64,000 bases of DNA, taken from assembly GCA_044892505.1 (NCBI GenBank), contig CM097884.1, positions 14,012,001 to 14,076,000 of the forward strand, read 5' to 3'. How positions within the stretch are numbered: the stretch's first letter is position 1; each line of letters starts with the position of its first letter. This document shows, one piece after another, positions 1 to 64,000 of the stretch. Source of the stretch: Schmidtea nova (Eukaryota). The translations under genes were made by a program, and so were the position numbers. The notes beneath the pieces were generated by a model. That model was not told the origin of the DNA and searched no databases. It saw only the letters and a program-made list of their open reading frames with translations.

Positions 1-770
1 CATGCCCAAGGCTCTGAGCTGCCGCAGCAATGACAAACGTAGCCTTTCTGTCACTCAACTTGGTACGATCCAAGGCAGCTGCTAACTTTGGGGTAATCAC
101 ATTTGTTGCTGCTCTGCTTTTCTTACGGCGAGGTGATGAGAACTCAGCAGGCTTATCTGTGTCCGATTCAGGTTTATTGTCATCTTCACTACTGCTGCCA
201 AATCCTGCAACCATTGTGCTAACGGATGCCTCGCTTTCTGCTCTTTCACGTCTCTTCCTCTCCAAGTTTATTCTGACTGCTTTTCTCTCTTCCTTTTCAG
301 CTAATGCTCTATCAACTAATCCAAGGTAACCTCGTCGTCCTGGTTCTCGCTGTGCCAGCAGAAATTCTCTATCTTCCTCGATCTTCATAGTCGTTAGGGC
401 GTCGGCATGTGCAATGTCAAAAAGATTCTTCATTTTGGCGCAAAACTCATCTTCTCTGGCAACATGGAGCTCTGTCTTGCGATCTTTGTGCTTTTTTAGC
501 TGTGTCCAATCTTTGAATAGTTGCTCCAGCTTGGTGATTGCATGGTCTTTGCGACATGTCGGTATGCGGGCCTTGTTCCAAATTCCAGTCACCTGTTCGA
601 TCACATGTGCTGATGCCTGTCGTGTCTGCAGACCATGGGTTAGGTGGTGATGGAAAAACAAACCCAATGCTTCACCATTTGATGCAAGTCTGAGAGTAGA
701 AAGCACAGTAGTGGGTTGACCCAGTAGATAAACTGCAGTTTGACTTCGTGTTGTTATATCAAATTCTTCA
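1..770 (-). mobile_element. N-terminal part of a putative DNA-transposon protein (Cc8K15.2-like), running off the window edge
   Basis: Manually translated open frame: TRSQTAVYLLGQP...WNKARIPTCRKDHAITKL...LFDIAHADAL...EDREFLLAQREPGRRG...LAAALDRTKLSDRKA. I recall this pattern from widespread invertebrate transposon-derived proteins; superfamily not determined. Candidate splice acceptor at 772-771. Not in the ORF track because the frame has no stop inside the window. Confidence 0.55.
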
Positions 771-1288
771 CTACATCACAACAACAACATATCATACAAT
801 ACAATATTACACTAACACTGGTGTGTCACTGTGTCTACATGTGGAATGTTTACTTTCTGGCCTAAAAAATGGCAAATAGTGCATAATAACTGAATGTTCT
901 GAATGACAAAGCAGCAGCTAAAACATACAACACATGAAAAAGTTTACTCACCAAAAGGATGACGCCATTTCATAGAAAACTTAATAAAACTGCAAATTCC
1001 TAATCAGACAGTATTATTGATCAACAAAGATTATTTATTAGAGGTTAAATTAATTGTTTGGGATCAACTAACTAACAGAACTGGCCAAAATAAGTAGTGA
1101 GAAAATAAAAAATAGTTTCTAGAAGCTCATTTGCAGCGATTTTGATGAATTTCCAATTCCAAAGCTTGGGCGACCTCTAAACATCATCCAAAAATAAAAA
1201 TAAAATTAGCACAGCATCCTGTCATAATAACAAACAATTCTATGAGGTGGGAGCACAGGATTTCAACTTTTCAAAATTAAGGACCACC

Positions 1289-1291
<3 letters not shown>

Positions 1292-1362
<71 letters not shown>
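1292..1362. repeat. (TA)n microsatellite
   Basis: Pure TA run in the sequence. Confidence 0.98.
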
Positions 1363-1366
<4 letters not shown>

Positions 1367-1852
1367 AGTATTTGTTTTCAACAATATTCTTTACAATTGC
1401 TTGAAACTTAAAAATTACTATTATTGGTACTTTCCGGTTATCTCGACCTCATCAAAAAATGAACAATTTCAATTTAAAAAAGTTTTTAAACCAATTTAGG
1501 CAATAAACAACAAAATAATAATTATTATTTTTATTTGAATAATGAAGCTAAGGCAGTCGGGTGCGCTTGCAAACAGTTTCTGTTGAACACTTTTAGTGCG
1601 CAGAGGCGAATATGAAATTCATGCGCCATGTTTGCAAGTTACAGATTATCTGTAGGGCCTTGCATATTCAAGTGATGTTTTATCCAGTGTACCAGGTATA
1701 GTATATAACACAAATCTTTCGACTTTGTTTTATACTTACCTGGCGCGGAGAGATATTTTCGCGTCTCCTGCATAGCATTGAATAGAGCCAAAAGCTCGAA
1801 ACTAGTCTGCTATTGGGGATTTGCACTGTGTATCACAAAAAGTCACAAGCTT

Positions 1853-2816
1853 NNNNNNNNNNNNNNNNNNNNNNNNNNNNNNNNNNNNNNNNNNNNNNNN
1901 NNNNNNNNNNNNNNNNNNNNNNNNNNNNNNNNNNNNNNNNNNNNNNNNNNNNNNNNNNNNNNNNNNNNNNNNNNNNNNNNNNNNNNNNNNNNNNNNNNNN
2001 NNNNNNNNNNNNNNNNNNNNNNNNNNNNNNNNNNNNNNNNNNNNNNNNNNNNNNNNNNNNNNNNNNNNNNNNNNNNNNNNNNNNNNNNNNNNNNNNNNNN
2101 NNNNNNNNNNNNNNNNNNNNNNNNNNNNNNNNNNNNNNNNNNNNNNNNNNNNNNNNNNNNNNNNNNNNNNNNNNNNNNNNNNNNNNNNNNNNNNNNNNNN
2201 NNNNNNNNNNNNNNNNNNNNNNNNNNNNNNNNNNNNNNNNNNNNNNNNNNNNNNNNNNNNNNNNNNNNNNNNNNNNNNNNNNNNNNNNNNNNNNNNNNNN
2301 NNNNNNNNNNNNNNNNNNNNNNNNNNNNNNNNNNNNNNNNNNNNNNNNNNNNNNNNNNNNNNNNNNNNNNNNNNNNNNNNNNNNNNNNNNNNNNNNNNNN
2401 NNNNNNNNNNNNNNNNNNNNNNNNNNNNNNNNNNNNNNNNNNNNNNNNNNNNNNNNNNNNNNNNNNNNNNNNNNNNNNNNNNNNNNNNNNNNNNNNNNNN
2501 NNNNNNNNNNNNNNNNNNNNNNNNNNNNNNNNNNNNNNNNNNNNNNNNNNNNNNNNNNNNNNNNNNNNNNNNNNNNNNNNNNNNNNNNNNNNNNNNNNNN
2601 NNNNNNNNNNNNNNNNNNNNNNNNNNNNNNNNNNNNNNNNNNNNNNNNNNNNNNNNNNNNNNNNNNNNNNNNNNNNNNNNNNNNNNNNNNNNNNNNNNNN
2701 NNNNNNNNNNNNNNNNNNNNNNNNNNNNNNNNNNNNNNNNNNNNNNNNNNNNNNNNNNNNNNNNNNNNNNNNNNNNNNNNNNNNNNNNNNNNNNNNNNNN
2801 NNNNNNNNNNNNNNNN
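1853..2816. other. Assembly gap (N run)
   Basis: N characters. Confidence 1.
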
Positions 2817-2849
2817 ACTATAGATCAAAATTTTTTTTTATAAACAATA

Positions 2850-2882
2850 CCACAATATTTCGGCACAGCCTTTATCAAGTGT
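2850..2882 (-). ncRNA. Minimal type-I hammerhead-like motif in pLTR (weakened stem I)
   Basis: ACAC-UUGAUAAA-GGC/UGU/GCC-GAAAUAUU-GUGG. Confidence 0.5.
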
Positions 2883-2953
2883 GTATTTCTATCGTTATAT
2901 TTACTTAATCCTAAATAGTAGCCTTAATTATTTTTTAATATTTTATAATGATT

Positions 2954-5557
2954 TTATTGGATGAAAAAATTTATTTTAATTTTTTTGTGCGAATTGAATG
3001 TTGATGGACGGTTTGTATATTTTATGAAAAAAGTCTCGGAAGCTAATCTTTGTAATGAATTTTTGAATCCCTCTTGTAGAATCTGGCATTTTGTTTCTTC
3101 ATAGATGGAGTTGTTTTATGTACTTTTTCCCAGTGTTCGTAATAATTATTGGTTTTGTTTTTAGTGTGTTCATTCAGTCGGGTGCGAAAAGTTCTATGTG
3201 TTTCTCCTATGTAAGTAGCGTCACATTTTTGGCAAGAAAGTTTATATACTATATTATTGGAAAAGCAAAAGCATCGGGTTGTGGAACGGCAAAGACATTT
3301 ATGTTTTGAGATGTTAGAAATTGGTGGCTTTCGGAGTTGTGATTTTAACGGTGCGGAGGTTATGAAAGTAGAACGGATGTGGATAGGCAAATCTGTTTGA
3401 TTAAAAATGTTGGTGATTTTGTTGGCTGTAGTGTCATTTAGGAAATGTAATCTTAGATATGTTGTGTGTTTGTTATTGTTATTGTGTTTCTGGCGTTTCC
3501 TATTGTTGCGTTTATTGTGGTATGGTTCGTTAAGGAAGTATTTCTTTACAAATTCTTCAGGGTATCCATTTTGGAGGAATCGTATTTTGAAGTTTTCTAA
3601 TGTTTCTTGTATTTTGTTTGAGTCTGAACAGTTTCTTATGGCTCTTTTTCTTTCTCCTATTAGTAATGCGATTTTGCGTTGAAGTGGAACGTAGCTTTTC
3701 CATGGGAGGATATGACCACTATGTAAACTTTTAGAATATAGCTCGGTGTTTGCATTTAGTGTATCTTGGCCTTTTGTGAAACTTACTATGGTATCTAAAA
3801 CGGTATTTTACCTTCTGTGTTCGGTGTTTCAAAAGTGAATTGTATGTTGGTGTTAGTAGAATTTGCGTGTGATAGGATTTGATTGAGAGGGATTGTGGAG
3901 ACTATGAAGATGTCGTCGATGTATCGTTTCCAGAAAAGTATTTTGTCCCCAAAAAAAGATATGATCTTAGATTCTATAAAGTTCGTGTAGAAGATGGCTA
4001 AGATGGGAGAAAGGTTATTACCCATGGCTAATCCATGAATTTGTTTGAATGGTTTTTCTTTAATTATGACAGTATCTGAATTTATTGCTAATTTTAGAAG
4101 TTCTATAAAGTCTTGTTTAGTTAAGTCTGCGAGGTCAGTGTTGGCTTTATGAGTTTCAAAGAAAGAAGCTGCGATATCGAAAATATTATTCTCTCCGTGA
4201 AGAGGAATAGATCCGTAAAGATTGGAAACATCAAGAGATCCCCAGAAGTACTGTTGTCCTGAGGTTAACGGAAGAGACGTATTTGTAATTTCGGAGACGA
4301 ATTCAGTTGTGTTTTTAAGATGACAAGGAACTAAAGGCAAAAGTGTTTTTAGGATTTCTGAAAGAACTTTAGAAAGTGTTGTGGAAGGAGTGTCAACTGC
4401 AGATACAAGAAGTCTGCCTTTTAAAGGATTTTTGTGATCTTTAGGTAACATAGTCATATTACTAGGTAAGGGCTCACTACAGTTGCATTTTAAAAGTAAA
4501 TCTTTGATTTGAAGGTTGATTTGTTTATTTGCAAGTGTTGACAGTTTCTTATTGTATAAAATCTGAGTCGATGCAGGCAAGATTATTTTGTTTATCGGTT
4601 CATAGTTCGAGAGATGTTCTTCAAATAGAGTATTGTATTGTTCTGTGTCAAGGGCAATTAGTCGATTGGTTTTATCTGATGGAAGAATTGTGAAGTCTTT
4701 GGAATTCTTAATTTTCTTTATGTCTGAAGTGAAAGAATTTTGTGTTGAGCAATGTTTTTCAAGAAAGATAATTATTTCTTTGACTAAAGTTTTGACTTTA
4801 GTTTCTAAAAAGCTGATTTTTTCTTCAAGTTCAGTCGAAAAGACAGGCATATTTGGATATGTTCTACGATTTGGATCCAGAAGATGATTGTGCTTTTCCG
4901 CTAAACTTGAAGATTTGGTGGATGAAATTGGTTTTAGATGGTAACCTATTTGTCTTCTTAGGCTTATAAGAGAGGCGTTAGTGATGATTTCGGCTTTTTC
5001 TAAATCTTTCTGGTTAGGTGGAGGAACAAAAGATGGTCCTAGAGCGAGGACCATTTCTTGTGTTTTGGAAAAAATGTGATTAGATTTGTTTGTAAATAGA
5101 AGAATTGAATTTGTGTGTGAGTTAGTGTCTTTAGTGTTGTTTGAATTTGTTGAAAGTAGCTTTTCTAATTTTTTATGCTTGCGAATGTCGAGATTTTTGG
5201 AGAAATTCTGGCAACAAGTATTATCTTCACAAGTAAGAGGAGCACAAGGAAAACTAGTAAATTCATTTATCTTTTTGTAACAAGCTGAAGCCATTCTTTT
5301 TCCTGTTTTTCCTTAAGCTTCAATGCTTGTAAAGATGGATAGGTTGATTCCAGTTTGTTGGTAACAGTCAGGCCCACGGTAATGATGTTTCTTCTTTTGC
5401 ATTCTTTTAAAAAATGTAAGTGTGATTTGATTTTGATGATTTTGAGACTATAAAATAACGATAGATCTACTCGGTGATGGGCGTCCGCCAATATACTATC
5501 ATAATTATCTTTTTTCACCTTTGATCTTTTTTTATTATTATTATCAATAAATCTCAT
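2954..5557 (-). pseudogene. PLE RT-GIY-YIG ORF split by about three 1-bp frameshifts (~5275, ~3797, ~3110)
   Basis: ORF pieces 5267-5557, 3795-5294 (SLDVSNLY, GLAMGNNLSP, WKRYIDD) and 3043-3390 (IVYKLSC..CDATYIGET). The indels at ~3797 and ~3110 are visible against the intact + copy. They lie in or near homopolymers and may be sequencing errors. Confidence 0.85.
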
Positions 5558-5594
5558 AATGACTATAGATCAAAATTTTTTTTTATAAACAATA

Positions 5595-5627
5595 ACACAA
5601 TATTTCGGCACAGCCTTTATCAAGTGT
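5595..5627 (-). ncRNA. Minimal type-I hammerhead-like motif in pLTR
   Basis: Stem I ACAC/GUGU, core UUGAUAA (U3-A8 variant of CUGANGA), stem II GGC/GCC, GAAA, palindromic stem III AUAU, cleavage triplet AUU. Confidence 0.6.
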
Positions 5628-5789
5628 GTATTTCTATCGTTATATTTACTTAATCCTAAATAGTAGCCTTAATTATTTTTTTAATATTTTATAATGATTT
5701 TATTGGATGAAAAAATTTATTTTAATTTTTTTGTGCGAATTGAATGTTGATGGACGGTTTCTATTTTTTTTGAAGAAAGTCTCGGAAAT

Positions 5790-7589
5790 TGCTCAACACA
5801 AAATTCTTTCACTTCGAACATAAAGAAAATTAAGAATTCCAAAGACTTCACAATTCTTCCATCAGATAAAACAAATCGACTAATTGCTCTTTACACAGAA
5901 CAATACAATACTCTATTTGAAGAACATCTCTCGAACTATGAACCGATAAACAAAATAATCTTGCCTGCATCGACTCAGATTTTATACAATAAGAAACTGT
6001 CAACACTTGCAAATAAACAAATCAACCTTCAAATCAAAGATTTACTTTTAAAATGCAACTGTAGTGAGCCCTTACCTAGTAATATGACTATGTTACCTAA
6101 AGATCACAAAAATCCTTTAAAAGGCAGACTTCTTGTATCTGCAGTTGACACTCCTTCCACAACACTTTCTAAAGTTCTTTCAGAAATCCTAAAAACACTT
6201 TTGCCTTTAGTTCCTTGTCATCTTAAAAACACAACTGAATTCGTCTCCGAAATTACAAATACGTCTCTTCCGTTAACCTCAGGACAACAGTACTTCTGGG
6301 GATCTCTTGATGTTTCCAATCTTTACGGATCTATTCCTCTTCACGGAGAGAATAATATTTTCGATATCGCAGCTTCTTTCTTTGAAACTCATAAAGCCAA
6401 CACTGACCTCGCAGACTTAACTAAACAAGACTTTATAGAACTTCTAAAATTAGCAATAAATTCAGATACTGTCATAATTAAAGAAAAACCATTCAAACAA
6501 ATTCATGGATTAGCCATGGGTAATAACCTTTCTCCCATCTTAGCCATCTTCTACACGAACTTTATAGAATCTAAGATCATATCTTTTTTTGGGGACAAAA
6601 TACTTTTCTGGAAACGATACATCGACGACATCTTCATAGTCTCCACAATCCCTCTCAATCAAATCCTATCACACGCAAATTCTACTAACACCAACATACA
6701 ATTCACTTTTGAAACACCGAACACAGAAGGTAAAATACCGTTTTTAGATACCATAGTAAGTTTCACAAACGGCCAAGATACACTAAATGGAAACACCGAG
6801 CTATATTCTAAAAGTTTACATAGTGGTCATATCCTCCCATGGAAAAGCCACGTTCCACTTCAACGCAAAATCGCATTACTATTAGGAGAAAGAAAAAGAG
6901 CCATAAGAAACTGTTCAGACTCAAACAAAATACAAGAAACATTAGAAAACTTCAAAAAACGATTCCTCCAAAATGGATACCCTGAAGAATTTGTAAAGAA
7001 ACACTTCCTTAACGAACCATACCACAATAAACGCAACAATAGGAAACGCCAGAAACACAATAACAATAACAAACACACAACATATATAAGATTACCTTTC
7101 CTAAATGACACTACAGCCAACAAAATCACCAACATTTTTAATCAAACAGATTTGCCTATCCACATCCGTTCTACTTTCATAACCTCCGCACCGTTAAAAT
7201 CACAACTCCGAAAGCCACCAATTTCTAACATCTCAAAACATAAATGTCTTAGTCGTTCCACAACCCGATGCTTTTGCTTTTCCAAAAATATAGTATATAA
7301 ACTTTCTTGCCAAAAATGTGACGCTATTTACATAGGAGAAACACATAGAACTTTTCGCACCCGACTTAATGAACACACTAAAATCAAAACCAGTAATTAT
7401 TACGAACACTGGGAAAAAGTACATAAAACAACTCCATCTATAGAAGAAACAAAATGCCAGATTCTACAAGAGGGATTCAAAAATTCATTACAAAGATTAG
7501 CTTCCGAGACTTTTTTCATAAAAAATACAAACGGTCCATCAACATTCAATTCGCACAAAAAAATTAAAATAATTTTTTTCATCCAATAA
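5790..7589 (+). CDS. Open PLE RT + GIY-YIG endonuclease frame (5'-truncated, no native start)
   Basis: ORF track 5961-7589; the frame stays open back to 5790. RT motifs LDVSNLY, QIHGLAMG, RYIDD. GIY-YIG motif NIVYKLSCQKCDAIYIGETHRTFRTRLNEH. Confidence 0.85.
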   Translation, partial: CSTQNSFTSNIKKIKNSKDFTILPSDKTNRLIALYTEQYNTLFEEHLSNYEPINKIILPASTQILYNKKLSTLANKQINLQIKDLLLKCNCSEPLPSNMTMLPKDHKNPLKGRLLVSAVDTPSTTLSKVLSEILKTLLPLVPCHLKNTTEFVSEITNTSLPLTSGQQYFWGSLDVSNLYGSIPLHGENNIFDIAASFFETHKANTDLADLTKQDFIELLKLAINSDTVIIKEKPFKQIHGLAMGNNLSPILAIFYTNFIESKIISFFGDKILFWKRYIDDIFIVSTIPLNQILSHANSTNTNIQFTFETPNTEGKIPFLDTIVSFTNGQDTLNGNTELYSKSLHSGHILPWKSHVPLQRKIALLLGERKRAIRNCSDSNKIQETLENFKKRFLQNGYPEEFVKKHFLNEPYHNKRNNRKRQKHNNNNKHTTYIRLPFLNDTTANKITNIFNQTDLPIHIRSTFITSAPLKSQLRKPPISNISKHKCLSRSTTRCFCFSKNIVYKLSCQKCDAIYIGETHRTFRTRLNEHTKIKTSNYYEHWEKVHKTTPSIEETKCQILQEGFKNSLQRLASETFFIKNTNGPSTFNSHKKIKIIFFIQ

Positions 7590-7661
7590 AATCATTATAA
7601 AATATTAAAAAAATAATTAAGGCTACTATTTAGGATTAAGTAAATATAACGATAGAAATAC

Positions 7662-7694
7662 ACACTTGATAAAGGCTGTGCCGAAATATTGGAG
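7662..7694 (+). ncRNA. Hammerhead-like motif with disrupted stem I
   Basis: Same core, but the 3' strand of stem I reads GGAG instead of GUGU. Confidence 0.45.
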
Positions 7695-8024
7695 TTATTG
7701 TTTATAAAAAAACATTTTGATCTATAGTCATTATGAGAATTATTGATAATAATAATAAAAAAAGATCAAAGGTGAAAAAAGATAATTATGATATTATTAT
7801 TATGGTTATTGTTTATTTTTATTTTAATTATTATTATTTATTATTATTATTTATTATTTTATTATTAATATTATTATTTATTATAATTATTATTTATTAT
7901 TATTATGATATTATTATTATTGTTATTATCATAATTATCTTTTTTCACCTTTGATCTTTTTTTATTATTATTATCAATAATTCTCATAATGACTATAGAT
8001 CAAAATTTTTTTTTATAAACAATA

Positions 8025-8057
8025 ACACAATATTTCGGCACAGCCTTTATCAAGTGT
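8025..8057 (-). ncRNA. Minimal type-I hammerhead-like motif
   Basis: Same motif as 5595-5627. Confidence 0.6.
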
Positions 8058-8119
8058 GTATTTCTATCGTTATATTTACTTAATCCTTAAGGATTAAGTA
8101 AATATAACGATAGAAATAC

Positions 8120-8152
8120 ACACTTGATAAAGGCTGTGCCGAAATATTGTGT
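8120..8152 (+). ncRNA. Minimal type-I hammerhead-like motif
   Basis: Same motif, other arm of the palindrome. Confidence 0.6.
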
Positions 8153-8210
8153 TATTGTTTATAAAAAAAAATTTTGATCTATAGTCATTATGAGAATTAT
8201 TGATAATAAT

Positions 8211-8296
8211 TATTGTTATTGTTTATTATTATTTTAATTATTATTATTTATTATTATTTATTATTTAATTATTAATATTATTATTTATTATAATTA

Positions 8297-8360
<64 letters not shown>

Positions 8361-8370
8361 TATTATTATT
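8211..8370. repeat. (ATT)n microsatellite / low-complexity tract
   Basis: Direct reading. Confidence 0.9.
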
Positions 8371-11300
8371 AATCAGATAAAATATGATAAGGATGAATGT
8401 TTATTTTTATAAAAAATAATCCATTCCACCATAAAGTAGGTTATTCATAAGTTGACATGAAGTTGATCATAAACCGTAAACTACCTTACGATGATGATTA
8501 ATTAAATAAAAAAGAAATTTTTAATTGAGCCTAATATTTCTTTTTCATTATATTTTTTTATAATTTTTAATATTTTCAAAATTATATAAACAAATAAATA
8601 TTGAATTTTTAAGCAAAAAACATTTTATTTCATTATGCAGTGGGTTTTGTGGATGTAGATAATATAATAATCAAAAAATACTTATTTATTATGTTAAAAT
8701 TGTAGGAATTTATTGTGTAGAATTTATAAAATTAATTTTTGATTTGCTATCAAACGCCCAAATTGCAATTTTAGCATTTGATCCAATAATTCGACTTTCT
8801 GTTTTGTTACCTATATTTTTTGATAAATATCGAAAGCTGTAACATGATCGGCCATGTTGAAGTATTTGAATGGATATTTATTAACTAATTTACTTGATAC
8901 AAAATAATTAATCAAAAATTAAATTAATTATTAATGAAATATTACAAAATATACTAATGTAATTTGTATTGAAAATGTAATTTCCCAATTATTAATATTG
9001 AAATCGATTAATATATACTTTGCATTAGAAAATAATTTAATCAATATATAAATCTGAAATATTAATATTATCTTGTTTAGGTGAGAAAGTCCCTTCATGA
9101 CAACGTAAAAAAAATAAAAAGCAATATAAGTGATCTTCAAGCGAAAGTGGATAAAATATAAATGCTTTTTGTCGCAAGGTCTCAATTTCATATATGGTGA
9201 TTGTATCCGGAATGTTGTATCGTATATATATAACCGTTACTAATGGATTTTATAAAATGTGGTTTAATTGATTTATTGCAATAATATTTTTGCGTAACAT
9301 TTGAGATATTTATATTATAGCAATTCTGTTAATGGTTTGGTAAGTCATAAAAATTTATTCCTTCCTATAGAAATGGCATAATTTTATGAATTGAGAGATT
9401 AATTAAAAGAAATGATAACGGTCATCGTATTAAAAACTCGTAATATGTATTTTGTGGAGACTGTGTAAAATATTTGACTAAATAAAATAATTTAAGTTGA
9501 TCATAAATGAAATGGTAACATAACAGATGCCAATAAGTTGGAAACTCTATCTATTTTAGAACGGAAAACTGGAAACAAGTGGCAATTGAAAAGGGATGAT
9601 ATTATTTTGGTTGCGGCATACCAATGTTGTCATAGTTTTATTCATTCCGCGTACAGTTCAAGACTAAATTTTCTAACCAACTTCACCATCAAATTTAACT
9701 AAGTTATTATAATTATAAAAAATTTATAAACATAACTTTTATATGTATATGATAATTGTCCAACAATCATGTTGTACCGTCATTAGTCCCTTAGGTAGAC
9801 CGTTAGTTAACTTGAATTCTTCTAGCTTTTTGACCCATTTTTCTATCTAATTTGCGCCCACACATCCAAGATCGCTTCATCTCATACTAAGCTATATGAG
9901 GAGTAGTGACTAGGCCAAGGACAAGGTGTTTTTAAAGTAATGTATCATTATTTATAATAATATTATTATTTGATTTTATAACGCTACATTCAATATCAAT
10001 ACACCAAATATATAAGTAAAATATAGTGATGTCAGCTCGAAGATAACTTTTCTCATAATAGAGCACATCTAGTTGTAATTAAAATTTTAGTCAACAGTAT
10101 CTTACAAAGGTAGTCAATTTACTCATGAAATGCTAAAAGTTTGGTCGATGAAAATTCGTAATTTCACTTATAAAAAGGGGTTACCTTGTCGTACCGAACC
10201 TCTTGATCATTGAGCTTTCAAATACTACTTCCAACAGAATATAAATAAAATACCACATCCCCTTGAGAAACTTTATTAAACACAACAGCAAAAATCTACT
10301 GACCTCGTAAAAAGCCGAAATTCAAAAGTATTAAAATTTCAATAGCAGCGTAATTTCATTGAGTTCGGTGTCTGACATACAACATCCTGGGTGACCGAGT
10401 GGATAATTGTGCCTGGAATGCGAGAAATTCACTTGAAATTATCACTTTGAGAAATGATAGAAAGTCCAGTAAACTGTTATTAATGGCATCAATAAAACTG
10501 ATTTATTCAAAACAGAGTTAGGTCAAACAATATTTATTTGCTCCAGCAGAGTATTGTTCCCACAATCATCGATCAATTGTCAGAAAATATTAAGTTCCAC
10601 GAATAGCCGACTGAGAATAACTCCACGCACATAATATCGAATACAAATATATATAGGGCACCAATAGTGAATCACTCGAAGCAAAATATAACGATCACAA
10701 ACCCACATACAATCAGTATTGTCACAACTTTAGATAAACTACCCTGTTAATCGTCCTACAAGTGATGATAATTTGGCCGACTTGAAAAATTCCATTGCTA
10801 TAATTGTGATGTTCTATTTTCAGAATACCTGACCTTGGCAAAGTTTATCTGATTATATAGATTATGGCCTTTAAGAGAAAAAAAAATCTCCAATTTAGAA
10901 AACAATGTTACCAGTTTTAATCTGATGAAATTCTTCTACCGAGTTTTTATACTTGCTAAAACGAAATATAGGCTACAGGTCATGTTTGGAATTTCAATCT
11001 AAATATAGGTGATTATCAATATGTTATACACCAAAGGGCGCAAATTAAGGGCCAGACAGGCAACAATTAAAGTATTTATAATATCCAATTATTTTATATA
11101 TAGAAAAAATATATATACCTACTGCAGATAAGGACAAAGATAAAAAGCAGTCATAAATGACGGGCCTATACTATAGAAAATAAGAAAAATAAATTAAGTT
11201 GAAAAAACATACTTACACAACACACAAAAAACTATCATGATAAGTACCAACATATGGACATAATTTAAGTGACAATCTTTAATTAAGGGATTTTAAAAAA

Positions 11301-11855
11301 TCATTATTTATGAAGATATTTCAGAAGCTTCGCTTGAATCAACCATGACAATAATGAAGAGGATCAAGCAGAAATGTACATTTACAATTATATTAAAAAA
11401 TTAATTAAAAAATACTTTTAGAAATGCAGAAAATGAAGCTATACTGCTTCAAACGGCCGAAACGCTAGAAAGAAAACATCGAAAAGCGTAACAAATTCGA
11501 ATTTTTATTTTTTGATACATAACACAACAAGCATGGCACTAAAATAATTAACAACAAACGCCAATCTTACATTCAAATATAAATCGATTTTTTCGAACAA
11601 ATTAGTATTAATTTTTAAAATAAAATATATAATTTAAATTCAAATATAGTCAAAAAATTTAAATCGATTTAAAATTTAAATAAATTAATCTTAAAAATAT
11701 TATATTCTTTTATTTTTATACAAAAAAAATATTTTTTTTTAAGAATATATTATAAATATTTTCATATTTATAAACAACAGAATGATTGAAAACGAAATCC
11801 ATAATCCCCAATTGAAAATGCTCTAAAAATCGAGTACTTAAATTTTTATAGATAT

Positions 11856-12233
11856 TCTGAACATGACAAAAAATCGCTAATAGAAGTAATGAAACGGGTT
11901 GAAAACTATGAAGAATTTGGCCGGCAAATGGGTTTCAACATAAAACTATTAAAACATAGTGTCGATGTGGAAAAAACTGTCCTTGAAACATCATAGAAAA
12001 GAAGCAAATATGTCAGCATAATAACTGCAGAAAATGGAATACAATTATTAGATTTTCTGGACCACAATTATTGGGTTACTTTGAAAGAAATGAAAAACTT
12101 CCTGGATACAATTCGTTGCAATGCATCCACAAAAACAATATCCAAATTTTCAAAAGATAAGCTGATTATAAAATTCATACGGAATTACTCAAAAGATTTG
12201 TGGACCATATTTTCATTTGAAAAATTATTATGA
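11856..12233 (+). pseudogene. Decayed Tc1/IS630-like transposase N-terminal (HTH) fragment
   Basis: Manual translation with one internal stop: ...LLDFLDHNYWVTLKEMKNFLDTIRCNASTKTISKF... resembles the TLxELxxxL...SxSTISR helix pattern. Weak. Confidence 0.3.
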
Positions 12234-13019
12234 TCATATTAAAAGGTTCTTCTCAAAGTCTATTCAAAGAGGAAATCTTAGAGACATGTAAATAGGCAAA
12301 CGTAATTTTATTGTTGAATAAAAATTATAATAACTTACCTTTTCAATAATTTATAAATATCTAAAAAATATATATTTATAAAATAATTAGATACTTAACT
12401 TAAAATATTAAATAAAATATGTAATCAAATTAAACTATGGTAAAACAGCTTTAAATTATGATTAAAAACATAATTAACAATAATTACTCACCATTTGCCT
12501 GTAATGAGTGTCTGTGACCCTTAACTACAGACTGTTGGTGTATTATGGAAAAAAGGTAACCATAGTATAACGTATTCAATCAGGTTGCCGGATAATGTCG
12601 AATAAACGAGAACCCTAAAAATTTATGAAATTTTAAAATTCTGTATAGAAATTTTAATTATACTGTTGGATCCACCATTTGGTCCACATTTAGCATAAAA
12701 AATAATAATAATAAGAGAGAAAATAAGAATAAATTAAAATAAATATAATTATGAAAATATCAGTAAAAACGAATTAAAATGTAATAAAGAATATTAATTT
12801 AATATAAAAAAATTGGAAGAAAATAAATGTATAATGTAAAAACGTTAAAGAAAATGATATTTAATTATATTTAAATAATAAGAAAGCGAAATAAATAAGT
12901 AAAAAAGAAGAAGAATTAATAAAAATTCGATAAATTAAAACCAGAAAATGCAAATCATATTTGCTAATAAAATTGATTTTATTTTTAATAGAATTGCATT
13001 GATGACCATCAGATTGATG

Positions 13020-13056
13020 CTGATTGGTCAATGAACTGATCTGGTCAGTATAAATA
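13020..13056 (+). promoter_or_regulatory. LTR promoter: inverted CCAAT (CTGATTGGTCAAT) plus TATAAATA
   Basis: The same pair of motifs, in the same order, occurs in the divergent family-2 LTR (39310-39273, minus). Copy in the 3' LTR at 29768-29804. Confidence 0.65.
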
Positions 13057-14289
13057 CTGATCCAGATTCAGATATTTTTAATGTTTTTGTGATTGAAAAA
13101 TTTTTTCTTTGTATTGCTATATACAAACTTTGGAAACTAATAGGTATGAGTATTTTTGTTTTATTGAATTTATAAATTTTATGATTATCTGTCATTGACC
13201 ATTGTAGTTAATTATTAATAAAATATTTTATGATATATGATTTTTAAATTTTTGTCGAGTATAGAATTAAACCCAGCTTCTTCCACTGTGAAATCAGTGG
13301 AAGGAGATGACTATATTTATATATTATATATCTTTTATTAAGCTTCTTCCATCGTGTAATCGGTGGAAGGAGGTAACAGTATCAGTTTATACTAACAACT
13401 AACAAGTATATTTTTTAGAAGTAATTTTTGGGTCGAGCTTCTTCCACTGTGTAATCAGTGGAAGGAGGCGTATATATATTATCTATATACCGTATTTATA
13501 GTATAAAATTACGTATGATTTAAGGGGCTCCGTTCACCGTGCAATCGGGAACATGGAGGCATACTGTGCCGAGTAGAAACGACTGCTCCGTACAGTTAGG
13601 CCGTCCGACCGGTGTAAAGCGCCGTGACGAGGGTAGGAATGTTATTTTTGATTTCTAACCTTATTTTTCACTGGATAGTATAACCAGTTGAAGTTTTATT
13701 TTCTAACCGATTTAGTTTTTCATGAGTGTATAGTTAAATTGAGTTTTGATTTTAGTTGGATACAGATGTAACTGCGATTTGAGTAATCTGATTTTACCTT
13801 GAGATTCACAGAGTGTTAGCGTACATTTTTCGATGGTCACATCTGGGGTTTGTGGGCATAGAGCGGCAGATACACGGTTAAGAATCTGTACAAAATATAA
13901 TTTTAATAACAACATAAAAATCGATAATGCTAACAACGTAGTGATCTACTACGCAAGTAACATAGCAGCAATAGGCTATAGGTTCAAACATTCCACCTAA
14001 ATAATTAAACATAATTGCTTATCCTGAACCCTGTACATAGGGCAGTGGATCTTAGTTTATTTTAATAACTTTCTTATCCTGAATGCTGTATATAGCACAG
14101 GCGTAACTAAATAAAATGCATTATGAAATAAATGTATCTGATCGCTGTATATAGCGACAGTGTTGAAAGCGTAATAGGTACATCATTTTCTTTTCCTAAA
14201 TTAACAATTACCAATTGTCAAAAGTATGAGAATCGTTCGAATCAAGACTACTAATTTCATGTTAATAAACCAATTTCGAATTTTAGAAA

Positions 14290-14880
14290 ATGTCAGCCAA
14301 CACAGCAACTAACCAAGCCGAATTAGACAAAGCATGGAGAATAATCCGCAGCCTCGAAAAGGAAATGCTGCGAAAATCAGAGAAAATAAAAGAAGCCGAT
14401 GGAATAATTACCAACCTAAAGAAAAGCTGGTTCAGTCCAGAACAAATGAAAATGCAAATCACCAAAACTCAACGCTCACAGCGAGCTAACAGCGAACTGC
14501 AAATGGAATTGGACGCAACGAAGATGGAATTAAAGAAATGCCTAAAATCTGTAACGGCATCATATCTAACTCAAGAGCTCAGCCAGCTCATTCGACCAAT
14601 CACTTATCAGCATTGGGCTGACGAAAAGGCAGGATGCTCAAAAGGAACAAGCACAGAGGAACCATCTCAGGTTCAAGCAACGGCGGCCTCCATCACACCA
14701 AAGGACGTAATAATTCCAGAAGTCAAGAAGAAAAAGAAGAGTAAGATGGGCGCACGTCAGCGACGCTGGAAGAAACAAGTTCTTCAGCAATTGGCTCAAC
14801 AATCCAAAGAAATTCCAGAAATTGATTTGAACATGAATTTTGCAATATCAGATGAAGATATTACCAAATACTTTGAATAG
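14290..14880 (+). CDS. LTR-encoded 196-aa coiled-coil protein with basic K/R motif (ORF-B)
   Basis: Intact ORF with TTTTAG|AAAATG immediately upstream; homologous to 36976-37575 and 43738-44199. Confidence 0.8.
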   Translation: MSANTATNQAELDKAWRIIRSLEKEMLRKSEKIKEADGIITNLKKSWFSPEQMKMQITKTQRSQRANSELQMELDATKMELKKCLKSVTASYLTQELSQLIRPITYQHWADEKAGCSKGTSTEEPSQVQATAASITPKDVIIPEVKKKKKSKMGARQRRWKKQVLQQLAQQSKEIPEIDLNMNFAISDEDITKYFE

Positions 14881-15194
14881 GAATTTTGTGATTTGTAAAT
14901 TTTGCTTATTAAATAATTTTTGTTTTGTATTTATCTTATTGTAAAGTATATGAACTAAAGTATTTTATTAAAGGATTTTTAAATTAAATTAAATGTAGAT
15001 TATAAATAAAAGATTGACATAAAGTAATGAACAATAATAGCATTAAAGAAATAACATATCGTAAAAATATTATTTGTTGATATTGTAAAGAAGGGGGCTG
15101 AAAGAAAGTTGAAAGTGGAAATATATTGTAACGAAAGGGGGCGAAAAGAGATAATTGAAATGAAAGATAATGGATGCGGATAGATTAAAATTAA

Positions 15195-15390
15195 AGCGTA
15201 AGTCCTTCTATCGGCAGCGAGACGAACCCGTGAACATAAATGGGGAGTAGTTTTAGCAATAGAGCTCACCTGCCCATCATTGTTCAAACACCTTGCACAT
15301 TTCCAACTCGATTATTACAGGGAAATGATCGAGGGTGCTCGTGTGATATGTAAGCATTTTATGTGAGGTTTTGGATGGAGGAATCCCTAG
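15195..15390 (+). ncRNA. Conserved structured RNA element near the LTR 3' end (copy in 3' LTR at 31943-32138)
   Basis: Alignable to 36668-36858 (-) and 44396-44572 (+) with compensatory base-pair changes (see findings). Confidence 0.6.
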
Positions 15391-15458
15391 AGCGTTTAAG
15401 AATAATTATTAATTTTGTATTTTTGTTTTAACCCAATCCGAAACCAACAACATAAATT

Positions 15459-15476
15459 TGGGGGCTCAGCCGGGAA
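15459..15476 (+). promoter_or_regulatory. Primer binding site, tRNA-Pro type
   Basis: TGGGGGCTCAGCCGGGAA, close to the canonical tRNA-Pro PBS TGGGGGCTCGTCCGGGAT; located 9 nt after the LTR end. Confidence 0.8.
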
Positions 15477-15615
15477 TCAAATTGGTTTTTGTGCGAAAAA
15501 TTGAATCCAACAATAACAGGGAGTTTTAAAGTGCCCCTCAGCCGGGATGAAAATGGTTTTTGTGCGAAAAATTGAATCCAATAATAACCAGGAGTTTTAA
15601 AGTGCCCCTCAGCCG
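15465..15615 (+). repeat. ~72-bp tandem duplication containing the PBS core CTCAGCCG(GGA)
   Basis: Units start at 15465, 15537 and 15608 (last one partial). Confidence 0.85.
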
Positions 15616-15915
15616 AAAACATAATTGATTTTGTATAAAAGTGAAAACAATATCAACAGAGAATTTTGAAAAACAACTATTGAATAAATATAACAACAGA
15701 CGACTAATAATTGATATTAAAAATGAAATAAATAAACATAAATAAATATGTCGGGACGACAATTTGATGAAGCAGGGAGAGGTTTAACATCAGAAAACGA
15801 AATGTACCACTACTTTTAAATAATACAAATCGAGCAAATAGAGAAACAAGATGTTGAAATTTTTATTTTTAACAAATAAAACAGCAAATATATTAATAAT
15901 ATCAACTATTTAGCA

Positions 15916-16377
15916 ATGAACGACAAATTAAAAGAAATAGAAGAATTCTTAAACACTGAAAACAAAACATACGATGAACTATGCGAGAAAATAAGTCGAA
16001 TAAGAGAATCCGGATTCAAAGAACCCATGACACAAACCGAAGAGACAACAGAGCTGATAAAAATAATGGAAAGAGTTGACAAAATAGATATTACTACTAG
16101 ATATAAATGGTACCAAGCGAGATTGGAAAACGCTGAGTTAAATATAAAATGCAGACAGCTAGAGCAACAATTAACTTCAACATACAACAAGTGGACGATA
16201 CAAGGAACTGAGACAGCTAAGAAATTTAAACTATGTTACATATGTCGAGAAAGGGAGAATAAAATCATGTTTTTACCATGTGGACATTTTCGGTTTTGTG
16301 GAATCTGTGCAGCCAATTGCGACAAATGCCCGATGTGCAATCTCGAAATAGACGAAAGAATTATTGTGTATTTATAA
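15916..16377 (+). CDS. Coiled-coil + C-terminal IAP/MDM2-type C3HC4 RING protein (153 aa)
   Basis: CYICRERENKIMFLPCGHFRFCGICAANCDKCPMCNLEIDERIIVYL at the extreme C-terminus; TTTAG|CAATG upstream. Confidence 0.85.
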   Translation: MNDKLKEIEEFLNTENKTYDELCEKISRIRESGFKEPMTQTEETTELIKIMERVDKIDITTRYKWYQARLENAELNIKCRQLEQQLTSTYNKWTIQGTETAKKFKLCYICRERENKIMFLPCGHFRFCGICAANCDKCPMCNLEIDERIIVYL

Positions 16378-16418
16378 TAAATAAATTTTGAAATTGAATA
16401 ATATGATTTGTGATAAAG

Positions 16419-16590
16419 GATAATGAGAATTAAGATGACAATTCATAATGAGAATTAATATGAGAATTCATAATGAGAATTGATATGAGAATTCATAATA
16501 GGAATTAATATGAGAAAGGATAATGAGAATTAATATGATACTTGATAATGAGAATTAATAATGAGAATTTAAAATGAGAGTTGATAATGG
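16419..16590 (+). repeat. 12-13-bp minisatellite (ATGAGAATT core)
   Basis: Direct reading. Confidence 0.85.
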
Positions 16591-17029
16591 CAATGACAGA
16601 AATCATAATAACAATTGATATTTATAAATAATTTTTGAGCTGCTCACGAGTAGTCCGTTAAGCACCCATTGGGAGGAACCAACTGATCAACTTACCCGAG
16701 ATGTATAGAAAGGGGCCCATCGCGGATATTGGAAAGCTTTTGTGATGTGACTGATCACCACATCTTGCATTAGTAGACCAATGCGATCTTTTTGTATATT
16801 TTGGTTGGGGTGAAAGGTAGGGACAATCTAATGAGGTTTAAGTGCATGCAGAAAATACAAATAAAAATGAGAGAATAGAACACTGATCAGTGAAAGTCGA
16901 AAGAACATTAAGAAAATAAGTGGAATGAAAGTTAATGTGATAACTCTCATAACAATAGAGATAATTCAGCTGAATGATAACTAGTGAAGTGGATAATTGC
17001 GGTTAACCGGTTAAAGAGATTAGTTAAAT

Positions 17030-17725
17030 ACCTTGTATAAAAAGGTCAAGGGCAAATAAGCCATATTAGTTACTCTGAAAGAAGGGTCAAGGGCAAATAA
17101 GCCATATTAGTTACTCTGAAAGAAGGGTCAAGGGCCAACGAGCCGTATTAGTTAATTACTCTGAAAGAAGGGTCAAGGGCCAACGAGCCGTATTAGTTAA
17201 TTACTCTGAAAGAAGGGTCAAGGGCCAACGAGCCGTATTAGTTAATTACTCTGAAAGAAGGGTCAAGGGCCAACGAGCCGTATTAGTTAATTACTCTGAA
17301 AGAAGGGTCAAGGGCCAACAAGCCGTATTAGTTAATTACTCTGAAAGAAGGGTCAAGGGCCAACGAGCCGTATTAGTTAATTACTCTGAAAGAAGGGTCA
17401 AGGGCCAACGAGCCGTATTAGTTGAATACTCTGAAAGAAGAGTCAAGGGCAAACAAGCCAGATGAGTTAAATACCTTGTACAAAAAGGTCAAGGGCCAAC
17501 GAGCCATATTAGTTGAATACTCTGAAAAAAGAGTCAAGGGCAAACAAGCCAGATGAGTAAATACCTTGTACAAAAAGGTCAAGGGCCAACGAGCCATATT
17601 AGTCAAATACTCTGAAAGAAGAGTCAAGGGCAAACAAGCCATATTAGTTAAATACCTTGTAAAAAAAGGTCAAGAGCAAACAAGTCAGATTATTTAAGAT
17701 TACCCCGAAAGAAGGGTCAAAGGCC
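17030..17725 (+). repeat. 41-46-bp tandem array (~16 units; core unit 45 bp)
   Basis: ACTCTGAAAGAAGGGTCAAGGGCCAACGAGCCGTATTAGTTAATT recurs at 17113, 17158, 17203 and onward. Confidence 0.95.
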
Positions 17726-18584
17726 TAACTAAGCAGGTGATTATTCTCTAAGAAGGTATTTTCCCTAGAGAAGGGCCATGGAGTCAAGCGAATAAATTAA
17801 ATTAGGGCATAGAAGAGCCAAGTGAATAAGTGAATAAATTAGAGAAGAGCCAAGTGAATAAATTAAATTATGGCGTAGAGAGCCAAGGGAATAAATAAGC
17901 AACAGAGATGAAATAAAACCAAGTTGTAATCGTCGACGATGTTAAGAGTAATGAGCACTAGAAATTAAGTAATACGAGTAAAGATGATTAAGTAAACTAG
18001 AGATTCAGTATGCATACGAGTAGAAATAGGAATAAGAGAAATTAGAGTTGACCGGAAAAACCGGTAGAAATAGTGAGAATAATGAATAATGATGAGAAAT
18101 TAGAGATGACTGGAAAATTTGATAGGAATAGTGAGAATAGTGAGTAATGATGATATAATGAATAGTGATAAAATGATAATTGAGTCAGGAGAACTCAAGG
18201 GAATTAAAGCGTTTGAGCGACAAATTAAATTGGGAGACTGAGGGAAAAGTAACGAATTTATTTGATAACGATAGATAATTATTACGACCATATAGATAAT
18301 TGTTACCAGTGAATAGATAATTTAAATAGACTTAAATAAAGGGGAAACCGGGAATGGGGAAACAATGGAAACCCAATAATGAGGAATAAAAGCGCAACGA
18401 TAACAATGATGTATCGTTGAAGTGACTTTTTAATTTAGATATACGGAACAGAACAAGTCAAACAACCAGCCAATCAATCAGAATACGATAACAGAGAAAC
18501 AGAAAAATTGATAAATCAAAGAAAAGTAAACCGAGATCAAGAACAGTTAAAAATCAAGAAGTCAATAATTCACAAAGAAATAAA

Positions 18585-21500
18585 TTGAGATCAAGAGCAG
18601 TTAGTGCTACAATCGAAAAAGTTGATAATTCACAGAGAAATAAATCGAAACAAAGAGCAACCAGTGCTACAAAGAAAACAAATCCTAAAGGAAGTAAATC
18701 AAGAAGAGTAATAGTAGAAAAGTCAAAAGTCGAAAACAGTAAATTTGCTAAAACTAACGAAAGTGAAACAGAAGAAAGTTTAAGTGAAACCTACGATAAG
18801 TATAATAATACGGAAGCATCAGATAACGAGTCAATAAACACAGAAGAAGTAGAAGCAGAAATTGATAATAATTCAAACGAAACGAATAACGAGCATACTA
18901 GTGAAACAAGAGGAAACGAGAGTAAAACGACTCAAGACAGCGGAATTGAAATGAACGAGCATAAAGAAGAAATCAAAGATAAATTTACTGGAGAACCATT
19001 CAATGGAGATGCCAGCAAGTTAGAAACGTTCTTAAAAGAATTTGGTATATTTGTAGAAGTGTGTAAATGGAAACCAGAAACGATAAGAAGCAGAATTCAG
19101 TTATATTTAAAAGACAGTGCGTTAGACTTATATTTAGAAGCTAAAAATTCGGATGATCAACTCGATAGTTGGGAAAAGATAAAGAATTTTTTCCAGCAAA
19201 CGTTTGGAATAAATAAAGTATTAAATGAAGCGTTTACAGAATTTTCAATGAGGAAACAAAAAGTTAATGAATCAAATGCAGTATATGCAAGTGAATTAAA
19301 GAAATTGGCTAAATTGGCATTTAATCAAAATAGTCCAATGAGTCCAGAATTAATGGCAGCAATTTTTGTGGGGGGATTGAGAAGACCCGATATAAGAGCA
19401 CAAGTTGGATGCCAAGGTTGTAAAACAATAGATGAAGCGTTGGAAATCGCTAACAGATTTGAATTACATATGATCGGAAGTGAAGGAAGAATTTACCTAG
19501 CAATGGATACGACACAAAATGAACAAGCAATGAAGATAAACAATCATATTCCGAATTCACAACAATTAAACCGACCACCACCTCAAAGGAGAAATGAGGG
19601 AAACAAAGTACAAAATTTCGGAAACCAAAATAATTATAATACGCAAGGACAGACAAAGCAATGTCAAACCTGTGGAAAGTTAGGACATTGGCAACAAGAA
19701 TGTTTCGCGAATTTAAATTGTAAAAAGTGTGGAAGAAAAGGACATTCGGAAAGTAGATGTTACCTGAATTCATGTTATAACTGTGGACAACCAGGTCATA
19801 TGGCAAAGAATTGCCAACAACAAAACAACCAACAAAGGAATTGGTCGAACAACGGAAATCGACAAAGTTATGCGAATCAACAGAATAACGGAAACCGTCA
19901 GAATTATGAAAATCAACAGAGTAATTATAACCAGAACAAAAGTACCACCAAAGAGATACATTTATTACAAGAAGTTCAGAGATTGACAGAGTTAATAAAC
20001 AATACACCGAGAGGAAATCAACAAACGAATCAACAACAAATGAATATGATGAGAAAAGTAGAAAGTGAAAATGAACGACTAAACCGAGAAAGTCAAGCAC
20101 GACATGCTCAAGAATGGGCAAGAATACAAAGAGAAGACGAACAGAAACGACAAGAAAGAGAACGACAACCATTGAGAATTAATATGATGAGAGCAGCGAA
20201 TCAAACAAGAGATAACAAAGAAGATATTGAACCAGAAACAAACCAGATAAACCCAAATCCGGAAGATGAAGAAAACCAAAAAGAAAAAGTACAAGAAAAC
20301 GAAGAAGATATTGAACAAAAAAGGATGTTGGTAGTCATGCCAAACGATCATGTATTTCGATTTGAATATGATGAAAAAGAGGAAGTAGAAGTATTAATTA
20401 ATAAAGTAAACAAGACGATTCCGGGAACGACGAAACTACCCCGAGAAGCATTCTTACAGACAGAAGACGAAGCAGCAATAAAATTAAAACCAACTGACAT
20501 ATGGAAAGATTTAGGAGTACCAATGAATAAAATGAAAGTCACAGTTATCCAAGAAATAGAAGAAAATAACGATGAAGAGAAATCAAAACCAGTAACAAAA
20601 GTCAAAAGTAGAGCATTGAAGATATTTGAAGAGAAAATCAAACAGAGAAAAGCAATGGAGATAGAAAAACGAAGAGGCCAAATAGAAGAATCAGGAAACA
20701 ATGACAAAAAGGAAGAAATACCACCAAACAGTATACCAGAAAACTATGAACTTAGACGATGTAGAAGTATGGATCCGCAAGGAGATTCACTCACAATTGC
20801 AGTCATGTCATCAAATACAGGACCAGTATTAACTACAACCATAGAAATAAATGGAAAAGAAATAGAAGCGATGATAGATACAGGAGCAAACATTTCGGCG
20901 ATAGATGTTAAATGGATACCGCAAGAACAGAGACAAGAAATTGAAAGAACAAATGTTCATGTAATAGCATGTAGTAAAGAGATTGTTGAAGTTGCAGGAA
21001 GATGGTGGGTAAAAATACGACACCAAAATATAGAAATCGAAACGTATGTAGCAGTAATACCAGCTTTAAGCGTACCATGTATAATCGGAACAGATTTAAT
21101 GCCAACACTATTCAAAGAAATAATCATCGATCTTGGAACAATGAGATTAAAGGACAGAACAGGGAAAATATGTGCCATGAAAACAAAAGTAATAAACTCG
21201 AAACAAATAATGATACCGGAAGAGAGAATCATGACGAGATCACAAACCATCAGAATAAATATGCTCAGAGCGGAAGAAATTAACACAACTAGTCAAGTAG
21301 ACAGTGAGAAAATCGATGTTGACAAAGAAATCGTACGGAAAGCCAAAGAAATAAACGAAAGATGGGAAATCAGACAAGAAAAAGACGTATTATGGGATAT
21401 ACGACAAATAATTAGTGATTACGCACGAGGATGCCCAACCAAACCAATCATAATAGAATTATTAAAGAAAATACCAGAGATACTCGTATTACAAGATACA

Positions 21501-24500
21501 GGAGGTGCAACTGCACTGCACAATGCCATAAGTTGGGGTAAAACAGAAAAGGTAAAAGAATTCTTGAAAATAGCAAAAGAAACGAATCAAAATCTAGACA
21601 TTGTAAATCGAGAATTAGAAACGCCAATGATGACAGCAACACTAAGCTTAGCAGATAAAGAAATAGTAGATATGCTGATTAACGCAGAATTCAACTGGAC
21701 AGCTCGGGATAGAAGAGGAAACACAGTTTTAAATCATGCAATAATGAGTGAAAATCAAATGATACTAAAACATATAACAACCAACCTCACATGGGAAATC
21801 GATGAATTAATCAAAGGAGAAATTATGAAGGAAGCGATTCGGAAAGGAAACACTAAAACAATATGGAAACTAATACAATGGAAATGGCCGGATAATAAAA
21901 CATGGGTATTAGATATAAACAAAGAATTTAGCGAAGGACAGAATGCACTATTGAGATACTTATTAGAGTTTACGTGCGATCAGAGAACGATGTTAGCACT
22001 AATAAATAGAGGAAAAATAAATATTAGTAAAAACGAAGAGGAATATAAACTAGAAGTTGAAAAGAAAGCTTTATTCAGGAAAATTTGGGTATGGTGTCAA
22101 AAACAAATACGCAAAGACATAAGCTACAAAAATCTAAATGATTTCCAAGAAAAGTATAAGATAATAATAAAGGAATACAAGAAGCTAGTGGAGATATTAA
22201 ACGATCCAGAAAAATTTAATCAAGCAATAAATCAGAAAGAAGAAGAAAGTAAAAGGATACTCACACCATTGTTCAACGCGAAGATAGATTATCAAGAAAG
22301 ATTGGATGCAATACACAAAAAAGCAAAGGAACTATTACCAGAATTCAAAGATACTAAATACGCCTTGGAAATACTAGGCGCGATAGTAGAAAAAGTACAC
22401 GCGTACGCGAAAGGAATGTATAATGGAGATGATATAATAACTATAAAAAGAGAAATGCCAGTTGCGTTTTTATTAACAAAAGAAAGAATAATACCGATTC
22501 ATAGAGCATTGAGAGCAGGAAAAGACGGTAAAGTAATCGAAATCGCAAGATTAATGCATCAATGTGGATGTGATATGAATATGATAGATGAAAAAGGAGA
22601 CACCCTTATGGTATACGCAGCAAGAGCAAAAACAAAAATCAAAGTATTAGAAGAGTTATATAAAGCAGGCGCAGGATTAATCGGAAAAACTGTCAAAGAC
22701 AACTCAATATTAGACGTGACATTATTAGGTCCAAATTGGGAAATGTTGAATTTCATTAAAACGATAACAAACCAAGAAGAGATAGATTATTTAACAGAAA
22801 CCGTAAAAAGACCAAGTGTATTGACAATGATGCAAAACATCAAATTGACAGAAGAAGTATTAAACTGGAAAATACCAAATACAAATAAACCAGCATTTAA
22901 AGTTAACAAGTTTATGGAGAATAATCGAAATTGGTGTATCCAAAGCGCACTAATAACTTATATATGGCCTGAAATTGTAGAAATTTTCATGAGAAGAGAA
23001 GACCTGAGATTTACAAACAAGCCTAAAGAAACGGAAAAGGTAGTCAAATGGAAAGAACTGATGAGAACACACCTTCAAAGTTGGATAAAAGCCAAGAAAG
23101 AAATTATACAGTATCAGTTAGACAACAAAAAGATACCCGAAGATATAGAATTCCAAGAATTTGAAGCAAGTAACTTAACCTCATTATATTATGCAAAACT
23201 AATAGAAACAAGTAATGTCGAGGACGACATTTTTAACGAGCCAGGGAGAGATAATAATACTGACAAAGACGATGACGATGAAGAAAACAATGACGACGAG
23301 AGAAATAAAGACGATGATGATGAAAATAATCACGGAAACCCAGATAACCACGAGCAAACCAACAAAGAAGACGAGAATCAAGAGAGAAATACAAAGAACC
23401 AAGAATCCAAAGAACAAAGAGAAGACAACCCTAAAAACAATCATGAAAACAAAGGAACAAGTTACAGAAGGAATCCATTATTCAGACCAGAAGTATTAAT
23501 GTTCGCAATAATCATAACACTTATGGGACAATGTGAAGCAACGAAACAAGAGATATCAGTAGAAATGGGAGTACCAATACAAAAAGCATCAACACAGATA
23601 ATGAATTCAAAGGATATTGAACAAGTATGTTGGGTAAAAGAGAATGAAATTCTCGGAGATAACAACCTATTACGATGTATAATACCAAACCCCGAGCGAA
23701 AAACTATAATAATAGACGAAATGGACATGGAAACATGGTACAGAATATGTACAATCAGAAAACCTAAAGACGAAAAATCACACAAGACAGTTACATGCCA
23801 AGTATACAAGACACCCAAAGTTCGATACGAGTTCGCCAATGGAATAGACCTTCCAGGACCATTTTATTTTAAAATAACAAGAGAACCAGCATCAAGAAAA
23901 GTCTTACAACAACCAAGAACCAAGATAACAACACCAAGTATAAGGAATACAACGGATAAACCAGAAACAAACAGAAGAAATACAACGGATAAACCAGAAC
24001 CAAAAAGACGAACGAAACAAACCACAAGAGTAATCTATAATTCCAAGTTGTTATGTATAGCACTTATTATGACAATACTGAAGCGATTAGAAGAAGGAAT
24101 AGAAATGGATACGATGACACTAATAGACATGGAAGAGACACAAATAACAAATCAAAAATGTTGGTTTAGAAATGATGAAAAATTAGAATTAAAGGAATCA
24201 AGAGAAATTCGAAAATTAGAAGCGGGTAAAACGAACAAAGTAATCAAGATAATAAAGATAAAAACAGACAGAATTCATAAACTATGTTTATTGGAAAAAG
24301 AGAGAAACAAGAAAGGAATAACCAATTGTAAAACATTCCAAGCAGGGAAAATAATAACGTTCGCAAGAAAAATGGGGAAAAGAAACAAACAAAATTTCCA
24401 GAAATTAACCATAACGTTAGAAATAACGGGAATAGAACAAAACGTAAACGGAGTATGCTGGAGAAAATACGAGAAAGAAGCAAATAAACACAAATCATCA

Positions 24501-25463
24501 CAATGTCAAACAATCAGAGGAACAACTGCAGTACAAATAAAAAGCTTAGAAAGAAATCAAACGTATGAAATATGCCTAGTAAAAGAAAATGATCAAATAA
24601 CGAAAGAAGATTTAGAATGCAGAATATACAGAGCACCGAACAGAATAAAAACCATTAAAGCAATACGAAAGAATAAAAGACAACAAAAACCGAAGCATAC
24701 CACTACCGAAAGTCAAACAGAACCAGAGAGGAAAACCTCAGCAACACTTATACTTTGGAAACTAGATAACAAAACAGTAGAAATATGTTGGACAATGATC
24801 AAGAAATATGAAGAAAGACAACCACAACAATGCGAAAAGATGAACAAAGAAGAGGAGATCAGAATTCAGAACCTACAATTGGACAAACAATACGAAATAT
24901 GCGCAATAGAAAAGGCAGATAAATTTGGAAACCAGCAAGAAAAATGTGGAAACTACTATACACCGACAAATACAACGATCAAAGGAAGAATCAAGAAACT
25001 AACTTTCGGAGAATTGAATCAAACAACGAAACAAATGGAAAACGAGGAAACAATAATAGATTCTTATGCACAATGGAAACCAGAAAAAGTAATCCAGGAA
25101 GTCAAAAGGAAACAACAAGAACGACAACAATTGGAACTCAAATTGAAAGGACAATATGGACCAATGATCAATCAAAGCAAATTCACCCAAATCAATGTTA
25201 ACAAGCAAGGAAGAGAATTAATCGGAGTAGGAATACTGGCAGTATGCGTACCAGTAATAATAATACTATCAATAATATGGCTATGGGACATAATAAAAAA
25301 GAAACCAACCAGACAATGGCCAGATATAAAGATTATGAATTGTAAAATCAAGATACCAGAAGAAGTAAAGAAAGAATTCCAAAGAAGAACCAAAGGCAAA
25401 GAATTTTGGAAGCAGATCGAAGACGAGGAGCGACACGATGAAAAGGCAGTGATGATAGTATAG
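18585..25463 (+). CDS. Gag(3xCCHC)-Ubl-like-aspartic protease-ankyrin-FN3-like-TM polyprotein (start uncertain; first in-frame ATG at 18951)
   Basis: Capsid-like FNGDASKLETFLKEF; CCHC x3 (19662-19814); MIDTGA...IIGTD protease (~20822-21150); ankyrin-like repeats (~21490-21780 and ~22490-22765); signal-like segment (~23490-23540); Cys-containing FN3-like repeats; TM segment (~25218-25286). Confidence 0.88.
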   Translation: MRSRAVSATIEKVDNSQRNKSKQRATSATKKTNPKGSKSRRVIVEKSKVENSKFAKTNESETEESLSETYDKYNNTEASDNESINTEEVEAEIDNNSNETNNEHTSETRGNESKTTQDSGIEMNEHKEEIKDKFTGEPFNGDASKLETFLKEFGIFVEVCKWKPETIRSRIQLYLKDSALDLYLEAKNSDDQLDSWEKIKNFFQQTFGINKVLNEAFTEFSMRKQKVNESNAVYASELKKLAKLAFNQNSPMSPELMAAIFVGGLRRPDIRAQVGCQGCKTIDEALEIANRFELHMIGSEGRIYLAMDTTQNEQAMKINNHIPNSQQLNRPPPQRRNEGNKVQNFGNQNNYNTQGQTKQCQTCGKLGHWQQECFANLNCKKCGRKGHSESRCYLNSCYNCGQPGHMAKNCQQQNNQQRNWSNNGNRQSYANQQNNGNRQNYENQQSNYNQNKSTTKEIHLLQEVQRLTELINNTPRGNQQTNQQQMNMMRKVESENERLNRESQARHAQEWARIQREDEQKRQERERQPLRINMMRAANQTRDNKEDIEPETNQINPNPEDEENQKEKVQENEEDIEQKRMLVVMPNDHVFRFEYDEKEEVEVLINKVNKTIPGTTKLPREAFLQTEDEAAIKLKPTDIWKDLGVPMNKMKVTVIQEIEENNDEEKSKPVTKVKSRALKIFEEKIKQRKAMEIEKRRGQIEESGNNDKKEEIPPNSIPENYELRRCRSMDPQGDSLTIAVMSSNTGPVLTTTIEINGKEIEAMIDTGANISAIDVKWIPQEQRQEIERTNVHVIACSKEIVEVAGRWWVKIRHQNIEIETYVAVIPALSVPCIIGTDLMPTLFKEIIIDLGTMRLKDRTGKICAMKTKVINSKQIMIPEERIMTRSQTIRINMLRAEEINTTSQVDSEKIDVDKEIVRKAKEINERWEIRQEKDVLWDIRQIISDYARGCPTKPIIIELLKKIPEILVLQDTGGATALHNAISWGKTEKVKEFLKIAKETNQNLDIVNRELETPMMTATLSLADKEIVDMLINAEFNWTARDRRGNTVLNHAIMSENQMILKHITTNLTWEIDELIKGEIMKEAIRKGNTKTIWKLIQWKWPDNKTWVLDINKEFSEGQNALLRYLLEFTCDQRTMLALINRGKINISKNEEEYKLEVEKKALFRKIWVWCQKQIRKDISYKNLNDFQEKYKIIIKEYKKLVEILNDPEKFNQAINQKEEESKRILTPLFNAKIDYQERLDAIHKKAKELLPEFKDTKYALEILGAIVEKVHAYAKGMYNGDDIITIKREMPVAFLLTKERIIPIHRALRAGKDGKVIEIARLMHQCGCDMNMIDEKGDTLMVYAARAKTKIKVLEELYKAGAGLIGKTVKDNSILDVTLLGPNWEMLNFIKTITNQEEIDYLTETVKRPSVLTMMQNIKLTEEVLNWKIPNTNKPAFKVNKFMENNRNWCIQSALITYIWPEIVEIFMRREDLRFTNKPKETEKVVKWKELMRTHLQSWIKAKKEIIQYQLDNKKIPEDIEFQEFEASNLTSLYYAKLIETSNVEDDIFNEPGRDNNTDKDDDDEENNDDERNKDDDDENNHGNPDNHEQTNKEDENQERNTKNQESKEQREDNPKNNHENKGTSYRRNPLFRPEVLMFAIIITLMGQCEATKQEISVEMGVPIQKASTQIMNSKDIEQVCWVKENEILGDNNLLRCIIPNPERKTIIIDEMDMETWYRICTIRKPKDEKSHKTVTCQVYKTPKVRYEFANGIDLPGPFYFKITREPASRKVLQQPRTKITTPSIRNTTDKPETNRRNTTDKPEPKRRTKQTTRVIYNSKLLCIALIMTILKRLEEGIEMDTMTLIDMEETQITNQKCWFRNDEKLELKESREIRKLEAGKTNKVIKIIKIKTDRIHKLCLLEKERNKKGITNCKTFQAGKIITFARKMGKRNKQNFQKLTITLEITGIEQNVNGVCWRKYEKEANKHKSSQCQTIRGTTAVQIKSLERNQTYEICLVKENDQITKEDLECRIYRAPNRIKTIKAIRKNKRQQKPKHTTTESQTEPERKTSATLILWKLDNKTVEICWTMIKKYEERQPQQCEKMNKEEEIRIQNLQLDKQYEICAIEKADKFGNQQEKCGNYYTPTNTTIKGRIKKLTFGELNQTTKQMENEETIIDSYAQWKPEKVIQEVKRKQQERQQLELKLKGQYGPMINQSKFTQINVNKQGRELIGVGILAVCVPVIIILSIIWLWDIIKKKPTRQWPDIKIMNCKIKIPEEVKKEFQRRTKGKEFWKQIEDEERHDEKAVMIV

Positions 25464-25585
25464 AGGGTGGGATATGACTGTAAATAATATTGTAAATTAC
25501 AAAGCATTACCGTATATAGTATGGGTATTAGTATTATAGAGTATATAAAAAGAGAAAAGAGAAAAATAATAATGTATTTTAGAAA

Positions 25586-25921
25586 ATGAATGTACAAGGA
25601 GAAACAACCGAAATGACTATGACTATGCGATGGAAAGCACAATGTGAAACGTTAGTTCGATCAATTAATGCACTACAGAATCAATTGGTAGAGAAGCAAA
25701 ATATATTAGCAGATTGTTACAACAATATCTTTGAGCAGTTACATAAAATAGAAGAGCAACAGAAAATAATAACAGAACTAACCAGAGAGAATCAAAGATT
25801 GAGACAAACGATGGAAATAAATCAACTAACAAGAAGAGATGAATCAGAAGGTCAATGGCTAGATTGGGTAATAAATGGATTAGAGAATGATATAGAACCA
25901 GATTCAACGAGCGAACCATAG
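25586..25921 (+). CDS. 111-aa coiled-coil protein of unknown function
   Basis: Intact ORF, heptad-like pattern, TTTTAG|AAAATG upstream. Confidence 0.6.
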   Translation: MNVQGETTEMTMTMRWKAQCETLVRSINALQNQLVEKQNILADCYNNIFEQLHKIEEQQKIITELTRENQRLRQTMEINQLTRRDESEGQWLDWVINGLENDIEPDSTSEP

Positions 25922-26018
25922 TCAAATTGTAGCGGAAAATTGTATATATGTAAAAATAACAACTCTAGAAAAATCAAAAACAAAGAACAAATCAATGTAT
26001 GTATATATTATTGTAGAA

Positions 26019-27374
26019 ATGGATAAAGAGGAACGAGCAGTCGAGATTTTGAGAGCAGCAAACAGAAATTGGAACAAGAGATTTGTATGTGGATATTGTA
26101 ATAATTTATTACGGAAACCAAAGCAAACCGCCTGTGGATGTAGATTATGCACTAGATGTGTACAAATGTTAGAGTTAAAAGGAATAACAGAATGTCCAGA
26201 ATGTAAAGAAGGACAAATAGTGTTAGACGAAACGAGACCAGATAGAGCAACTCAGAGAGAAATCATGAGCATATTAATTGAATGTATAAATCCACCATGC
26301 ATATGGCAAGGACAAATCAGTGAAATTGAAAATCATATAGAAAATTGTGAAGAAAAGAGAAGCGAATGTGAAAAGTGTAAAGAAACGATAATTTTAAAAG
26401 ACAAAGAGAAACACAGAGATGAATGCAAAGAGGAAGAAATCGCATGTGAATATTGCGAAATTCGAGAAACAAGGAGAAAAATTGAAGAGGAGCACATCAA
26501 TATAAAAGAAGAGAAAATATGTGAACAGTATGTAGGAGTGTGCCCAAACAAATGTGAAATTACCGAAGAAGTGAAATTACGAGAACATTGGGAAAAGTGT
26601 ACAGAAATACCAAGAGAATGTCCTTACAACAGATATGGATGCAAGGAAAAGAAGTCTCAACAAAATATGAAACAACATTTAGAAACAGAAGCAATCAATC
26701 ATATTGAAATGACAGACAGAACAATTCAGAAATTGGAAAAAGAAGTGGAATCTCATAAAATAATGATGAACCTATTATTAGAAACGAGAGAACAGTTTGA
26801 ATTAACCCGAGGAAGGATGGAAAAGAAAATAATAGCCATCAAGGAATTAGCAAAAGGAATGAAAGTGCAATATAACAAGTTAATACAAGAAATTGATGAG
26901 AAAAAAGATTTACCAATAGCACCTTATGTGTGGAAAATAACGGATTTCCGAAATAAATTGGAAGATGCACGAAGCTTCAAGAAAACTGCGGTAATAAGCC
27001 CACCATTTTACTTATGGAAAAACGGGGCTAAAGTGAGATTGAAAGTATATCCAAACGGAGATGGGACAAGTATGGGAAAACACCTATCAATATTTTTTGC
27101 GTTTTGCAAAGGAGAATATGACGATTTAATCGATTGGCCGATAGGAGTAGGAGTAATGATAAAAATCAGGGGTTTAAACGAAACCATAGAAAAGAGATTC
27201 ACGACAGACAAAGGAGCAGTTACGAGTAACAGACCAACAGAAGAATGTGGATTAGCAAGTGGAGAACCACACTTTGTATTACAAAGCAAGATATGGGGAT
27301 TATTGTATGAGGACACCTTATACATAGAAATGGAAAGGAACGAAAAGGCAGATAGAAAAGGATGGTTGGCGTAG
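26019..27374 (+). CDS. Intronless TRAF-family protein (RING, zinc fingers, coiled coil, MATH/TRAF-C)
   Basis: RING CGYC...CGCRLCTRC...CPEC; TRAF zinc finger PDRATQREIMSILIEC..PCIWQGQISEIENHIENC; TRAF-C YVWKITDF...SPPFY...VYPNGDG..GKHLSIFF...GEYDDLIDWP. Start placed at 26019 (TGTAG|AAATG) rather than the track's 25995. Confidence 0.92.
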   Translation: MDKEERAVEILRAANRNWNKRFVCGYCNNLLRKPKQTACGCRLCTRCVQMLELKGITECPECKEGQIVLDETRPDRATQREIMSILIECINPPCIWQGQISEIENHIENCEEKRSECEKCKETIILKDKEKHRDECKEEEIACEYCEIRETRRKIEEEHINIKEEKICEQYVGVCPNKCEITEEVKLREHWEKCTEIPRECPYNRYGCKEKKSQQNMKQHLETEAINHIEMTDRTIQKLEKEVESHKIMMNLLLETREQFELTRGRMEKKIIAIKELAKGMKVQYNKLIQEIDEKKDLPIAPYVWKITDFRNKLEDARSFKKTAVISPPFYLWKNGAKVRLKVYPNGDGTSMGKHLSIFFAFCKGEYDDLIDWPIGVGVMIKIRGLNETIEKRFTTDKGAVTSNRPTEECGLASGEPHFVLQSKIWGLLYEDTLYIEMERNEKADRKGWLA

Positions 27375-27478
27375 CAAGAGAAAATGATCGTGTAAATAAA
27401 CTGTACAAAACAATATAAAATGATAAATAAACAAAATAATAAAAGTAGCCTGATTGAAAATATTTGTAATTATAGAAA

Positions 27479-28582
27479 ATGGGAAACGTCGAAATCAGTT
27501 TACAAGCAGTAACCGCACATCAAGATGAAGTTATTTGTGAGCATTTAGAACAAATTGAAAGTTGGATCCACGCATATTACCACAAACAAAAAGAAGTAGA
27601 AAGACAAGCCGAACAAATAACAGAAGCCAAAAGATTAAAGCAATTAAGTCAAGATAAAATAGACGAATTATATGAATTATTGGAGAAACAAAAAGAATAT
27701 TATAAAAAGATGATGAAAGAACGACGAGAAGAAAGAGAGCGAGAACGAACAGAAATGGAACGAAAAATGTACTCGATTACCGAGCAAGCAAGATATTGGA
27801 AAAAAGAAGCGAAAGAATCTTATACGAAAGCAAGAGAAATAATCGAAAGAACGGCGTACAGCGATGATTGGAAGTTATTTGAAGAAATCGATAAATTAAA
27901 AGAGGAATTAGAACAGAAAACCTATCAGGAAATATCGAGCAAGAAATGGAATATAAAGAGACAACAATTCATCAGAGAGCAAGCAGGAAAAATTAAACAA
28001 CTTCTGCACCAGATTGAAAGATCGGAAAGAGAATTATATTTCAGTAAACAACAATCCGATGCAAACCTCAGAGCAGGGATGCAGAAAGAGGAAGATATGA
28101 AGCGCGATATTAATGGTTATCAAGGAGTAATCACTCAAAAGAAGATAGAGTTAAAGAAAACTAAAGAAAGATTAGAAGAAACAAAACAAAGCTATGAAGA
28201 AAATTTATTAAAATTAGAAGAAGCAAAACAAAGCTATGAGGAAAATTTATTAAATCTAACCAAAGAAAATGAAGAGTTGAAACAAAAACTGATACAAAAA
28301 TTAACACCACCAAAAGAGACAGATATCACCAAAGCAGTAATAAAAATGATGGAAGAGGAAGAGAAAAACAATAAAATAACAGAATTAGAAAAACGGATCG
28401 AAGCGTTAACAGAACAATCAAATTATTTAGAATATCTGTTAGACGAAGAAATCCAATTATCACACTTCTATCGAGATGAAGTAACAATGTGGAGAAACAC
28501 GATAGTATGGTTACCACCCCCTACAAACCAAGTGGAACCTCAAGATGAAGGTTTTCACGAACCCAATGAGTCGTTAGTATAA
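27479..28582 (+). CDS. 367-aa long coiled-coil protein
   Basis: Intact E/K-rich ORF with internal repeat KQSYEENLL x2; TTATAG|AAAATG upstream. Confidence 0.7.
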   Translation: MGNVEISLQAVTAHQDEVICEHLEQIESWIHAYYHKQKEVERQAEQITEAKRLKQLSQDKIDELYELLEKQKEYYKKMMKERREERERERTEMERKMYSITEQARYWKKEAKESYTKAREIIERTAYSDDWKLFEEIDKLKEELEQKTYQEISSKKWNIKRQQFIREQAGKIKQLLHQIERSERELYFSKQQSDANLRAGMQKEEDMKRDINGYQGVITQKKIELKKTKERLEETKQSYEENLLKLEEAKQSYEENLLNLTKENEELKQKLIQKLTPPKETDITKAVIKMMEEEEKNNKITELEKRIEALTEQSNYLEYLLDEEIQLSHFYRDEVTMWRNTIVWLPPPTNQVEPQDEGFHEPNESLV

Positions 28583-28657
28583 AAGAAGTGCGAAAATTAG
28601 TTGTAAATATCTGTAACATAACAATGTCAAACTGTATTGACAAATTTGTAAAGTGAA

Positions 28658-29221
28658 ATGAAGAAGCTCGCAATACTGATAATCCTAAACGTAATCGAGA
28701 TCACCCAACAAAGAGAAGACCGTCCGATATTAAAAGAAAACCTACAAGTCTTACCCGAAAAAATCTATAAAGAAATAGATAATCTATTAAAAGAAGCAAT
28801 CAAAGAAATATCTCAAATTCAATTGTCAACAGCACCTAACCCAGTATCAACGCAACAAACCCTGTGCAAAATCAATAACAAATTAGAGAAGATTCGAAAA
28901 ACCTTAAAAGAAAGTAAAGAAACTATAAAGAATTTACATCGAGCAGAAATTCAATACCAAGAGAGATGGATCGTTGCGATTATAATCGTATTAACAATTA
29001 GTACAACAACCTGCGCAATTACCATTCTCATCGCAGTATATAGAATAAAGATCCTAAAACAAAAACAATCGATCATCAATCAAACAACAGCATACGATGA
29101 CAATGCCCGAAGACAAATGAGAAATCAGTTCAACAGAATACGAACCCAATACGAGTTACCAGCAATTCCACAGAACCAGTCCAATCCAGTGCGAGTTATG
29201 AACTATTTGTATAAACAATAA
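28658..29221 (+). CDS. 187-aa predicted type-I membrane protein
   Basis: Signal-like MKKLAILIILNVIE, coiled coil, TM WIVAIIIVLTISTTTCAITILIAVY, then basic stop-transfer RIKILK. Confidence 0.7.
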   Translation: MKKLAILIILNVIEITQQREDRPILKENLQVLPEKIYKEIDNLLKEAIKEISQIQLSTAPNPVSTQQTLCKINNKLEKIRKTLKESKETIKNLHRAEIQYQERWIVAIIIVLTISTTTCAITILIAVYRIKILKQKQSIINQTTAYDDNARRQMRNQFNRIRTQYELPAIPQNQSNPVRVMNYLYKQ

Positions 29222-29380
29222 AGACGTGACAAAATATTTGATTAACAATTTTCTGAATTTTCTATATTTTCTTCGTGATTACGTATAGACTAAACTCACC
29301 TTATGTGAATCTTTATGCTTATGTATCAAACGTAAAATTTTTTATGAATGTTGAGTATAAGTAATAGTGTATAATTAATT

Positions 29381-29411
29381 GCGGGACGCAATTTTAGGGG
29401 TCCCCGAGTGA
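29381..29411 (+). promoter_or_regulatory. Atypical PPT region before the 3' LTR
   Basis: GCGGGACGCAATTTTAGGGGTCCCCGAGTGA directly abuts TGTTGG; only a short purine run. Confidence 0.45.
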
Positions 29412-32197
29412 TGTTGGATCCACCATTTGGTCCACATTTAGCATAAAAAATAATAATAATAAGAGAGAAAATAAGAATAAATTAAAATAAATATAATTAT
29501 GAAAATATCAGTAAAAACGAATTAAAATGTAATAAAGAATATTAATTTAATATAAAAAAATTGGAAGAAAATAAATGTATAATGTAAAAACGTTAAAGAA
29601 AATGATATTTAATTATATTTAAATAATAAGAAAGCGAAATAAATAAGTAAAAAAGAAGAAGAATTAATAAAAATTCGATAAATTAAAACCAGAAAATGCA
29701 AATCATATTTGCTAATAAAATTGATTTTATTTTTAATAGAATTGCATTGATGACCATCAGATTGATGCTGATTGGTCAATGAACTGATCTGGTCAGTATA
29801 AATACTGATCCAGATTCAGATATTTTTAATGTTTTTGTGATTGAAAAATTTTTTCTTTGTATTGCTATATACAAACTTTGGAAACTAATAGGTATGAGTA
29901 TTTTTGTTTTATTGAATTTATAAATTTTATGATTATCTGTCATTGACCATTGTAGTTAATTATTAATAAAATATTTTATGATATATGATTTTTAAATTTT
30001 TGTCGAGTATAGAATTAAACCCAGCTTCTTCCACTGTGAAATCAGTGGAAGGAGATGACTATATTTATATATTATATATCTTTTATTAAGCTTCTTCCAT
30101 CGTGTAATCGGTGGAAGGAGGTAACAGTATCAGTTTATACTAACAACTAACAAGTATATTTTTTAGAAGTAATTTTTGGGTCGAGCTTCTTCCACTGTGT
30201 AATCAGTGGAAGGAGGCGTATATATATTATCTATATACCGTATTTATAGTATAAAATTACGTATGATTTAAGGGGCTCCGTTCACCGTGCAATCGGGAAC
30301 ATGGAGGCATACTGTGCCGAGTAGAAACGACTGCTCCGTACAGTTAGGCCGTCCGACCGGTGTAAAGCGCCGTGACGAGGGTAGGAATGTTATTTTTGAT
30401 TTCTAACCTTATTTTTCACTGGATAGTATAACCAGTTGAAGTTTTATTTTCTAACCGATTTAGTTTTTCATGAGTGTATAGTTAAATTGAGTTTTGATTT
30501 TAGTTGGATACAGATGTAACTGCGATTTGAGTAATCTGATTTTACCTTGAGATTCACAGAGTGTTAGCGTACATTTTTCGATGGTCACATCTGGGGTTTG
30601 TGGGCATAGAGCGGCAGATACACGGTTAAGAATCTGTACAAAATATAATTTTAATAACAACATAAAAATCGATAATGCTAACAACGTAGTGATCTACTAC
30701 GCAAGTAACATAGCAGCAATAGGCTATAGGTTCAAACATTCCACCTAAATAATTAAACATAATTGCTTATCCTGAACCCTGTACATAGGGCAGTGGATCT
30801 TAGTTTATTTTAATAACTTTCTTATCCTGAATGCTGTATATAGCACAGGCGTAACTAAATAAAATGCATTATGAAATAAATGTATCTGATCGCTGTATAT
30901 AGCGACAGTGTTGAAAGCGTAATAGGTACATCATTTTCTTTTCCTAAATTAACAATTACCAATTGTCAAAAGTATGAGAATCGTTCGAATCAAGACTACT
31001 AATTTCATGTTAATAAACCAATTTCGAATTTTAGAAAATGTCAGCCAACACAGCAACTAACCAAGCCGAATTAGACAAAGCATGGAGAATAATCCGCAGC
31101 CTCGAAAAGGAAATGCTGCGAAAATCAGAGAAAATAAAAGAAGCCGATGGAATAATTACCAACCTAAAGAAAAGCTGGTTCAGTCCAGAACAAATGAAAA
31201 TGCAAATCACCAAAACTCAACGCTCACAGCGAGCTAACAGCGAACTGCAAATGGAATTGGACGCAACGAAGATGGAATTAAAGAAATGCCTAAAATCTGT
31301 AACGGCATCATATCTAACTCAAGAGCTCAGCCAGCTCATTCGACCAATCACTTATCAGCATTGGGCTGACGAAAAGGCAGGATGCTCAAAAGGAACAAGC
31401 ACAGAGGAACCATCTCAGGTTCAAGCAACGGCGGCCTCCATCACACCAAAGGACGTAATAATTCCAGAAGTCAAGAAGAAAAAGAAGAGTAAGATGGGCG
31501 CACGTCAGCGACGCTGGAAGAAACAAGTTCTTCAGCAATTGGCTCAACAATCCAAAGAAATTCCAGAAATTGATTTGAACATGAATTTTGCAATATCAGA
31601 TGAAGATATTACCAAATACTTTGAATAGGAATTTTGTGATTTGTAAATTTTGCTTATTAAATAATTTTTGTTTTGTATTTATCTTATTGTAAAGTATATG
31701 AACTAAAGTATTTTATTAAAGGATTTTTAAATTAAATTAAATGTAGATTATAAATAAAAGATTGACATAAAGTAATGAACAATAATAGCATTAAAGAAAT
31801 AACATATCGTAAAAATATTATTTGTTGATATTGTAAAGAAGGGGGCTGAAAGAAAGTTGAAAGTGGAAATATATTGTAACGAAAGGGGGCGAAAAGAGAT
31901 AATTGAAATGAAAGATAATGGATGCGGATAGATTAAAATTAAAGCGTAAGTCCTTCTATCGGCAGCGAGACGAACCCGTGAACATAAATGGGGAGTAGTT
32001 TTAGCAATAGAGCTCACCTGCCCATCATTGTTCAAACACCTTGCACATTTCCAACTCGATTATTACAGGGAAATGATCGAGGGTGCTCGTGTGATATGTA
32101 AGCATTTTATGTGAGGTTTTGGATGGAGGAATCCCTAGAGCGTTTAAGAATAATTATTAATTTTGTATTTTTGTTTTAACCCAATCCGAAACCAACA
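29412..32197 (+). repeat. 3' LTR (family 1)
   Basis: No differences from the 5' LTR seen by eye; all ORF-track translations in the two LTRs are identical. Confidence 0.95.
31038..31628 (+). CDS. ORF-B copy in the 3' LTR
   Basis: Identical translation to 14290-14880. Confidence 0.8.
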   Translation: MSANTATNQAELDKAWRIIRSLEKEMLRKSEKIKEADGIITNLKKSWFSPEQMKMQITKTQRSQRANSELQMELDATKMELKKCLKSVTASYLTQELSQLIRPITYQHWADEKAGCSKGTSTEEPSQVQATAASITPKDVIIPEVKKKKKSKMGARQRRWKKQVLQQLAQQSKEIPEIDLNMNFAISDEDITKYFE

Positions 32198-33088
32198 ATA
32201 CCTTATTTTAATATTAAAAGGGGTCGCCGATGTTTTTCTTAATTTTCCTAAATTAATGTAAATTACTAATGCATTTTATAAATCTTCTATAGCTCAAAGT
32301 GAATAATTTGAAATTCTAAATTAATAAAACCTCTAAATTATAATTATTGCCTGTTACTAAGGCCTCGGGTGAAATTTGAAAGTTTTAGAGTAATTTCTAT
32401 TTAATTTAAGTATGATTTTGGGATTAATGCAAATTGATTATCTTAGTTAACGTGAACCAATAGATTTTCCCTTAATTTAATATACATTAAAGCTAACTCT
32501 TGTAAATAACGTGAATAAGCGCTATCCAGTGATTTTATAAATCGAATATAGCCAAGTAGCGGCTGGCCTGGCGTCAATAGACATTCCGAGTTGGGTCGTA
32601 ACAAAATGCTTGGAGATGATTTTATGAGCGAAATGAATATATTAAAGATGTTTGCGTTGGTGTAACATAGCGCAAAACGGTTAAGCGGAATAATTGATGT
32701 TATATTCTCCAGAATTTAATATTTAAATGATTAAAATTGAGAGGGCATTTATTTTAGCACATCGCTGATCAGTTTAATAGACACCAAATCTGAACTGAAG
32801 ATTTGTGAAATAAAAACGAGGTAGCACCTTGCTCGAACCTCTCGAAAAACCTCGATACTTTTCGAATAATGATTGAAATGATCCTGTTTTGCCTGTGGCA
32901 TGGATATATTTATTTGGACATAATTCTTGAATAATATGCAAAATTGCTGACGTTTTGTTGTTCATAATGATTGATTTCGATATAATAATAAATTGGTATT
33001 GATGTGATTATTTATTTTGATTTGCCTATTAAAATCCCTACTGAATAGTTATAGATTATGTAACTAATATGGACAAAATTGGCGAAGA

Positions 33089-33412
33089 ACCTTTCATCGG
33101 TCGCCATTGAACCCACTGCGATATTCAGTCAATCAATATTTCCAATTTTCGACGCTCACTGTTTGCGGATGTCCACCCATTTGTTGCATTACTAATGTTA
33201 CTTTTGGTGAGTTGTTGATCGTCAATATGACCTTGACGTTGCAATGGCTCACATTGAAATCTAAACACATAAGTCATTAGTTTAAAAAAGCTTGTTGCCC
33301 ATCACAATGTAACGTTGGAATTGCAAAGAATGGGTGGATTTTAGCAAACAGTGAATCGAAACTATGATTGACCGAAAGTCTCAGTGGTTTCAAGGGCTAC
33401 CGATAGAAGGTT
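33089..33412. mobile_element. Fold-back MITE with imperfect TIRs (piggyBac-like ends); related fragment at ~45785-45900
   Basis: AACCTTTCATCGGTCGCCATTGAACCCACTG versus the reverse complement of CAGTGGTTTCAAGGGCTACCGATAGAAGGTT; inverted similarity extends ~120 bp inward. Confidence 0.6.
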
Positions 33413-33563
33413 TAGTGCTCATTTGAGTCCCTTTATCTTATTCTAATTCTCGGCTATGATTGGGTATATTAACAGAAAAATCGATTTCTGTCATTTACGA
33501 GTTGGAATTCCTATAAATCATCTTGGTCAATTTCATTCCTCATCACAATTAAACGAAATTGAA

Positions 33564-33567
<4 letters not shown>

Positions 33568-33652
<85 letters not shown>
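33568..33652. repeat. (TA)n microsatellite
   Basis: Direct reading. Confidence 0.98.
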
Positions 33653-33656
<4 letters not shown>

Positions 33657-34312
33657 GGGTTGTTAAGATTTAGAAAAAATAAATATTAAATAGCACAAAT
33701 CAATAAAAATACGAAAATTGGAAAAATAAAAATTAGTGTGAAACCAATAATTAAAAATTTATAAAAAATTAAAATAAAGTTTGAGCGGGGGAAACTGGTA
33801 TGGGAGAATCCCAAATGATGAGACGAATTCGAATATGGGTATATAAAAATAAAAGGGGGTCCCCAGAAAGAAATATTTAGAAAATAATAATTAATTAAAA
33901 TAATTAATTACTCTATAGGAAACCCGAGGCATCACCAAATCGATTAGTTAAAACTAATGGAAAATTGAAGGGTGCCCCGGGGAACGAAGCCGCAAACCCG
34001 TTTAGCGGCAACTCCCGAATTAATTTTATAATTGACAGATCCATTAAGGCGTGACAGGAACAATCAATAAAATATTATAAAGGGCAAGGCAAAATTGCAG
34101 TACTGGCCAATTGGTCAAAGCTAATTTCTCGAGCCAAAGCGGTCGAAGATAAACAGAATTTTTCAAACATCTGAAAGCGATTTGGAGGAAGCGTGTAGAG
34201 AAGACTAAAGGTAGAATTTGAATTTACCCTTCATTTGAAAAATAATAAAAAGTTATTGTGTTGGGTTTCACTTATTTTCGTGATTGAAAGAGAACACAGG
34301 AGTCAGATATTA
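33652..34312 (+). mobile_element. Possible 5' part of a fourth related LTR, truncated by the gap
   Basis: Begins TGTTGG directly after the TA run, then an A-rich stretch, then ATTGGTCAA at ~34110, the same order as families 1 and 2. Confidence 0.4.
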
Positions 34313-34489
34313 NNNNNNNNNNNNNNNNNNNNNNNNNNNNNNNNNNNNNNNNNNNNNNNNNNNNNNNNNNNNNNNNNNNNNNNNNNNNNNNNNNNNNNNN
34401 NNNNNNNNNNNNNNNNNNNNNNNNNNNNNNNNNNNNNNNNNNNNNNNNNNNNNNNNNNNNNNNNNNNNNNNNNNNNNNNNNNNNNNNNN
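34313..34489. other. Assembly gap
   Basis: N characters. Confidence 1.
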
Positions 34490-34605
34490 ATATACGATTT
34501 CGATTGTTAGCGTCTATTGACTCATTCCTCGGCCGATAAAGCGATCGTTAACGCGACACAATTGGCCCAGGATAATGCTTGCACTTGTTTAATTATATTG
34601 ACTCG

Positions 34606-35570
34606 CTGAGAAAATGAATAAGTCGAATTTTGGTTTAATATGCAAGAAAGCAATATAACAGATTGATGTTTGTTTGACAAAGTAAAAAGAAATTATTGGT
34701 TTTAGGAAAGTCAATGCTACAAGAAAGACTTTATGTAAATTTCAGCATCAGATGAGTTAAATTGTCGTTAAAATAAACTCGGACAAGTCGTGCAGGTGTA
34801 GATGGGTCTTGTCTGACTTGACGTACCCAAATTTTATCGCAATGTGTTACTCTACCCAGAATTCGCTTTTTGTCAGGCTTTGTGAGAATTGAAGTAGGTT
34901 GTGGTATATTTGGTATTTCTAAAACGGAAGTTTGCGGTATGTCTAGATTATTGTTTTGACTAGTTGTTTTATAATTTGTGATAAAAGTACGCGCAATTTT
35001 GTTGGAATCGGGTAAGTTTTCGTTGACATCCGATTCTGGTTCTATGGTGGTAAATTCTCTTGAGATTTACCTATATTCGATTTAATTTCATTGTCAATCA
35101 GGTCGTCAGAAATTACGAAGGCAGGTTTAAGTCGACATAAATTTATAGTTTGTGTGATGCTTTTAACATTTATATGTGCGTTATTGTCTGTTATGTCGAT
35201 GAGTTCATAAGGTCTAGAATATTTTGGTCTAAGACTGGAATCGGTTACATTACGGACGAATACATGTTTTGCGTCTTAAAGTTTTCGGAACATTTGGTGT
35301 GTAAGATGCTGAAGAAGAAAACTGTTGGTTGCTATTAATCAAGAGAAAGTGATCTCTAGCGATGTCTAACTTTACCAAAGTAGGAATGTTGTCAAAATCG
35401 ATTAGTTGACTCGGTAAAGAAGTTGTAGAGCCAAACAACAACTGTGAGGGAGATGTCCCAGTTGTCCTGGAAGGTGTATTGTGCCAACCAAGAAGAACAA
35501 AAGGTAAAGCTTTGGTCCAGTTAAGTTTATTTGAAAGCATTCCTCACGAGATTTTAAATTTTCGATGAAA
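34606..35570 (-). mobile_element. Decayed Ty3/Gypsy integrase C-terminus and 3' region
   Basis: ORF 35250-35540: WTKALPFVLLGWHNTPSRTTGTSPSQLLFG. Confidence 0.75.
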
Positions 35571-35659
35571 TCTCTCGATCATGCCGTTAGTTTGAGGATG
35601 GTATGCGGTAGGTCTGAGATGTTGAATTACTAGTTTCAAAGTTAAATGTTGGAATAATT

Positions 35660-36160
35660 GTGATTCAAACCTTATAATATATGTATCATTCGAAAGGTAT
35701 TTATGAGATGTGCATGATGGTCATACCCTCAAAGGTTTATGGTAGGTCAATAACCTTTAAGGGGTGTCCAAACTTAAATGTTTTTCAAACTTTAAAATTT
35801 ATATATCATTCAAAAGGACTTTTGATGGTGAGTTTGAAGGTCATGCCCTTGAAGGGTCCGAGGTTCAAAAATTTTGAAACCTCGTAATATACATATCAAA
35901 CACAAGGTATTTGAGATGTAAGTATCATGGTCATACTTCAAAGGTTGATGGTGGGTGCTTAACCTTCAATCCTTTAAAAAACTTTAAGGGGTACAAAATC
36001 TTTAAAATTATATAGTATATGTTTAATAAATATATAAAAGTAAAGGTAATTCAAAGGTTAGTATGATGGTCATATAAAGGGTCCAATGTTCAAATTTTTA
36101 AAACTATATAATATGTATATCAAACAAAAGGTAATTGACAGATGAGTATGAGAGATGGTG
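35660..36160. repeat. Divergent tandem repeat (ATCATTCGAAAGGTATT...GGTCATAC core)
   Basis: Core recurs about five times; a further copy at ~36604 is interrupted by the solo LTR. Confidence 0.7.
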
Positions 36161-36229
36161 TGTGTGTTCGAAAATTTTTTTCTACCACTATTTTAAAAAA
36201 TTTCCCTCCCCAATTACAACAAATACATT

Positions 36230-36510
36230 CAGATGCAAGTTAACAAAGACATTAGAATGCCAAAATAATTAAACAAAGACATATCAATGCCAAAAAAACT
36301 TAACAAAGACATTTCATTGCCAAATTCCTTAACAAAGACATTTCATTGCCAATTTCCTTAACAAAGACATCTGATTGCCAAATTCCTTAACAAAGACATT
36401 GCAATACCCGTGTATTGTAAGCAACATGATTAACAAAAAACATTGCAATACATATGCAAGTTAACAAAGACATTGCAATGCAGATACTAGTTAACAAAGA
36501 CATACATGTA
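36230..36510. repeat. ~30-bp minisatellite (TTAACAAAGACATT core), resuming at 39770-39860
   Basis: Direct reading. Confidence 0.85.
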
Positions 36511-36667
36511 AGTTAATAATAATAATAATAATTATTATTATAAAAATAATAATAATAACTTTAAAAACATTCAAGGGTTTAAAATTTTTAAAACTATCTA
36601 AATATCATTCGAAAGGTATTTGAGTGCTGGGTTCATGGAGGGGTTAGATTAAAAATTCCACCAATGG

Positions 36668-36858
36668 CTAGGGATTCCCCATCCATGATCATGCATAAAT
36701 ATTACAAATTCTCACTCGAGCGCCCTTGATTATTTCCCTTGATAACCAAGTTGGTGATGCGCAAGGTGGTTAAACAATGATGGGCAGGTGAGCTCTATCG
36801 CTAGAACTACTCCCCATTTATGTTTACGGGTTCACGCTGCCGTAGAAGGACTTACGCT
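36668..36858 (-). ncRNA. Family-2 copy of the conserved LTR structured RNA
   Basis: Aligns with 15195-15390, with covarying stems. Confidence 0.6.
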
Positions 36859-36975
36859 ATTTACTTTATTATGTGAACATATGATTTAAATTTAATTACT
36901 ATTAATTACGTAACCGAAGAAAAATACCTAGAAGAACAAAAAAAACAACACAAAAATCTGATAATATTTAATGCT

Positions 36976-37575
36976 TTATTCGTTACAAAATTCTGCAAAG
37001 ATTCCCTCGGGAGGAAATATCTCCGTTAACCATTCTGCCTCAGACATCTCCGCCATATTCTCTACTTGCGCTTGTAACTGCTGGGAGAACAGTTTTCTTT
37101 GGCGTTGACGTTTGGAGCCAATTCGTTTTCTCTTTTTTATCTTTTCGACGGGAATCTGCATCAATGTAGGTTCTGTCGGACTTTGAGTAGGTGTTGCAAT
37201 TAGACCCTCGGTGTCGGTGCTGACCGAACAGGCCGTTTTTTGTTCTCCTACCCATTTCTGGTAGGTAATGGGTCGAATTTGTGACCGTAAGTCGGAATCG
37301 ATGAAGGAGGTCGTCACGGAATGGAGACATCGGCGCAATCCGATCTTTGTTGCTTCCCATTCCGTACGGCAGTCATCGGCGGTCTTCTGAGCCCTCTCCG
37401 TTCGACTCATCTGCTCTTTCATGCGAGCTGGGGCGAACCAACTGGTCCGTAAATACTGAATTTGAGCTTCTGTCTTAGCCCGTAGTGCCTTTTCTTGGGT
37501 TAATTCTTTCTCCAACGCCCGGCGCATTCTCCAGGCCTTGTCCAGTTCTCGCTGTTGGCTAGTTTCAGTCGTCAT
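36976..37575 (-). CDS. ORF-B homolog (199 aa) in the solo LTR
   Basis: ELDKAWR...WFAP..MK...ATK..L..CL.SVT...IRPITYQ.W...KKRKRIGSKRQRQRK; TTCTTCAG|TATG upstream. Confidence 0.8.
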   Translation of the reverse strand: MTTETSQQRELDKAWRMRRALEKELTQEKALRAKTEAQIQYLRTSWFAPARMKEQMSRTERAQKTADDCRTEWEATKIGLRRCLHSVTTSFIDSDLRSQIRPITYQKWVGEQKTACSVSTDTEGLIATPTQSPTEPTLMQIPVEKIKKRKRIGSKRQRQRKLFSQQLQAQVENMAEMSEAEWLTEIFPPEGIFAEFCNE

Positions 37576-37850
37576 ACTGAAGAATAAACAGGTTTTTATG
37601 AGGAGGAAATTACGTTAACTACGGTTAATACTGTTTAAGTCCATCAGGTGGAAAAATTGAATAAATAAGTAAATAATACATCAATAAATAGATAAGTAAA
37701 TAAGTCAACGAATAACGAATAAAATCAACACCATTTAATTTGTAAATCACATGTTATTCCATGGATGTGTTAATAACATTGTCAGCAGAAACACTTTGTC
37801 TTGATGCAATGTACGGGAAGAATGTGTAACCCGCGATTGATGGGAACTCG

Positions 37851-38270
37851 TCAAATGTGAGCCAGTGAGAAATTTAGTCTGGGACGTTCTTGGCCAGTTT
37901 TCGGTAAGCAGTTCGGAATTAAATCAAGTTGGAGTAGCCCGTGGGGCGAGATGTATCCCCAATGGATCACTGTCGCTGGATTACCGGCTGCGTCCATCAA
38001 AATTACGACGAATGGTGCCGTCGTTATGTGGTCTCCTCTGTCTGGAATTCCCCATCCAGGGCCTCCTCGATATACGATTCTGTCCGGACCATCTGCCCAA
38101 ATCGAAAATGGACATTTTCTGTTAAGCTCTCTTTTCCATTGATACATTAATGCATTTACGGTTCTGAGGAGTTCCGAAGGAAGAACTTTTAATTTCCGAA
38201 TCTGAGGGGTAGCGGCTAGGGTCTCCTGTCGCTGAGCCATTAGAAATTTCTCAACTGTCGTTTGTTCCAT
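37851..38270 (-). CDS. ORF-A (139 aa), second LTR-encoded protein, function unknown
   Basis: Intact ORF with CTCAG|ATG upstream; decayed homolog at 43026-43406. Confidence 0.65.
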   Translation of the reverse strand: MEQTTVEKFLMAQRQETLAATPQIRKLKVLPSELLRTVNALMYQWKRELNRKCPFSIWADGPDRIVYRGGPGWGIPDRGDHITTAPFVVILMDAAGNPATVIHWGYISPHGLLQLDLIPNCLPKTGQERPRLNFSLAHI

Positions 38271-39952
38271 CTGAGTTAATTCGAATTAATGTGATTTATG
38301 AAATATAGAGAGACCCGATGAGGTACATTCCCCTTGTTGCTCATGAGATTTATCTACGGATTCATTGGTCTTACCAGAGGTGAGAGTGAACATTTAAGAC
38401 CCAAAATGAAGAGGAGAAGAAGGAAAAAAAAATTATTAATAATTTTTCTTTAACACTGTCGCTATATACAGCGATCAGGATAAGTTAATGTTAAACAGGA
38501 ATTTTTACCTGCGCTATTTACAGAGATCAGTATAAAATCTAATCTTAGTAACACTGATTTCTAAGAAAATTTGCACACATCAGTCTAGTCGTTCGATCTA
38601 ATTCAACACAATCTCTCTTGTGTGTGTGCGGATGCCTAAGTCGGTGCTGATCGGCATCTGATGTACAGATCCGAATTTCAGTCAAGTGGAATTCATGCAT
38701 CAAAATAATATCGATTCTGTTGACTTAGTAAATCGTAACCTGATGCATAATTAAATTTAGACATTCAATATTTTCATCGATAACACCCTAACTTAACCGA
38801 TCATAATTGATTAACGTCCGATAGTGCAACCCGCACGCTCCTGCCCCATGCGCAATTCTACTTTACGATTAAATCTCTGATAAAACCCAACATAAAAAAA
38901 ATATTGATAGGAACTTCGCTCATCATCCTGTGGAACGGTAAAATCCTACACTACGGCTTACTCTCTCGCAGCGTGAGCTACTGAGGAAGTGTATTTATAA
39001 TAAAATATTGAAATAACGAAATAAACAAAATCACCAATAATAAACTATATTAAATAAAATTGTATCAAATGGAAATCATAGGAACAATAAATTAACATAT
39101 GAAAAATTTTAATAACAATCAAAAATATTTACTTCCAAGGATCCAAATAGATGCGATGAGTTTCAGTCAAAATTGTTTTTTAATACATAACGAAATTTAT
39201 GTTCGTGAAAATAATGCTGCTAGACAAAGTCTGTAGACAAAATTAGTGTTAACTTTGTGATTTTCGGATCGGTATTTATATTGATCCAGTTGGTCAGATT
39301 GACCAATCAGGATCAGGCCGTCCATCAAAGTAAGTCTGTTATTTTATTTTATTGTAAACCATATTTTATTTCCGGTTCAGGTTTCTCGCTGGGTGGTCCT
39401 GATTTTCGAAGTAATTAATCAATTAATTGTACTATTATTTTATTTTATTTCTAATTTTTCTGTTTCAGGCCCCCTTGCTGCTTGTTCCAGTGTCAATTTT
39501 GATTTTTCCTTTTGCTGGAAATTTATTTATTATTATTTATTATTTTATTCTGATTTTTAATTTAGGTTTTTCGATGTATTTTGTATTTATTATTTTAATT
39601 TTGTTTAAATTGTTATATTATTTTTGTCATTTTAGACCACTTGGCGGGCCCAACATGAGTATGGTAGTTATATCCTCAAACCTTCAAGATGTTAAAAAAC
39701 TTATTTATTAAAATACCTCAACGTAATATATATTTATTTCCCTACGCATTTTGACAATGCAATCCATGTGCAATATTTACAAAGACATTGCTATCTAGAT
39801 GCAAGTTAACAAAGACATTGCAATGCAGATGCAAGTAAAATTAACAAAGACATACATGCAAGTTAATAATGATTATAATAAAAATAATGATAGTGATAAT
39901 AATAATAAAAAAATAATAATAATAATATATAATAATAATAGTAATAATAATT

Positions 39953-40266
39953 TTTAGAAAAACCAAATATACCACAACCTACTTCAATTCTCGCAAAGCC
40001 TGACAAAAACGAATTCTGGGTAGAGTAACACATTGCGATAAAATTTGGGTACGTCAAGTCGGACAAGGCTCATCTACACCTGCACGACTTGCCCGAGTTT
40101 ATTCCAACGACAATTTAACTCATCTGATGCTGAAATTTACATGAAGTCTTTCTTGTAGCACTGACCTTCCTAAAACAAATAATCTCTTTACTTTGTCAAA
40201 CAAACATCAATCTGTTATATTGCTTTCTTGCATATTAAACCAAAATTCGACTTATTCATTTCTCAG
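39953..40266 (+). repeat. Inverted copy of 34606-34924 (Gypsy 3' region)
   Basis: Reverse-complement match with scattered substitutions. Confidence 0.85.
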
Positions 40267-41442
40267 AGAATTATTTCTAGATTCCGTTTAACTAACACCT
40301 CACTGTATTTCCATAACCTTATTGTCGGTCCTTGTACGCTCCGCGACTTCCAGTGGGGCTAATTGGGGGTTGTTCGGCGGGAATGTCGGAATGTGTATGG
40401 ATTTCTAAGGAGAATCCATGATGCAAAGACAATGAACCAATATATTAACAGCCGTCATTATCACGATATTATACAAATACTTCTTGTTGATTTGTCAATT
40501 ACAATTTATAAATGAAATTATTTTGGATTGATGACTTTTTACTATGGCGAAACATTCGACAAACGGTGAACGTGGCTATTCAGCATTTACCAGCGTTTTA
40601 TTGCGATATTTCTCTTAAAATGAATATTTTCAATATTACTTATCAACTGAAAACTATGTGCTTATTTATTCGCTATACGCATTTAATAGCCAATGAAGAT
40701 GAGAAATTCAGTAATATTGTAAACAACATATCTATAAACGTCTACTCGTTTTTCTTTCCCTAATTTTCTTAAATGTTATCATGATTTATGGATAATTTCA
40801 AACGATTGATTTTTTAGTTGTTTTCATAAATTTCTTAATAGCATGATTTAAGTGTTGCTATCTTATTAGAATAAAGCTGTTAATAAAAGAATTTACACTA
40901 TTAAAAGAAAAGATTCGATTAAACTAAAATTTTATTATGATCACAAATATCTTTTATTTTATTTGGATTGTTTAAATAATCCAGCTTTGTATATATGTTT
41001 TGGTTTCTTTTAAAAATATATAAATTAATGGTTTTCTGGCTTGTTTAATAAATAAAATTAATTAACTTTTCCAATTGTGTCTTAATAGTTAAATAAGTTC
41101 CAATACTTGAAATTCTCGATATTCAAAGAGCATTTTTAATTGCAAATTAGTTCTGGAATTTTTTCAATCGTGTTTAAAATACGAAAGATGGATTCCTGTT
41201 TTTCTATTCATTTCGATTTATTATCAGCTTCATCATTGTCTGAATGCCAGTTATGCACCTCTTCATCGCTAAGCACGGTTTCCTCGTCAAAATAAGGTTC
41301 CTGGTCTTCAGCAGCCCATCCAGTTTCTGCGATATTTCCTTTGGAACTTTTACTTATGCGCATCGATTCGGTTTAAAGTTGAAACGGTTATGTTTGCACC
41401 ATGATTTCTTAAATCAATTTTAGAATAATGGAATGGAATCAC

Positions 41443-41787
41443 TTTATCGACGCACAATTTAGCATGACTCTCGGCAATATCCTTGCGTTGCATTGGAGTG
41501 AGTGGATAGAGCATTGTGTGGTGAGGATGGACAGATGGAAACCGTTTATATTCCAATTGTTCGTGAATGATAATGACAATTTTCTCCATTCGTGTATCAT
41601 AATACGCCCAATCACAAACTATTTGAAGACAATGAGCAAGATTAAAAATCGCTTCCGGATAATTTGGCTTGATTTTCAATTGCTTTATTGATATTAACCG
41701 TATCTTTGTAGCACTTACCAAATTTGAATGAACATCGCCAAAGGTTGGCTTGATTTGAATAGCGCGTAGATAATATTGTATAGCATC
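41443..41787 (-). pseudogene. OGT: O-GlcNAc transferase fragment (last TPRs to start of catalytic region), frameshifted
   Basis: [28 protein letters not shown]...LPSVHPHH-like [15 protein letters not shown] matches OGT; upstream [16 protein letters not shown] lies in a different frame with a small deletion. Confidence 0.85.
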
Positions 41788-43025
41788 TATCGGAAACTTG
41801 CAAAAGTCACCATAATCGATTTAAGTGTTTTCATTCATTGCTAAGTTTAGAAATTTATTAATTAAACCGAACGTAAATTCTAAAAGTAGAACAATATTCT
41901 GGATTATTTTATCGATGCATTAAATTCCCTAAACCTGCTGAAAAATTATCGTAATAATTTCCATCTGATAATTGCGCTCGTAGACAGTGAATGTAATCAT
42001 GGATAGTAGCATTTTTCGCTTCACTCGAGTACACTGTTATGACGTAATAGAATTCCACTCAATTTCCGACAGGGAGAGAGAGAACTCCGGAGCAACGTGT
42101 AGTATGATGGTAGGGATAGTAAACTTGATAATAGCCGAGAGCCTAAAAGGATAATAAACTTAATTAGTAAATACCACTGGGAGTTAAAGTAGCTAGGTAA
42201 GATTTCCACAAGCAGTGAATTTGTTCTTGTCGATTTATTCGGTCGCGTGCATTGAACAGGAGAGGAATGCGTTGCCGAATTTCGCTAATGAATTTTCCAT
42301 TAGGGATAATTACTCAGCAAACTCGAGAGTAACGCTAATTGTGGGGAAGTGAATCATGAAGAAGTGGTCGCTGGAAGCGTATTTGTTAATTGAATTACGG
42401 ATGATCAGGCATGAAAGTGTTACGATAAATTTCAACAAAATTAATTGAATTTTGCATCCCAGAAAAGTAAAATGAAATGGTCAAATCGTAAAGAGAGTTA
42501 AATTGGGAAACACATCCTAACTGAGCGAACACTGAGAATCAACAGAACTTAGGGTGAAATGATTACAGCGAAATTTCAGTAGACAAATTCATGATGCCTA
42601 AAATATCTCATAGAGTATAAATAAAAGGAGTATAGAGAGCGAAAAGCATGGGGATGGGGCCAATAACTAATATATAAACTTTAAACAAATATGAACCAAC
42701 GAGGGGAGACAAGAGTGAACAACTTATAAAACTTATGACTGACAGGATAGATGATAGAAAAGTGACAGAATGGTTATGAGATCTCCTATGGTCTATCTAA
42801 AGGATAAAACCTAAATATAAATTGGGATAATTCGTCATCCAAGAGTAAAGGAGTGCTAAAGAACGAGAGTGGCGAGGAAAAGTTGAATTAGTTCGGCGGA
42901 CAAATAATAAAGGTCCCTCTCGAACTTACATGTAAATGTTTCTATATATATGACTTCATCTACCTTAGATCTTACAATGAGCAGCGAGTGAGAGGAGAGC
43001 CAACCCAACCAATCCAACAGACTAC

Positions 43026-43406
43026 ATGCAAAACTTTTACGACAATCATCTGATAGTGGCCATGCCACTCAAGAACATTCCGACAGAATTAATCAGAGAT
43101 TTTCGACAAACACCATGAGGCATTCACCAATAGGGGGTCATCCCTTCGTTTTGCCTTTCTCGGGACAGCCCTGATAAAATAATTTGGCATGGGAGCTAAG
43201 AATGGCCCATTGATATCGACAGAGAATATCCAGCCGACCTACCGAAATACTTCGTAGAGGCGCCCACCGACGTACTCGGACGATTTAAAATACAATTTCG
43301 AGGCACAATTCCACAGGACGAACTCTGGAGTATGGGACGTTTTGTATTCAGCCCTGCTCCTTCTGCATCACCCACAGACTCTCCCTTCAGCCCCTTGGAA
43401 GCCTGA
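43026..43406 (+). pseudogene. Decayed ORF-A homolog (three in-frame stops)
   Basis: Manual translation KNIPTELIR...FCLSRDSPDKIIWHGS*EWPI versus KVLPSELLR...FSIWADGPDRIVYRGGPGWGI. Confidence 0.6.
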
Positions 43407-43737
43407 TGAAGATAGTTTTAGACATTTGCGGTTTTAATAGTACTTGGACTGATGGTGTAATTAAATTTTAGCAGTCATGTTTTATTTTTAAAATATATAT
43501 TATTGGTTCTTTACGTTCTAGTTAAAAATTTTTGTTTGTGTATACGTAGTTCCGTAGTATAGTTTACCAATTTTAGTGGTTTGTGTTAATATTTAAATTG
43601 AGGGAAGTAAAATAGGATTGCTGATAGCTAAATAGGTTTTGAGTTAGGTGATGAAGTTAAAATATGTTTAAGTGTTGGTTATGTCTAGAGTTAGGAGGCG
43701 AGTGTAATTAAGATAGCTTCAACATTTCTAAATCGTC

Positions 43738-44199
43738 ATGTGTTCAATACCTATGGAGAAAGAAGATATGGTAAAGTTAAAGCGAAGAATCCTGTATTTA
43801 GAAAGTAGATACTTCTCGCCAGCCGAAATGAAAGCTACGAGAGATGAATTGTCACGTGAAAACAGGGTCATCGAGGACCAAGGAATCAAATTGGATGCCG
43901 TCAAAATAGAGTTAAATAATTTCCGAAAATTGATTATCCAAAAGTTCGTAGTAGATAGTTTGAAGGACCTGATTAAGCCAATGACCCTATCTAATTGGTT
44001 TCCAGTATCTGATCGGATTGAGGAGAGTACAATCAGCATGGTCGAGAAAGCAAACCAAACAACCAGGAAAAGACGGAAGACCCATGCACAACGTCGTCGT
44101 TGTGCGAAACAACACCTAGAGGAAGAGAAGACGAAACCATCAACCAACTTGAATATGACATCTATTGAAAATGACAATCGAAATAAACTTACATTGTAA
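43738..44199 (+). CDS. Divergent ORF-B homolog (153 aa)
   Basis: YFSPAEMK, LKDLIKPMTLSNW and RKRRKTHAQRRR occur in the same order as in families 1 and 2. Confidence 0.65.
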   Translation: MCSIPMEKEDMVKLKRRILYLESRYFSPAEMKATRDELSRENRVIEDQGIKLDAVKIELNNFRKLIIQKFVVDSLKDLIKPMTLSNWFPVSDRIEESTISMVEKANQTTRKRRKTHAQRRRCAKQHLEEEKTKPSTNLNMTSIENDNRNKLTL

Positions 44200-44395
44200 T
44201 TGTAATAAATGATTCAATTATATGTATTGCCAAAATATAACCGTTGTTTTGTTTTAGTGTTGAATTTTACATTTTGTTTGATCTAAAATAGTAATCGAAG
44301 GTATTTTACGATGAATAGATGAATAGGAATCGCGTAAGGGATTAAAAGATAACACCCTGAATTAGAGACTAGCGCAAGGGTGAGAGTGGGGAAAT

Positions 44396-44572
44396 AGCGT
44401 GACCTTTTATCGGTCCAGTAGAACCCATACGAGTGTCAGATAGAGAGTAGTTTATGTAAAGGAGCTCACCTGTCGATTTTCAGTTGGCTGTCATGCACGG
44501 TACCAACGAAAATAATAGGGTATTTATGGGTGCATGGGCAGTAAGATTTCTATGTGCGTGTTGTGATCCTAG
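44396..44572 (+). ncRNA. Family-3 copy of the conserved LTR structured RNA
   Basis: AGCGT...GAACCC...GAGTAG...GAGCTCACCTG...CATGCAC/GTGCATG...AGGG...ATCCTAG. Confidence 0.5.
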
Positions 44573-44639
44573 ACAGAAAATACTGAGAGAAGGGATATGT
44601 ATTTGTGAGTTCTAACAACAACATGACCAACAATTGACT

Positions 44640-45780
44640 GTCACATGAATTTGTGCTTTTTTATAGGAAAGGCATTGATCATGCGAATATAGATATGCTG
44701 TCAAGGAAAACATGCGGAATATGTATACAATGCATGATGGAACACGTAGAACTAAAAACCGGACAAGTAAAAACAAGATTACTAACAGTAACAACAGAAG
44801 ACAACATAAATAAGTCGCAAAATTGTAATGATGAGATAATAAAGAAATAAAGATTGAAATAGAAAAGTTCAAGATAGGAAGATTAATTATAAAAGAGAAT
44901 ACAATGTATACAAACAAGAACAAACTGTGGATACTAAAATCGATTAAGGACACACATTCAATGCCATGCCATGCAGGAACACAAAAAATAACAAACTATA
45001 TCCAACAAAATTTCGACATGAAAGATTTTGTAAAAGAAGTAAAATCAGTAATTGAAAACTGTATGGCATGTCAGAAAATGAAAACACTTACCATATAGAC
45101 AAAAGAAATGATCTATATAGATATATGTGGACCAATGAAAGAAACAATCAATAGAGAAAGATATATGTGGTATAATCGACCACTAAATTAAATACATTTT
45201 TTTGTCTGCTATGGCTAAACAAGATGAAAAAGCAATATTTAAGATTTTGCTAAACAAAAAAACTGCATGTAGGCTGTGGGAAATGTTTGAGTCAAACAGT
45301 TTTAAAAAATTGGAAAAGTCAACAGAAAATAAAATAGTGTTTTCAAGCCCATATCACCATAACACCAATGGACTAATAGAAAGACAGTTTCGTACAATCA
45401 GAGATTATATCAACGTGTTGTTAGGAGAACAAAGCAGAAAAAATTAGGCAGAAATATTAACGGAAATTGAATATACATTGAATGCGACAATACAGAAAGC
45501 TATTGGGGTAAGTCCGGCAGAAATCATTTTTGGAAGGGGAATTAATAGATTAAAATAGTATAGCAGTACTTCAATTAATAAATAAATAAAACTAAAGAGT
45601 GAGGAAACGGAAGTAACAAACGCAAAATAGATCAAAACAATAAAAAGTTTCAATGTAGGAGATAATATATTATTAAAGAGTGAGATTCGAAATAAAGACC
45701 AAGAAAGTTTTGAAAAAACATATATGATAATAAAGAAAAATCACGAAAGAAGCTGTTTATTAAGAGATAAAAAAGGCATT
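44640..45780 (+). pseudogene. Decayed Ty3/Gypsy pol remnant (RNase H end, integrase HHCC and DDE)
   Basis: YRKGIDHANIDMLSR; H..PCHAG...CMACQK; IYIDICGP; SPYHHNTNGLIERQFRTI. Confidence 0.8.
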
Positions 45781-46065
45781 ATATCTTCATCGGTAGCCAT
45801 TGAACCAAGCCAAGATATCGGGTCAATTATAGCTATGATCCACTTGGATCTCACTTTTTGTGGATATCCACCAATTTGTTACATTACCAACGTTGCTACA
45901 CAACAGGTAAAATGTGGTTTGTTAATGTTTGTATGCGGTTGTTATGGTTTAATCTTTTTACGCCGATTTTTGCATAATTAAAATAAAAATTTTTAACCTC
46001 AAAAGTCTTGCTTATAAAGTTACTTAATTATCATTTTTTCCCTTGAAATTTGAAATTTTACAGTA

Positions 46066-46067
<2 letters not shown>

Positions 46068-46127
<60 letters not shown>
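46068..46127. repeat. (TA)n microsatellite
   Basis: Direct reading. Confidence 0.98.
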
Positions 46128-46130
<3 letters not shown>

Positions 46131-46982
46131 CCATTAGGGGACACAGATAGGGATTTGAATTAGTAATTGATAGTTAAGCACAAACAAATATTTTCGAATG
46201 TATTTTACAAAATAAAAAAATACAAACATAAATGCATACAAAAATTAGTAATAAAATGCTTACGTTTCATTAAAATATTGGTTTCGGTTTCGCCAAAATT
46301 TTAAGTATTTTTCAATAAACATAGAAAAACACATGGTGTATGCTACGTGATACTTAAGACAGGTCATTGTCTATAACCCAAGATGACGAATGCACTTATA
46401 TAGGTACGAATATACTATAAAGCCGGAGATTTTTAAAAATTCACTGGGGTGAAAGGGTAAAGTTAAGGCCAAGTCGACATGTAATAATTCACTAATAAAT
46501 AATTTCATGATACATTATTTTGTTAAATAATGGGATCCGTGATTATGGTCGTGATAAAATAAAATGATATCGCAATTTTGAGTTATTTCAAATTAAATTA
46601 TATCAACAGTATAAATTTTTTATACTGACTGAATTTTATGATTGAATAAATCTCAATAATTTAATTTAAATATTTAATATTAACTTAATTTTATTAATTT
46701 TCATAAAAATTATTATTTTTTTAATATTTATAAAATGAACATGTAGAAATACTAAAATGAATTTAAAATTTCAAGTCATACCCATTTGGTATATTAATTA
46801 AAGATGATAGATTCTAGTGTTAACAACTTTCGTTGTTTAAATTCTTTATTTATAATATTTAGATTTACGTTGCTGTACATATTGACTTGTTGGAATTAAT
46901 TTATTGAATTTTTAAATCCATAATTAAAATTTATATATTATTTTCGAAATGTTTATCTGTTAAATATATTTTAGATTTTTTA

Positions 46983-48908
46983 ATGACAACTGATCAATCT
47001 TGTTATACATTAATAAATCTACCCAATGAAAGTGATGTTCCATCCGAACAGAAGCTGAAAGACGATCTTCAATCACCTGACATTAAATTAAAAACCAATG
47101 CTCTAAAGAGAGTAATTTTGATGATTTGCAATGGTGAAAAAATAAATAATCTTCTAATGATCGTCATAAGATTCGTAATGCCTTGTCAGAATCACACAGT
47201 GAAAAAATTGCTCCTACTTTTCTGGGAAGTCGTTCCGAAGTACGACAACAACGGTAAATTAGCACAGGAAATGATTCTCGTTTGCGATGCTTACCGTAAA
47301 GATCTTCAGCATCCCAACGAATTTATTCGTGGATCTACATTGAGATTTCTGTGCAAACTAAAAGAGCCTGAAGTTCTTGAGCCGTTAATGCCGTCTATTT
47401 TACAATGCTTGGAACATAGACATTCATATGTGAGACGGAATGCCGTTTTGGCTATTTTTACAATTTACAAAAATTTCAATTTCTTGATTCCTGATGCACC
47501 AGAGAAAATCCACACGTTTTTAGATCAAGAACAAGACGCATCTTGCAAGCGCAACGCGTTTATGATGCTTCTTCATGCCAGTCAGGAAACAGCATTAGAG
47601 TATTTGTCGACTTGCTTGGATCAAGTTCACACTTTCGGAGATATTTTACAGTTGATTATTGTGGAATTAATTTATAAAGTCTGTCACTCAAATCCCCAAG
47701 AAAGAGCACGTTTCATTCGTTGTGTGTACAATTTACTTCAATCCAGCAGCCCATCGGTGAGATACGAAGCTGCTGGAACACTGATTACATTGACTAGTGC
47801 AGCAGCCGCAATTAAAGCCGTTGCGAGTTGTTATATTGATCTGATACTAAAAGAAAGTGATAACAATGTCAAATTGATTGTACTCGATAGATTAGTAGGA
47901 TTGAGAGAAAACCACGAGAAAGAATTGCAAACACTCGTGATGGATGTGTTGAGAATACTGAGTTCTTCCGATTTGGAAGTTCGGAAAAAAACATTGAAAC
48001 TCTGTTTGGATTTAATGACAAATCGTACTGCAGAAGAGTTGATTAATGTTCTAAGGAAGGAAGTTATTAAAATTTGTAGCAATGAAAACGGTGACAGTGG
48101 AGTCGATGAGAAAATGTATCGGTATTATTTAGTCAATACGATTTATTTTGCATGTGTAAGATATCCGGAAATGATTCCTACAGTTGTTCCGACTCTTTGT
48201 GAATTGTTGACTTACGAAATCGAATATCAGGAATTTAATGGTGCCGATGAAGTTTGCAAGTTTCTGAGGGAAGTTATTCAGAAATATCCTCAATATAAAT
48301 CGTTAATCATTGAGAAATTGATGGAGTTCTATCCTAATATCCGTTGTCGAGAAGTACTTCGACACACGATGTGGATAATGGGCGAATATTGCACAACAAT
48401 TGAGGAGATAGAAAATTTTGTCAATCTTATTTATCAGGTTCTCGGATCGGTTCCGTTAGTGGAGGAAGAAATCAAGCGAATTAGTGGAGAAAATAATGAA
48501 GAATCGGCATTATTGGCAGCTGATGGTGGGATAGCGGCTGCTAGCCAGGCTTGTAAAGTTACAGCTGATGGCACTTACGCTACACAGACGGCTTTAACGT
48601 CGACTAAACCAAATAAAAGGACGTCTTCAACAGAAAATATCAAACGACCTACGTTGCAAGCATCGTTGTTTACACCAGATTTCATGCCCGGTGTTACTTT
48701 AAGTGTAGCATTGGTGAAGGTTTTTTGTCGATTGTCGGAAGCGCTTAGAGAATCAGGAAAAAGTCAGGAGGAAATTATTAAGAAAGAAAATTCATTTGCT
48801 GCAGAATGTATGCTGATCATAGCAAGCATGATCAATCTTGGCAAATCGGATTTGCTACCTCACAGCGTTTGCCCAGATCTCTTAGATAGGATGTGGTTCT
48901 GTCTCAAG
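46983..48908 (+). CDS. COPB1: Coatomer subunit beta, coding exon 1
   Basis: CYTLIN...[28 protein letters not shown]...[35 protein letters not shown]; donor AAG|GT at 48909. Confidence 0.95.
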
Positions 48909-49632
48909 GTTATTTATTATTTGCTTCTGTTTTTATTATTATGATTATACCATTTGTTACTTTCTTTCATTCGAGGAATTTTTATACTTACAAATGATTT
49001 TAATATACTATACAATTATTCGATTTTTTGGAAATCGATATTACTTACAAATGTTTAATATATTTAATGCATGTTAGAAATTTATTAATTTGCAAACTTG
49101 TGGTCGGGATTTAATGTATTAATTGTAAATCATTGTTACCCAAAACTGAAATGAATCAAGAAACAAACACGTAGATATGGGTCTTTTACTTTGTAAGACA
49201 GTACTGTACAGCCAGAGCAATTTAATATAAACGTTTATGAGCCAGGATGTAATTTTATCGCTGATTTCAATGTATTATGTGCATATAATTAGCTACCAAA
49301 TTTTTTTTGAAAAAATTGATCGCCATATCACAATGCGCTATATGGACGAGAATTACTGACTTAAAAGATCTCTATTTTTGGATATACAAATATATATATA
49401 TATAATAGGAAAAATGTTTCAGACAATGTAGTATGTCCGCTCTAGGCTAGGGAGCGGTTAGAGCTATCGTCTTGAAACTTTCGTTATTTGGTAGATACAT
49501 CTTTAACGAGGAACCCTATTGATTTGTGAGGTAAATCGTGTGATGGCTTCATTTTTAGTGAGCAAAAGTGAGGTAAAGTCAGAATTTTTAGAATTTTTTT
49601 AATACATTTTCTAACATAACTCAATTTATACT

Positions 49633-49784
49633 NNNNNNNNNNNNNNNNNNNNNNNNNNNNNNNNNNNNNNNNNNNNNNNNNNNNNNNNNNNNNNNNNNNN
49701 NNNNNNNNNNNNNNNNNNNNNNNNNNNNNNNNNNNNNNNNNNNNNNNNNNNNNNNNNNNNNNNNNNNNNNNNNNNNNNNNNNNN
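49633..49784. other. Assembly gap
   Basis: N characters. Confidence 1.
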
Positions 49785-50458
49785 CATCAATCATTATCGA
49801 TATAATCATCATCATCCATCATCAGCATCATCATTTGTGTTCTATTTATTTAATTTTGTAATAATAAACTTCCTTTAATTTGAATTTTTTTGTAAGTTAA
49901 TGTTTTTTTCTATAAAATCGTTATTAATGAAATTTTATTTGTCAGATCGCGACGAAATTTGGGAAGTTGTTGTTTCCGTGCCGGTGGTGTTAAGTTTCTG
50001 TATCTCATGTATAAAAATTTCTTTAGGGGCATTGCAACGCATGCCGGGATTTCGCTAGTCTGTAATAAAAAATAAAAATTAACCCGTTCAATTGGCAAAA
50101 CCTAGTAAAATTATCAGTGTCTTTAGAAAGTACAATTTTTCCTAATATCCACTGAAATCACTTAACGTTTTAGTTCAAACTATAAGCTTTTCAAATTAAA
50201 ATCATTTCTGCTAAAAATTGATGTTTTTTCTTTTGGTAGATGAAAAGACCGATGAAAAGACCGATGAAATTTATTGCCTGCCTAGTTTTCCATGATAGTT
50301 CTGGCAATTTTCAAGAAATGCTAATGTTATTTGATAAATAAACACGAATCAAATTTTAGGAACTAATACATCTAAGTCTCAACACTTTCAAGACCCCGAC
50401 TGACCTTGAAAACTATCTTTCCATCACCAGGGAAAAGCGAATAATGAAACAGGAAAAT

Positions 50459-50983
50459 TTATTGGACTCTTATTAGTAATGAAAAACAATTTCCATAATT
50501 AATACTGGTTTTGTCAGCCTGTCGTTGGCTGTCCTTGGGGTCCTCTGAAACTGTCGATGTATGACACTGCCGGCTCCCTCGACCTGTTAGTGAGGCGAAT
50601 CCTGGCTCGAGGAATTGCAAACGTGGAAATAGAACCATGTTAAAGGCTAATTTGCTTAATTCAGAATTCGATTGACCAGGGAATTCCAAACATGCCGTCC
50701 CTCCACTCTTTGCAGCGCTCATCAAATGATTCAAATCCCCGTAAGCTGAAGTTGTCAATTTCCTTACGTATGATCTCGCATCTGTGAATACCTCTAATTC
50801 CATCAGACGTTCGATTCGTCGGAGTTTGATCATTTCATCGCCATCGAGATTGTATTGAATTGCTGAATCGCAATCCTTGAGAGCATCGGAATAGTTACCA
50901 AGTTTCATCAATGAAAACCCTTCCTTGATGATTTCGCCACAATCAAGACAAAGAAATTTGGCAAATTCCAAACGATTTATCAT
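50459..50983 (-). CDS. Small TPR-containing ORF nested antisense in COPB1 intron 1 (gene or fragment)
   Basis: [24 protein letters not shown] resembles a TPR helix pair; TATCAG|TGCACAATG upstream. Confidence 0.35.
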
Positions 50984-52059
50984 TGTGCACTGATATATTT
51001 TACTTTAAAATATCTACGTCAACAACAATACAAACTGAGACGAAGTCGCAATTCCAAACCAGTTTTATATTATCAAAAACAAAAACAATGTTCTAATTTA
51101 TCGGAGTCACACAAAGACCTTCGAAATTCCCACCAAATCGAAATCACAAAAAGTTCAGTAAAATACAATTCCAAATGTTTTTTAATCCAAATGGAAATAC
51201 ACCAAAATTCCCCAATTAGAACTCACAAAGCGAAACTAATTAAACTCACCAAATCTCAAAAATTCCGCCCAAAAAAAAAATAATAATAATCAAGTAAAAC
51301 AAACTGTCAATGTTTTAACAAAACTCCAATTTCCATCGATTTATTTTAACTCCAAAGTTATTTGAACATTCTCGCGTCTGTGTGTGCACCCGACCAATCA
51401 CTCCACCCATAAAAACTATCGCGTACACAGACGCGATGAAATTTATTCTGCCAATGTCCAATTGATTTCATTTTTTAAAGAAAAATCGCATTTTCCATAT
51501 TTTCAGAACATTGGAGCAAATAAAACAATCATTATGCCAAAGTAACCCTTCAAATGATGCTTGTTTCTGATGAATATCAATCGAATTGTCACACTTATTA
51601 CAAAAAAATTCATTCATTGTATCCATCAATTTAAAAATCTAATATTTTAGCATTACAGACATCCCAATATAAAACAAATTAACCAATTAAAACAGGACAA
51701 AAATATAGGAAAAATTGTTTCCTTATATTGATCGAAATATTGTATTAAAATCCATACATATAAGATTTATATAGATTTCGATAAGACCGTCTAACGGCCT
51801 CAGGCCTCCAGGCTCGCCCCACAATCTCTCACACCAATCAAGCCCCACTGAATCATTTAATTTTAATTTTAAATTATTTTTTAAATATTTTATAAAGCGG
51901 GCGCGACCAAATACAATATATGATTGGCCTGTAAGTTTTACAACTGATAAGTATTAAATTAAATAAATTTGCTTTTCCGAAACATGAAATGGACTTTTTA
52001 GAGGAATAATTTTTTAGAAAGGAAAAAATTATGAGAAGATGGAAAAATATTTTATTGGG

Positions 52060-52490
52060 TTAATAATTGTTAATAATAATTGTTACATTATCTGAAAGCC
52101 CGTTCGTTTTTTCAATCATTTTAACATCTATGAATTATTTATTCTCCGCCATTGTTTACAACTTGCCTTCACCGTTCCTCCGATTTGTTGATTCCGTTTC
52201 TCCAAAAACTCCTAGTCTAGTCATGAAGTGGTTTTCAAACCATTTCTTGAGGTCTTCATTGTTGTTGAAAGTATAACGCACTTTTGTTTGAAAACGAGTG
52301 GGAAAAGTGGTTATCCGACGGAGCATAGTCTGGACTGTATGAAGGGTGCGTCAAAATCTCCGAGTCGAGCTCCAGAATGACAGTCTGTATGAATTGTGCA
52401 GTGATTGATAAAGCGTCGCCATGTTGCAGAATCGCTTGACTTTGGCGAACAGTTGACTTCTGCTTAGTCGAAACAAAAGTCGCTGCCAAA
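52060..52490 (-). mobile_element. Mariner transposase C-terminal remnant
   Basis: ILTHPSYSPDYAPSDNH motif. Confidence 0.75.
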
Positions 52491-52712
52491 TTTTTATTAG
52501 GTGAACATTTTCGATTAAGAGATTGATAATGATTATTTTGAAATCGAAAATTTTATTATTATTATTTATTATTTAATTAATGATGCATTTGATAAGGTCT
52601 CCTTATATTCTAATTTTTTTCTAAAGTTATTGCCATTCTTGAATTTTTAAAATCTTAATAATGACTAATTGATTGAAATGAAAATAAATTTGTAATAAAT
52701 ATTACGTAACAG

Positions 52713-53252
52713 GCTTTAGCTGATCGCAATTTCACCATTTTGAAAGCAATGCAAAAAATGTGTCGTGCAAAACTCATTGAAATGATTAATTCACAAGACG
52801 CTGAACGCCGCGAAATCGATAAAACGGGAGAATCTCTCATACAAACTAGACCGGCTCCAAAAATAATTCAACCAGATAGTCCAGTTCACTTTTCATTGTT
52901 GGCCAACAAAAATGAACTGAATGAGTTAATCGATCGATTTGATCTTACTATGAGTCAAGCTCTTGGAGATACCGGAACATTTGGAAAAGATAAAAGCGAT
53001 ATTTTTAGTACTTCTAAGCTTAGCAAAGTTACCCAATTGACGGGTTTCTCTGATCCGATTTATGCCGAAGCCTACGTACATGTTAATCAATATGATATTG
53101 TACTCGACATCTTCGTCGTAAACCAAACTTCAGATACTCTTCAAAATCTAACTGTTGAATTGGCAACTCTTGGGGATCTTAAACTAGTAGAAAAGCCATC
53201 TCCTCTCACTATGGGACCTCATGATTTTACAAATATCAAGGCTAACATCAAG
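52713..53252 (+). CDS. COPB1: Coatomer subunit beta, coding exon 2
   Basis: Acceptor TAACAG|GCT; QPDSPVHF...[30 protein letters not shown]...[14 protein letters not shown]; donor AAG|GT at 53253. Confidence 0.93.
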
Positions 53253-54822
53253 GTTCGTTTAATTATCGAAAATGGTTAAATAATTTCATATTAATTTACC
53301 AAATGTTACTCGCTAATTAATTTATAAATTATTTTATTAACACATATTGCCTCCGATAATTATAAAGCATTAATTTCCGCGTATTTTTAATATTATTTTA
53401 TAATTTATTGAAGATATTCAAGAGTCTATAACATTTAACAACTATAATATTTTTACATGAACTTGTATGTTTGACGCGAATTCTGGGGAAATGAAAGACT
53501 CCAATCTACGTCTACAGTTAATCCGATGTGTTAATTATAATTGAAATTATTATCTAATACACTCATCCCTCGCTTTTACTTTTACATTATTTTATAAAGC
53601 TTAGCGCGCGCCTTAATTTTTGACACAATTTTTAAAGAAAAGAAGTTTTAAAGAAAACTTTAGATGAAAAACATTTTTTGAAAAAACAGAATATAATGGT
53701 AAACATTTTATTCATTATAAAAGCTACGAAATTCTTCTCAGTTCCATTCAGAACATTCTCAATTCCTATCTTGAATGAATTCTCAATGATTTCTTTCGTG
53801 ATATCTTTCCAAGCCCTGAGTCAATGCTAAGAGCCATATATTATACTTGATAAAAGATGGTACAAAATTTTCAATATATCCTCTATATACTTGAAAAATG
53901 TATCCACTTTACTCAATAAAATACGATATTTCTCATTTTCCTTATACGGTTAACAAATCATAAAAATAGAGGAAACCCCGGTATTTTAACCTGTAATTTT
54001 TATGTTTTTATTTAATCTTTACAAAGATTTGAATTTTGTATTTTCAGTAAATGTTATTATTATTTTTGTAATTTTTCATCTATTTTATATATGCATTTTT
54101 GTACTGATTAATAATGAAATATATAAATACAAAGTAATGCACCAAATTATGCATTTTCATAAACATTTCTTAAAATATATAATCAAATTTGTATGGAAAA
54201 TATGCAGATATATGATTCGTTTTTCGGAATTTTGTTTTACGCCATACGTTCCAGGAATGTATTTAGACGTGTTGCGAGGTATGAGTGTATATAAAATGCC
54301 AAGATAATAATAATTTAATGTTTTTAATATAATAATTAATATTTAGTGACAATTAATGTTTTTCACGAATTTATAAAAATTCATTTTTTTTACAACAGCT
54401 GATTTGATTTAACACGAGTTGCTGAAATTCTAAAAAAATTTAAAGTTTTTATATAATCATATATACACAATAATAATTAATAAAATGAGTGAAATAAACT
54501 AAGTACCACACTAACCAAATAGACATCAAAAATGCCTGTCAGGAATTTTCTTTTATCTTAAATATCAGCACCAAAAGTTACCAGTGGTAATTTTGTTCAA
54601 GAGATCCCAGAATTTCATCAATAGAGAAAGAAGACGATGTTCTAGTTATTTCTAATGTTTGTAGTGATATCCGAGTCTTACACAAACGCTTGTACTGTTT
54701 CTTGTCAGAAACTGACACCGAATTCTCCGGGAACTATCATATAAAAACCGAATTACATAACAATATATTATTTCCTTAAATTTTTATTTGATATTCATGC
54801 TCCACCTTTGTACGGCACAATA

Positions 54823-55968
54823 CGAGGTGCATTCAATAAGTACCCGGCCTAACTAAGAAATAAAGAAGATAACCATATGAAACATTTTTTGAAACTAAAC
54901 AAACACATATACTTCTCATTTCTTAACATAGCCGCCATTTTTAAGAACACATTTTTTCCATCGATGAAAGAGATCCAAAATAGCATTTTCAAAAAAATTT
55001 GGGGTACATTATCGAAAGAATTCTTCCACAAAATCTTTCAATTCCGCTTTCTCTGATAAATTCTTGCCTCACATGTGCTTCTTCAAATGACTGAAAAGCC
55101 AAAAATCACTTGGCGCAAGGTCTGGACTATATGGTGGATGATCCAGAAGCACAAGTCCTGAGTTTTCAATTGTGATCTTCGTTATTTGTGCCGTGTGAAC
55201 AGGGGCATTATCATGCAGGAACCACAGTGGAATATTTCGTTGCTTCCGTCTTTTTGCTTTAGCAGATGCCACAAGGTTACTGAAATATCCAGCATTGATT
55301 TTAGTTCCTTTCTCAGCAAAGTCCATAAGGATAATCCCCTTTTGATCCCAAAAAATGGATAACATCATGATCATTCGATGGGATGTCCCTGAATTCATCT
55401 TTAATGATGGCTTCTCTCCAGGCAACTTCCACTCGGTAGACAAGTTAATAAACGAGAGACGAACCTGGAACACAATTTTCGTATACCTATAGCTTTCAGT
55501 TTAGAGTGTACTGTTCCAACGCTGACTTTTAGATGAGTAGAGAGCAAGTTCGTCGTTATTCTGCGCTCTTGCACAATTTGCAGTAATTTTTCATCGACAG
55601 AATCAGATATTTCTTGTGGTCTCATTGGCTTTTCATCATCAAATACTGATGTGCGTCCACTTAAATTCTCGAGTCCAGTATTTTATAGTCGTTAGTTTGG
55701 TCATTTGATTTATATGTTGACTGGAGCTGAGAAACAATTTCACCGTACTTTCTACCTTGTAAAACGAAAAACTTTATAACACTACGATATTCTATCTCCG
55801 AAACCATAAATTTTAAAATTGTGCCTAAATTGTAACTAATAAATATTATGAAATAAAACAAAATAATTTTTTCTTACCTATATTTAATTAAGTATTAAAT
55901 GAAAAATGTTTCATATGGTTATTTTATTTATTTCTTAGTTAGGTCGGGTACTTATTGAATGCACCTCG
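54823..55968 (-). mobile_element. Defective mariner element with long TIRs in COPB1 intron 2
   Basis: TIR CGAGGTGCATTCAATAAGTACCCG...; flanks TA / CA; frameshifted transposase with LHDNAPVH and HPPYSPDLAPSDF; the first catalytic D region is not seen. Confidence 0.92.
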
Positions 55969-56505
55969 CAGTAAGTGACATTTTGTTGTCACCGCACGAT
56001 AAATAAAATCAAACGGCAAGGGTGTTTTTCTTTTTTCATTCCGATTTAACAATCGGACACAATTACACAGGCACAAAAGTCATATTGATTCACACCTGCT
56101 ACAGTTTTGCCATCTATCTTCGGTATATACAACTTGACGAGTACTTTTTGCTTACATTTTAATCATTATAGCAAATTAATACAAGTGTTATGTATACATT
56201 TAAAACCGATCATTTTTACTGAAAGAAATCGGCTTTCGAATTCCATTTTTTTCTTTTAAAAACCGATAAACCCTTTTCCAAACCAAACAAGTGAAAATGA
56301 ATAGTATTTATCCTATCATATATTAAAGACAAAATTCCACCAGTATTCAAACACTGTAGTGCAGTAAAACAATCTCAAAAAACCAAAGTTAGACTTCATA
56401 AAATGTAAATTTCTTTTTCACTTAAATAAAGGGCGATATACATTTTGGTCCATTTCTTTGTAAATATATCCAGATATTTATTAAATTGTTTTTTAAAAAA
56501 TTTAG

Positions 56506-57021
56506 GTATCTTCAAGTGAAAATGGTATAATTTTTGGTAATATAGTTTATGATGTTAGTGGCGCTGCTGGGGAATGCAATTGTGTGGTATTGAATGATAT
56601 TCATATAGATATTCTGGAATACATTATGCCTGCATCTTGTTCTCGTAGTCATTATAGAAAGATGTGGAATGAATTTGAATGGGAAAATAAAGTTACAGTT
56701 AACACAAAAATTAGGGATCTTCATCAATATCTGAACCATATTACTAAAAACACAAATATGCGATGCTTAACTCCACCGGAAGCTCTTGATGGGGAATGTG
56801 ATTATCTGTGTGTTACTTTGTATGCTAAAAGCATTTTCGGGGAACACGTGCTAGCAAATATCTGTTTAGAAAAGCCACCAGGAAATGAACCGGTTACCGG
56901 TCATGTGAGAATTCGTGCAAAGAGTCAAGGTATGGCTGTGACAATGGGTGAAAAAATAAGTGCTGCCCAAAAACAAATGCCAGTTGTCGAAATTGCGGAA
57001 CCTGAGAAATTGGATGATTAG
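56506..57021 (+). CDS. COPB1: Coatomer subunit beta, coding exon 3 (spliced product 993 aa)
   Basis: Acceptor TTTAG|GTA; [17 protein letters not shown]...[11 protein letters not shown]...[13 protein letters not shown]; stop TAG. Frames join in phase 0. Confidence 0.93.
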
Positions 57022-57543
57022 GCACTCTTGAAATGAACATTGATGTTTTTGAATAAAGATAATTTTTGGTATTTGCTTTTGAATAAACATTTTAAATCGT
57101 TTCACTTAATTTTTATTTATTTGAAATTGTATTCATAATTTATTTTTGCGGATTGACAATGATTGAAAATATTAAATATTACATAAAGCCAGTCAAATGA
57201 AGGTAGTATCTTTTTGAATTTATATTAAAAAGTAGTTGGAGATGGATGGAAAGGCGTTGGCATTTTATATAACTGTATGAGTATAGATCAAATTTTTTTG
57301 GTTAAGTACACAATTTTGATCTTTAGTCATACAATTATGAAAATTATTGATATAAATAAAGAGATCAAAGGCGAAACCAAGAGATATTTGGGATATTACT
57401 TTAAATTTGTAATTATCTGACAAGACTTTTGGATATTAGAATCAAAAGTTGAGGGTGTGGATACCAAATTCAGTTTTATATCTTGATTTTAAGGAATTTC
57501 CACAATTAATATATTTTATTTTGTGATTTTTGTACAGAAATGA

Positions 57544-57570
57544 AGGACAGCGCCGGGTAGCCCAACTAGT
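57544..57570 (+). mobile_element. Possible Helitron 3' terminus
   Basis: GGACAGCGCCGGGT...CTAG|T resembles invertebrate Helitron 3' ends; 5' end not found. Confidence 0.35.
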
Positions 57571-59859
57571 ATAGAATAAAAATGAATGACTTCATTTCAT
57601 CCTTATTACAGAAGTTTATATGGCACTTAACCAATTTTGGATAGCTGGATAGTTGCCATTTTATTTCCTAAAATATAGGACGAGGATTGGTACATAATTA
57701 AAAAATATAAAGGAATATAAAAAACAAAATCGTTAAGTTATAATAACTTCTTAATTTTTTTCAAGAAAGTTCATAATTTATCTCTGTTTTTTCGGAAGCT
57801 TGGCAATAAATGCTTTAAATCTCTTAAAATTTACTCACCTCATCTACGAACGGTTGCTGGCTTTTTTGCGAGGGCAATAGACATGATTGTTTTAAATTAA
57901 TGGTTAACACACAATATCGTAGGTACCAGCAATTCATCACCTAACTGATTTGCAGCTTACATTTAGACGTTTGTACTGTAAAGTGATTTAATGTTGAATT
58001 AATTTAATAAAACTTTGTAGTTTAATTTTTAAACTTTATGCTGTTTTATTATCACAATAGTGTTGGGTTATTGGGTTGTTGGTGAATTGATAAAAGTTAC
58101 CAATCAAATATCTGACTCCAAATCGTGCCTTTTAATGACCCACAGTATAACAATTTTCAATGACACAAACTTTTATTTATTATTACAATGAATTACATGA
58201 TTCAAAATGTCACGATCAATTCAATACCTATTTAGACAAATATACGAGCTTATTACAACACTTCGTGAAGAATAGCTCTATTGTATGTCTAGAAAACAAC
58301 TACTAACCACTGATTTGGATTAATTATTGGTAATTGATTTCGATTGTTTCCGCGCTTTGTTGACTATTCTTCACTCAATATTCTTTGGCTTTTTAAATTC
58401 TCATCTGCTTAGCTTCCTTTACCTTTGCAACACAAATTTTATTTCTGCAACTGATTCAATCGACGAATTTTTTTCGTATATCAAATTTCTCCTTTCGTAT
58501 TTCAAATTCGCTTCGTATTTTCCACTTCAATTTTTCAATTTCACTTTTGTTCGAGTTTCAATTTTTCTCTTTATTAATTTCAAATTCTCTAACAAATTTG
58601 GTCTAACAAATTCTTTTAACAACTTCTAATTCAATTCTTCCTTCTCACGATTTCTGATTCTCTAATGATTCACTATTTCTGATTCTCCCACAACTTCTGT
58701 CTGAAACTTGTTTGTCCTCTTTTATAACTCGTCAAATTTTGTAGTATTAGAGATAATTTTGTTTTTCTTGCATTTTTCCCGGACATCTCGTGTTTTTCTC
58801 CCAATACCCGTTTTATCTATGACAGCTGTCTAGATTATTTCAGATTTCACTTTTTCCTTTTTAAGCCGACTTTTATCCGCACTCCTGTTATCTGACAAGC
58901 TGTCAAGATTTTATTTTCCTATTTGTTTTTGTTTTCGTTTTGAAAATTCCTTTCGAGTTTTTGTACTTACTTATTAGGAATGATCTTTGTTCTTGATTTC
59001 TTGTTGATCTCTTTTGTTTGTTCCCAACTTCTCATTTTATAATTTTCAGCTGTGTCTTTTTTTTCTTTTCCGGCTTCCAAAAGATTACATTATTCGTCCA
59101 ATTAATTTCCCCCAGGTAATTTTATTATTTATATATTACTTTGTATTTTAGGTATCCTCAACAATAGTAAGCATAACATCGTAATGATTATAAAGTGAGT
59201 GGTTAGGAAGAAGCGAAAGGGTAAAGTAGACGAGTGTAAACAAGCCATAGTGGATCATAGTCCCAAGATCGGTCGATGAATATTTAACCAAATGATAAAT
59301 TAAGCAAAACGTAATATTATCCATAAGTCGGAAGGAGTAATTAAAGCAAAAGGGTTGGCTTAAAAAAGACACCCATCCAGTATTTTGTTTTTTGTTTGTC
59401 AGGATGTAACACAGTTTGTTGAAGGGGTCATCATCCTTAAAAATTTCCTCTATTTGGTCTGTTTTTCGCTTAATTTACTATTGAGAAATGCGGCTATAAT
59501 ATTGGAGCACAAAGCTTTTGCATATTTGATTCCTAACAAGGTTAGGGTTAATTTGGCGAATTCCAGTCATTTTTGTGGAGTCCCATTTTTGTCGGTAAAA
59601 TAATTTGGGATGTTCAGTTTTGGGTTTATTACAAAATTATTTGTGTGTGTCTTGTCTGTGTTAAAATAATAATGGCTATTTTCTCTTTGTAGTTGGGTAT
59701 TTTCCTCGTTATTGAATGGTATTATTGGGTTTGATTGTTAATTGATTTTTTGACAATACAAATAAGATACTACGACATAAATAATAGAACATAATAACTT
59801 CTCAACACAAATAAAAAACCAAATAAAATATTACAATACAAATAATTGATCATAATAAT

Positions 59860-59872
59860 TGGTGTCAGAAGT
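59860..59872 (+). promoter_or_regulatory. Gypsy-type PBS-like motif of a decayed element
   Basis: AAT|TGGTGTCAGAAGT following an A-rich, LTR-end-like tract. Confidence 0.35.
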
Positions 59873-61015
59873 AAAAACACAACACATCTTCGTAGTTTTT
59901 TTTCAAAGGCTAACTCTTTTAGAATACCTATTATAGAGATAAAAAGATTAGCATCTTTGTTGGCTTAACTTAAGTCAAATCCTTTAAAAAAGCTCATTTT
60001 TTCACTACAAAAACAAAAAACACATACTAATAAAATAAAACCAATGGAATCAAACCAAAACCAATTCAAGGTGAACTTTGTTAGTATGATTCACGTTTCT
60101 GGATTTTTATTTCTCGGAAACCCAAACCGGTAACTAACTGAAATGGAATCTATTATGATCAATTATTTGGATTATAATCTTTTTTTGTTCTTTTATTTGT
60201 GTTGTGATGTTATTATGTTCCATTATTTATGTCATACTATTTTATTCGTGTTGTGAAGAAATTGTAGAACCCAGCAGAGTCACCGCTAAAAATCTGTCTT
60301 GGGACAGCTGGAATGGATGTTAAGTTGATTACGCGTCTGTGAGTGATTGTGTATTTATAGAATGTTATGTATCGAACCGTAACAAATAATAATAAACGAA
60401 TATAACAAAAACATTTATTACTAATATCAAGATAAATAAAGGTCAACGATCGTACTCACAGATTAAAACAAATGGGTGAAATGGTTGGTCTCGTTTTCGT
60501 GATTCTGTGCTTGTTAATAAGGTATTGGTATTTTCTACAGTTTTTGACAAATGAACTTTGTTAGTAGGGTTCACGTTTCTGGATTAATATTTTCTCTAGT
60601 TTTTACTAAAGAAATGTTTTTAGTAGGATTCACGTTTATGGATTCACGTTTCCGGATTTGTATTTCTCGAGACTTTTCTGTTACTGATTTACGATTTTTA
60701 AAATGTTTTTCAGCTTCTTATTTTATCAATTTCTATTAGTAATTATTTCCTTTGTTAATTTCTCAGAGTAATTTATTTTCTATATTTATTATTTTAAAAT
60801 TTATTGATCGATTTCTTTTTAATTTGAATTTTGCCTGTATTTGCATTCACTAATTCAAAGTTTAACCACTCTGAAACATTATTATCACATAATATTGTTC
60901 GGTTCGTATCAGTGGTTACGACGAACACAGAAAAATTTATTCGATTATAGATAACTTAAATTTGATTATCGGACTCCAAACGATAATCCGCCTATTTAAT
61001 TATAAATAAAATATG

Positions 61016-61560
61016 TGTTAGGTTGTGTGTAAAGATAACAAACTAATTCCTTTTAATAAGATTTATTGTGATATATATGTATAACAATGTACAAAATAGA
61101 TAACAAAAATGGCTGCAAAGCAAAAGTTAGAAAATCGGTTATTCAAACCGTCCTCAGTAATGAAGAACGAAAGCTGGACCTAAAAGGCTCAACAGCTCCG
61201 ACTAAAAGATAGGACAAAAGATGAGGGACTCCCGGTAGTTTACGCGATAGTGATAACCCAGAAATAGTTATCACTGTACCCTAATAAATTCCCTTCTAAT
61301 ATTTATATTGCCTCTTTAATAGTTTGACTGAAGGGGAAAAATAGTAAGATAACTATTACCCCGTGATCGATTAATGATATTATAGAAACTAAAATTTACC
61401 AGCTAATTTATTCCAATGATATAAATAAAAATTCTTCTAAAATTCTTCTTGTTCTGTGAAACTTCTGAAAAATTATCTCAACAAAAATTCTCGTGTTATT
61501 TCTAAAATTCACTATTGAAAACTACGCTAAACTGAAACTACTCCTCTAACTGATTTAACA
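61016..61560. mobile_element. Possible short LTR (~545 bp)
   Basis: TGTTA...TAACA termini; AATAAA on the minus strand near its 3' end; no TSD. Confidence 0.35.
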
Positions 61561-61889
61561 ATCAGTTTATATATAATTTGAACGATAGTAGGTTTGCACA
61601 CTACTACGCTCATAATCATGTCTCAAACTGCGGTGGTGTTTTACCACTGCCTTTAAAAATATCTATAATTATTATATTTTTATTTAAAGTAATTTATTAT
61701 TATTATTATTACTATTTAAATCTATCATATATTTATTTATTCCTAAAATTATTATTTATCTATTTATAGTAATTGTTAATTACAATATTTTATTTATACC
61801 ATTTAATTATTACTAAATTTTATTTATAGTAATTATTTATCACTAAACTTATTCCTTATCTATAAAATTCTAAAAAAATCGAAATCCTA

Positions 61890-63010
61890 TGATTCGGAGA
61901 TCCTCTCTTCCACACCTCCATCTGAGACCGAAATCTCCAGATTCAAAGCCTCTCAAAAACTCATCGACGGCGTACATTATGACACATCTTATAACAACAC
62001 TCTGCGCCCTATACTGCACGAATCACTCCGCAAAAAGCGTTCCTCGCTGTCCATAACCTGCACCCTCCTGGCATCAAATCCACATACGCACTATTCTGCC
62101 AAAAAGTCACCTGGTACGCTCTATTCAAAGATGTCAAACGGTGGGTAAACGAGTGCCAAGGCTGCCAACAACATAGAATAAACGTCAAACCACCGCTCAC
62201 CCCTTTCCCCCACCGGCTCTCGCTTCGACATTCTGCACATCGACCTAGAAGGACCTCTCCCAATTGATGATGCTTTTTCCTTCATTCTCACCATGATAGA
62301 TGGTAAGACGCGTTGGTTAGAGGCAGTACCTATACCCTATATTACAGCACCTACTGTCGCAAACTACATAGCATCTACCTGGTTCTCCCGTTTCTACAAC
62401 CATTATTATAGATCAAGGCCGCCAGTTTGAATCAGAACTGTTTCAATACATTACAGACGCCCTCAACATTAAGCATCTACAAACTTCTGCCTACCATCCG
62501 CAGACCAATGGCCTCGTCGAACGCGCTCACCGCACTATCAAGACCTCACTCCGCATCCTCGCAGTTTCCTCTGGATGGACCAAATCGCTGCCATTTGTAC
62601 TACTAGGATGGCACAATACACCCAATCTCTCAAGGAGGGAGCATCTCCAGCGCAATTACTGTTCGGTTCCAACACGCGCATGCCATTAGAGCTTATAGAG
62701 ACAGACTATGAATCGTCATTTCAACAAATAAACTCCAACCCGTCCTTCACATACTCAACCTCTTACAAACCATACACGCCAAACACACTTACCTCAGCTT
62801 CACACACCTGGTTAATATGCGTTGATTCATCTAACATGAAGCCCCGGTATAAAGGACCCTTCCCCGTCATAAAACTATACAAAACACGGCCAAACTGGAC
62901 ATCGACGGTACATCTCACATCATAAGTCTGAACCGCCTAAAGCCTGCTTTTGTGCTAAGCGAGCAGGACAATCAGCTTCCCCTTCACCTCCCAACTAACA
63001 AAGATTTGAT
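61890..63010 (+). pseudogene. Decayed Ty3/Gypsy integrase
   Basis: HPPGIKST...[48 protein letters not shown], spread over several frames. Confidence 0.88.
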
Positions 63011-63059
63011 CGAAGACCCCTGATACGACCTGAGCCCCGAAACCCCCTCTACAAATTCA

Positions 63060-64000
63060 GCATGCTGAACCGTTCCAGACTCTCCATTCACAGAACTGCA
63101 TACGCTGTCCTCCACAGTACAGACTTTTGAACTCAGTCACAAAATATCCTCTGCCCAGAATAAGCGATATCTTAGATAAAATCGGGGGAAGCAAAATATT
63201 TTCAAGGATCGATCTGAAAAAGGCATATAACCAAATCCCAATTGAAGCAAACGACATCCCGATAACAGCAATAATTAACCCTTTTAGATTATAGGAATAT
63301 TTAAAAATGCCCTTTGGACTGAGGGACGCCTCACAAACCTTCCAAAGATTCATGGACAAACTTCTACGTCCAAACAGGAAATTCTCCAGAGCGTACATCG
63401 ATGACATAATAATTTTCTCAAAATCAAAGGAATATAATGAAAACCATTTGCAAACAATTCAAAAAGTTTTAAAAGATGCATATTTATCAATAAATAAAGA
63501 TAGAAGCTGCATGGCTAAAAACCAGGTTAACTTTCTTGGATTTCACATTTTAGGCTCAGGAATCTCACCCCAAACGGATAAGATTCAAGCAATCACCTCT
63601 TGTTCAAGGCCAGACAATGCTAATGCACCGAGACGATTTTGAAATGGTAACATTCTATCACTTGCTAATACCGAATTTGGTGGTAATAATGGCTCCTTTA
63701 CACGATCTAACATCAAACGGAGCAAAAGACAAACGTAAGTATATCTGGAAAGATCAACACTCACAATCCTTTGAAACGGCAAAGAAGAAACTATAAGATC
63801 TCACTGAATTGATCCCTCCAAATTCGCAACGCACATTCATTATATGCACGGATGCATCGGACATTGGAATTGGTGCAAGTCTTAAGCACAGAACTACAGA
63901 AGGTAAACTTACACCAATCAGCTTTTTCTCTAGGAAACGCAATAAAACTGTACAAAGATATTCATTTGACCGAAAACTATCAGCTGCCTATTTAGCTATC
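63060..64000 (+). pseudogene. Decayed Ty3/Gypsy RT-RNase H, running off the window
   Basis: YPLPRI, IDLKKAYNQIP, MPFGLRDASQTFQRFMD, AYIDDIIIFS, TDASDIGIGA. Confidence 0.9.

Follow-up and report, generated by a model that had tools for sequence, protein, structure and literature searches.

The locus raises the question of how a giant LTR retroelement without a reverse transcriptase, RNase H or integrase of its own came to be inserted recently, and whether its signalling genes took the place of these enzymes. The element is 19.5 kb long and occupies positions 12664..32197 of the window, i.e., the whole stretch of 64,000 nucleotides that was analyzed. It contains seven ORFs, protease included. 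Its termini and leader are organized as follows:

12660..12663, + strand: left copy of the TSD (ATAC), flanking the 5' LTR
12664..15449, + strand: 5' LTR, 2,786 bp, TG...CA ends, 100% identical to the 3' LTR
14290..14880, repeated at 31038-31628, + strand: 196-aa ORF within the LTR, basic and coiled-coil-like, of no family (ORF and Pfam search)
15459..15476, + strand: PBS for tRNA-Pro(TGG), 17/18 bases matching the 3' end of this tRNA as encoded in the same genome
16386..17740, + strand: leader with tandem arrays (12/25-bp and 45-bp)
29412..32197, + strand: 3' LTR, 2,786 bp, TG...CA ends, 100% identical to the 5' LTR
32198..32201, + strand: right copy of the TSD (ATAC), flanking the 3' LTR

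These features bear out the identical ~2.8-kb LTRs, the intact TSD and the PBS that an earlier note on this DNA had described. The PBS starts 9 nt past the 5' LTR and is the same in two sister families, which also encode homologues of the 196-aa LTR ORF (piN/piS 0.16 across 43 copies). No clear polypurine tract was found upstream of the 3' LTR, and a search for Glyco_transf_41 did not place the element inside an OGT gene.

The central part of the element is a single polyprotein frame:

18492..25463, + strand: polyprotein frame of 2,323 codons; the first ATG, at 18951, gives 2,170 aa
19101..19825, + strand: Gag with Retrotrans_gag (PF03732, E=3e-5) and three CCHC knuckles (PF00098; three CX2CX4HX4C in the translation)
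20310..20570, + strand: candidate ubiquitin/SUMO-like domain, a lead only (Atlas rows; conserved in the sister families)
20732..20743, + strand: env-loss junction; an in-frame block of 5,385 nt with an env-type fusion glycoprotein is absent
20835..21107, + strand: retropepsin (PF00077, E=4e-8), DTG intact
21201..21217, + strand: pol-loss junction; the RT-RNase H-integrase block absent here measures 3,021 nt and is in frame
21252..21272, + strand: RINMLRA word, a likely protease site at which cleavage would occur, retained across all three pol-loss junction types
21468..22667, + strand: ankyrin repeats in two clusters (PF12796, E=1e-11; second cluster E=0.006)
23481..25460, + strand: predicted membrane protein with cysteine-bearing beta repeats, FN3-like as a lead
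25221-25277, + strand: C-terminal transmembrane helix of this predicted membrane protein

Retrotrans_gag, CCHC and RVP all score above the Pfam cut-offs, in agreement with the claim that gag and protease are intact. The claimed absence of pol holds as well. Two pol blocks from relatives, searched by tblastn against the whole element, gave a best E of 0.19 (a pol-bearing copy, used as control, was matched at 94-99.7% identity), and none of the motifs YxDD, xPFG and TDAS occurs in the six frames of the element. The window copy thus lacks its own RT, RNase H and integrase, by which autonomy is judged. The Ubl-like and FN3-like domains of the earlier note survive as leads only. The Ubl region has Rad60-SLD/ubiquitin Atlas rows at 0.87-0.88, ranked behind unnamed clusters, and matches neither Pfam nor PDB sequences. 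The FN3-like region reaches a Pfam E of 0.036 with 10/10 Atlas rows at 0.86-0.88; a single-sequence fold of the membrane region has a mean pLDDT of 36 and is unusable. Profile searches of PDB sequences with alignments of both domains returned nothing at E<=10. Eight apparent 'shared frameshifts' in a low-complexity linker add up to 57 nt; they are a single in-frame insertion that the aligner had split.

The remaining ORFs surround the polyprotein:

15916..16377, + strand: 153-aa ORF with a C-terminal IAP-type RING (PF13920, E=1e-11; top PDB matches XIAP and cIAP)
25586..25921, + strand: 111-aa coiled-coil ORF, 60-62% identity in the sister families
25995..27374, + strand: full-length TRAF with RING, zinc fingers, coiled coil and MATH
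27479..28582, + strand: 367-aa coiled-coil ORF of no Pfam family, 64-66% identity in the sister families
28658..29221, + strand: 187-aa ORF with one transmembrane helix

TRAF, an XIAP-like RING and ankyrin repeats are therefore present as reported. TRAF and RING are indeed ORFs of their own; ankyrin, Ubl and FN3, which had also been listed as cargo ORFs, lie within the gag-protease polyprotein. The 153-aa RING ORF has no BIR match, and BIR, BCL2 and dUTPase have no Pfam match in the window or in the extra blocks of relatives. Judged by domain identity, the cargo is predicted to act on host ubiquitin/TNF-type signalling. Every ORF is under purifying selection across copies (piN/piS 0.04-0.39 in 16/16 segments), a check that the earlier note had proposed. 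Selection and age were assessed on 47 copies picked by class, the env-only ones partly for long open frames, so that intactness is overstated.

The note had further read the element as a satellite-like lineage of its own, in which captured immune and cell-death genes replaced pol. The lack of pol and the intact, selected cargo fit this idea. However, the seven ORFs occur in identical order in the two sister families (mostly env+ pol+, protein identity 42-71%), and the cargo order is unchanged in pol-bearing members of the element's own family. The same cargo has been described for autonomous Burro elements, and the doubly deleted copies, to which the window element belongs, form no group. The lineage inherited its cargo from an ancestor, and all four classes described below carry it; that it replaced pol in a satellite is highly improbable, the element being the product of a double internal deletion.

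Relatives carry an extra block at each of two sites, one on either side of the protease. The block at 20732-20743 (5.4 kb) encodes an env-type protein (Monjiviricetes_fusion, E=8e-71), whose loss had been overlooked, and the block at 21201-21217 (3.0 kb) encodes RVT_1, RT_RNaseH, Integrase_H2C2 and rve. As to an autonomous partner, for which a search was likewise proposed earlier, pol-bearing members exist within the element's own family. We typed 83 of 84 env-junction matches by their junctions and found 51 env-only, 13 neither, 11 pol-only and 8 both, where 'pol present' is called from block borders and at least two such copies have internal pol deletions. Pol-less genomes make up 77% of the typed copies. 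An earlier tally by probe distance, in which matches of at least 74% identity were kept and weaker and partial ones left out, gave 48 env-only, 21 neither, 9 pol-only and 6 both among 84 matches; it miscalls some copies and was replaced by junction typing.

The element is recent, non-autonomous and multi-copy, as had been supposed. LTR pairs differ by at most two mismatches in 6/8 doubly deleted, 11/17 env-only, 4/6 pol-only and 3/4 complete copies, and a 4-bp TSD flanks 20 of the 21 copies that were scorable by script. These observations also bear on an assembly artefact or segmental duplication. Collapse can yield identical LTRs, the element is not covered from end to end by any read or contig, and the pol junction is unbridged at 31 letters per side among the contigs listed. 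Against this, each of the two junctions is found again at dozens of loci, which lie on three contigs, differ in their flanks and have TSDs of their own, and contigs bridge the env junction with 0-1 differences in 3/4 runs, all from one study. We regard an artefact as extremely improbable. The sequencing runs that contain the element number four, from the same single study, and no RNA run is among those listed.

Pol was lost via three junctions and env via at least two junctions or lengths, all multiples of 3 and with borders that nearly coincide. Three env-junction types each occur with and without pol (3/2, 2/5 and 6/5). Five older copies, pol-less and env-bearing, have a separate pol junction and form an older independent lineage. 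Splicing was considered as the source of the two deletions and rejected, as the junctions lie at short imperfect direct repeats and GT-AG removal does not fit. Such repeats flank both blocks, and together with the recurrence of the deletions they would suit a scenario without lasting defective lineages, in which template slippage on a complete parent generates each deleted copy anew. This scenario is contradicted by private alleles linked to the junctions: the derived letters at the left border of deleted junctions occur in none of 14 pol-bearing copies, and seven copies share an env junction that is marked by several private changes. Moreover, the sister families keep both blocks in 77/83 and 78/84 cases. 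Continual deletion from complete parents is very unlikely.

The copies of the family are fine-grained mosaics across classes. Distances between copies range from 0.02 to 0.05 and are no smaller within than between classes, the nearest relative of the window copy differs from segment to segment and is drawn from all four classes, and linkage to either junction decays within ~100 nt. All four gametes are found in 59-75% of site pairs at least 200 nt apart, LTR included, and the two LTRs of each copy agree. We should note that four gametes also turn up among closely spaced site pairs (0-49%), and recurrent mutation therefore inflates the four-gamete count. DNA-level gene conversion could contribute to the mosaicism.

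The best reading of the family is a recombining clan in which 77% of the genomes are pol-less and mobilised in trans. With a probability of roughly 0.85, we consider the window element to be freshly inserted and non-autonomous, a member of a Burro-type giant Ty3/gypsy family that has lost env and RT-RNase H-integrase by two in-frame deletions; its reverse transcription and integration most likely depended on enzymes that pol-bearing members of this family provided in trans. A pol-less RNA would be packaged together with the polyprotein and RNA of a helper, with which it has LTR ends and PBS in common; the mosaicism points to such co-packaging. Template switching at short imperfect repeats may create the deletions and switching among co-packaged RNAs may re-assort them, and the doubly deleted form would therefore have arisen more than once. 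The deletions that spread seem to be confined to those sparing the reading frame of the polyprotein, its protease and the site just ahead of the ankyrin block, probably because an RNA has to be translated all the way through for stability or packaging. The four classes likely borrow proteins and exchange parts among themselves. A sister family could be the helper instead or in addition: both are more numerous and have the PBS and terminal bases in common with the window family, with pol at 83% DNA identity and LTRs that align over ~200 bp only.

A stronger claim, compatible with mobilisation in trans, is that complementation is reciprocal: env-only copies would supply envelope and pol-only copies enzymes, in a functionally split genome whose halves are kept apart by selection. 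Env carriers mostly lack pol (51/59) and pol carriers mostly lack env (11/19), complete copies are fewer than expected (8 observed vs 13.5, Fisher P=0.003, on copies that are not independent), and the split is absent from the sister families. The older pol-less, env-bearing lineage of five copies also fits, as do env variants found only among pol-less copies, which consist mainly of synonymous changes (N/S 18/41 and 8/25; omega 0.11 and 0.08); only five complete copies were compared, so these 'private' variants may stem from complete genomes. On the other hand, the env/pol repulsion has an r2 of 0.12, a value also reached among ordinary SNP pairs of equal spacing (10% of them), and weakened from 0.17 (matched by 3.7%) in the first 68 copies after 15 more were typed. 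Two deletions born on different genomes begin in repulsion anyway, and complete copies continue inserting. Reciprocal complementation is possible, but we hold it to be doubtful. Equally tentative is the wider suggestion of a giant enveloped retroelement heading to a split genome, whose env-only and pol-only forms originated several times over through precise loss of an in-frame module, outnumber complete copies ~8:1, complement each other and yield doubly deleted recombinants with the whole signalling cargo. In a segmented or multipartite virus a complete single-molecule genome is absent and the parts depend on one another obligately; here both blocks are present, judged by borders, in 8/83 copies, with recent LTR pairs.

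We know of no prior test of how an element with a roughly 5,000-residue polyprotein propagates. The family offers a natural dissection, with env and RT-RH-IN lost as whole modules, and gag, protease, ankyrin, membrane domain and accessory ORFs retained in the spreading classes. This pattern separates the apparent cis needs of an RNA from functions that can be supplied in trans, and env loss and pol loss are visible together in one recombining population. For annotation, the many near-identical, intronless, element-borne TRAF genes matter in genome gene sets: among 150 matches scored, ~97 derive from the window element's family and >50 from a sister family. They could inflate the planarian TRAF expansion that has been reported (PMC6109357), and may bear on the reported piRNA targeting of Traf-6 transcripts (PMC11663942).

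Dugesiid planarians harbour the giant Ty3/gypsy elements Burro1-4/GYPSM1, which have been interpreted as integrated proviruses interfering with apoptosis and ubiquitination (PMC6431247). The earlier note rightly named Burro for comparison; the Burro-type cargo, with its TRAF, RING, ankyrin, SUMO-like and env content, is largely published there. Our literature search found no report of deleted Burro classes or of the four-class env/pol structure; such a report could stand in Jurka 2007 or in Grohme 2018 and its supplements. In the available text of the Burro description (PMC6431247), likenesses include the huge gag-first polyprotein with CCHC knuckles and a SUMO-like domain (a lead here), tandem repeats and multi-kb LTRs. 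Complete polyprotein frames have 5,115-5,147 codons in the window family and 5,140 in a sister family. Env lies in frame between gag and protease in Burro and in this family, where env-bearing copies with PF24664 have 95-98% DNA identity to the window, and is deleted in the window copy. The order PR-RT-RH-IN followed by ankyrin recurs in pol-bearing members, with only PR left in the window copy, which unlike Burro has neither env nor RT-RH-IN. MATH/TRAF lies in the polyprotein or an accessory ORF in Burro; here TRAF is full-length and has an ORF of its own, situated 3' of the polyprotein. The same portion of that source does not name the FN3-like membrane domain or the four further accessory ORFs and makes no mention of deleted classes; its SUMO-like, BCL2-like, BIR and dUTPase-like calls rest partly on HHpred.

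Plant TR-GAG elements (PMC8704663), as far as described in the text available, likewise retain LTRs and gag without pol, and their transposition with a related autonomous partner has been shown; they encode a single gag ORF, whereas the window element adds a protease and ~10 kb of further coding sequence. In the accessible account of bovine ERVK[2-1-LTR] (PMC10924933), 15% competent C-type and 85% defective D-type copies are linked by trans-complementation, with four-gamete evidence of co-packaging between types. The D-type has no intact ORFs and a single deletion, whereas the defective majority here keeps gag, protease, cargo and mostly env in frame and under selection, and two reciprocal deletions occur. 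Mule deer CrERV lineage B (PMC8662619) has a single shared env deletion, expansion and recombination with intact relatives, and the retrotransposon 'clan' concept (PMC6894440) covers mosaic progeny of co-packaged RNAs. As presented in those sources, both concern env-less or generally defective elements, whereas the majority here is pol-less and env-bearing.

The window copy occupies 19.5 kb and lacks two blocks, one with env and one with pol (RT-RNase H-integrase), save for which other copies of its family are colinear with it.

12664-32197: element, flanked on both sides by an ATAC duplication
20732-20743: junction of the missing env block (5,385 nt), which contains a Monjiviricetes-type fusion glycoprotein
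21201-21217: junction of the missing pol block (3,021 nt), which contains RT, RNase H and integrase
14290, 15916, 25586, 26019, 27479: accessory ORFs with an acceptor-like AG

The two LTRs (2,786 bp each) start with TG, finish with CA and are identical throughout. In the PBS, 17 of 18 bases agree with the tRNA-Pro(TGG) encoded in this genome. This bears out the intact LTRs, TSD and PBS described in the earlier note. The interior encodes a RING ORF, a polyprotein frame of 2,323 codons and four ORFs 3' of the latter, and each LTR holds one further ORF. Pfam matches were found for gag, zinc knuckles, protease, ankyrin, TRAF and RING, and in PDB sequence searches the TRAF falls among TRAF2/3/5 and the RING beside XIAP and cIAP. 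The gag, protease, TRAF, IAP-type RING and ankyrin reported in that note are thereby confirmed; its Ubl- and FN3-like domains are supported as leads only. Its claim that pol is missing also holds: tblastn with two related pol blocks gave no RT, RNase H or integrase match in the element below E=0.19, and the same queries matched a pol-bearing control copy at 94-99.7% identity.

Upstream of its first ATG, the polyprotein frame continues open over another 153 codons (18492-18950; intact in 46 of 47 copies; piN/piS 0.39) and aligns to two related giant families in the same genome (sister families) from residue 53-62 onward; the real start codon is probably joined by splicing or is not AUG. In five of the six accessory ORFs, a T-rich stretch is followed by an AG and, 2-3 nt further on, by an ATG, much like a splice acceptor. 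Within the family, the LTR has two alternative CA termini spaced by 3 nt (15440-15476 in the window; LTR ends across the family), the LTR-to-PBS gap is 6-9 nt, and the stretch just before the 3' LTR (29380-29411) contains a short GC-rich palindrome and no clear polypurine tract.

Complete copies have the order gag, Ubl, env block, protease, RT-RH-IN, ankyrin and membrane module, and their open frames are 5,115-5,147 codons long. This order equals the plan of Burro, the giant Ty3/gypsy elements of planarians, with which a first comparison had been advised and in which env likewise lies in frame between gag and protease, according to the consulted part of PMC6431247. Both sister families encode homologues of all seven ORFs in unchanged order (42-71% identity outside the protease). 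Among the matches listed for the nearer one, env is located upstream of 78 of 84 RNase H matches and RNase H downstream of 77 of 83 env matches. The cargo is therefore ancestral and not a substitute for pol, which speaks against reading the element as a satellite that gained cargo in place of pol. In the second sister family (L166:4503-8219), the entire membrane module is tandemly duplicated, with ~30% identity between the units.

Degenerate patterns over the env and pol borders gave 84 and 70 matches genome-wide, respectively; 68 copies were typed by pairing the two patterns and 15 more from fetched DNA and previous matches (83 of 84). Eight of these have both blocks, 51 env only, 11 pol only and 13 neither (77% pol-less). 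The tally leaves out any copy whose env pattern has a mismatch, and "present" refers to the border, two such copies having internal pol deletions. LTR pairs with at most two differing bases (at least 1,700 nt compared) were found in 6/8 copies with neither block, 11/17 env-only, 4/6 pol-only and 3/4 complete copies: copies of all four classes are young. A 4-bp TSD flanks 20 of the 21 copies scorable by script, out of 47, confirming that further TSD-flanked copies exist, recent pol-less insertions included. Many insertion sites lie in TAA/ATT microsatellites.

Losses of both blocks recur, and every length is a multiple of three. Besides the common pol junction there is one that is 18 nt shorter, which may be independent or secondary, and one that is 48 nt longer, which must represent an independent loss; the latter was found in five copies that have diverged further (86-93% identity at the ankyrin start) and ends immediately before RINMLRA, the inferred protease site preceding the ankyrin block. 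The env loss has two lengths (5,385 and 5,388 nt), and a few larger deletions, judged by probe distance, were each seen once. The junctions lie at short imperfect repeats, which fits template switching and would account in part for the kept frame. Among 47 copies, whose choice by class (11, 22, 9 and 5) and in part by frame length biases the intact counts upward, one stop codon is common to several copies and frameshifts never are, barring one mis-aligned in-frame insertion.

A misassembly, which the earlier note had wished to see checked, is unlikely because dozens of loci have the same junctions. In four runs, all from a single study, contigs reach 30/30 bins of the element, none spanning it whole; they bridge the window's env junction in 3/4 runs with 0-1 differences, and loose contig ends display env-bearing and pol-bearing alternatives.

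Other features in the window and fetched loci are the following.

2817-7728: Penelope-like element (RT and GIY-YIG), a 1.9-kb inverted pair, 98% identical; related copies adjoin other fetched loci
36668-36868: inverted match (82%) to the 3' part of the element LTR, probably a fragment of a related element
41353-57021: beta-COP exons (plus strand, 46908-57021) interleaved with TPR and Glyco_transf_41 pieces (minus strand)
L014:4919-8722, L015:3563-7366, L012:3921-7928: nested insertion inside or beside family copies (ORFs of 1,268-1,336 codons, weak Endonuclease_7 match)

About 25 stretches scattered over the genome resemble one another closely and match positions 1-181 of Glyco_transf_41; they sit within long open frames, the longest of 1,168 codons, which hints at a further mobile element with an OGT fragment. 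The tRNA-Pro(TGG) pattern has 899 exact matches genome-wide, and a tandem array of the gene (308-bp period) is located near 459.6 Mb of one contig (G000:C1; L161).

The four classes do not correspond to lineages. In 12/12 segments, copies of one class are about as distant from each other as from copies of the other classes. The nearest neighbor of the window copy shifts segment by segment, with every class represented, and linkage to either junction drops to background within ~100 nt. Four-gamete site pairs amount to 59-75% at distances of at least 200 nt versus 0-49% at up to 15 nt. Every env-junction type occurs with and without pol; therefore, the doubly deleted form originated several times, by re-assortment or fresh loss. 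Since LTRs are mosaic among copies but matched inside each copy, the evidence points to exchange before insertion, for which the consulted parts of PMC6894440 and PMC10924933 offer co-packaged RNAs as source; gene conversion in parent copies could also produce the mosaicism.

The most constrained segment is pol (piN/piS 0.04); values are 0.07 and 0.17 for the two env block halves, 0.12 for gag and protease and 0.33-0.39 for the Ubl region and the upstream frame. For the cargo, where such a measure had been proposed, values are 0.14-0.22 (RING, ankyrin, TRAF, membrane module, small ORFs). Ratios are similar between pol-less and pol-bearing copies, and env variants confined to pol-less copies are mostly silent (contrast set: five complete copies). 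Given the free recombination among classes, these ratios attest to selection on the genes of the family and not on pol-less copies themselves.

RNA of pol-less copies would enter particles with the polyprotein of a helper, most likely a copy of the same family, whose own pol is the segment under strongest constraint. The sister families have the PBS and terminal bases in common with it; their pol DNA differs by 17% and their LTR over most of its length. The need to stay in frame hints that each RNA has to be translated in full, a requirement in cis. It is rather doubtful that env-only copies supply envelope in return for pol: env and pol occur together less often than by chance (8 complete copies versus 13.5 expected, P=0.003), but their r2 of 0.12 is met by 10% of ordinary SNP pairs at equal distance, and independent deletion origins yield repulsion without selection.

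This kind of element and most of its cargo are already known, Burro elements being treated also in PMC8532177 and PMC11410931 and TRAF in PMC6109357 and PMC11663942 (consulted in part). By analogy with the small env-independent fusogens in the consulted part of bioRxiv 10.1101/2025.03.14.642691, the 187-aa membrane ORF is a candidate for such a protein. Our literature search, whose coverage did not extend to Grohme 2018 with supplements or Jurka 2007, found no description of Burro elements that occur as reciprocal classes, one env-less and one pol-less. Helper-dependent mobilization of pol-less copies would resemble the trans-mobilized defective majorities known, from the sections consulted, for cattle ERVK (PMC10924933), deer CrERV (PMC8662619) and plant TR-GAG (PMC8704663).

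Follow-up and report, generated by a model that had tools for sequence, protein, structure and literature searches.

A conserved gene inside the LTRs of planarian Burro-type elements may encode a Rev-like RNA-binding regulator

Long terminal repeats (LTRs) are normally non-coding. HIV Nef and MMTV Sag are LTR-overlapping reading frames that are located within U3 and read from the 3' LTR, and HIV Tat combines a Cys-rich zinc-binding and core domain with a basic tract, with a hairpin located downstream of the promoter. Complex retroviruses export their unspliced RNA by way of a small, oligomeric, basic protein that is made from a spliced message (PMC5568270). As described in the same source, Rev-like proteins have in common an arginine-rich motif, helices for oligomerisation and an RNA target close to the LTR, and the export signal follows the basic tract in the known proteins, except in EIAV. 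A preliminary description of the locus studied here treated such regulators as a feature of vertebrate retroviruses, a framing that is too narrow, since CERV of the C. elegans element Cer1 is reported to be an invertebrate regulator of genomic RNA export that is made from a spliced mRNA of a Ty3/gypsy element and has no homologue outside its lineage (PMC10309623). The giant Ty3/gypsy elements of planarians are known as Burro/GYPSM1 (PMC6431247), and the text on them, as distinct from its figure, makes no mention of an LTR-internal gene. Also, no Burro LTR gene appeared in the titles and abstract openings retrieved for Burro, planarian LTR genes, LTR-encoded proteins and Rev-like proteins, and it should be noted that Grohme 2018 with its supplements, or Jurka 2007, may show these reading frames.

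We have analysed a stretch of 64,000 nucleotides, referred to below as the window, and describe a small gene, ORF-B, that lies at 14290-14880 on the + strand (196 aa), inside the 5' LTR of a Burro-type element. The element and the related LTRs of the window are made up as follows.

12664..~15452, + strand: 5' LTR of the Burro-type element (family 1), with TG...CA ends and the 4-bp target duplication ATAC
15459..15476, + strand: primer-binding-site-like sequence, presumably tRNA-Pro-like, next after the 5' LTR in families 1, 2 and 4
15916..16377, + strand: RING-finger accessory ORF (PF13920, E 1e-11)
18492..25463, + strand: polyprotein frame of 2,323 codons with CCHC knuckles, protease and ankyrin repeats
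25586..29221, + strand: four 3' accessory ORFs, one TRAF/MATH-like, three of them preceded by an acceptor-like YAG
29412..~32198, + strand: 3' LTR (family 1), identical to the 5' LTR, holding a second ORF-B at 31038-31628
36625..39655, - strand: family 2 solo LTR with the target duplication CTCA, holding ORF-A (38270-37851) and ORF-B (37575-36976)
~42220..44632, + strand: family 3 LTR remnant, with a broken ORF-A (about 42996-43394) and an open ORF-B (43738-44199)

Comparison of the window with itself detected the two family 1 LTRs as a direct repeat of 2,787 bp, 100% identical, at 12664-15450 and 29412-32198. We assigned the element to the Burro type because the domain architecture of its relatives matches the description of Burro/GYPSM1 (PMC6431247), and on the same ground the host is probably a planarian. 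Common to both are a polyprotein of about 5,100 aa, a CCHC Gag, a fusion protein between Gag and protease, the domain order PR-RT-RH-IN, a MATH/TRAF ORF and ankyrin repeats. In relatives from LTR families 1, 2 and 4, a mononegavirus-like fusion domain (PF24664) is situated between Gag and protease, in the same frame. Matches to RT, RNase H and integrase were obtained in 2 of the 4 relatives examined (L169, with PR-RT-RH-IN plus ankyrin, and L164, with RT-RH-IN plus ankyrin); the other 2, L162 and L167, have protease and ankyrin with no RT-RH-IN match, and TRAF/MATH cargo is found in L167 and in the window element. The window copy departs from the Burro/GYPSM1 layout in that a Pfam domain search gave no match to Env, RT, RNase H or integrase. 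For the pairs examined, the LTRs measure 2.8-3.6 kb, carry 4-bp duplications and are spaced 17-26 kb from each other. The young copies at L161-L162, at L166-L167 and in the window have near-identical LTRs and no RT, RNase H or integrase match, some of them keeping Env and protease, and this suggests that they were moved by mobilisation in trans. Two further observations concern the interior of the window element: its leader carries tandem repeat arrays of 25-nt and 45-nt units (16386-17756), and the spacers of 75-120 nt between its 3' accessory ORFs (25463-28658) have TGTA-rich words in common and sometimes AATAAA, in an operon-like layout.

The 3' LTR copy of ORF-B is identical to that of the 5' LTR. 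The family 2 protein (199 aa), which is encoded within a solo LTR of 3,031 bp, is 38% identical to the family 1 protein by pairwise BLASTP (E 4e-37), and the 153-aa protein of the family 3 remnant is 27% identical to it (E 4e-11). Coordinates and alignments thus confirm the preliminary description in placing ORF-B in both family 1 LTRs and in families 2 and 3, and the shared motifs and basic tracts that it had listed are present in all three window families. Its statement that the flanking LTR DNA is mostly unalignable has to be qualified, in that families 1 and 2 do align with each other at the promoter, at a hairpin block and over a block of 200 nt close to the 3' end. Similarly, the placement of ORF-B downstream of a conserved CCAAT/TATA pair holds for family 1 but not for the family 3 copy of the window, around which no such pair was detected in 40001-44000; that copy also lacks an acceptor-like site at 30 nt or less from its ATG.

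With any of the three window proteins as query, the genome gave at least 150 scored matches. Of the best 150 for family 1, 146 were without a stop, and an exact pattern taken at the start of ORF-B occurred at 178 places, that is, in at least 178 family 1 copies. A recognisable, intact ORF-B was recovered from 89 of 130 loci, with 70 of the 89 being distinct, and the proteins range from 144 to 199 aa. In ten further candidate LTR pairs, ORF-B lay within the repeat every time; seven of these pairs align from the TG start (one of the seven to the end of the compared stretch), for one the alignment was partial, and another proved to be a plain duplication. Families 2, 3 and 4 have a second LTR gene, ORF-A (139-167 aa), upstream of ORF-B (as in the two window loci listed above and at L103:2055-2555); it is absent from the family 1 LTR. 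ORF-A is preceded by an acceptor-like site of its own and gave a dN/dS of 0.17 in family 4; it had no Pfam match above cut-off, and its structure model (pLDDT 37) was too poor for use. One or two genes have been kept in the LTR by families that have no more than 22-40% identity between their proteins.

Our observations on selection establish that ORF-B is a genuine protein gene of Burro-type elements, under purifying selection. By the Nei-Gojobori method, dN/dS was 0.146 for 35 family 1 copies (bootstrap 0.10-0.20), 0.113 for 22 family 2 copies (bootstrap 0.08-0.15), 0.20 for 7 family 4 copies and 0.13 for 5 old and saturated family 3 copies; codon models gave 0.11, 0.18, 0.20 and 0.22. Since the copies for the main test had been ranked by their likeness to the ORF-B protein, the test was repeated on 25 loci picked by ORF-A, of which 24 had an ORF-B, intact in 22, and dN/dS for this set was 0.20 (0.14-0.29). 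The effect is specific to the frame: 4 of 5 alternative frames in families 1 and 2 gave values of 1.45-2.6, while the antisense frame that shares third positions gave 0.18-0.28, as expected, and third positions differed more often than first and second positions by fourfold in families 1 and 2 and by 2.4-fold in family 4. The values of 0.11-0.20 in four groups are thus not near 1, the outcome that the preliminary description had named as telling against a functional protein.

Constraint is distributed unevenly along the protein. In three families, regional dN/dS was 0.08, 0.07 and 0.07 for the N-terminal helices, 0.01, 0.05 and 0.04 for a basic 17-residue segment, and 0.33, 0.32 and 0.64 for the linker, whose length differs by about 19 residues between families; the C-terminal tail gave 0.23 in family 1, 0.09 in family 2 and 0.90 in family 4. 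The basic tract, to which attention had been drawn because of its composition, is accordingly the most constrained part of ORF-B. We also examined 29 older family 2 copies, including broken ones, and found that the changes shared between copies had a dN/dS of about 0.12, whereas private changes gave about 0.74 and included 13 stops. Private changes that are close to neutral, together with the stops, indicate that selection acts during replication of the element and that inserted copies decay. These 29 copies gave no sign that the host maintains ORF-B in solo LTRs, and a host-level role for solo LTRs is not supported.

A model of the family 1 protein was obtained with AlphaFold2 from an alignment of 21 sequences, and is summarized here by residue.

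residues 3-47, 50-100, 106-113, 153-174 and 188-195: predicted helices
residues 115-149: disordered

The layout is therefore one of two long helices, a capped short helix, a linker of variable length, a basic helix (153-174) and an acidic tail. Mean pLDDT was 71.5 and pTM 0.28, so that the helices are credible and their packing is not. The two shared motifs, (W/Y)F(S/A)PxxMK and I(R/K)P(I/M)TxxxW, sit at predicted helix junctions, where the most conserved residues of ORF-B are found, and they may be helix caps, which they resemble. Helix 2 has a heptad bias, with 47-71% hydrophobic residues at a/d positions as compared with 20-33% elsewhere. The sequence of the basic tract differs between families; the 17-residue segment holds 5-8 Arg in families 2-5, and 3-4 Arg with 7-8 Lys in family 1. 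An acidic-aromatic C-terminal tail is present in families 1 and 2, and family 4 has no acidic tail. Judged by the spacing and pattern rules that serve as the standard for leucine-rich nuclear export signals, the sequence L-x3-I-x-P-(I/L/M/V)-x-(L/Y), which occurs in 67 of 70 copies, is the one conserved stretch with export-signal-like spacing, and it has an internal proline; it lies upstream of the basic tract and ends in Tyr in families 1 and 2, and the plain export-signal pattern matches this site only in families 3-5.

The profile search for homologues that had been proposed came back empty in Pfam, the PDB and 1.84 billion proteins. Nothing exceeded the Pfam cut-off; among near-length proteins, none of 200 candidates from a single query or 3,269 from an alignment query reached E 0.01; the best PDB sequence match had an E of only 0.16; Foldseek with the ORF-B model gave 0 matches in the PDB and none at E 0.001 or below in BFVD; and all ESM Atlas matches were below 0.9. 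The representative set of 1.84 billion proteins did return 2 matches, which we rejected as homologues because both are multi-stretch repeats and were taken for coiled-coil noise. Within the elements themselves, ten internal stretches from four relatives were searched with an ORF-B profile, and no second homologue turned up.

The family 1 LTR contains, in addition to ORF-B, candidate signals for expression and several structured RNA segments.

13023..13056, + strand: CCAAT (as ATTGG) and TATA box, in 39/39 family 1 elements, with the same layout in families 2 and 4
13144..13151, + strand: predicted 5' splice donor at the end of a short non-coding first exon, GTATG in 39/39 elements
13277..13607, + strand: hairpin array A, consisting of a branched hairpin plus three hairpins of 12 bp, in the predicted intron (folding z to -5.3, low diversity)
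14024..14162, + strand: hairpin array B, three short repeats, in the predicted intron (folding z only about -1)
14281..14286, + strand: predicted 3' splice acceptor, separated by 3 nt from the ATG of ORF-B, in 39/39 family 1 elements
15005..15010, + strand: candidate poly(A) signal after ORF-B, AATAAA in 29/39 and ATTAAA in 8/39 family 1 elements
15195..15390, + strand: structured RNA core towards the 3' end of the LTR, made up of two hairpins, the asymmetric loop of one being invariant

Donor-like sites occur at similar places in families 2 and 4, and an acceptor-like site precedes ORF-B in 35/35 family 1 copies, 21/22 of family 2, 7/7 of family 4 and 4/6 of families 3/5. As regards the poly(A) signal, 4 of 6 young family 2 copies have no AATAAA within 260 nt. 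The acceptor-ATG layout of ORF-B is shared by the other accessory genes: in the window element, YAG stands 1-3 nt before the ATG in 5 of 6 accessory ORFs, as compared with 48 of 436 ATGs overall (binomial P 9e-5). By sequence, the arrangement would fit one leader exon that is spliced onto many acceptors, and spliced-leader trans-splicing at the same acceptors would fit too. Spliced-leader trans-splicing has been described in planarians and, in parasitic flatworms, is reported often to share acceptors with cis-splicing (PMC12582326, PMC4558846). Five pattern searches for spliced forms present as genomic copies gave 0 matches, the unspliced control pattern giving 178. Because promoter, donor, acceptor and AATAAA/ATTAAA are all located within one family 1 LTR, a solo LTR appears to have the parts of a transcription unit, in agreement with what the preliminary description had suggested. 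A separate observation is that an inverted repeat flanks the TATA box (13036-13072 in the window, and the L091 and L103 promoters), with one sequence in families 1/2 and another in family 4.

Arrays A and B lie between the donor and the acceptor and would thus exist only in unspliced RNA. The sequence of array A is family-specific, its location being 200-550 nt after the TATA box, and the family 2 LTR has two related copies of array B. At the 3' core, 15 of 27 predicted pairs were changed on both sides among 10 sequences, a count that is favoured by our having derived the structure from the same related sequences; none of 500 shuffles reached 15 pairs, and slid controls gave 5 or fewer. G-U pairs in the core point to the sense strand. 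Rfam gave a single weak match (E 0.44) for the window stretch, and no match for three further LTR loci or for the 3' core. This core, of about 200 nt, is common to all LTR families and is the most conserved part of the LTR. It adjoins the primer-binding site and may equally serve reverse transcription or packaging.

We also used linkage among family 1 elements (38 of 40 that were fetched plus the window copy, 2 being dropped for missing internal sequence). Linkage in the LTRs of the 39 elements drops within about 150 bp, indicating heavy recombination among family 1 copies. No clear break was seen at the presumed start site, so that U3/R/U5 border models cannot be separated by this method. ORF-B appeared to be co-inherited with the promoter (r 0.74) and with array A (r 0.67), but within the main subfamily of 28 the values were 0.23 and 0.26 and were not significant; long-range linkage of ORF-B with these parts was therefore rejected as being explained by subfamily structure.

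The reading we prefer, with a probability of roughly 0.38, is that ORF-B may be an oligomeric, Rev/Rex-like RNA-binding regulator that is made from a spliced message. The claim is limited to ORF-B perhaps working like Rev; membership of the Rev or Tat families by homology is excluded. By this reading, transcripts from the CCAAT/TATA promoter would have their short first exon spliced onto the acceptor before ORF-B or, alternatively, a host spliced leader would be trans-spliced at that acceptor. The long helices of the protein are predicted to self-associate, and would thereby hold several basic helices on flexible linkers; these could bind LTR hairpins, either those of the 3' core or those of arrays A and B, the arrays being a mark that only unspliced RNA would bear. 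ORF-B would then allow element RNA that is unspliced or partly spliced to build up and be exported from the nucleus, in the way that Rev, Rex and CERV do. A need for such a regulator would follow from the genomic RNA having to keep the whole LTR unspliced, with a leader that seems to be designed for splicing.

Points in favor of a Rev-like role are the dN/dS values, the constrained basic helix, the AlphaFold2 helices, the heptad bias, the YAG enrichment, the covarying stems and a predicted layout like that of Rev-like proteins, and CERV is a precedent for the function in an invertebrate Ty3/gypsy element. With Rev, Rex, Rem and Rec, ORF-B appears to share small size, oligomerisation-type helices, a basic motif, a predicted spliced message and structured RNA in the LTR, but its gene lies wholly inside the LTR, its export-signal-like spacing is imperfect and precedes the basic tract, and its family 1 tract is lysine-rich. 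Protein, PDB and fold searches found no sequence or fold homology of ORF-B to Rev, Rex, Rem or Rec. Like CERV, ORF-B belongs to an invertebrate Ty3/gypsy element, with a spliced message that in its case is predicted; it differs from CERV in being a helical protein of 144-199 aa encoded inside the LTR. Several observations weigh against a Rev-like role. The lysine-rich family 1 tract would fit a nuclear or nucleolar localisation signal equally well, and the candidate export signal, with its proline and terminal Tyr, is placed before the basic tract. There is no likeness to any Rev-like protein in sequence or fold, and none of the five pattern searches recovered a genomic copy of the spliced form. 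Basic tracts vary between families while the loop of the 3' core is invariant, and the apparent co-inheritance of ORF-B with promoter and hairpins was lost once the main subfamily was considered by itself. The broader proposal, in which each Burro LTR would be a self-contained cassette that combines a promoter with a gene, spliced or trans-spliced, for a Rev-like protein of independent origin and with the RNA target of that protein, strikes us as doubtful.

With Nef and Sag, ORF-B has in common that its coding sequence is inside the LTR; unlike them, it is located 1.2 kb downstream of the one conserved CCAAT/TATA detected in the LTR and has its own predicted acceptor, and there is no sequence likeness. 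The comparison with HIV Tat, which had also been raised, is favored by the basic tract and by hairpins downstream of the promoter, yet ORF-B is largely helical and lacks a core domain, and with only 1-4 cysteines per protein in 70 copies (one Cys being nearly invariant) it has no Tat-like Cys-rich domain. These features bear on a different possibility, which we regard as unlikely, that ORF-B is a transcriptional activator of the LTR, acting either as a dimer on the TATA-flanking inverted repeat, for which foamy-virus Tas, an activator that acts on DNA, is the model, or through nascent RNA hairpins in the manner of Tat. The presence of an inverted repeat of different sequence around the TATA box in families 1/2 and 4, the constrained acidic-aromatic tail of families 1 and 2 (dN/dS 0.23 and 0.09) and the position of array A after the TATA box are consistent with an activator. 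However, family 4 has no acidic tail and its tail is unconstrained (0.90), the basic helix comes after the long helices and a linker of variable length, which is not the geometry of bZIP proteins, a Cys-rich Tat domain is lacking, and the linkage to the promoter is accounted for by subfamily structure.

A host-interfering or structural accessory protein, in which the basic tract would be a nuclear/nucleolar address or a non-specific nucleic-acid tail, seems to us similarly improbable. The other accessory genes of the element (RING, TRAF and ankyrin) point to host signalling and ubiquitin pathways, and ORF-B has the same acceptor-ATG layout as they do; also, the family 1 tract is lysine-rich, and the most conserved residues are those at helix junctions. 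Host-like neighboring cargo, which is described for these elements elsewhere as well (PMC6431247), is in keeping with such a role. On the other hand, a dN/dS of 0.01-0.05 over 17 residues is probably tighter than a simple localisation signal should need, and a host-directed role leaves unexplained why ORF-B has stayed in the LTR of all examined families, including family 1, which is without ORF-A.

One known design among viral silencing suppressors is the small, basic, helical dimer. ORF-B, which would fit that design, could be an anti-silencing protein of this kind, expressed from its many LTR copies, that would bind small or double-stranded RNA and weaken piRNA/RNAi control. Residence in the LTR raises gene dose, with at least 178 family 1 copies, and BURRO1 is reported to be silenced by SMEDWI-2 in planarians (PMC8532177). 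We consider this quite unlikely nevertheless, as Foldseek searches of the PDB and BFVD gave no fold match to a suppressor, and the strong constraint is accompanied by no sign of rapid change in the conserved parts. Finally, the proposal that the open frame is a by-product of DNA/RNA constraint or of the young age of copies, with no protein of importance, gains something from the ranking of the main copies by protein likeness but is largely refuted by the third-position excess, by the high dN/dS of most other frames and by the low value that persists in the set picked by ORF-A.

ORF-B is thus a concrete candidate for a factor in export of the unspliced genome of a planarian element of 25-30 kb that has many predicted splice sites. 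If a Rev-like role is correct, ORF-B would be, after CERV, another example among invertebrates of the strategy used by complex retroviruses, and an invertebrate retroelement would have converged on the early/late switch of complex retroviruses wholly inside its LTR; also, the hundreds of LTR copies could supply the regulator in trans to elements that have no RT or Env. If it is false, ORF-B nevertheless stands as an orphan gene family that selection maintains in a known type of element.

Several other features were observed in the window. An inverted pair of RT + GIY-YIG (Penelope-like) copies at 2817-7728 is 98% identical over 1.9 kb. A host gene with an Adaptin_N domain, likely coatomer beta, occupies 46908-57021 on the + strand and has at least 3 exons, and a fragment at 41350-41820 on the - strand has matches to TPR and to glycosyl transferase family 41. 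Directly after the family 3 LTR remnant, at 44612-45700 on the + strand, a decayed integrase-like sequence was recognized by eye.

Follow-up and report, generated by a model that had tools for sequence, protein, structure and literature searches.

Structures in which the RNA of a retroelement engages its primer tRNA have been described in a few retroviruses and in yeast Ty elements, where comparative support is hard to obtain. According to the accessible parts of the sources, additional contacts between template and tRNA are known in HIV-1, Ty1 and Ty3 (PMC3185550, PMC11251516, PMC3592414, PMC5371799). The primer activation signal (PAS) of HIV-1 is described there as pairing with the part of the T arm to which the linker reported below is complementary, and a PAS has been predicted in HTLV-1, which is primed by tRNA-Pro (PMC3185550, PMC11251516); the PAS model is disputed in HIV-1 (PMC3185550). 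For the planarian Burro/GYPSM1 giant Gypsy elements, the accessible text describes the protein content (PMC6431247), and BURRO1 was reported to be transcribed on loss of a PIWI protein in another planarian (PMC8532177). A literature search covering openly accessible papers found no description of the fold reported here.

The window analysed, a stretch of 64,000 nt from Schmidtea nova, contains a Burro-like giant Gypsy element (family 1) on the forward strand. Its 5' LTR (12664-15449, 2,786 nt, TG...CA) and 3' LTR (29412-32197) showed no differences, and the target-site duplication (TSD) ATAC at 12660-12663 and 32198-32201 brackets 19.5 kb. The long TG...CA LTRs, the short TSD and an interior of more than 15 kb were all as in Burro-like elements. 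The polyprotein ORF (18492-25463, +) contains a zinc knuckle, an aspartyl protease and an ankyrin domain, and no match to reverse transcriptase (RT), RNase H or integrase was found in it. Pfam matches in the family 1 interior comprised zinc knuckle, aspartyl protease, ankyrin, MATH/TRAF and RING, and the window copy itself gave no match to RT, RNase H, integrase or the fusion protein. Motif-bearing relatives added Pfam domains for a fusion glycoprotein, RT, RNase H, integrase and BIR, so that Gag, an env-like fusion protein, protease, RT, RNase H, integrase, ankyrin, MATH/TRAF and BIR were found across these relatives. Family 1 thus has identical LTRs, yet neither the window copy nor a longer sister (L110-L112) matched RT, RNase H or integrase, and family 1 elements are probably mobilised in trans. 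Elsewhere in the window, a Penelope-like inverted pair of RT and GIY-YIG reading frames was seen at 2817-8200 and exons of the host coatomer beta gene at 46908-57021. Three short spaced hairpins occur inside each family 1 LTR (13275-13477 and 30023-30225).

The motif is a predicted four-hairpin RNA directly upstream of a primer binding site (PBS) for tRNA-Pro, and in Burro-like giant Gypsy elements it makes up the final ~260 nt of the LTRs. An earlier note had placed a structured RNA of about 190 nt at the 3' end of three LTR families in the window. The motif was indeed recovered in all three, at 15190-15395 (+) with its twin in the 3' LTR at 31938-32143, at 36662-36863 (-) and at 44389-44578 (+). 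The position at the LTR end also stood, but the size had been underestimated because a 5' hairpin and the long 3' hairpin had been missed. Family 2 is represented by a solo LTR (36625-39655, -, TSD CTCA) with the motif at 36863-36625, and family 3 by an LTR end with the motif (44389-44632, +), after which there is no PBS. Using models built in this analysis, we found three decayed fragments in the window. One belongs to a fourth divergent group (33076-33244, +, E 2.6e-5), a second fragment of this group is inverted relative to it (33246-33424, -, E 2e-11), and the third is related to the same group (45770-45964, +, E 9.4e-8).

When the genome was searched with a pattern for the motif, 4,992 matches were obtained compared to 2 for the reversed control, and a second, independent pattern gave 6,775 compared to 60. 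A pattern of the LTR end and PBS alone gave 627 matches and none in the control. The first 30 of these 627, selected solely by LTR end and tRNA-Pro PBS and representing about ten families rather than 30 independent events, all carried the motif. When 20 further PBS loci were fetched, one (L414) was without it, since other sequence directly adjoins the final bases of its LTR. Clustering of 200 matches at 90% gave 53 clusters, and at least six sequence groups were distinguished by inspection (our own labels, without a formal tree). None of the 30 best matches of group 4 (L312-L341) had a PBS after the LTR, suggesting that this group consists mostly of solo or 3' LTRs. Rfam gave no match in the window at gathering thresholds, and no known family matched even at lax thresholds (best E 1.1). 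In a viral collection a loose pattern gave more than 120 matches, and a tighter one gave no viral and 33 metagenome matches. A model scan of 66 viral and all 33 metagenome loci reached a best E of 0.011, and the metagenome matches, read by eye, looked like chance. No credible relative of the motif outside this genome was thus found in the viral and metagenome collections. The fold is real and, in the literature searched, undescribed, and is best filed as a variant of the retroelement U5-PBS leader domain.

The evidence for the fold is comparative and does not come from single-sequence stability. Folding of the whole 200-nt stretch was no better than that of shuffles (z -1.69, -1.34 and -0.49). 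In a first alignment of three groups (52 of 62 representatives after ten truncated rows were dropped, effective number 23), a per-pair tree-based test found no single significant pair (best E 0.84), and its top ranks were rich in stem pairs. A larger alignment, A3, was then considered, with 53 divergent copies: 47 of the 53 cluster representatives, the other six having been dropped as truncated or redundant, and six rows added by hand. Changes on both sides were seen in 35 of 40 proposed pairs. In A3, 84.5% of cells pair compared to 67.3% after shuffling, and the covariation score was 0.532, compared to 0.233 for shuffled and at most 0.140 for slid alignments. In a tree test, the pair was kept in 68 of 81 double changes on the same branch, compared to 5.2 +/- 3.1 (maximum 20) in 500 rewirings. 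G-U cells outnumbered A-C cells (193 vs 86), indicating that the sense RNA is the strand under selection. The proposal of a conserved cis-acting structured RNA was supported. Rows of A3 were chosen by an expression demanding the conserved blocks, so that invariance in A3 is partly by construction, and the conservation counts given here were taken from the 30 PBS-selected loci.

Several helices of the earlier note were confirmed together with their covariation, namely the CUCGAUUAU:AUGAUCGAG hairpin, the GCAC:GUGC stem and the GNRA-capped arm. A fourth, GGCAG:CUGCC, did not hold: 1 of 258 cells was changed on both sides, the score was 0.199 compared to 0.230 for shuffles, and each strand is part of another helix. 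Neither of two supposedly invariant blocks was invariant. GAGUAG was found in 19 of the 30 PBS-selected copies (GAAUAG in 10, UCAUAG in 1) and CUCACCUG in 29 of 30, and one whole group is without GAGUAG, CUCACCUG and the AGGG loop. Likewise, GAGCUCACCUG was not universal among copies. Kept in all 30 were the UUCUA-type loop of the first hairpin, the linker that follows it, UAG and CUCAC around the D1 loop and CCAA in D2. A long-range GCGUAAG:UUUAUGU stem, obtained by single-sequence folding, was rejected; its 5' strand was lost in several groups and its 3' strand pairs with the spacer after the LTR.

The first hairpin, H0 (15196-15218), is small and weakly supported. It has a conserved loop UUCUAUC (15206-15212), kept its pairs in 2 of 4 double changes, and 154 of 200 shuffles were equally stable. 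It is followed by the unpaired linker GAACCCG (15224-15230). D1 (15231-15286) is a long hairpin with a GNRA tip (15256-15259) and a conserved asymmetric internal loop with U opposite CAC (15267-15269). Taken alone it folded better than shuffles (z -4.45), and 29 of 37 double changes kept the pair. In D2 (15289-15345) the figure was 36 of 41; this hairpin has an 8x1 internal loop containing CCAA (15303-15306) and an apical loop AGGGA (15319-15323). The internal loops of D1 and D2 would be the likely sites of protein or tertiary contacts.

The D2 loop is complementary to UCCCU (15384-15388) in the loop of the terminal hairpin D3, which makes the AGGGA/UCCCU pseudoknot of the earlier note a D2-D3 loop-loop contact. 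Twenty family copies were given for the loop-loop counts, of which one was not parsed and two were misparsed. The contact can form, with 5-8 bp, in 11 of the remaining 17, so the pairing is possible but not universal. Each loop pairs better with its own partner than with the mean of the partners of other copies. In two further groups the pairing shifts to UUAGGG/CCCUAA, and it is absent in group 4 and in three copies that are old or have misparsed loops. Such a contact would compact the domain and would be dispensable in one lineage.

Starting at the conserved UUUAUG, D3 (15358-15456) reaches the end of the LTR, and the foot of the hairpin pairs with the LTR-PBS spacer (15450-15458), which is not part of the repeat: UUUAUGU (15358-15364) pairs with ACAUAAA (15450-15456) outside the LTR. 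The stem extends into the spacer in 15 of the 17 correctly parsed family copies. The spacer was 6-9 nt long in all 30 PBS-selected copies. In retroviruses it is 2 nt, and with the long spacer integrase would have to trim a long overhang. In family 1 the D3 partner and the spacer paired at -4.5 kcal/mol in all 14 PBS-bearing copies, compared to a median of about -0.55 kcal/mol with the flanks of 16 other copies, one of which, by chance, paired as well. Comparison of copies showed compensatory changes in this predicted cross-boundary stem. A G for the first A of a seven-base spacer was found at 3 loci genome-wide; two keep the LTR partner, both with a matching C, and the third has lost it. A search with a six-base spacer found 1 locus with a non-A base at this position, compared to the 627 matches of LTR end and PBS. 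In group 4, both strands of the D3 base are two bases longer. The stem is short and AU-rich, and rests on two or three compensatory events.

The motif in the 3' LTR is followed by the host flank, where the D3 base is cut short. In the window, folding gave z -2.52 for the 5' copy and z -1.35 for the 3' copy. As the D3 base needs a spacer that lies outside the repeat, the full-length RNA can form the complete fold at its 5' end only, and a stem across the LTR boundary offers a simple means by which an RNA could distinguish the 5' LTR from 3' and solo LTRs. D3 of the 5' copy would close over the LTR end and the spacer and present the PBS, two bases away, at the foot of a long stem; in the 3' copy this stem could not close.

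The PBS (15459-15476, +) is an 18-nt complement of the 3' end of the genome's own tRNA-Pro, matching at 17 of 18 positions in this copy and at 18 of 18 in its sisters. It was also found in the most divergent group (group 4), and every group seen uses tRNA-Pro. The motif, which is probably located in U5, lies directly upstream of a PBS that matches a host tRNA. Tandem repeats of 71 nt, each with a partial PBS copy, occur 3' of the PBS (15473-15614), and another locus (L070) has several PBS-like copies downstream. Genes for tRNA-Pro are arranged in long tandem arrays in this genome, with 1,032 and 209 pattern matches (G000:C1:459609707 onward and G000:C2:112044601 onward). Recurring units with a changed anticodon, which ARAGORN reads as Ile-TAT, were seen in the UGG tRNA array.

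The best reading of these results, and one that we regard as somewhat probable, is a U5-PBS leader domain that engages the primer tRNA at the start of reverse transcription, a role that the earlier note had not proposed. In tRNA-Pro, the 5' strand and loop of the T arm are complementary to the linker, which is a candidate primer activation signal. Annealing of the PBS to the tRNA 3' end would free the 5' strand of the T arm, which would then be bound by G(A/G)ACCC(G) of the unpaired linker, as in the retroviral PAS. All linker variants in the 30 copies (GAACCCG 14, GGACCCG 13, GAAUCCG 2 and GGACCCA 1) can pair with the T arm, and the tolerated variants are transitions, which are common anyway. 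In 41 of 53 rows the T arm was the site of the best linker duplex. The energy of the linker duplex was -10.3 compared to -8.7 +/- 1.1 for shuffled tRNA, with 23 of 200 shuffles as good, and thus not beyond chance; tRNA-Arg(CCU) of this genome pairs with the linker equally (-10.2). In the internal loop of D2, CCAA is complementary to the UGG anticodon with the U before it, and it may read the anticodon loop like the A-rich loop of HIV-1, or it could pair instead with UUGG at the edge of the PBS. Shuffles did as well against tRNA-Pro in 62 of 200 cases for the CCAA loop and in 71 of 200 for the D1 loop. The tRNA contacts of the linker and CCAA are leads that rest on position and precedent.

Other pairings and signals at these sites were discarded. 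Pairing of the H0 loop with the tRNA was matched by 184 of 200 shuffles, and CCCUAG, considered as a partner of the tRNA D loop, changes to CCCUAA and CCAUAG under the same primer. A Pol III B box on the minus strand was rejected on account of the varying bases beside GAACCC.

A role in priming agrees with the distribution of the motif: family 1, which lacks RT and has identical LTRs, keeps it, as a signal acting in cis should be kept. In known elements priming gets by with a much smaller region, so some of the domain probably serves another purpose.

The LTR itself encodes a candidate partner, which the earlier note had not brought up. Upstream of the motif, an ORF of 196 aa (14290-14880, +) encodes a putative RNA-binding protein with a predicted coiled coil followed by an arginine/lysine-rich helix, and the solo LTR of family 2 has an arginine-rich ORF as well (37575-36976, -). 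The protein is ~195 aa long, and its predicted coiled coil and basic helix were modelled with a mean pLDDT of 72. An intact ORF with a basic stretch, ending 166-343 nt upstream of the motif, was present at 17 of the 30 PBS-selected loci and in groups 1-5. No homologue of the protein was found by sequence, profile, features or fold (four methods), and no homology to Rev, Rex or Rec was detected. A second ORF lies 5' of the arginine-rich one in the LTRs of several groups (37851-38285, -; L044, L052 and L053), and a 60-nt stretch 5' of the arginine-rich ORF is 83% alike between the LTRs of family 1 (14138-14197) and family 2 (38421-38478).

The main rival, which we consider unlikely, is that the motif is a response element for this protein: a short LTR transcript would yield the protein, which would bind the internal loops of D1 or D2 in the long transcript and act in Rev/Rex-like export of unspliced RNA or allow transcription to pass the poly(A) site of the 5' LTR. 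Arginine-rich peptides typically bind asymmetric loops and GNRA tips, and the motif has both; the basic stretch is predicted to be helical and lies behind a coiled coil, and the ORF accompanies the motif in five groups. The Rex response element is likewise described as located in the LTR in the accessible part of the source (PMC12789967). Against this, the pairing of protein and RNA is supported by co-occurrence alone, the protein is without a homologue, and the basic stretch may be merely a nuclear localisation signal. At 13 of the 30 loci, and in those group 6 copies that were examined, no ORF of this kind was recovered; some flanks were too short and some copies decayed. This reading also leaves the spacer pairing and the T-arm match unexplained. 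A Rev/Rex-like pair is plausible and would be compatible with a priming role; the literature search found no Gypsy LTR-encoded arginine-rich protein with an RNA target.

A rather unlikely extension combines the two: a tRNA-capturing domain at the LTR end that would hold the T arm and read the anticodon in a T-box-like manner (CCA+A), switched by the LTR-encoded, Rev/N-like arginine-rich protein. With its complete fold only in the 5' leader, it would tie primer loading to read-through or export of the 25-kb RNA, and it would be new among retroelements.

Restriction of the complete fold to the 5' leader would also suit a packaging and dimerisation signal, in which Gag would recognise the fold, the D2-D3 loop contact would form between two genomes and the closed D3 would mark full-length RNA. 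The loop complementarity (5-8 bp, seen in 11 of the 17 family copies), with the own partner better than the mean of the others, and retention of the motif by RT-less elements are in agreement with this. Retroviral packaging signals, however, lie mostly downstream of the PBS and the motif lies upstream; moreover, no conserved palindrome was found (GAGCUC varies) and the loop contact is missing from an abundant group, making this role decidedly unlikely.

The difference in the D3 base between the two LTRs could also act as a switch, the closed fold suppressing cleavage and polyadenylation in the 5' LTR. Poly(A)-type hexamers (AATAAA/ATTAAA) occurred upstream of the motif in all 30 copies, and none occurred beyond +150 of the motif in any, an arrangement that fits U5 without proving it. 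The hexamers lie at no fixed distance in an AT-rich region, and the spacer is transcribed about 400 nt after them, so that we regard such a switch as very improbable. The 3'-end role suggested in the earlier note is disfavoured by the same lack of hexamers beyond +150 and by a basal stem that needs the spacer, which follows only the 5' LTR.

A self-cleaving or otherwise catalytic RNA is extremely improbable: size, GNRA tip, loop-loop contact and conserved unpaired bases are ribozyme-like, but Rfam gave no match even at lax thresholds, the hairpins are lined up one after another and enclose no multiway core, an abundant group has lost both the pseudoknot and GAGUAG, and cleavage in U5 would sever the strong-stop DNA template. 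A 5' splice site on the antisense strand, also proposed earlier, is disfavoured by the excess of G-U over A-C cells, which points to the sense strand, and a CAGGTR partner was found within 1.4 kb in 1 of 30 leaders; U1-like masking of a leader donor, at 1 of 30, was rejected. Four contig sets gave no canonical splice joint among 15 of their 40 joints, an outcome that counts neither for nor against expression. T-boxes have a specifier codon in a loop flanked by loop E, elbow-binding loops and an antiterminator. A T-box-like tRNA sensor was rejected as well, since Rfam gave no match, AGUA is missing from some copies and lacks a GAA partner (a GAA/AGUA loop E was rejected), and only CCA+A in D2 is specifier-like.

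With thousands of copies in at least six divergent groups, this genome offers deep natural covariation for a 260-nt leader domain in an env-carrying Gypsy lineage. The disputed PAS and anticodon-loop models become testable outside HIV, and the fold could show whether the LTR-encoded arginine-rich protein has an RNA target.

Among arginine-rich protein-RNA pairs, Rev/RRE and phage N/boxB are comparable. A similar response element is that of HTLV-1 Rex, in the source's accessible part a multi-stem LTR RNA beside the gene for a protein with an arginine-rich helix (PMC12789967). Compared with Rex and Rev systems, the present case has no homology, gene and element lie in the same LTR, the fold is complete only at the 5' end and binding is putative. 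The elements themselves resemble Burro/GYPSM1 in Gag, fusion glycoprotein, protease, RT, RNase H, integrase, ankyrin, MATH/TRAF and BIR and in a length of 20-28 kb, and differ in that the description, in its accessible part, covers proteins and no LTR RNA structure (PMC6431247).

In Ty1 (boxes 0, 1 and 2.1 and the 5' pseudoknot) and Ty3 (bipartite PBS), as far as the accessible text goes, the retrotransposon RNA touches the primer outside the PBS as well, at its T and D arms, next to a pseudoknot (PMC3592414, PMC5371799). In these elements the PBS is short and split, whereas it is a full 18 nt here, the Ty1 boxes are found downstream, within GAG, the Ty3 segment is in U3, and the primer differs (PMC3592414, PMC5371799). 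Pairing with the D arm is unsupported in the present motif, in which CCCUAG changes with the D2 loop and not with the tRNA.

Another close counterpart is the retroviral U5-PBS region of HIV-1 and HIV-2, described in the accessible parts of the papers as structured RNA just upstream of an 18-nt PBS (PMC3185550, PMC11251516), with one segment complementary to the 5' strand of the T arm and a loop complementary to the anticodon loop. The motif differs in belonging to a Gypsy element, has no sequence match to these regions and is known from sequence alone. Its about 260 nt form four predicted hairpins with a loop-loop contact, the linker lies about 230 nt upstream of the PBS, and a spacer of 6-10 nt is held within the terminal stem.

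What the first reader, a model, noticed from the sequence alone, without database searches (positions are those of the whole stretch)
18585..25463. Gag-protease fused in frame to ankyrin repeats and an FN3-like type-I membrane domain where RT-RH-IN should be
Seen: one uninterrupted ~6.9-kb frame. After the protease come two ankyrin-like clusters (GATALHNAI, GNTVLNHAI, GDTLMVYAA), an acidic linker, an internal signal-like segment (VLMFAIIITLMGQCEA), four repeats of CW..(I/L)xxL...YxIC...CxxYxP, and a TM helix. A second hydrophobic stretch (LLCIALIMTIL) makes the topology uncertain. Inference: the FN3-like part may be an env substitute or decoy receptor made from the gag polyprotein, unlike classical retroviral or errantiviral fusion proteins.
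Basis: partly seen in the sequence, partly recalled or inferred. Interest (0 to 1): 0.85.

Follow-up and report, generated by a model that had tools for sequence, protein, structure and literature searches.

The report
Stripped-down giant retroelement with FN3 tail
This young copy of a giant virus-like jumping gene has lost both its envelope part and its copying enzymes through two clean in-frame deletions, so the ankyrin repeats and the predicted fibronectin-type membrane domain that its whole family carries at the end now follow the protease, and it likely spreads by borrowing enzymes from relatives.

Summary
The ORF and its motifs are real. It lies in a 19.5-kb LTR element with identical LTRs, a 4-bp target duplication and a tRNA-Pro primer site. 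The tail did not replace RT-RH-IN or env. In complete copies the order is Gag, env module, protease, RT-RH-IN, ankyrins, signal, four FN3-fold repeats, TM: the Burro layout. This copy lacks the env module (5,385 nt) and pol (3,021 nt), both in frame. Of 85 classified loci in G000, 8 have both modules, 53 env only, 11 pol only, 13 neither; all four classes are young and recombine freely. Two sister subfamilies are mostly complete (30 of 40). FN3 fold is supported for repeat 4 (AlphaFold, Foldseek, VIA Z 8.2); the tail is under purifying selection and is duplicated in one sister subfamily. Best reading: a non-autonomous Burro-type derivative mobilised in trans; the FN3 protein is likely a second, non-fusogenic surface glycoprotein.

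The parts
12660..12663 (.). left 4-bp target-site duplication (repeated at 32198-32201)
12664..15449 (+). 5' LTR, TG...CA, identical to the 3' LTR; holds a 196-aa ORF (14290-14880) and three short hairpin repeats (13275-13477)
15459..15475 (+). primer-binding site complementary to the 3' end of a host tRNA-Pro(TGG)
15916..16377 (+). accessory ORF, C3HC4 RING finger (no BIR match)
16386..17756 (+). 25-bp and 45-bp tandem repeat arrays of the 5' leader
18492..25463 (+). polyprotein ORF, stop to stop; first ATG 18951
18951..19820 (+). Gag capsid region and three CCHC knuckles (19662-19820)
20734..20740 (+). junction where the 5,385-nt env module of complete copies is absent (short direct repeat, in frame)
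20835..21107 (+). retropepsin protease, intact DTG
21200..21217 (+). junction where the 3,021-nt RT-RH-IN segment is absent (imperfect direct repeat, in frame)
21411..21962 (+). ankyrin block 1
22395..22964 (+). ankyrin block 2, paralogue of block 1
23217..23474 (+). acidic low-complexity linker
23490..23540 (+). predicted internal signal peptide
23574..23822 (+). FN3-like repeat 1
24048..24080 (+). second short hydrophobic helix, conserved, resembles a degenerate signal
24093..24350 (+). FN3-like repeat 2 (degenerate)
24390..24641 (+). FN3-like repeat 3
24720..24971 (+). FN3-fold repeat 4 (modelled)
25218..25283 (+). transmembrane helix followed by a lysine-rich start of a conserved tail
25586..25921 (+). 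111-aa accessory ORF, 60% identical in the sister subfamily
25995..27374 (+). intronless TRAF gene (RING, TRAF zinc fingers, MATH)
27479..28582 (+). coiled-coil accessory ORF
28658..29221 (+). small membrane-protein accessory ORF
29412..32197 (+). 3' LTR

Best explanation
The ORF is the polyprotein of a young Burro-type giant Ty3/gypsy element from which the env module and the RT-RH-IN segment are both missing in frame, so the family's own ankyrin and predicted FN3-membrane tail now follows the protease, and the copy likely moved by co-packaging with a pol-carrying relative. Shown: the module order in complete copies, the two deletions, the four module classes, their youth and their recombination. 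Inferred: the deletions arose by reverse-transcriptase template jumps between short direct repeats; this RNA makes its own Gag and protease, primes on tRNA-Pro and borrows RT and integrase in trans; the protease releases the ankyrin protein in the cytosol at a recurring I/M-N-M-L/M word; the internal signal threads the FN3 repeats into the ER, giving a type-I glycoprotein on the cell or particle surface. Its most likely job (about 0.45) is binding a host surface partner as an accessory, non-fusogenic protein that works beside the real fusion protein.
For: Pol-carrying copies read protease-RT-RH-IN-ANK-tail in one frame; env-carrying copies hold PF24664 at E 4e-68 before the protease. Module sizes 5,385 and 3,021 nt, both multiples of three, in 5 of 5 and 4 of 4 copies measured. 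85 of 92 junction-tagged loci classified: 8 env+pol, 53 env only, 11 pol only, 13 neither. LTR pairs found for 27 of 30 copies tested, 26 differing by 0-0.6% in all four classes; 19 of 30 with a 4-bp target duplication, including 6 of 10 double-deleted copies. Two env junction types and two pol breakpoints, all in frame, all sparing protease and tail; no GT at the 5' borders, so not splicing. Classes intermix on trees and four-gamete conflict reaches 63% within 300 nt; the FN3 half of this copy is 0.1% from an env-carrying copy while its ANK half is 2% or more from all 33 others. Short-read unitigs bridge both junctions (one study, possibly the source of the assembly). Repeat 4 models at pLDDT 79; Foldseek and VIA top lists are almost all FN3 (best E 0.02, TM 0.5-0.6; Z 8.2, rmsd 2.7, 76 aligned); feature search on repeats 3-4 returns fn3 clusters at 0.89-0.91. 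dN/dS against a sister subfamily 0.11-0.16 for ANK, 0.22-0.30 for the repeats, about 0.2 for TM and tail.
Against: No expression, cleavage, topology or particle data. FN3 scores are individually modest: no Foldseek hit at E 0.001, Z at the level the tool calls common, Pfam fn3 only 2 of 15 repeats at best E 0.13, low recognition value. The whole-ectodomain model is poor (mean pLDDT 45; repeat 1 at 70-80, repeat 2 under 40). The second hydrophobic helix has the same 19-residue hydropathy as the proposed signal (1.48 against 1.51), so topology is not settled. Because classes recombine, low dN/dS among double-deleted copies (0.12-0.22) does not show that this class itself is under selection. No Burro1 sequence was on hand for a direct comparison.
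Confidence: 0.85

Rival explanations
1. Division of labour: the subfamily is turning into a multipartite element. Env-only and pol-only genomes complement each other, and pol-less copies set the Gag(Env):Pol ratio that other retroelements set by frameshift or splicing.
For: Only 8 of 85 loci are complete; env and pol are in repulsion among the 72 pattern-classified loci (odds ratio 0.21, p 0.009, copies not independent); four separate junctions are all in frame and keep the protease; frequent recombination implies shared particles; env dN/dS 0.07 between subfamilies.
Against: Complete copies still exist and are as young as the rest. Two sister subfamilies thrive without these deletions: 30 of 40 loci picked by the tail motif are complete, none shows either junction. 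Plain parasitism gives the same copy ratios (PMC10924933, abstract seen: 85% non-autonomous).
Confidence: 0.2
2. One reading: the FN3-TM part is an env substitute put in place of pol.
For: In this copy it is the only large membrane ectodomain; 24 of 85 loci lack env and keep it.
Against: It coexists with a true fusion glycoprotein in 61 of 85 loci and in 30 of 40 sister loci, and follows integrase wherever pol is present. Its matches are adhesion and receptor domains, not fusogens.
Confidence: 0.05
3. The FN3-TM protein is a host-manipulating decoy or interference receptor on the producing cell, one more cargo beside TRAF, RING, BCL2-like and ankyrin parts, and never enters a particle.
For: Signalling and cell-death cargo surrounds it; the repeats evolve faster than pol, Gag or env (dN/dS 0.22-0.30 against 0.01-0.07) and vary in number (4 against 7); the cytosolic tail is the most conserved part within the family (0.05).
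Against: No host paralogue or ligand identified. This concerns function only and is compatible with the deletion history.
Confidence: 0.35

Closest known systems
Burro1-4 / GYPSM1 giant gypsy-like elements of planarians (PMC6431247, section 7 read in full; Burro1 B-IAP through passages of PMC13465017; the primary papers were not held)
   Same: One huge ORF (complete copies about 5,100 codons by adding module lengths; 4,873 and 5,140 aa reported), Gag with three knuckles, BCL2-like stretch then env in frame before the protease, ankyrins, MATH/TRAF and RING cargo, tandem repeats in the leader.
   Different: This copy lacks env and pol. TRAF is a separate ORF downstream of the polyprotein. No BIR match. 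A signal-FN3-TM module at the C-terminus and a four-class presence/absence pattern are not mentioned in the section read.
TR-GAG non-autonomous LTR elements of plants (PMC4350172, abstract seen)
   Same: LTR element with Gag, no RT or integrase, apparently still mobile.
   Different: TR-GAG are under 4 kb with Gag only; this is 19.5 kb with protease, ankyrin, FN3-TM and five accessory ORFs, and it recombines with its helpers.
Bovine ERVK[2-1-LTR] C-type and D-type elements (PMC10924933, abstract and section list seen)
   Same: A small competent minority and a majority of trans-complemented defective copies in an active clade.
   Different: D-types lack functional genes; here the defective classes keep open, constrained frames and lose whole modules cleanly.
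FN3 arrays of type-I surface proteins (fibronectin, sDscam, receptor phosphatases, contactin)
   Same: Seven-strand sandwich fold of repeat 4.
   Different: 8-21% identity; invariant C-W and a C...C pair; made from a retroelement polyprotein; no sequence homologue among 1.84 billion representatives.

Membership tests
Burro / GYPSM1 | giant LTR element with one polyprotein of about 5,000 aa | tested here: met
   Met for complete copies: 2,323 + 1,795 + 1,007 codons; the window copy is the reduced form.
Burro / GYPSM1 | env in frame between Gag and protease | tested here: met
   PF24664 E 4e-68 before the protease; 61 of 85 loci. Absent from the window copy by deletion.
Burro / GYPSM1 | BCL2-like motif before env | tested here: inconclusive
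   All 37 PDB hits are Bcl-xL chains at the right place, but best E is 0.28.
Burro / GYPSM1 | ankyrin repeats and MATH/TRAF cargo | tested here: met
Burro / GYPSM1 | BIR domain (B-IAP) | tested here: inconclusive
   The upstream ORF gives RING only, no BIR; other copies were not scanned for BIR.
Burro / GYPSM1 | dUTPase-like segment between protease and RT; SUMO-like domain | not tested
   A spacer of about 170 aa lies there; only a sub-threshold ubiquitin-like hit (E 0.2).
Burro / GYPSM1 | RT phylogeny or identity with Burro1 | not testable with these tools
   No Burro1 sequence was returned by any search.
Ty3/gypsy LTR retroelement | PR-RT-RH-IN order, TG...CA LTRs, tRNA primer site, short target duplication | tested here: met
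   Order in pol-carrying copies; ends, PBS-Pro and 4-bp duplication in the window.
FN3 domain | seven-strand beta sandwich matching FN3 structures | tested here: met
   Repeat 4 only; repeats 1-3 by homology and a weak model.
FN3 domain | Pfam fn3 gathering score | tested here: not met
   2 of 15 repeats, best E 0.13.
type-I membrane protein | cleaved signal, lumenal ectodomain, one TM, cytosolic tail | tested here: inconclusive
   TM hydropathy 3.0, seven N-glycan sequons, Lys after the TM; second hydrophobic helix unresolved. No SignalP or DeepTMHMM here.
env / viral fusion protein (for the FN3 part) | match to a fusion-glycoprotein family or fold | tested here: inconclusive
   None listed in Pfam or fold searches; the family's real fusion protein is a different segment.
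TR-GAG | under 4 kb with a Gag-only ORF | tested here: not met
   19.5 kb, several ORFs.

The most novel reading that the evidence does not exclude
A retroelement with two surface glycoproteins cut from one polyprotein (a fusion protein and an FN3 attachment or decoy protein) that is splitting into complementary env-only and pol-only genomes which share particles: a retrovirus-like element caught becoming multipartite, with the window copy as the recombinant free-rider.
Probability: 0.2. Interest if true: 0.82.

Novelty: new variant of a known kind. Interest (0 to 1): 0.5.

Why it matters
It removes the apparent oddity (a cargo replacing pol) but leaves two points for specialists. First, Burro-type polyproteins end in a conserved signal-FN3-TM module, so they encode a second predicted surface protein beside env, which bears on whether these elements are infectious. 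Second, one young subfamily exists as four recombining module classes with 9% complete copies, while its sisters stay mostly complete: a natural comparison for how env loss, defective genomes and trans-complementation evolve, with class-specific junctions that can be counted in RNA.

Tried and rejected
Splicing as the source of the deletions: no GT at either 5' border. Assembly artefact: 13 double-deleted loci at different places, own target duplications, unitigs across both junctions. Homologue searches for the tail: one generic ankyrin protein, nothing for the FN3 part; not proof of absence. The env search gave five unnamed relatives at 35-46%, one fused to a protease. Rfam on LTR and leader: only a chance hit, E 0.48. 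No RNA holder listed, which says nothing on expression. PDB profile searches with the repeats gave only weak FN3 hits (E 0.4-1.5). The ectodomain model was too weak for a fold search. Module lengths had an offset error; one search is the corrected one. Dropped before the class count: 7 of 92 loci (4 at about 80% identity, sister level; 3 truncated). Literature; no held paper had retrotransposon, gypsy, ankyrin, polyprotein and fibronectin type III together; the Burro primary papers and their supplements were not seen and may describe the tail.
Full report
Observation. The frame is open from 18492 to 25463 (2,323 codons) and holds every motif quoted. Pfam finds zinc knuckles, a retropepsin and ankyrin repeats, and no RT, RNase H or integrase. 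The two ankyrin blocks are paralogues. The four CW repeats are paralogues by a leave-out HMM test; a profile of all repeats finds nothing better than E 1.2 in the rest of the window.

The element. The ORF lies between two identical LTRs (12664-15449 and 29412-32197) with TG...CA ends and a 4-bp target duplication. The primer site at 15459-15475 is complementary to a tRNA-Pro(TGG) that occurs in a tandem array in G000. Accessory ORFs encode a RING finger, a whole intronless TRAF, a coiled coil, a small membrane protein and a 111-aa protein; the four downstream ones are 51-66% identical in a sister subfamily. The family is high-copy: the 40 scored hits of each of two searches were 96-100% identical.

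What the other copies show. I fetched 40 of the 60 distinct loci from those searches. Most share the window sequence only from the protease on. Upstream they carry an env module ending in a viral fusion glycoprotein (PF24664, E 4e-68) preceded by a weak Bcl-xL-like stretch (best E 0.28). Others carry RT, RNase H and integrase between the protease and the ankyrins, in the same frame. The complete order is therefore Gag, env module, protease, RT-RH-IN, ankyrins, signal, FN3 repeats, TM. The window copy lacks 5,385 nt of env module and 3,021 nt of pol, both whole numbers of codons. The borders are short imperfect direct repeats with no GT at the 5' side, which fits template jumps during reverse transcription (inference) and not splicing.

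Four classes. Genome-wide pattern searches for the four junction states tagged 92 loci; 72 were classified by position and 13 more after fetching the other 20; 7 were dropped (4 sister-level, 3 truncated). Result: 8 with both modules, 53 env only, 11 pol only, 13 neither. These are lower bounds, since mutated junctions escape the patterns. There are two env crossover types, each found with and without pol, and a second, older pol breakpoint in 4 loci, in frame in the one translated. LTR pairs were found for 27 of 30 copies tested; 26 differ by 0-0.6%, in all four classes, and one by 1.3%; 19 of 30 show a 4-bp target duplication. Over the tail the classes intermix on trees, four-gamete conflict rises from 41% under 100 nt to 63-73% beyond, and the window copy is a mosaic. 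The simplest reading is that RNAs of different classes share particles and recombine (inference). In 27 of the 33 other copies examined the frame covering the tail is intact, 6 of 8 among double-deleted ones. Unitigs from short-read runs of one study bridge both junctions.

Sister subfamilies. A C-terminal motif of the tail occurs 361 times in G000. Of 40 sister loci chosen from the first 100 listed by motif variant, without regard to pol, 30 have env, protease, pol and tail in order; none has either junction of this subfamily; three have other, larger deletions and seven are interrupted or fragments. All 10 sister loci chosen by pol also carry env. One sister subfamily has the signal-FN3-TM module twice in tandem, seven repeats and two TM helices, which shows that the module is a unit.

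The FN3 part. Repeat 4, folded with an alignment of ten repeats, gives a beta sandwich at pLDDT 79. Foldseek's list is dominated by FN3 domains (best E 0.02, none at 0.001), as is the independent VIA search (Z 8.2, rmsd 2.7, 76 aligned), and a language-model feature search on repeats 3-4 returns fn3 clusters (weak by its own caveats). Pfam fn3 stays below threshold. The whole ectodomain models poorly (pLDDT 45), with strands in the repeats and helices at the signal, the second hydrophobic stretch and the TM. No sequence homologue was found outside G000. Against a sister subfamily dN/dS is 0.11-0.16 in the ankyrin region (block 1 saturated), 0.22-0.30 in the repeats, 0.21-0.23 in TM and tail, against 0.01 for pol, 0.04 for Gag and 0.07 for env. 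The tail is constrained but is the fastest-changing part.

How it likely works. In complete copies the polyprotein would cross the membrane four times: signal-env-TM, then cytosolic protease, pol and ankyrins, then signal-FN3-TM. Removing either module keeps that alternation intact, which may be why only in-frame deletions sparing the protease spread (inference). A recurring I/M-N-M-L/M word sits after Gag, at the start of the env module and at the start of the tail; both pol breakpoints keep the last one; I take it as a likely protease site, untested. The second hydrophobic helix resembles the signal of the duplicated module in the sister subfamily and is only 11 residues, so I expect it to pass into the lumen, but its hydropathy equals that of the signal and topology is open. 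The window copy can supply Gag and protease and has its cis signals, and needs RT and integrase from a pol-carrying copy.

Comparison. The layout matches Burro/GYPSM1 as described in PMC6431247 (section 7 read in full), where ankyrin, TRAF, BCL2-like and in-frame env are all on record; 'fibronectin' does not occur in that paper. It works like TR-GAG (PMC4350172, abstract) or bovine D-type ERVs (PMC10924933, abstract) in being non-autonomous yet mobile, but is neither. Membership in Burro rests on architecture; no direct sequence test was possible. The host is probably a planarian-type flatworm on that architecture alone. Earlier notes of this scan report a pol-less copy, twin ankyrins and the cleavage word in other elements of this genome; none was found for the FN3 module.

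Verdict. Real, but not a replacement of pol or env: a doubly deleted, recently inserted derivative of a known kind of element. The new points are the conserved FN3-membrane module and the four recombining module classes. Interest 0.5.

Noticed in passing
window 15447-15452 and 32195-32197; loci L081-L140: The right end of the element is joined to host DNA at either of two CA dinucleotides 3 nt apart: 9 short and 10 long ends among 19 copies with a target duplication.
   Followed up: partly
window 18492-18950: 153 open codons precede the first ATG in all 5 copies of this subfamily shown and a similar stretch in both sisters: a non-AUG start or a spliced leader is possible.
   Followed up: no
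L145:6420-9887: A sister subfamily carries the signal-FN3-TM module twice in tandem (7 repeats, 2 TM helices) in 18 of the 40 sister loci scanned.
   Followed up: partly
L152:3561-9887: A sister copy with a 2,108-codon open frame joining Gag and a ubiquitin-like region directly to the FN3 repeats, a different large in-frame deletion.
   Followed up: no
window 13275-13477 and 30023-30225: Three spaced copies of a 42-nt hairpin-like repeat in each LTR; no Rfam match.
   Followed up: partly
window 14290-14880 and 31038-31628: A 196-aa ORF inside the LTR, no convincing Pfam match.
   Followed up: no
window 2817-7728: Two Penelope-type RT (one with GIY-YIG) ORFs in a 1.9-kb inverted arrangement.
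   Followed up: no
window 34603-40269: An element bounded by about 320-bp inverted repeats, holding a 200-bp piece 81% like the LTR at 36668-36868.
   Followed up: no
window 46908-48944: A 678-codon uninterrupted adaptin (AP complex large subunit) frame, probably a host gene.
   Followed up: no
L181 (G000:C1, about 459.6 Mb): A tandem tRNA-Pro(TGG) array with a 308-bp period; the pattern matches 1,102 places in G000.
   Followed up: partly

Follow-up and report, generated by a model that had tools for sequence, protein, structure and literature searches.

HIV-1, the foamy viruses and, for env, the Gypsy errantiviruses all use one LTR promoter, a strong 5′ splice donor and several acceptors, with the unspliced RNA as the genome. 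The retroelement examined in the present work resembles these complex retroviruses in having one predicted LTR promoter, a conserved strong donor and acceptor candidates each placed before an ORF. It differs from them in that its ORFs do not overlap and are followed, at a fixed short distance past the stop, by weak donors that would define gene-sized exons, and in that the LTR itself contains the strong donor, ahead of the primer site. We identified no Rev-like export system.

Planarian genomes are full of Burro-type elements, one of which, as reported by Lee 2026 (via the accessible text of PMC13465017), supports the survival of stem cells. In what follows, family A is the element's own, B its sister and E a distant relative. 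Compared with Burro/GYPSM1 as presented in the accessible part of PMC6431247, the likeness lies in the huge polyprotein of the parent family B, with Gag-CCHC, an env-like domain, PR-RT-RH-IN and ankyrin repeats, and in the MATH/TRAF and RING cargo and accessory ORFs of our element. The differences are that our copy measures 19.5 kb against a total above 30 kb, that it is without env, RT, RNase H and integrase, that its TRAF is a separate downstream ORF, that four cargo ORFs (up to eight in family E) are lined up towards the 3′ end, separated by intron-like spacers, and that it has ORFs inside the LTR. Moreover, Pfam gave no BIR, BCL2-like, SUMO-like or dUTPase-like domain in the element or the B polyprotein; for some of those Burro domains the same source, in its accessible part, used HHpred.

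The row is also similar to the spliced-leader (SL) operons of flatworms and nematodes, as described in the available portions of PMC12582326 and PMC8629364, in its gaps of ~100 nt and in its acceptors directly before the downstream gene. Unlike them, the element has a conserved upstream donor and, in family E, working donors in the gap together with repeated cis-splicing at the acceptors; host operons, according to the same portions, mostly comprise two genes. We found no description in the literature of the spacer grammar or of spliced Burro copies, and the primary Burro papers or their supplements may already describe spliced accessory transcripts. Here we show that the spacers follow a common, conserved grammar, that the ORFs are under purifying selection, and that donors and acceptors of this layout have been used in family E, where the spacer losses are exact at splice sites; this last observation is new.

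The element and its cargo

The window, a stretch of 64,000 nt from Schmidtea nova, contains a 19.5 kb LTR retroelement (12664..32197) with the cassette of accessory genes at its 3′ end; all stranded features given below are on the + strand. The 5′ LTR (12664..15449; 2786 bp, TG...CA) is 100% identical to the 3′ LTR (29412..32197), and the insertion is therefore very recent. A target-site duplication, ATAC, flanks the element (12660-12663 and 32198-32201). The primer-binding-site-like sequence at 15459..15475, which we take to be of the tRNA-Pro type, is common to families A, B and E.

The polyprotein (18951..25463; 2170 aa) consists of Gag with CCHC knuckles, an aspartic protease, ankyrin repeats and a TM tail, and an FN3-like region in it is a lead only, as are all atlas matches below 0.9. 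Using Pfam, no RT, RNase H or integrase was found in the element, only the protease, whereas the family-B polyprotein is complete for PR-RT-RNase H-integrase, which makes the element of the window a derivative and not an autonomous member. The zf-CCHC Gag is found in both polyproteins, and in B an env-like fusion domain lies between Gag and protease (PF24664, E 8e-72). Two in-frame deletions account for the missing env-like segment and the missing RT/RNase H/integrase; at the place of the former, 2/5 other family-A copies retain 5.37 kb. We also considered these deletions as splice-outs, and rejected both: the env junction has ~12 nt of microhomology, and the RT-integrase junction shows no GT..AG against family B. 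Stops or frameshifts break the giant ORF in those B copies that were read, and one B-type copy has 28.9 kb. Judged by domain make-up against the published description, the element belongs to the Burro-like, env-bearing Gypsy clade as a young, non-autonomous member. An Rfam search of 12000-41000 gave no match.

Pfam places ankyrin, MATH/TRAF and RING cargo in the element. Each LTR encodes a 196-aa ORF of no family (14290-14880, second copy at 31038-31628), whose acceptor AG at 14285-14286 is kept in 30/30 LTR loci, and a RING ORF of 153 aa (C3HC4, IAP-like; PF13920, E 1e-11) extends to 16377 behind an acceptor AG at 15912-15913. The row itself starts with a coiled-coil ORF of 111 aa (25586..25921; dN/dS 0.18 against family B), followed by the TRAF-like ORF of 451 aa (26019..27374; dN/dS 0.16), which has RING-like, TRAF zinc-finger and MATH parts (MATH_2, E 2e-21) and a second ATG in the same frame, at 25995, from which family B does not keep the frame open. 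Next come a second coiled-coil ORF, of 367 aa and no family (27479..28582; dN/dS 0.10), and, as the last ORF, one of 187 aa with signal peptide, coiled coil and TM segment (28658..29221; dN/dS 0.28). The 367-aa ORF is 32% identical to a 515-aa ORF of family E, and no homologue of it was found at E 0.001 among near-length candidates. With dN/dS at 0.10-0.28 between A and B, the sequences of the cargo ORFs bear the mark of purifying selection.

Spacer grammar and its conservation

In each spacer the order is stop, 15-19 nt, TGTANATA, a second TGTA, and then an AG 2-4 nt before the ATG. Spacer 1 (25464..25585; 122 nt) has TGTAAATA at 25479, the second TGTA at 25491 and the acceptor AG at 25581-25582; in spacer 2 (25922..26018; 97 nt) TGTATATA is at 25941, with TGTA at 25949 and AG at 26015-26016. 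The TGTAAATA form returns in spacer 3 (27375..27478; 104 nt) at 27391, with TGTA at 27402 and AG at 27474-27475, and in spacer 4 (28583..28657; 75 nt) at 28602, with TGTA at 28612 and a weak acceptor, AAG, at 28652-28653. These measurements agree with the first-pass annotation, which had described spacers of about 75-122 bp between five consecutive ORFs, the same four motif starts and a second TGTA after each; in our measurements this second copy starts 8-12 nt later. The distance between stop and motif is 15, 19, 16 and 19 nt, and the 16, 20, 17 and 20 given earlier are the same gaps counted from the last stop base. The AG claimed before each ATG is indeed there, 3, 2, 3 and 4 nt upstream, with the reservation that the fourth is the weak AAG (GAG, AAG or TAG in family B); the further AGs noted at 14285, 15912, 37578 and 38272 are present as well. 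The tracts ahead of the AGs are A/T-rich, not pyrimidine-rich, and several spacers have an AATAAA, exact or with one mismatch, that shares bases with the motif or comes after it.

In the enrichment check proposed along with those claims, run with 5000 dinucleotide shuffles per spacer, an 8-mer starting at offset 10-25 turned up in 0.9-1.9% of cases (product 4e-8, for a motif chosen post hoc) and an AG within the last 6 nt in 16-32% (product over four spacers 2e-3). The motif spacing, the other feature to be looked for in further copies, is kept in family B and recurs in family E, which serves as an out-of-sample case: TGTA stands at +14 to +16 in 7/8 spacers, with the full 8-mer in 6, against 2-3% expected per spacer by shuffle, although shared ancestry is possible and a product would overstate the result. 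No TGTA occurs in the first 55 nt behind the last ORF of families A, B and E, or behind the RING ORFs. Between A and four B-type copies the motif core is identical at 175/176 positions, while the rest of the spacer matches at 1051/1416 (74%) and fourfold sites at 92/151. In 15 spacers the stop-to-motif distance is 14-19 nt (sd 1.7, one B stop coordinate being off by one) and the motif-to-AG distance 51-261 nt. The first 8-mer of spacer 1 is intact in 30/30 family-A loci, and position 5 of the spacer 2 motif is T, G or A among copies.

The invariant letters are exactly UGUA-N-AUA, and the consensus of the Pumilio response element is UGUANAUW (available text of PMC5758885). The match to a Pumilio/PUF site that had been proposed is still plausible: the consensus letters fit in 4/4 window spacers with position 5 free, the location is that of a 3′ UTR, and the host genome has a PUF gene, with 7 PUF repeats at one locus. 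Unlike a Pumilio response element, the window motif overlaps a usable splice donor and is fixed 14-19 nt from the stop. The first 8-mer probably doubles as a Pumilio site, with binding as a prediction. Pairing with U1 accounts for neither the T at −1 nor the A at +5, both of them invariant, and a U1 variant complementary to the motif was sought and not found among the 12 U1 loci read.

Exact spacer losses in family E

Time and again, copies of family E have lost a piece of spacer that begins with the GT of a T|GTA and ends with the AG in front of the following ATG. In a search that fixed the acceptor side only, 43 among 52 distinct junction sequences were exact GT..AG junctions. Before the 515-aa ORF, 21/21 distinct sequences break at a spacer T|GTA (2 at +16, 12 at +27, 6 at +51 and 1 at +91). 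Before the 264-aa ORF, 14/20 are exact, with four more off by one base and two representing AG point changes, and before the 274-aa ORF the figure is 8/11, seven at the +16 8-mer and one from a T|GTA 4.1 kb upstream. All acceptors tested, 3/3, thus have spliced-type losses. A tree of the copies needs 11 changes of label, and the losses therefore arose repeatedly. From their exactness it follows that the E acceptors were used and that TGTA is able to act as a 5′ splice donor; such intron-less genomic copies provide direct, RNA-free proof of splicing at sites of this kind.

The junction filter required a pyrimidine in the last two bases, and T|GTA and AG|GT donors are therefore not comparable. 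We left a 41-nt loss within the last E spacer out of the count: it has 2-nt microhomology, and most unspliced copies are without the inner AG. By their sequence, the TGTA words would double as 5′ splice donors and make the spacer intron-like, a use demonstrated in family E, where it may be cryptic rather than a selected function; the first-pass annotation had not recognised this second role. Spacer losses number 0 against 81 intact in family A and 0 against 256 in family B, and further A/B searches for spliced spacers, run without positive controls, also gave 0. Four read runs over the window have even, DNA-like cover, and in the rows listed neither a GT..AG joint nor an SL-like one occurs.

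Expression of the cargo row

A TATA box with an upstream CCAAT-type box (13049..13056), conserved in 6/6 compared A/B LTRs, is predicted from its sequence to be the single promoter of the element. It is followed by a strong 5′ splice donor, AG|GTATGA (13142..13149), cut between 13143 and 13144 and predicted to be the major donor closing a short leader exon. AGGTAT is kept in 19/19 distinct leaders, in which the length (80-163 nt after the TATA box) and sequence vary freely. Every ORF has an upstream acceptor candidate, the polyprotein included; for the latter, the putative site is an AG at 18437..18438, ~510 nt ahead of the ATG, with a similar site in one family-B copy.

The reading that we lean towards has a single LTR leader cis-spliced to one or another of the acceptors, so that each cargo gene would get a message of its own, in the manner of complex retroviruses. 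A single long transcript would start from the LTR promoter, and the strong LTR donor, which we infer to reach the internal acceptors, would be joined to the acceptor before the chosen ATG. Each spacer would then be an intron-like unit, with weak T|GTA donors 15-30 nt past the stop and the acceptor before the next ATG, and every cargo ORF would be placed exon-like between acceptor and donor; the window's own spacers would be spliced in the same way. Spacers would be retained since a gene that lost its acceptor would fall silent, and their persistence in A and B across dS above 1 is what a need for the acceptor would predict. The first 8-mer, which lies just beyond where the terminating ribosome would reach, would be held invariant by a protein that binds UGUA, Pumilio being the likeliest, and the CELF protein Bruli is a candidate binder for the further UGUA copies.

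Counterpoints to nested cis-splicing are that the leader would have to bypass as many as six upstream acceptors within 12-15 kb, and that the fourth acceptor is weak. Intron-less LTRs were seen at 0/60 LTR loci, and junctions of the leader with an internal acceptor were 0 in a genomic search without positive control and 0/52 among the family-E junction sequences; such spliced RNAs are without the primer site, and the test is therefore largely blind.

Either SL trans-splicing or nested cis-splicing from one LTR donor had been proposed at the outset. The cis option has come out better, with its donor kept in 19/19 leaders, and the SL option has been weakened by the cis-splicing at E acceptors. 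In an SL operon, each spacer would be cut and polyadenylated and each acceptor would receive the host spliced leader, the T|GTA splices of family E being leakage. The 75-122 nt spacers do resemble flatworm operon gaps, with a median of 99 bp in S. mansoni (PMC12582326, available text) and a peak near 100 bp in Macrostomum (PMC8629364, available text), and here too a short gap has its acceptor before the downstream ATG. SL trans-splicing has been described in S. mediterranea (cited in the same text of PMC12582326), AATAAA-type signals lie at or after the motif in several spacers, and the motif is absent behind the last ORF. However, operon acceptors in parasitic flatworms are, by the available text of PMC12582326, strongly guarded against cis-splicing, yet it occurred repeatedly at the E acceptors (none was seen in A/B). 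Selection acts on the strong LTR donor, with four internal poly(A) sites the genomic RNA would be severed before it could be copied, and 0/52 junction sequences end in the flatworm SL terminal ATG, in a weak and largely blind test. SL trans-splicing is thus less likely than cis-splicing from the LTR leader, and on its own we judge it unlikely. The same applies to the idea of a mobile operon, the cargo row with its TRAF-like signalling protein being resolved by the host spliced leader and Pumilio sites dosing each message; if true, a retroelement would have taken over the host trans-splicing machinery, possibly with a stem-cell-enriched leader.

Another option considered was a spliced polycistron, in which the spacers are removed as introns, stop and next ATG come to lie ~20-30 nt apart, and ribosomes re-initiate. 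Exactly this product is fossilised in family E, and since junctions within 50 nt of the stop avoid junction-triggered decay, the main donors, all within that distance, would escape it. Spacer loss would in that case be harmless and irreversible, yet A and B keep their spacers; animal ribosomes re-initiate poorly once they have translated a long ORF; and the E 515-aa ORF has an early stop in 11/21 spliced copies vs 2/8 intact ones (small numbers, not age-matched). We find this quite unlikely, and the same holds for an adenovirus-like unit, where paired UGUA would recruit CFIm, the spacers would be weak poly(A) sites, and the leader would be spliced to the last acceptor before the 3′ end. The CFIm poly(A) element invoked in the first-pass annotation stands as far as the pairing is concerned, with TGTA copies 7-13 nt apart in every non-terminal spacer, and a CFIm25 gene is present in the host genome; in addition, T precedes GTA at 50/63 sites in spacers vs 32/123 in ORFs, and long runs of A, in some cases standing in for other bases, are present in the spacers and the 5′ non-coding DNA and not in ORFs (18 mapped rows). 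Against it, UGUA is not enriched ahead of the poly(A) signals of S. mediterranea, nor was CFIm59/68 found there (PMC5068929, in its available part). A nuclear signal, moreover, has no reason to hold 14-19 nt from the stop, and the A runs, which slippage can make, are not clustered in position, a search for poly(A)-capture footprints giving 1 match. As for the idea that each spacer has a promoter of its own or an internal ribosome entry site, with incidental motifs, A/T-rich spacers could contain TATA-like words; the exact GT..AG losses in E, the conserved acceptors and the lack of folded structure (z 0.25-1.43 over the four spacers) make this very improbable.

If one LTR leader is indeed spliced to each acceptor, the unit of acceptor, ORF, stop, 15 nt and donor/PUF word would be a reusable gene-joining module that lets cargo genes be added in a row, and expression of the element would be linked to Pumilio and CELF/Bruli, which are planarian stem-cell regulators.

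Two further families, C and D, have a 3.4k-aa ORF, 850-bp LTRs and one accessory ORF behind a 400-nt gap.

The LTR element and its spacers

The flagged stretch (25463-28660) is the 3′ portion of a single LTR element, which is flanked by a 4-bp target duplication and carries a sequence resembling a primer site; its 5′ LTR (12664-15449) and 3′ LTR (29412-32197) are identical. The element encodes a polyprotein of 2170 aa (Gag-protease-ankyrin-TM) that lacks RT, RNase H and integrase, a RING ORF, and a 196-aa ORF inside each LTR. It also has four cargo ORFs, whose products measure 111, 451, 367 and 187 aa, the second being TRAF-like. Its family, called A, numbers at least 81 copies in the genome, and the sister family B at least 92. 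The TRAF of B is 72% identical to that of A, and besides the same four cargo ORFs B has an env-like fusion domain as well as the RT, RNase H and integrase that the window element lacks. The window element is a derivative with a double in-frame deletion. At the env position, 5.37 kb is retained in two of the five other family A copies examined, and no extra DNA was found at the RT position in these five, where the alignment covered it. The layout agrees with that of the planarian Burro/GYPSM1 elements, as far as the available part of their description goes (PMC6431247), and this likeness points to a planarian host. Both the element class and the cargo domains are already known.

Some further features of the element can be mentioned here. 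The C-terminal part of the polyprotein (23478-25460) resembles a surface protein with signal, FN3-like repeats and TM (atlas score 0.79, a lead only), and the 5′ non-coding region contains a 45-nt tandem array (17017-17725) whose unit length varies among copies. Whole elements form tandem arrays with periods of ca 33 kb and ca 17 kb at G000:C1 590.84-590.94 Mb and 302.10-302.18 Mb.

The spacers between the polyprotein and the cargo ORFs share one order: TGTANATA comes 15-19 nt after the stop codon, a further TGTA follows 8-12 nt later, and A-rich DNA then leads to an AG set 2-4 nt before the ATG. The spacer, motif and AG positions of the first-pass annotation were all correct on re-checking the sequence, this grammar exceeds chance against shuffled sequence, and the motif spacing is kept in family B and in most spacers of family E, a distant relative (ankyrin region 24-29% identical) with TGTA at +14 to +16 after the stop in seven of eight spacers. 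Between the window and four B-type copies, 175/176 positions of the motif core are identical, compared to 1051/1416 in the rest of the spacers and 92/151 fourfold sites, and the cargo ORFs have dN/dS of 0.10-0.28; these comparisons indicate that the grammar is under selection. Position 5 of the 8-mer can be A, T or G among copies. Over 15 spacers, the distance of the motif to the stop is 14-19 nt, while that to the AG is 51-261 nt, and the motif is absent behind the last ORF in families A, B and E.

Runs of 13-26 A were also observed in spacers (loci L005, L006, L025, L060, L095-L098, L104, L106-L108), some in place of non-A bases, and they can be due to either slippage or captured poly(A) tails.

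Spliced genomic copies in family E

Since retroelements copy their own RNA, splicing is expected to leave intron-less copies in the genome. In four family E copies, a similarity search revealed a sharply bounded gap whose end coincides with the AG preceding the last ORF. The genome was then searched with three family E exon starts, requiring the two bases before the exon to include a pyrimidine instead of being AG and leaving the left breakpoint free; this filter is biased to donors preceded by T and is thus uninformative on preference over AG|GT donors.

The search for the 274-aa ORF found 11 matches, compared to 2 in the backwards control. Seven of the 11, from one or two lineages, are missing precisely the stretch between the GT within the +16 TGTAAATA and the AG, both included. 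The other four comprise one joined to a T|GTA 4.1 kb upstream, one AG point change and two with unrelated DNA. The 515-aa ORF gave 51 matches (ca 41 places), and 30 loci read yielded 21 distinct sequences, all with a spacer T|GTA as the breakpoint: the +16 8-mer in 2, the second TGTA in 12, +51 in 6 and +91 in 1, such that 19/21 losses leave the first 8-mer intact. The tree requires 11 label changes, at least five being forced for the +51 class alone, to which recombination between copies could add. For the 264-aa ORF (58 matches, ca 46 places; 20 distinct sequences from 30 loci read), 8/20 are exact at T|GTAAATA and 6/20 at the T|GTA 30 nt past the stop; 4/20 lie within one base of the T|GTAAATA breakpoint, and 2/20 are AG point changes.

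Over the three ORFs, 43 of 52 sequences have exact GT..AG junctions. It follows that, in this clade, the AG preceding the ATG functions as a 3′ splice site, with the TGTA words, including the flagged 8-mer, functioning as 5′ splice sites. The use of TGTA words as splice donors, as read from these junctions, is new here. Our literature search found no description of the spacer grammar or the spliced copies, although Grohme 2018 and Lee 2026 may cover both.

The corresponding searches in families A and B were blank, with 0 spliced against 81 intact for spacer 1, 0 against at least 256 for spacer 3, where the 128 per strand may mark a ceiling, and 0 in further searches run without a positive control. 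Donor use has thus been demonstrated in related elements, not in the four spacers of the window.

Family E elements (L091-L110) are 26 kb long; their LTRs measure 3.66 kb, and they carry as many as eight cargo ORFs. Gain and loss of the cargo genes are modular, and one of the losses is due to recombination between two similar spacers. No RT was found in the copies read.

Candidate readers of the UGUA words

U1 pairing prefers G at −1 and +5, whereas T at −1 and A at +5 are invariant in the spacer motif. T precedes GTA at 50/63 spacer sites, compared to 32/123 sites in ORFs, and none of 12 loci read holds a U1 variant matching the motif. Taken together, these observations make it likely that a UGUA-reading protein acts on the motif. 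The consensus of the Pumilio element is UGUANAUW in the accessible text of PMC5758885. The earlier assignment to Pumilio is plausible in that the first 8-mer matches this consensus and the genome has a PUF gene, with binding being putative. A cytoplasmic site must sit at least ca 15 nt past the stop to escape the ribosome, as known from microRNA sites, and the floor of ca 15 nt seen here fits what a Pumilio-type site would need. According to the part of PMC4978528 consulted, the planarian protein Bruli recognises UGU, and introns that follow the exons it activates show an enrichment of its motifs; it is a candidate reader of the further UGUA copies.

U1 snRNA genes with altered 5′ ends occur alongside canonical ones at L127-L131.

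Expression of the cargo ORFs

The LTR has a conserved predicted CCAAT/TATA promoter, and AG|GTAT is retained 80-163 nt after the TATA in 19/19 distinct leaders that otherwise differ freely. An acceptor candidate lies upstream of each ORF, including the polyprotein. The first-pass annotation had proposed either SL trans-splicing or nested cis-splicing from an LTR donor; with the donor present in 19/19, the latter is the simplest model and the former fits worse. A single transcript with one strong LTR donor and several acceptors would be made, its unspliced form serving as the genome. Weak donors past each stop would delimit each gene as an exon, and would permit removal of the remaining spacers close to the stop. 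Joining of the LTR donor to an internal acceptor would be the step in between; no such junction was seen among the 52 junction sequences or the LTR loci examined, and no leader-acceptor genomic copy is expected, because such an RNA would have no primer site. A lost spacer takes the next gene's acceptor with it, and this would account for the retention of the spacers in families A and B over dS >1, while family E, which is large and without RT in the copies read, tolerates their loss.

Other expression routes were considered, which are partly compatible with one another. Resolution of the cargo genes by SL trans-splicing would fit the gap size and the host group, but it conflicts with the selected LTR donor and, on the evidence of PMC12582326 (section 11), with working donors inside the gap, and we consider it unlikely. 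Re-initiation along a spacer-spliced polycistron has the merit that the spacer-spliced RNA is the product actually fossilised in the genome; it predicts, however, that the spacers should already have been lost, making it quite improbable. We regard CFIm-guided internal polyadenylation as likewise quite improbable: the spacers have paired UGUA and the genome a CFIm25 gene, but S. mediterranea is without UGUA enrichment before poly(A) signals in what is accessible of PMC5068929.

Among LTRs otherwise 84-100% identical, the leader (13075-13143; loci L197-L226) is hypervariable in length and sequence, with the donor fixed. The predicted LTR intron contains three repeated hairpins and three palindromic stems (13275-13477 and 14020-14165) that gave no Rfam match; the stems carry TGTA(C/T)ATA words.

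Elsewhere in the window, a sister-family LTR on the minus strand (ca 36600-39700) is flanked by 320-nt inverted repeats (34603-34924 and 39952-40269) and has two ORFs, one of 139 aa and one of 199 aa that shares 38% identity with the ORF in the window LTR. A long palindrome at 2817-7728 includes a Penelope-like RT + GIY-YIG ORF (6084-7589) and its inverted twin (3795-5294), and a host ORF with an adaptin N-terminal domain (PF01602) is located at 46983-48944.

Follow-up and report, generated by a model that had tools for sequence, protein, structure and literature searches.

A complete TRAF gene retained in three families of Burro-like LTR retroelements of a planarian

Introduction

The window that we analyzed, a stretch of 64,000 nucleotides of the Schmidtea nova genome, contains an open reading frame for a TRAF protein inside an LTR retroelement. 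The locus raises the question of why a retroelement should carry a TRAF gene, that is, where the gene comes from, whether it is retained by selection and what it could do for the element or for its host.

Burro/GYPSM1 are giant Ty3/Gypsy elements of planarians, and the available part of their description already lists MATH_TRAF_C as cargo (PMC6431247), so TRAF/MATH cargo in Burro elements as such is already published. An expansion of the host TRAF genes of planarians has been reported as well, in the accessible sections of these papers with no tie to elements (Swapna 2018, PMC6109357; Ziman 2020, PMC7586133; PMC8807557); the string "transpos" occurs 0 times in the accessible text of PMC7586133. 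PMC8532177 and PMC11410931 mention Burro in their accessible parts, and TRAF does not occur there.

Structure of the element

The LTR element spans positions 12664-32197 (19.5 kb), begins with TG, ends with CA and is flanked by a 4-bp target duplication (ATAC). The identical LTRs and the duplication confirm that the TRAF frame is carried inside an LTR element, as an earlier note on this DNA had claimed (Table 1). The element belongs to a family which we call A; the related families B, C and D are described below.

Table 1. Features of the TRAF-bearing element (positions in the window; protein domains in TRAF residues)
Feature	Position	Strand	Remarks
5' LTR, 2786 bp	12664..15449	+	100% identical to 3' LTR; TG...CA
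TATA-like box in 5' LTR	13049	+	
Splice-donor-like AG/GT in 5' LTR	13144	+	putative
196-aa ORF inside LTR	14290..14880, repeated 31038-31628	+	no family above cut-off
Primer-binding-site-like sequence	15459..15476	+	9 nt after LTR
153-aa ORF, C-terminal C3HC4 RING	15916..16377	+	Pfam zf-C3HC4_3 E=1e-11
25-bp tandem array, element 5' region	16386-16585		
45-bp tandem array, 5' untranslated region	17017..17725	+	
2170-aa polyprotein	18951..25463	+	Gag with zinc knuckles, aspartic protease, ankyrin repeats, membrane-protein-like tail
env-segment junction, in-frame	20732..20758	+	sister copies hold about 5.4-kb segment including fusion-glycoprotein (env) gene
pol-segment junction, in-frame	21201..21217	+	sister copies hold 3021-bp RT-RNase H-integrase segment
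111-aa coiled-coil ORF	25586..25921	+	conserved in families B and C
TRAF ORF, 451 aa	ATG 26019 to stop 27374	+	one open frame, no intron
RING, C4C4-type	TRAF residues 24-62		eight cysteines, aligned to TRAF2/5/6 RINGs
Coiled coil (TRAF-N)	TRAF residues 225-295		continuous 70-residue helix in AlphaFold model, before MATH
MATH	TRAF residues about 303-440		Pfam and PDB/fold matches
367-aa coiled-coil-rich ORF	27479..28582	+	no Pfam family
187-aa ORF	28658..29221	+	hydrophobic N-terminus, one predicted transmembrane stretch
3' LTR	29412..32197	+	

The primer-binding-site-like sequence, which we take to be of the tRNA-Pro type, is identical in 6/6 other copies. The RING of the 153-aa ORF is presumably IAP-like; a pattern scan of this ORF found no BIR signature. 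Tandem arrays are also present at the equivalent place in the 5' region of families C and D. Two further small frames have counterparts in the sister families, namely the 196-aa ORF of the LTR (41% identical in family B, 35% in family C) and the 367-aa ORF downstream of TRAF (68% and 53%, respectively).

In the window copy RT, RNase H, integrase and env are all missing by Pfam, and the two places where sister copies hold these genes both fall at a short common sequence encoding hydrophobic-Pro-acidic residues. Judging from this sequence the module borders may be processing sites of the polyprotein. Its tail consists of a signal-like stretch, cysteine-paired beta-sandwich repeats and a transmembrane helix, and the region 23538-25463 resembles a type I membrane protein with FN3/Ig-like repeats. 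The structural model of the tail, which has a pLDDT of 45, gave FN3/Ig-like matches with Z up to 7.7, and the family-D homologue shows a weak fn3 match; the modeled repeats are likely FN3-like, which we treat as a lead only. Family B carries an extra partial repeat of the tail.

Elsewhere in the window there is an inverted fragment of the LTR 3' end (36668-36868, 81% identical), likely from a related family, and a Penelope-like element (2817-8200) with RT and GIY-YIG nuclease on 5751-7589, a partial inverted copy of which has arms that are 98-99% complementary. A long single frame at 46908-48944 matches Adaptin_N (E=2e-108) and is likely an exon of a host adaptor-complex subunit.

The TRAF protein

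Upstream of the ATG at 26019 there is a second in-frame ATG at a distance of 24 nt (25995), with a splice-acceptor-like YAG between both; the TRAF of the sister family begins at the equivalent of the ATG at 26019. Pfam recognizes MATH_2 (E=2.4e-21, 76.8 bits with a cut-off of 32), TRAF-mep_MATH (5.9e-18) and zf-TRAF (6e-08, 33.7 bits with a cut-off of 27). For the RING there was no Pfam call at E<=0.05; residues 19-146 match the solved N-terminal domains of TRAF5, TRAF6 and TRAF2 with E-values of 8.9e-14 to 1e-10. An AlphaFold model built on an alignment of 39 sequences reached a mean pLDDT of 90, and its fold matches are the TRAF domains of TRAF1/2/3/5 and the RING region of TRAF6. The features of the TRAF family, MATH/TRAF-C, coiled coil, TRAF-type zinc fingers and a RING with eight zinc ligands, were all found, so that the complete intronless TRAF gene first read from the bare DNA is recovered, its RING by way of the structures. 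The assignment of the TRAF-C part to the TRAF2/3/5 type holds too, as the MATH part has its top scores on solved TRAF2/3/5 structures (E about 3e-21).

The earlier note had also pointed to CGC in the RING where cellular TRAFs usually have CGH. The alignment bears this out with respect to the vertebrate TRAFs, ligand 4 being C instead of H. As a departure from cellular TRAFs in general the claim falls, because host TRAFs of flatworms have CGC as well: we found it in 7/7 aligned non-element TRAF RINGs of the same genome and in both named Dendrocoelum proteins. Among 155 database homologues CGC occurs in 22, the two Dendrocoelum proteins included, and H in 88, and 45 show no pattern. We therefore rejected CGC as an element-specific change; on these alignments it is to be regarded as a trait of the flatworm lineage.

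For the receptor-binding groove we took the residue roles in TRAF2 (hot spots 1-3) from the available part of PMC6125299. Hot spot 3 is retained, the positions of R393/Y395/D399/F410/F447 of TRAF2 being K/Y/D/F/F. The serine triad reads A-V-T, F456 is changed to S and C469 to E in 66/66 copies, and E at the C469 position is confined to families A, B and C (0/34 other aligned rows). The PxQ/ExE-binding groove of TRAF2/3/5 formed by hot spots 1-3 is therefore not conserved as a whole, and from the altered residues a binding preference unlike that of TRAF2/3/5 is likely. Since the host TRAFs of the same genome likewise depart from the vertebrate groove, the alteration is only partly element-specific.

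TRAF-bearing families in the genome

Searching the genome with TRAF yielded 3324 candidates of which 94 were scored, so that all counts are lower bounds. Among these 94 at least 84 matches are 80-100% identical to the window TRAF (family A) and at least 10 are 71-73% identical (family B). Every family-A copy that was fetched lies in element sequence (68/68). A second search with the MATH profile (150 scored of 2419 candidates; counted by eye, again lower bounds) revealed family C, a dispersed 476-codon frame accounting for about 62 of the 150 matches, whose TRAF is 47-49% identical to that of family A and whose element build is the same at 24/24 fetched places. In families A, B and C the gene order around TRAF is the same. 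In one family-C copy (L159:8221-9669) TRAF and the end of the following ORF have become fused by a deletion.

Family D (L153-L155), of which one place was fetched, has a MATH domain inside a polyprotein of 4706 codons, and no full TRAF was seen downstream of this polyprotein; its RT is 92% identical to that of family A. Sister copies of family A contain RT, RNase H and integrase as well as a fusion glycoprotein between gag and protease (Monjiviricetes_fusion, E=8e-68), a domain also present in families B, C and D.

The matches of families A, B and C thus support the proposal that retrotransposon carriage amplifies TRAF copies. The opposite possibility raised at the time, a one-off capture by a single copy, fails, as all 68 fetched family-A copies sit in elements and two further families have the same gene.

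Origin of the element TRAF

In a tree of MATH domains (66 rows) the seven element rows group with three unplaced database proteins in a single clade (96/93), and the 22 host (non-element) rows, which represent the top of the ranked list, all fall outside it. The full-length tree comprises 37 rows, two rows without MATH being left out; it is midpoint-rooted and several rows have unusual composition. Its five element rows again form a clade (100/100), which is nested in a 100/98 clade together with host TRAFs and Dendrocoelum TRAF-2/-4, apart from the vertebrate TRAFs. The element TRAF does not group with vertebrate TRAF1/2, these being the only vertebrate rows labelled by name, and its nearest named homologues are TRAFs of Dendrocoelum lacteum. 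The top identity to a host TRAF is 32% (10 host TRAFs compared). Because the element clade excludes the host rows and the identity to the host TRAFs compared does not exceed 32%, an ancient capture of the gene out of the TRAF radiation of flatworms is likely, and the host tandem cluster appears as a separate expansion.

This host expansion is substantial: about 63 of the 150 scored MATH matches belong to host TRAF tandem arrays on distal C2. A large cluster lies at 405-455 Mb of C2 (L111-L140), and its loci L135-L137 show a weak env-like tblastn match. At 6/19 host tandem loci the RING and MATH parts are in separate frames. The earlier suggestion that part of the lineage-specific TRAF expansions might be element-borne is hence supported in one respect only: element copies inflate the TRAF counts, but a real host tandem expansion exists outside the element clade, and these comparisons gave no evidence that elements seeded the host family.

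Selection on the TRAF gene

Between families the dN/dS of TRAF is 0.13 (A-B) and 0.18 (A-C), with dS near saturation; these between-family values are unaffected by the score-ranked sampling. By part the values are 0.15 and 0.14 for RING and zinc fingers and 0.18 and 0.21 for MATH. TRAF is 72% identical between families A and B and 47-49% between A and C, compared with 97% and 94% for RT; its rate of divergence is about that of the other accessory ORFs and far above that of pol. Within family A we used 66 of 69 sequences tried, three being left out for gaps or ends and one duplicate locus being removed. Over all variants pN/pS is 0.18; singletons have 0.39, and variants present in at least five copies 0.15. 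Ranking of the sample by protein score biases these values downward. Stop codons occur in 5/66 copies and every one is private to its copy. The gene is under purifying selection, which answers the doubt raised in the earlier note whether this TRAF shows any selection.

With these data it is extremely improbable that the gene stems from a host mRNA captured recently and carried along by the element without any function. The lack of an intron in the coding region would fit such an event, but several host TRAFs are single-frame as well, no host gene more than 32% identical was seen among the 10 compared, and in three families the frame has been kept with dN/dS below 0.2 while synonymous sites approached saturation.

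TRAF could also act as a decoy that enters host TRAF trimers or occupies their partners and blocks signaling with no need for RING catalysis. An intact coiled coil and MATH fold, a groove in which hot spot 2 and some of hot spot 1 are lost, and the MATH-only form in family D agree with this, but RING and zinc fingers are as constrained as MATH and the eight RING cysteines are kept in 64/66 family-A copies, and we consider a decoy unlikely.

Finally the gene might be kept mainly for the benefit of the host, with element TRAFs working in its immune or regeneration repertoire. There is a precedent in Burro1, whose B-IAP protects stem cells from apoptosis (summarized in the accessible part of PMC13465017), and the high copy number is compatible with such a mutualist. 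All element-clade TRAFs examined in context, however, sit in elements with young LTRs, no domesticated member of the clade was found among the 22 non-element rows at the top of the ranked list, and selection is visible in variants common to several copies, which points to selection during copying. A benefit to the host is therefore quite improbable as the main reason for retention.

Putative expression signals

A splice-acceptor-like YAG precedes the accessory ATGs by 1-7 nt in 16/18 cases over the three families (A 5/6, B 5/6, C 6/6), compared with 14-22% before all ATGs; the test was made after the pattern had been seen, and the three families are related. The motif is TAG or CAG and its distance varies. 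In the window it stands 2 nt before the TRAF ATG, and it was present before the TRAF ATG in 59/59 copies read. A donor-like AG/GT is found about 95 nt 3' of the TATA-like box in the LTR of the window copy, in 3/8 other family-A LTRs (strict pattern), in 3/3 of family C and in 0/3 of family B. This arrangement of sites suggests that the accessory ORFs are made from spliced subgenomic mRNAs. Trans-splicing is present in planarians and would be an alternative to cis-splicing from an LTR leader.

Divided architecture of family A

We collected 69 family-A copies including that of the window and could class 55 of them, 14 having other deletions or insertions. The commonest form has the env border without pol (38/55), and 33 of these 38 retain most of the fusion domain. 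Neither module is present in 9/55, pol without env in 6/55 and both modules in 2/55, and all four architectures keep TRAF. Pol was lost at one main junction (43 copies) or at another 18 nt away (6 copies), env at no fewer than three types of junction, and the length changes preserve the frame. By exact matching over the whole genome, the main junction of pol loss occurs 48 times and the pol border 12 times, the env border occurs 54 times, and two of the types of env loss account for 16 matches; pairing of the places gives at least five candidate copies with both borders. As copies with both modules exist, we make no claim of obligate complementation. Nor do we claim a shortage of such copies (p=0.003 in the 55 classed, p=0.06 genome-wide), the copies being non-independent.

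The deleted forms are young, their LTR pairs being 99.9-100% identical in 7/7 copies from three deleted forms (one pair partly in view). Variants shared among copies give a pN/pS of 0.02 for pol and of 0.08 for env, the latter in pol-less copies; for every form the values lie at 0.00-0.20 in the regions of protease, ankyrin repeats and tail. On the TRAF tree the architectures are scattered (8 changes versus 7.5 after shuffling), identical TRAF DNA occurs across different architectures, linkage declines within 200 nt, and the four-gamete rate is 0.79 at more than 1.5 kb. The forms thus constitute one recombining population with about 3% divergence. From these mosaic sequences it is likely that different forms are co-packaged and that templates are switched. 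Because the forms recombine, the selection seen in deleted forms may come from complete copies. Although RT, integrase and env are missing from the window copy, its two LTRs are identical; a recent insertion with the help of proteins provided in trans is therefore likely, and the copy would have been moved by sister copies which still carry the env and pol genes.

Splicing as the source of the env and pol deletions was rejected, since the borders share a retained short microhomology and no GT-AG pair fits. For pol we also rejected recurrent excision from one master, as 43 copies share a junction with linked differences of its own: the 50 nt before the pol-loss junction differ by 9.6% from pol-bearing copies compared with 2.7% among pol-bearing copies, and pairs of copies identical over TRAF differ near this junction. 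The split build is not a general trait of these elements, as 17/20 family-C copies keep the env end and pol; four deletions in family C have four different junctions.

It is conceivable, yet in our estimation doubtful, that family A as a whole is a divided, recombining endogenous retrovirus in which the env-only genomes, the commonest form, and the pol-only genomes supply each other with the missing proteins, all forms having a set of spliced accessory genes like that of complex retroviruses, which includes a rewired TRAF steering host death or immune signaling.

Proposed role of the TRAF gene

The TRAF gene, its place in three families, the purifying selection, the clade of its own, the groove changes and the four architectures are established by observation, and we read them as follows. 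TRAF would be a long-kept, selected accessory gene of an env-bearing Burro-like Ty3/Gypsy element, likely expressed from a spliced subgenomic RNA and likely acting as a ubiquitin-ligase adaptor of altered specificity that dampens stress or cell-death signaling in cells in which the element is copied. We give this reading a probability of roughly 0.55. In mechanistic terms a flatworm TRAF would have been captured by the element long ago, and a short LTR leader, or a trans-spliced leader, would be joined to the acceptor directly before its ATG. The protein is predicted to form trimers and to work as an E3 adaptor, and it may play a pro-survival part alongside the IAP-like RING ORF. By analogy with the B-IAP of Burro1 it could thereby damp death or stress signaling to the benefit of the element. 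Knockdown of a host TRAF affects survival according to the available part of PMC8807557. A pair of the TRAF2-cIAP kind is unsupported, as neither Pfam nor the pattern scan found a BIR domain in the element families.

Alternatively, TRAF might serve the cycle of the element itself and ubiquitinate or sort Gag, the FN3-like protein or the 187-aa membrane protein in assembly or release, leaving host signaling untouched. In favor of this, no architecture has dispensed with TRAF or with the ankyrin, membrane-protein and coiled-coil ORFs, all of which are in frame and under purifying selection, and the rewired groove with its family-specific E would suit an internal partner. But no canonical TRAF-binding motif was found in the six element proteins or tails scanned, and the family-D element has MATH alone inside its polyprotein, which makes the RING dispensable in a close relative. 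A role in the element's own cycle is thus possible but clearly less probable than the dampening of host signaling.

A full TRAF kept by a retroelement is a candidate modulator of host signaling comparable to the accessory genes of complex retroviruses, and it is directly testable beside the reported B-IAP. In counts of planarian "TRAF genes", in trees and in RNAi screens, host genes may be lumped together with element copies numbering in the hundreds; both sets are now separable by clade and context. Family A, a recombining population whose copies share in-frame losses of env and pol, offers a natural system for studying cooperation versus parasitism of defective genomes. As a hypothesis only, element RNAs that feed the piRNA pathway could explain why host traf, ankyrin and E3-ligase mRNAs are targeted by PIWI, traf, ankyrin and E3 mRNAs being among the SMEDWI-3 targets in the available part of Kim 2019 (PMC6824462).

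Comparison with known systems

The literature searched contains no description of a TRAF accessory ORF of full length, nor of Burro families split for env and pol; either may be covered by Grohme 2018, Jurka 2007 or Lee 2026 (Dev Cell) with their supplements. This analysis adds the YAG before the accessory start codons, the altered receptor groove and the env/pol-split family A.

As far as the available text of PMC6431247 goes, our elements share with Burro/GYPSM1 the giant ORF, Gag, zinc knuckles, a mononegavirus-like fusion glycoprotein between gag and protease, RT-RNase H-integrase followed by ankyrin repeats, and both MATH/TRAF and RING cargo. LTRs and target duplication are present in the window; RT-RNase H-integrase is found in sister copies only, and env, in frame between gag and protease, likewise occurs in the sisters and is missing from the window copy. 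The size is also similar, a copy with both segments having about 28 kb and about 4970 aa by summed lengths, compared with about 30 kb and an ORF1 of nearly 5000 aa. Family D has the MATH-inside-polyprotein build described for Burro1/GYPSM1 in the accessible text. There the MATH of Burro1 sits inside ORF1 and that of a Dugesia tigrina element in an upstream accessory ORF (PMC6431247, in part), whereas our TRAF is a whole RING-zinc finger-coiled coil-MATH protein in a separate ORF downstream of the polyprotein. Pfam searches and a scan for the BIR pattern detected no BIR or BCL2-like domain in the families studied here, a candidate difference from Burro. Family A consists for the most part of forms without env or without pol, undescribed in the available part of PMC6431247.

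With the vertebrate TRAF2/3/5 the element TRAF shares domain order, fold and hot spot 3 of the groove, but it is only 24-28% identical, has a C4C4-type RING and is changed in the serine triad, F456 and C469. Planarian host TRAFs belong to the same wider clade and have the same CGC RING; they differ in lying outside elements and in falling into other clades, and many of them form tandem arrays in which the coding parts are split.

The divided family A has its closest counterparts in RLG_Wilma/Sabrina/WHAM of wheat (PMC9744471) and in the C and D types of ERVK[2-1-LTR] of cattle (PMC10924933), where, according to the accessible parts of both sources, deleted forms outnumber complete ones, are mobilized in trans and may retain Gag-protease. 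In contrast to these wheat and cattle partners, family A loses the env and pol segments separately and in frame from one polyprotein, and all four combinations exist.
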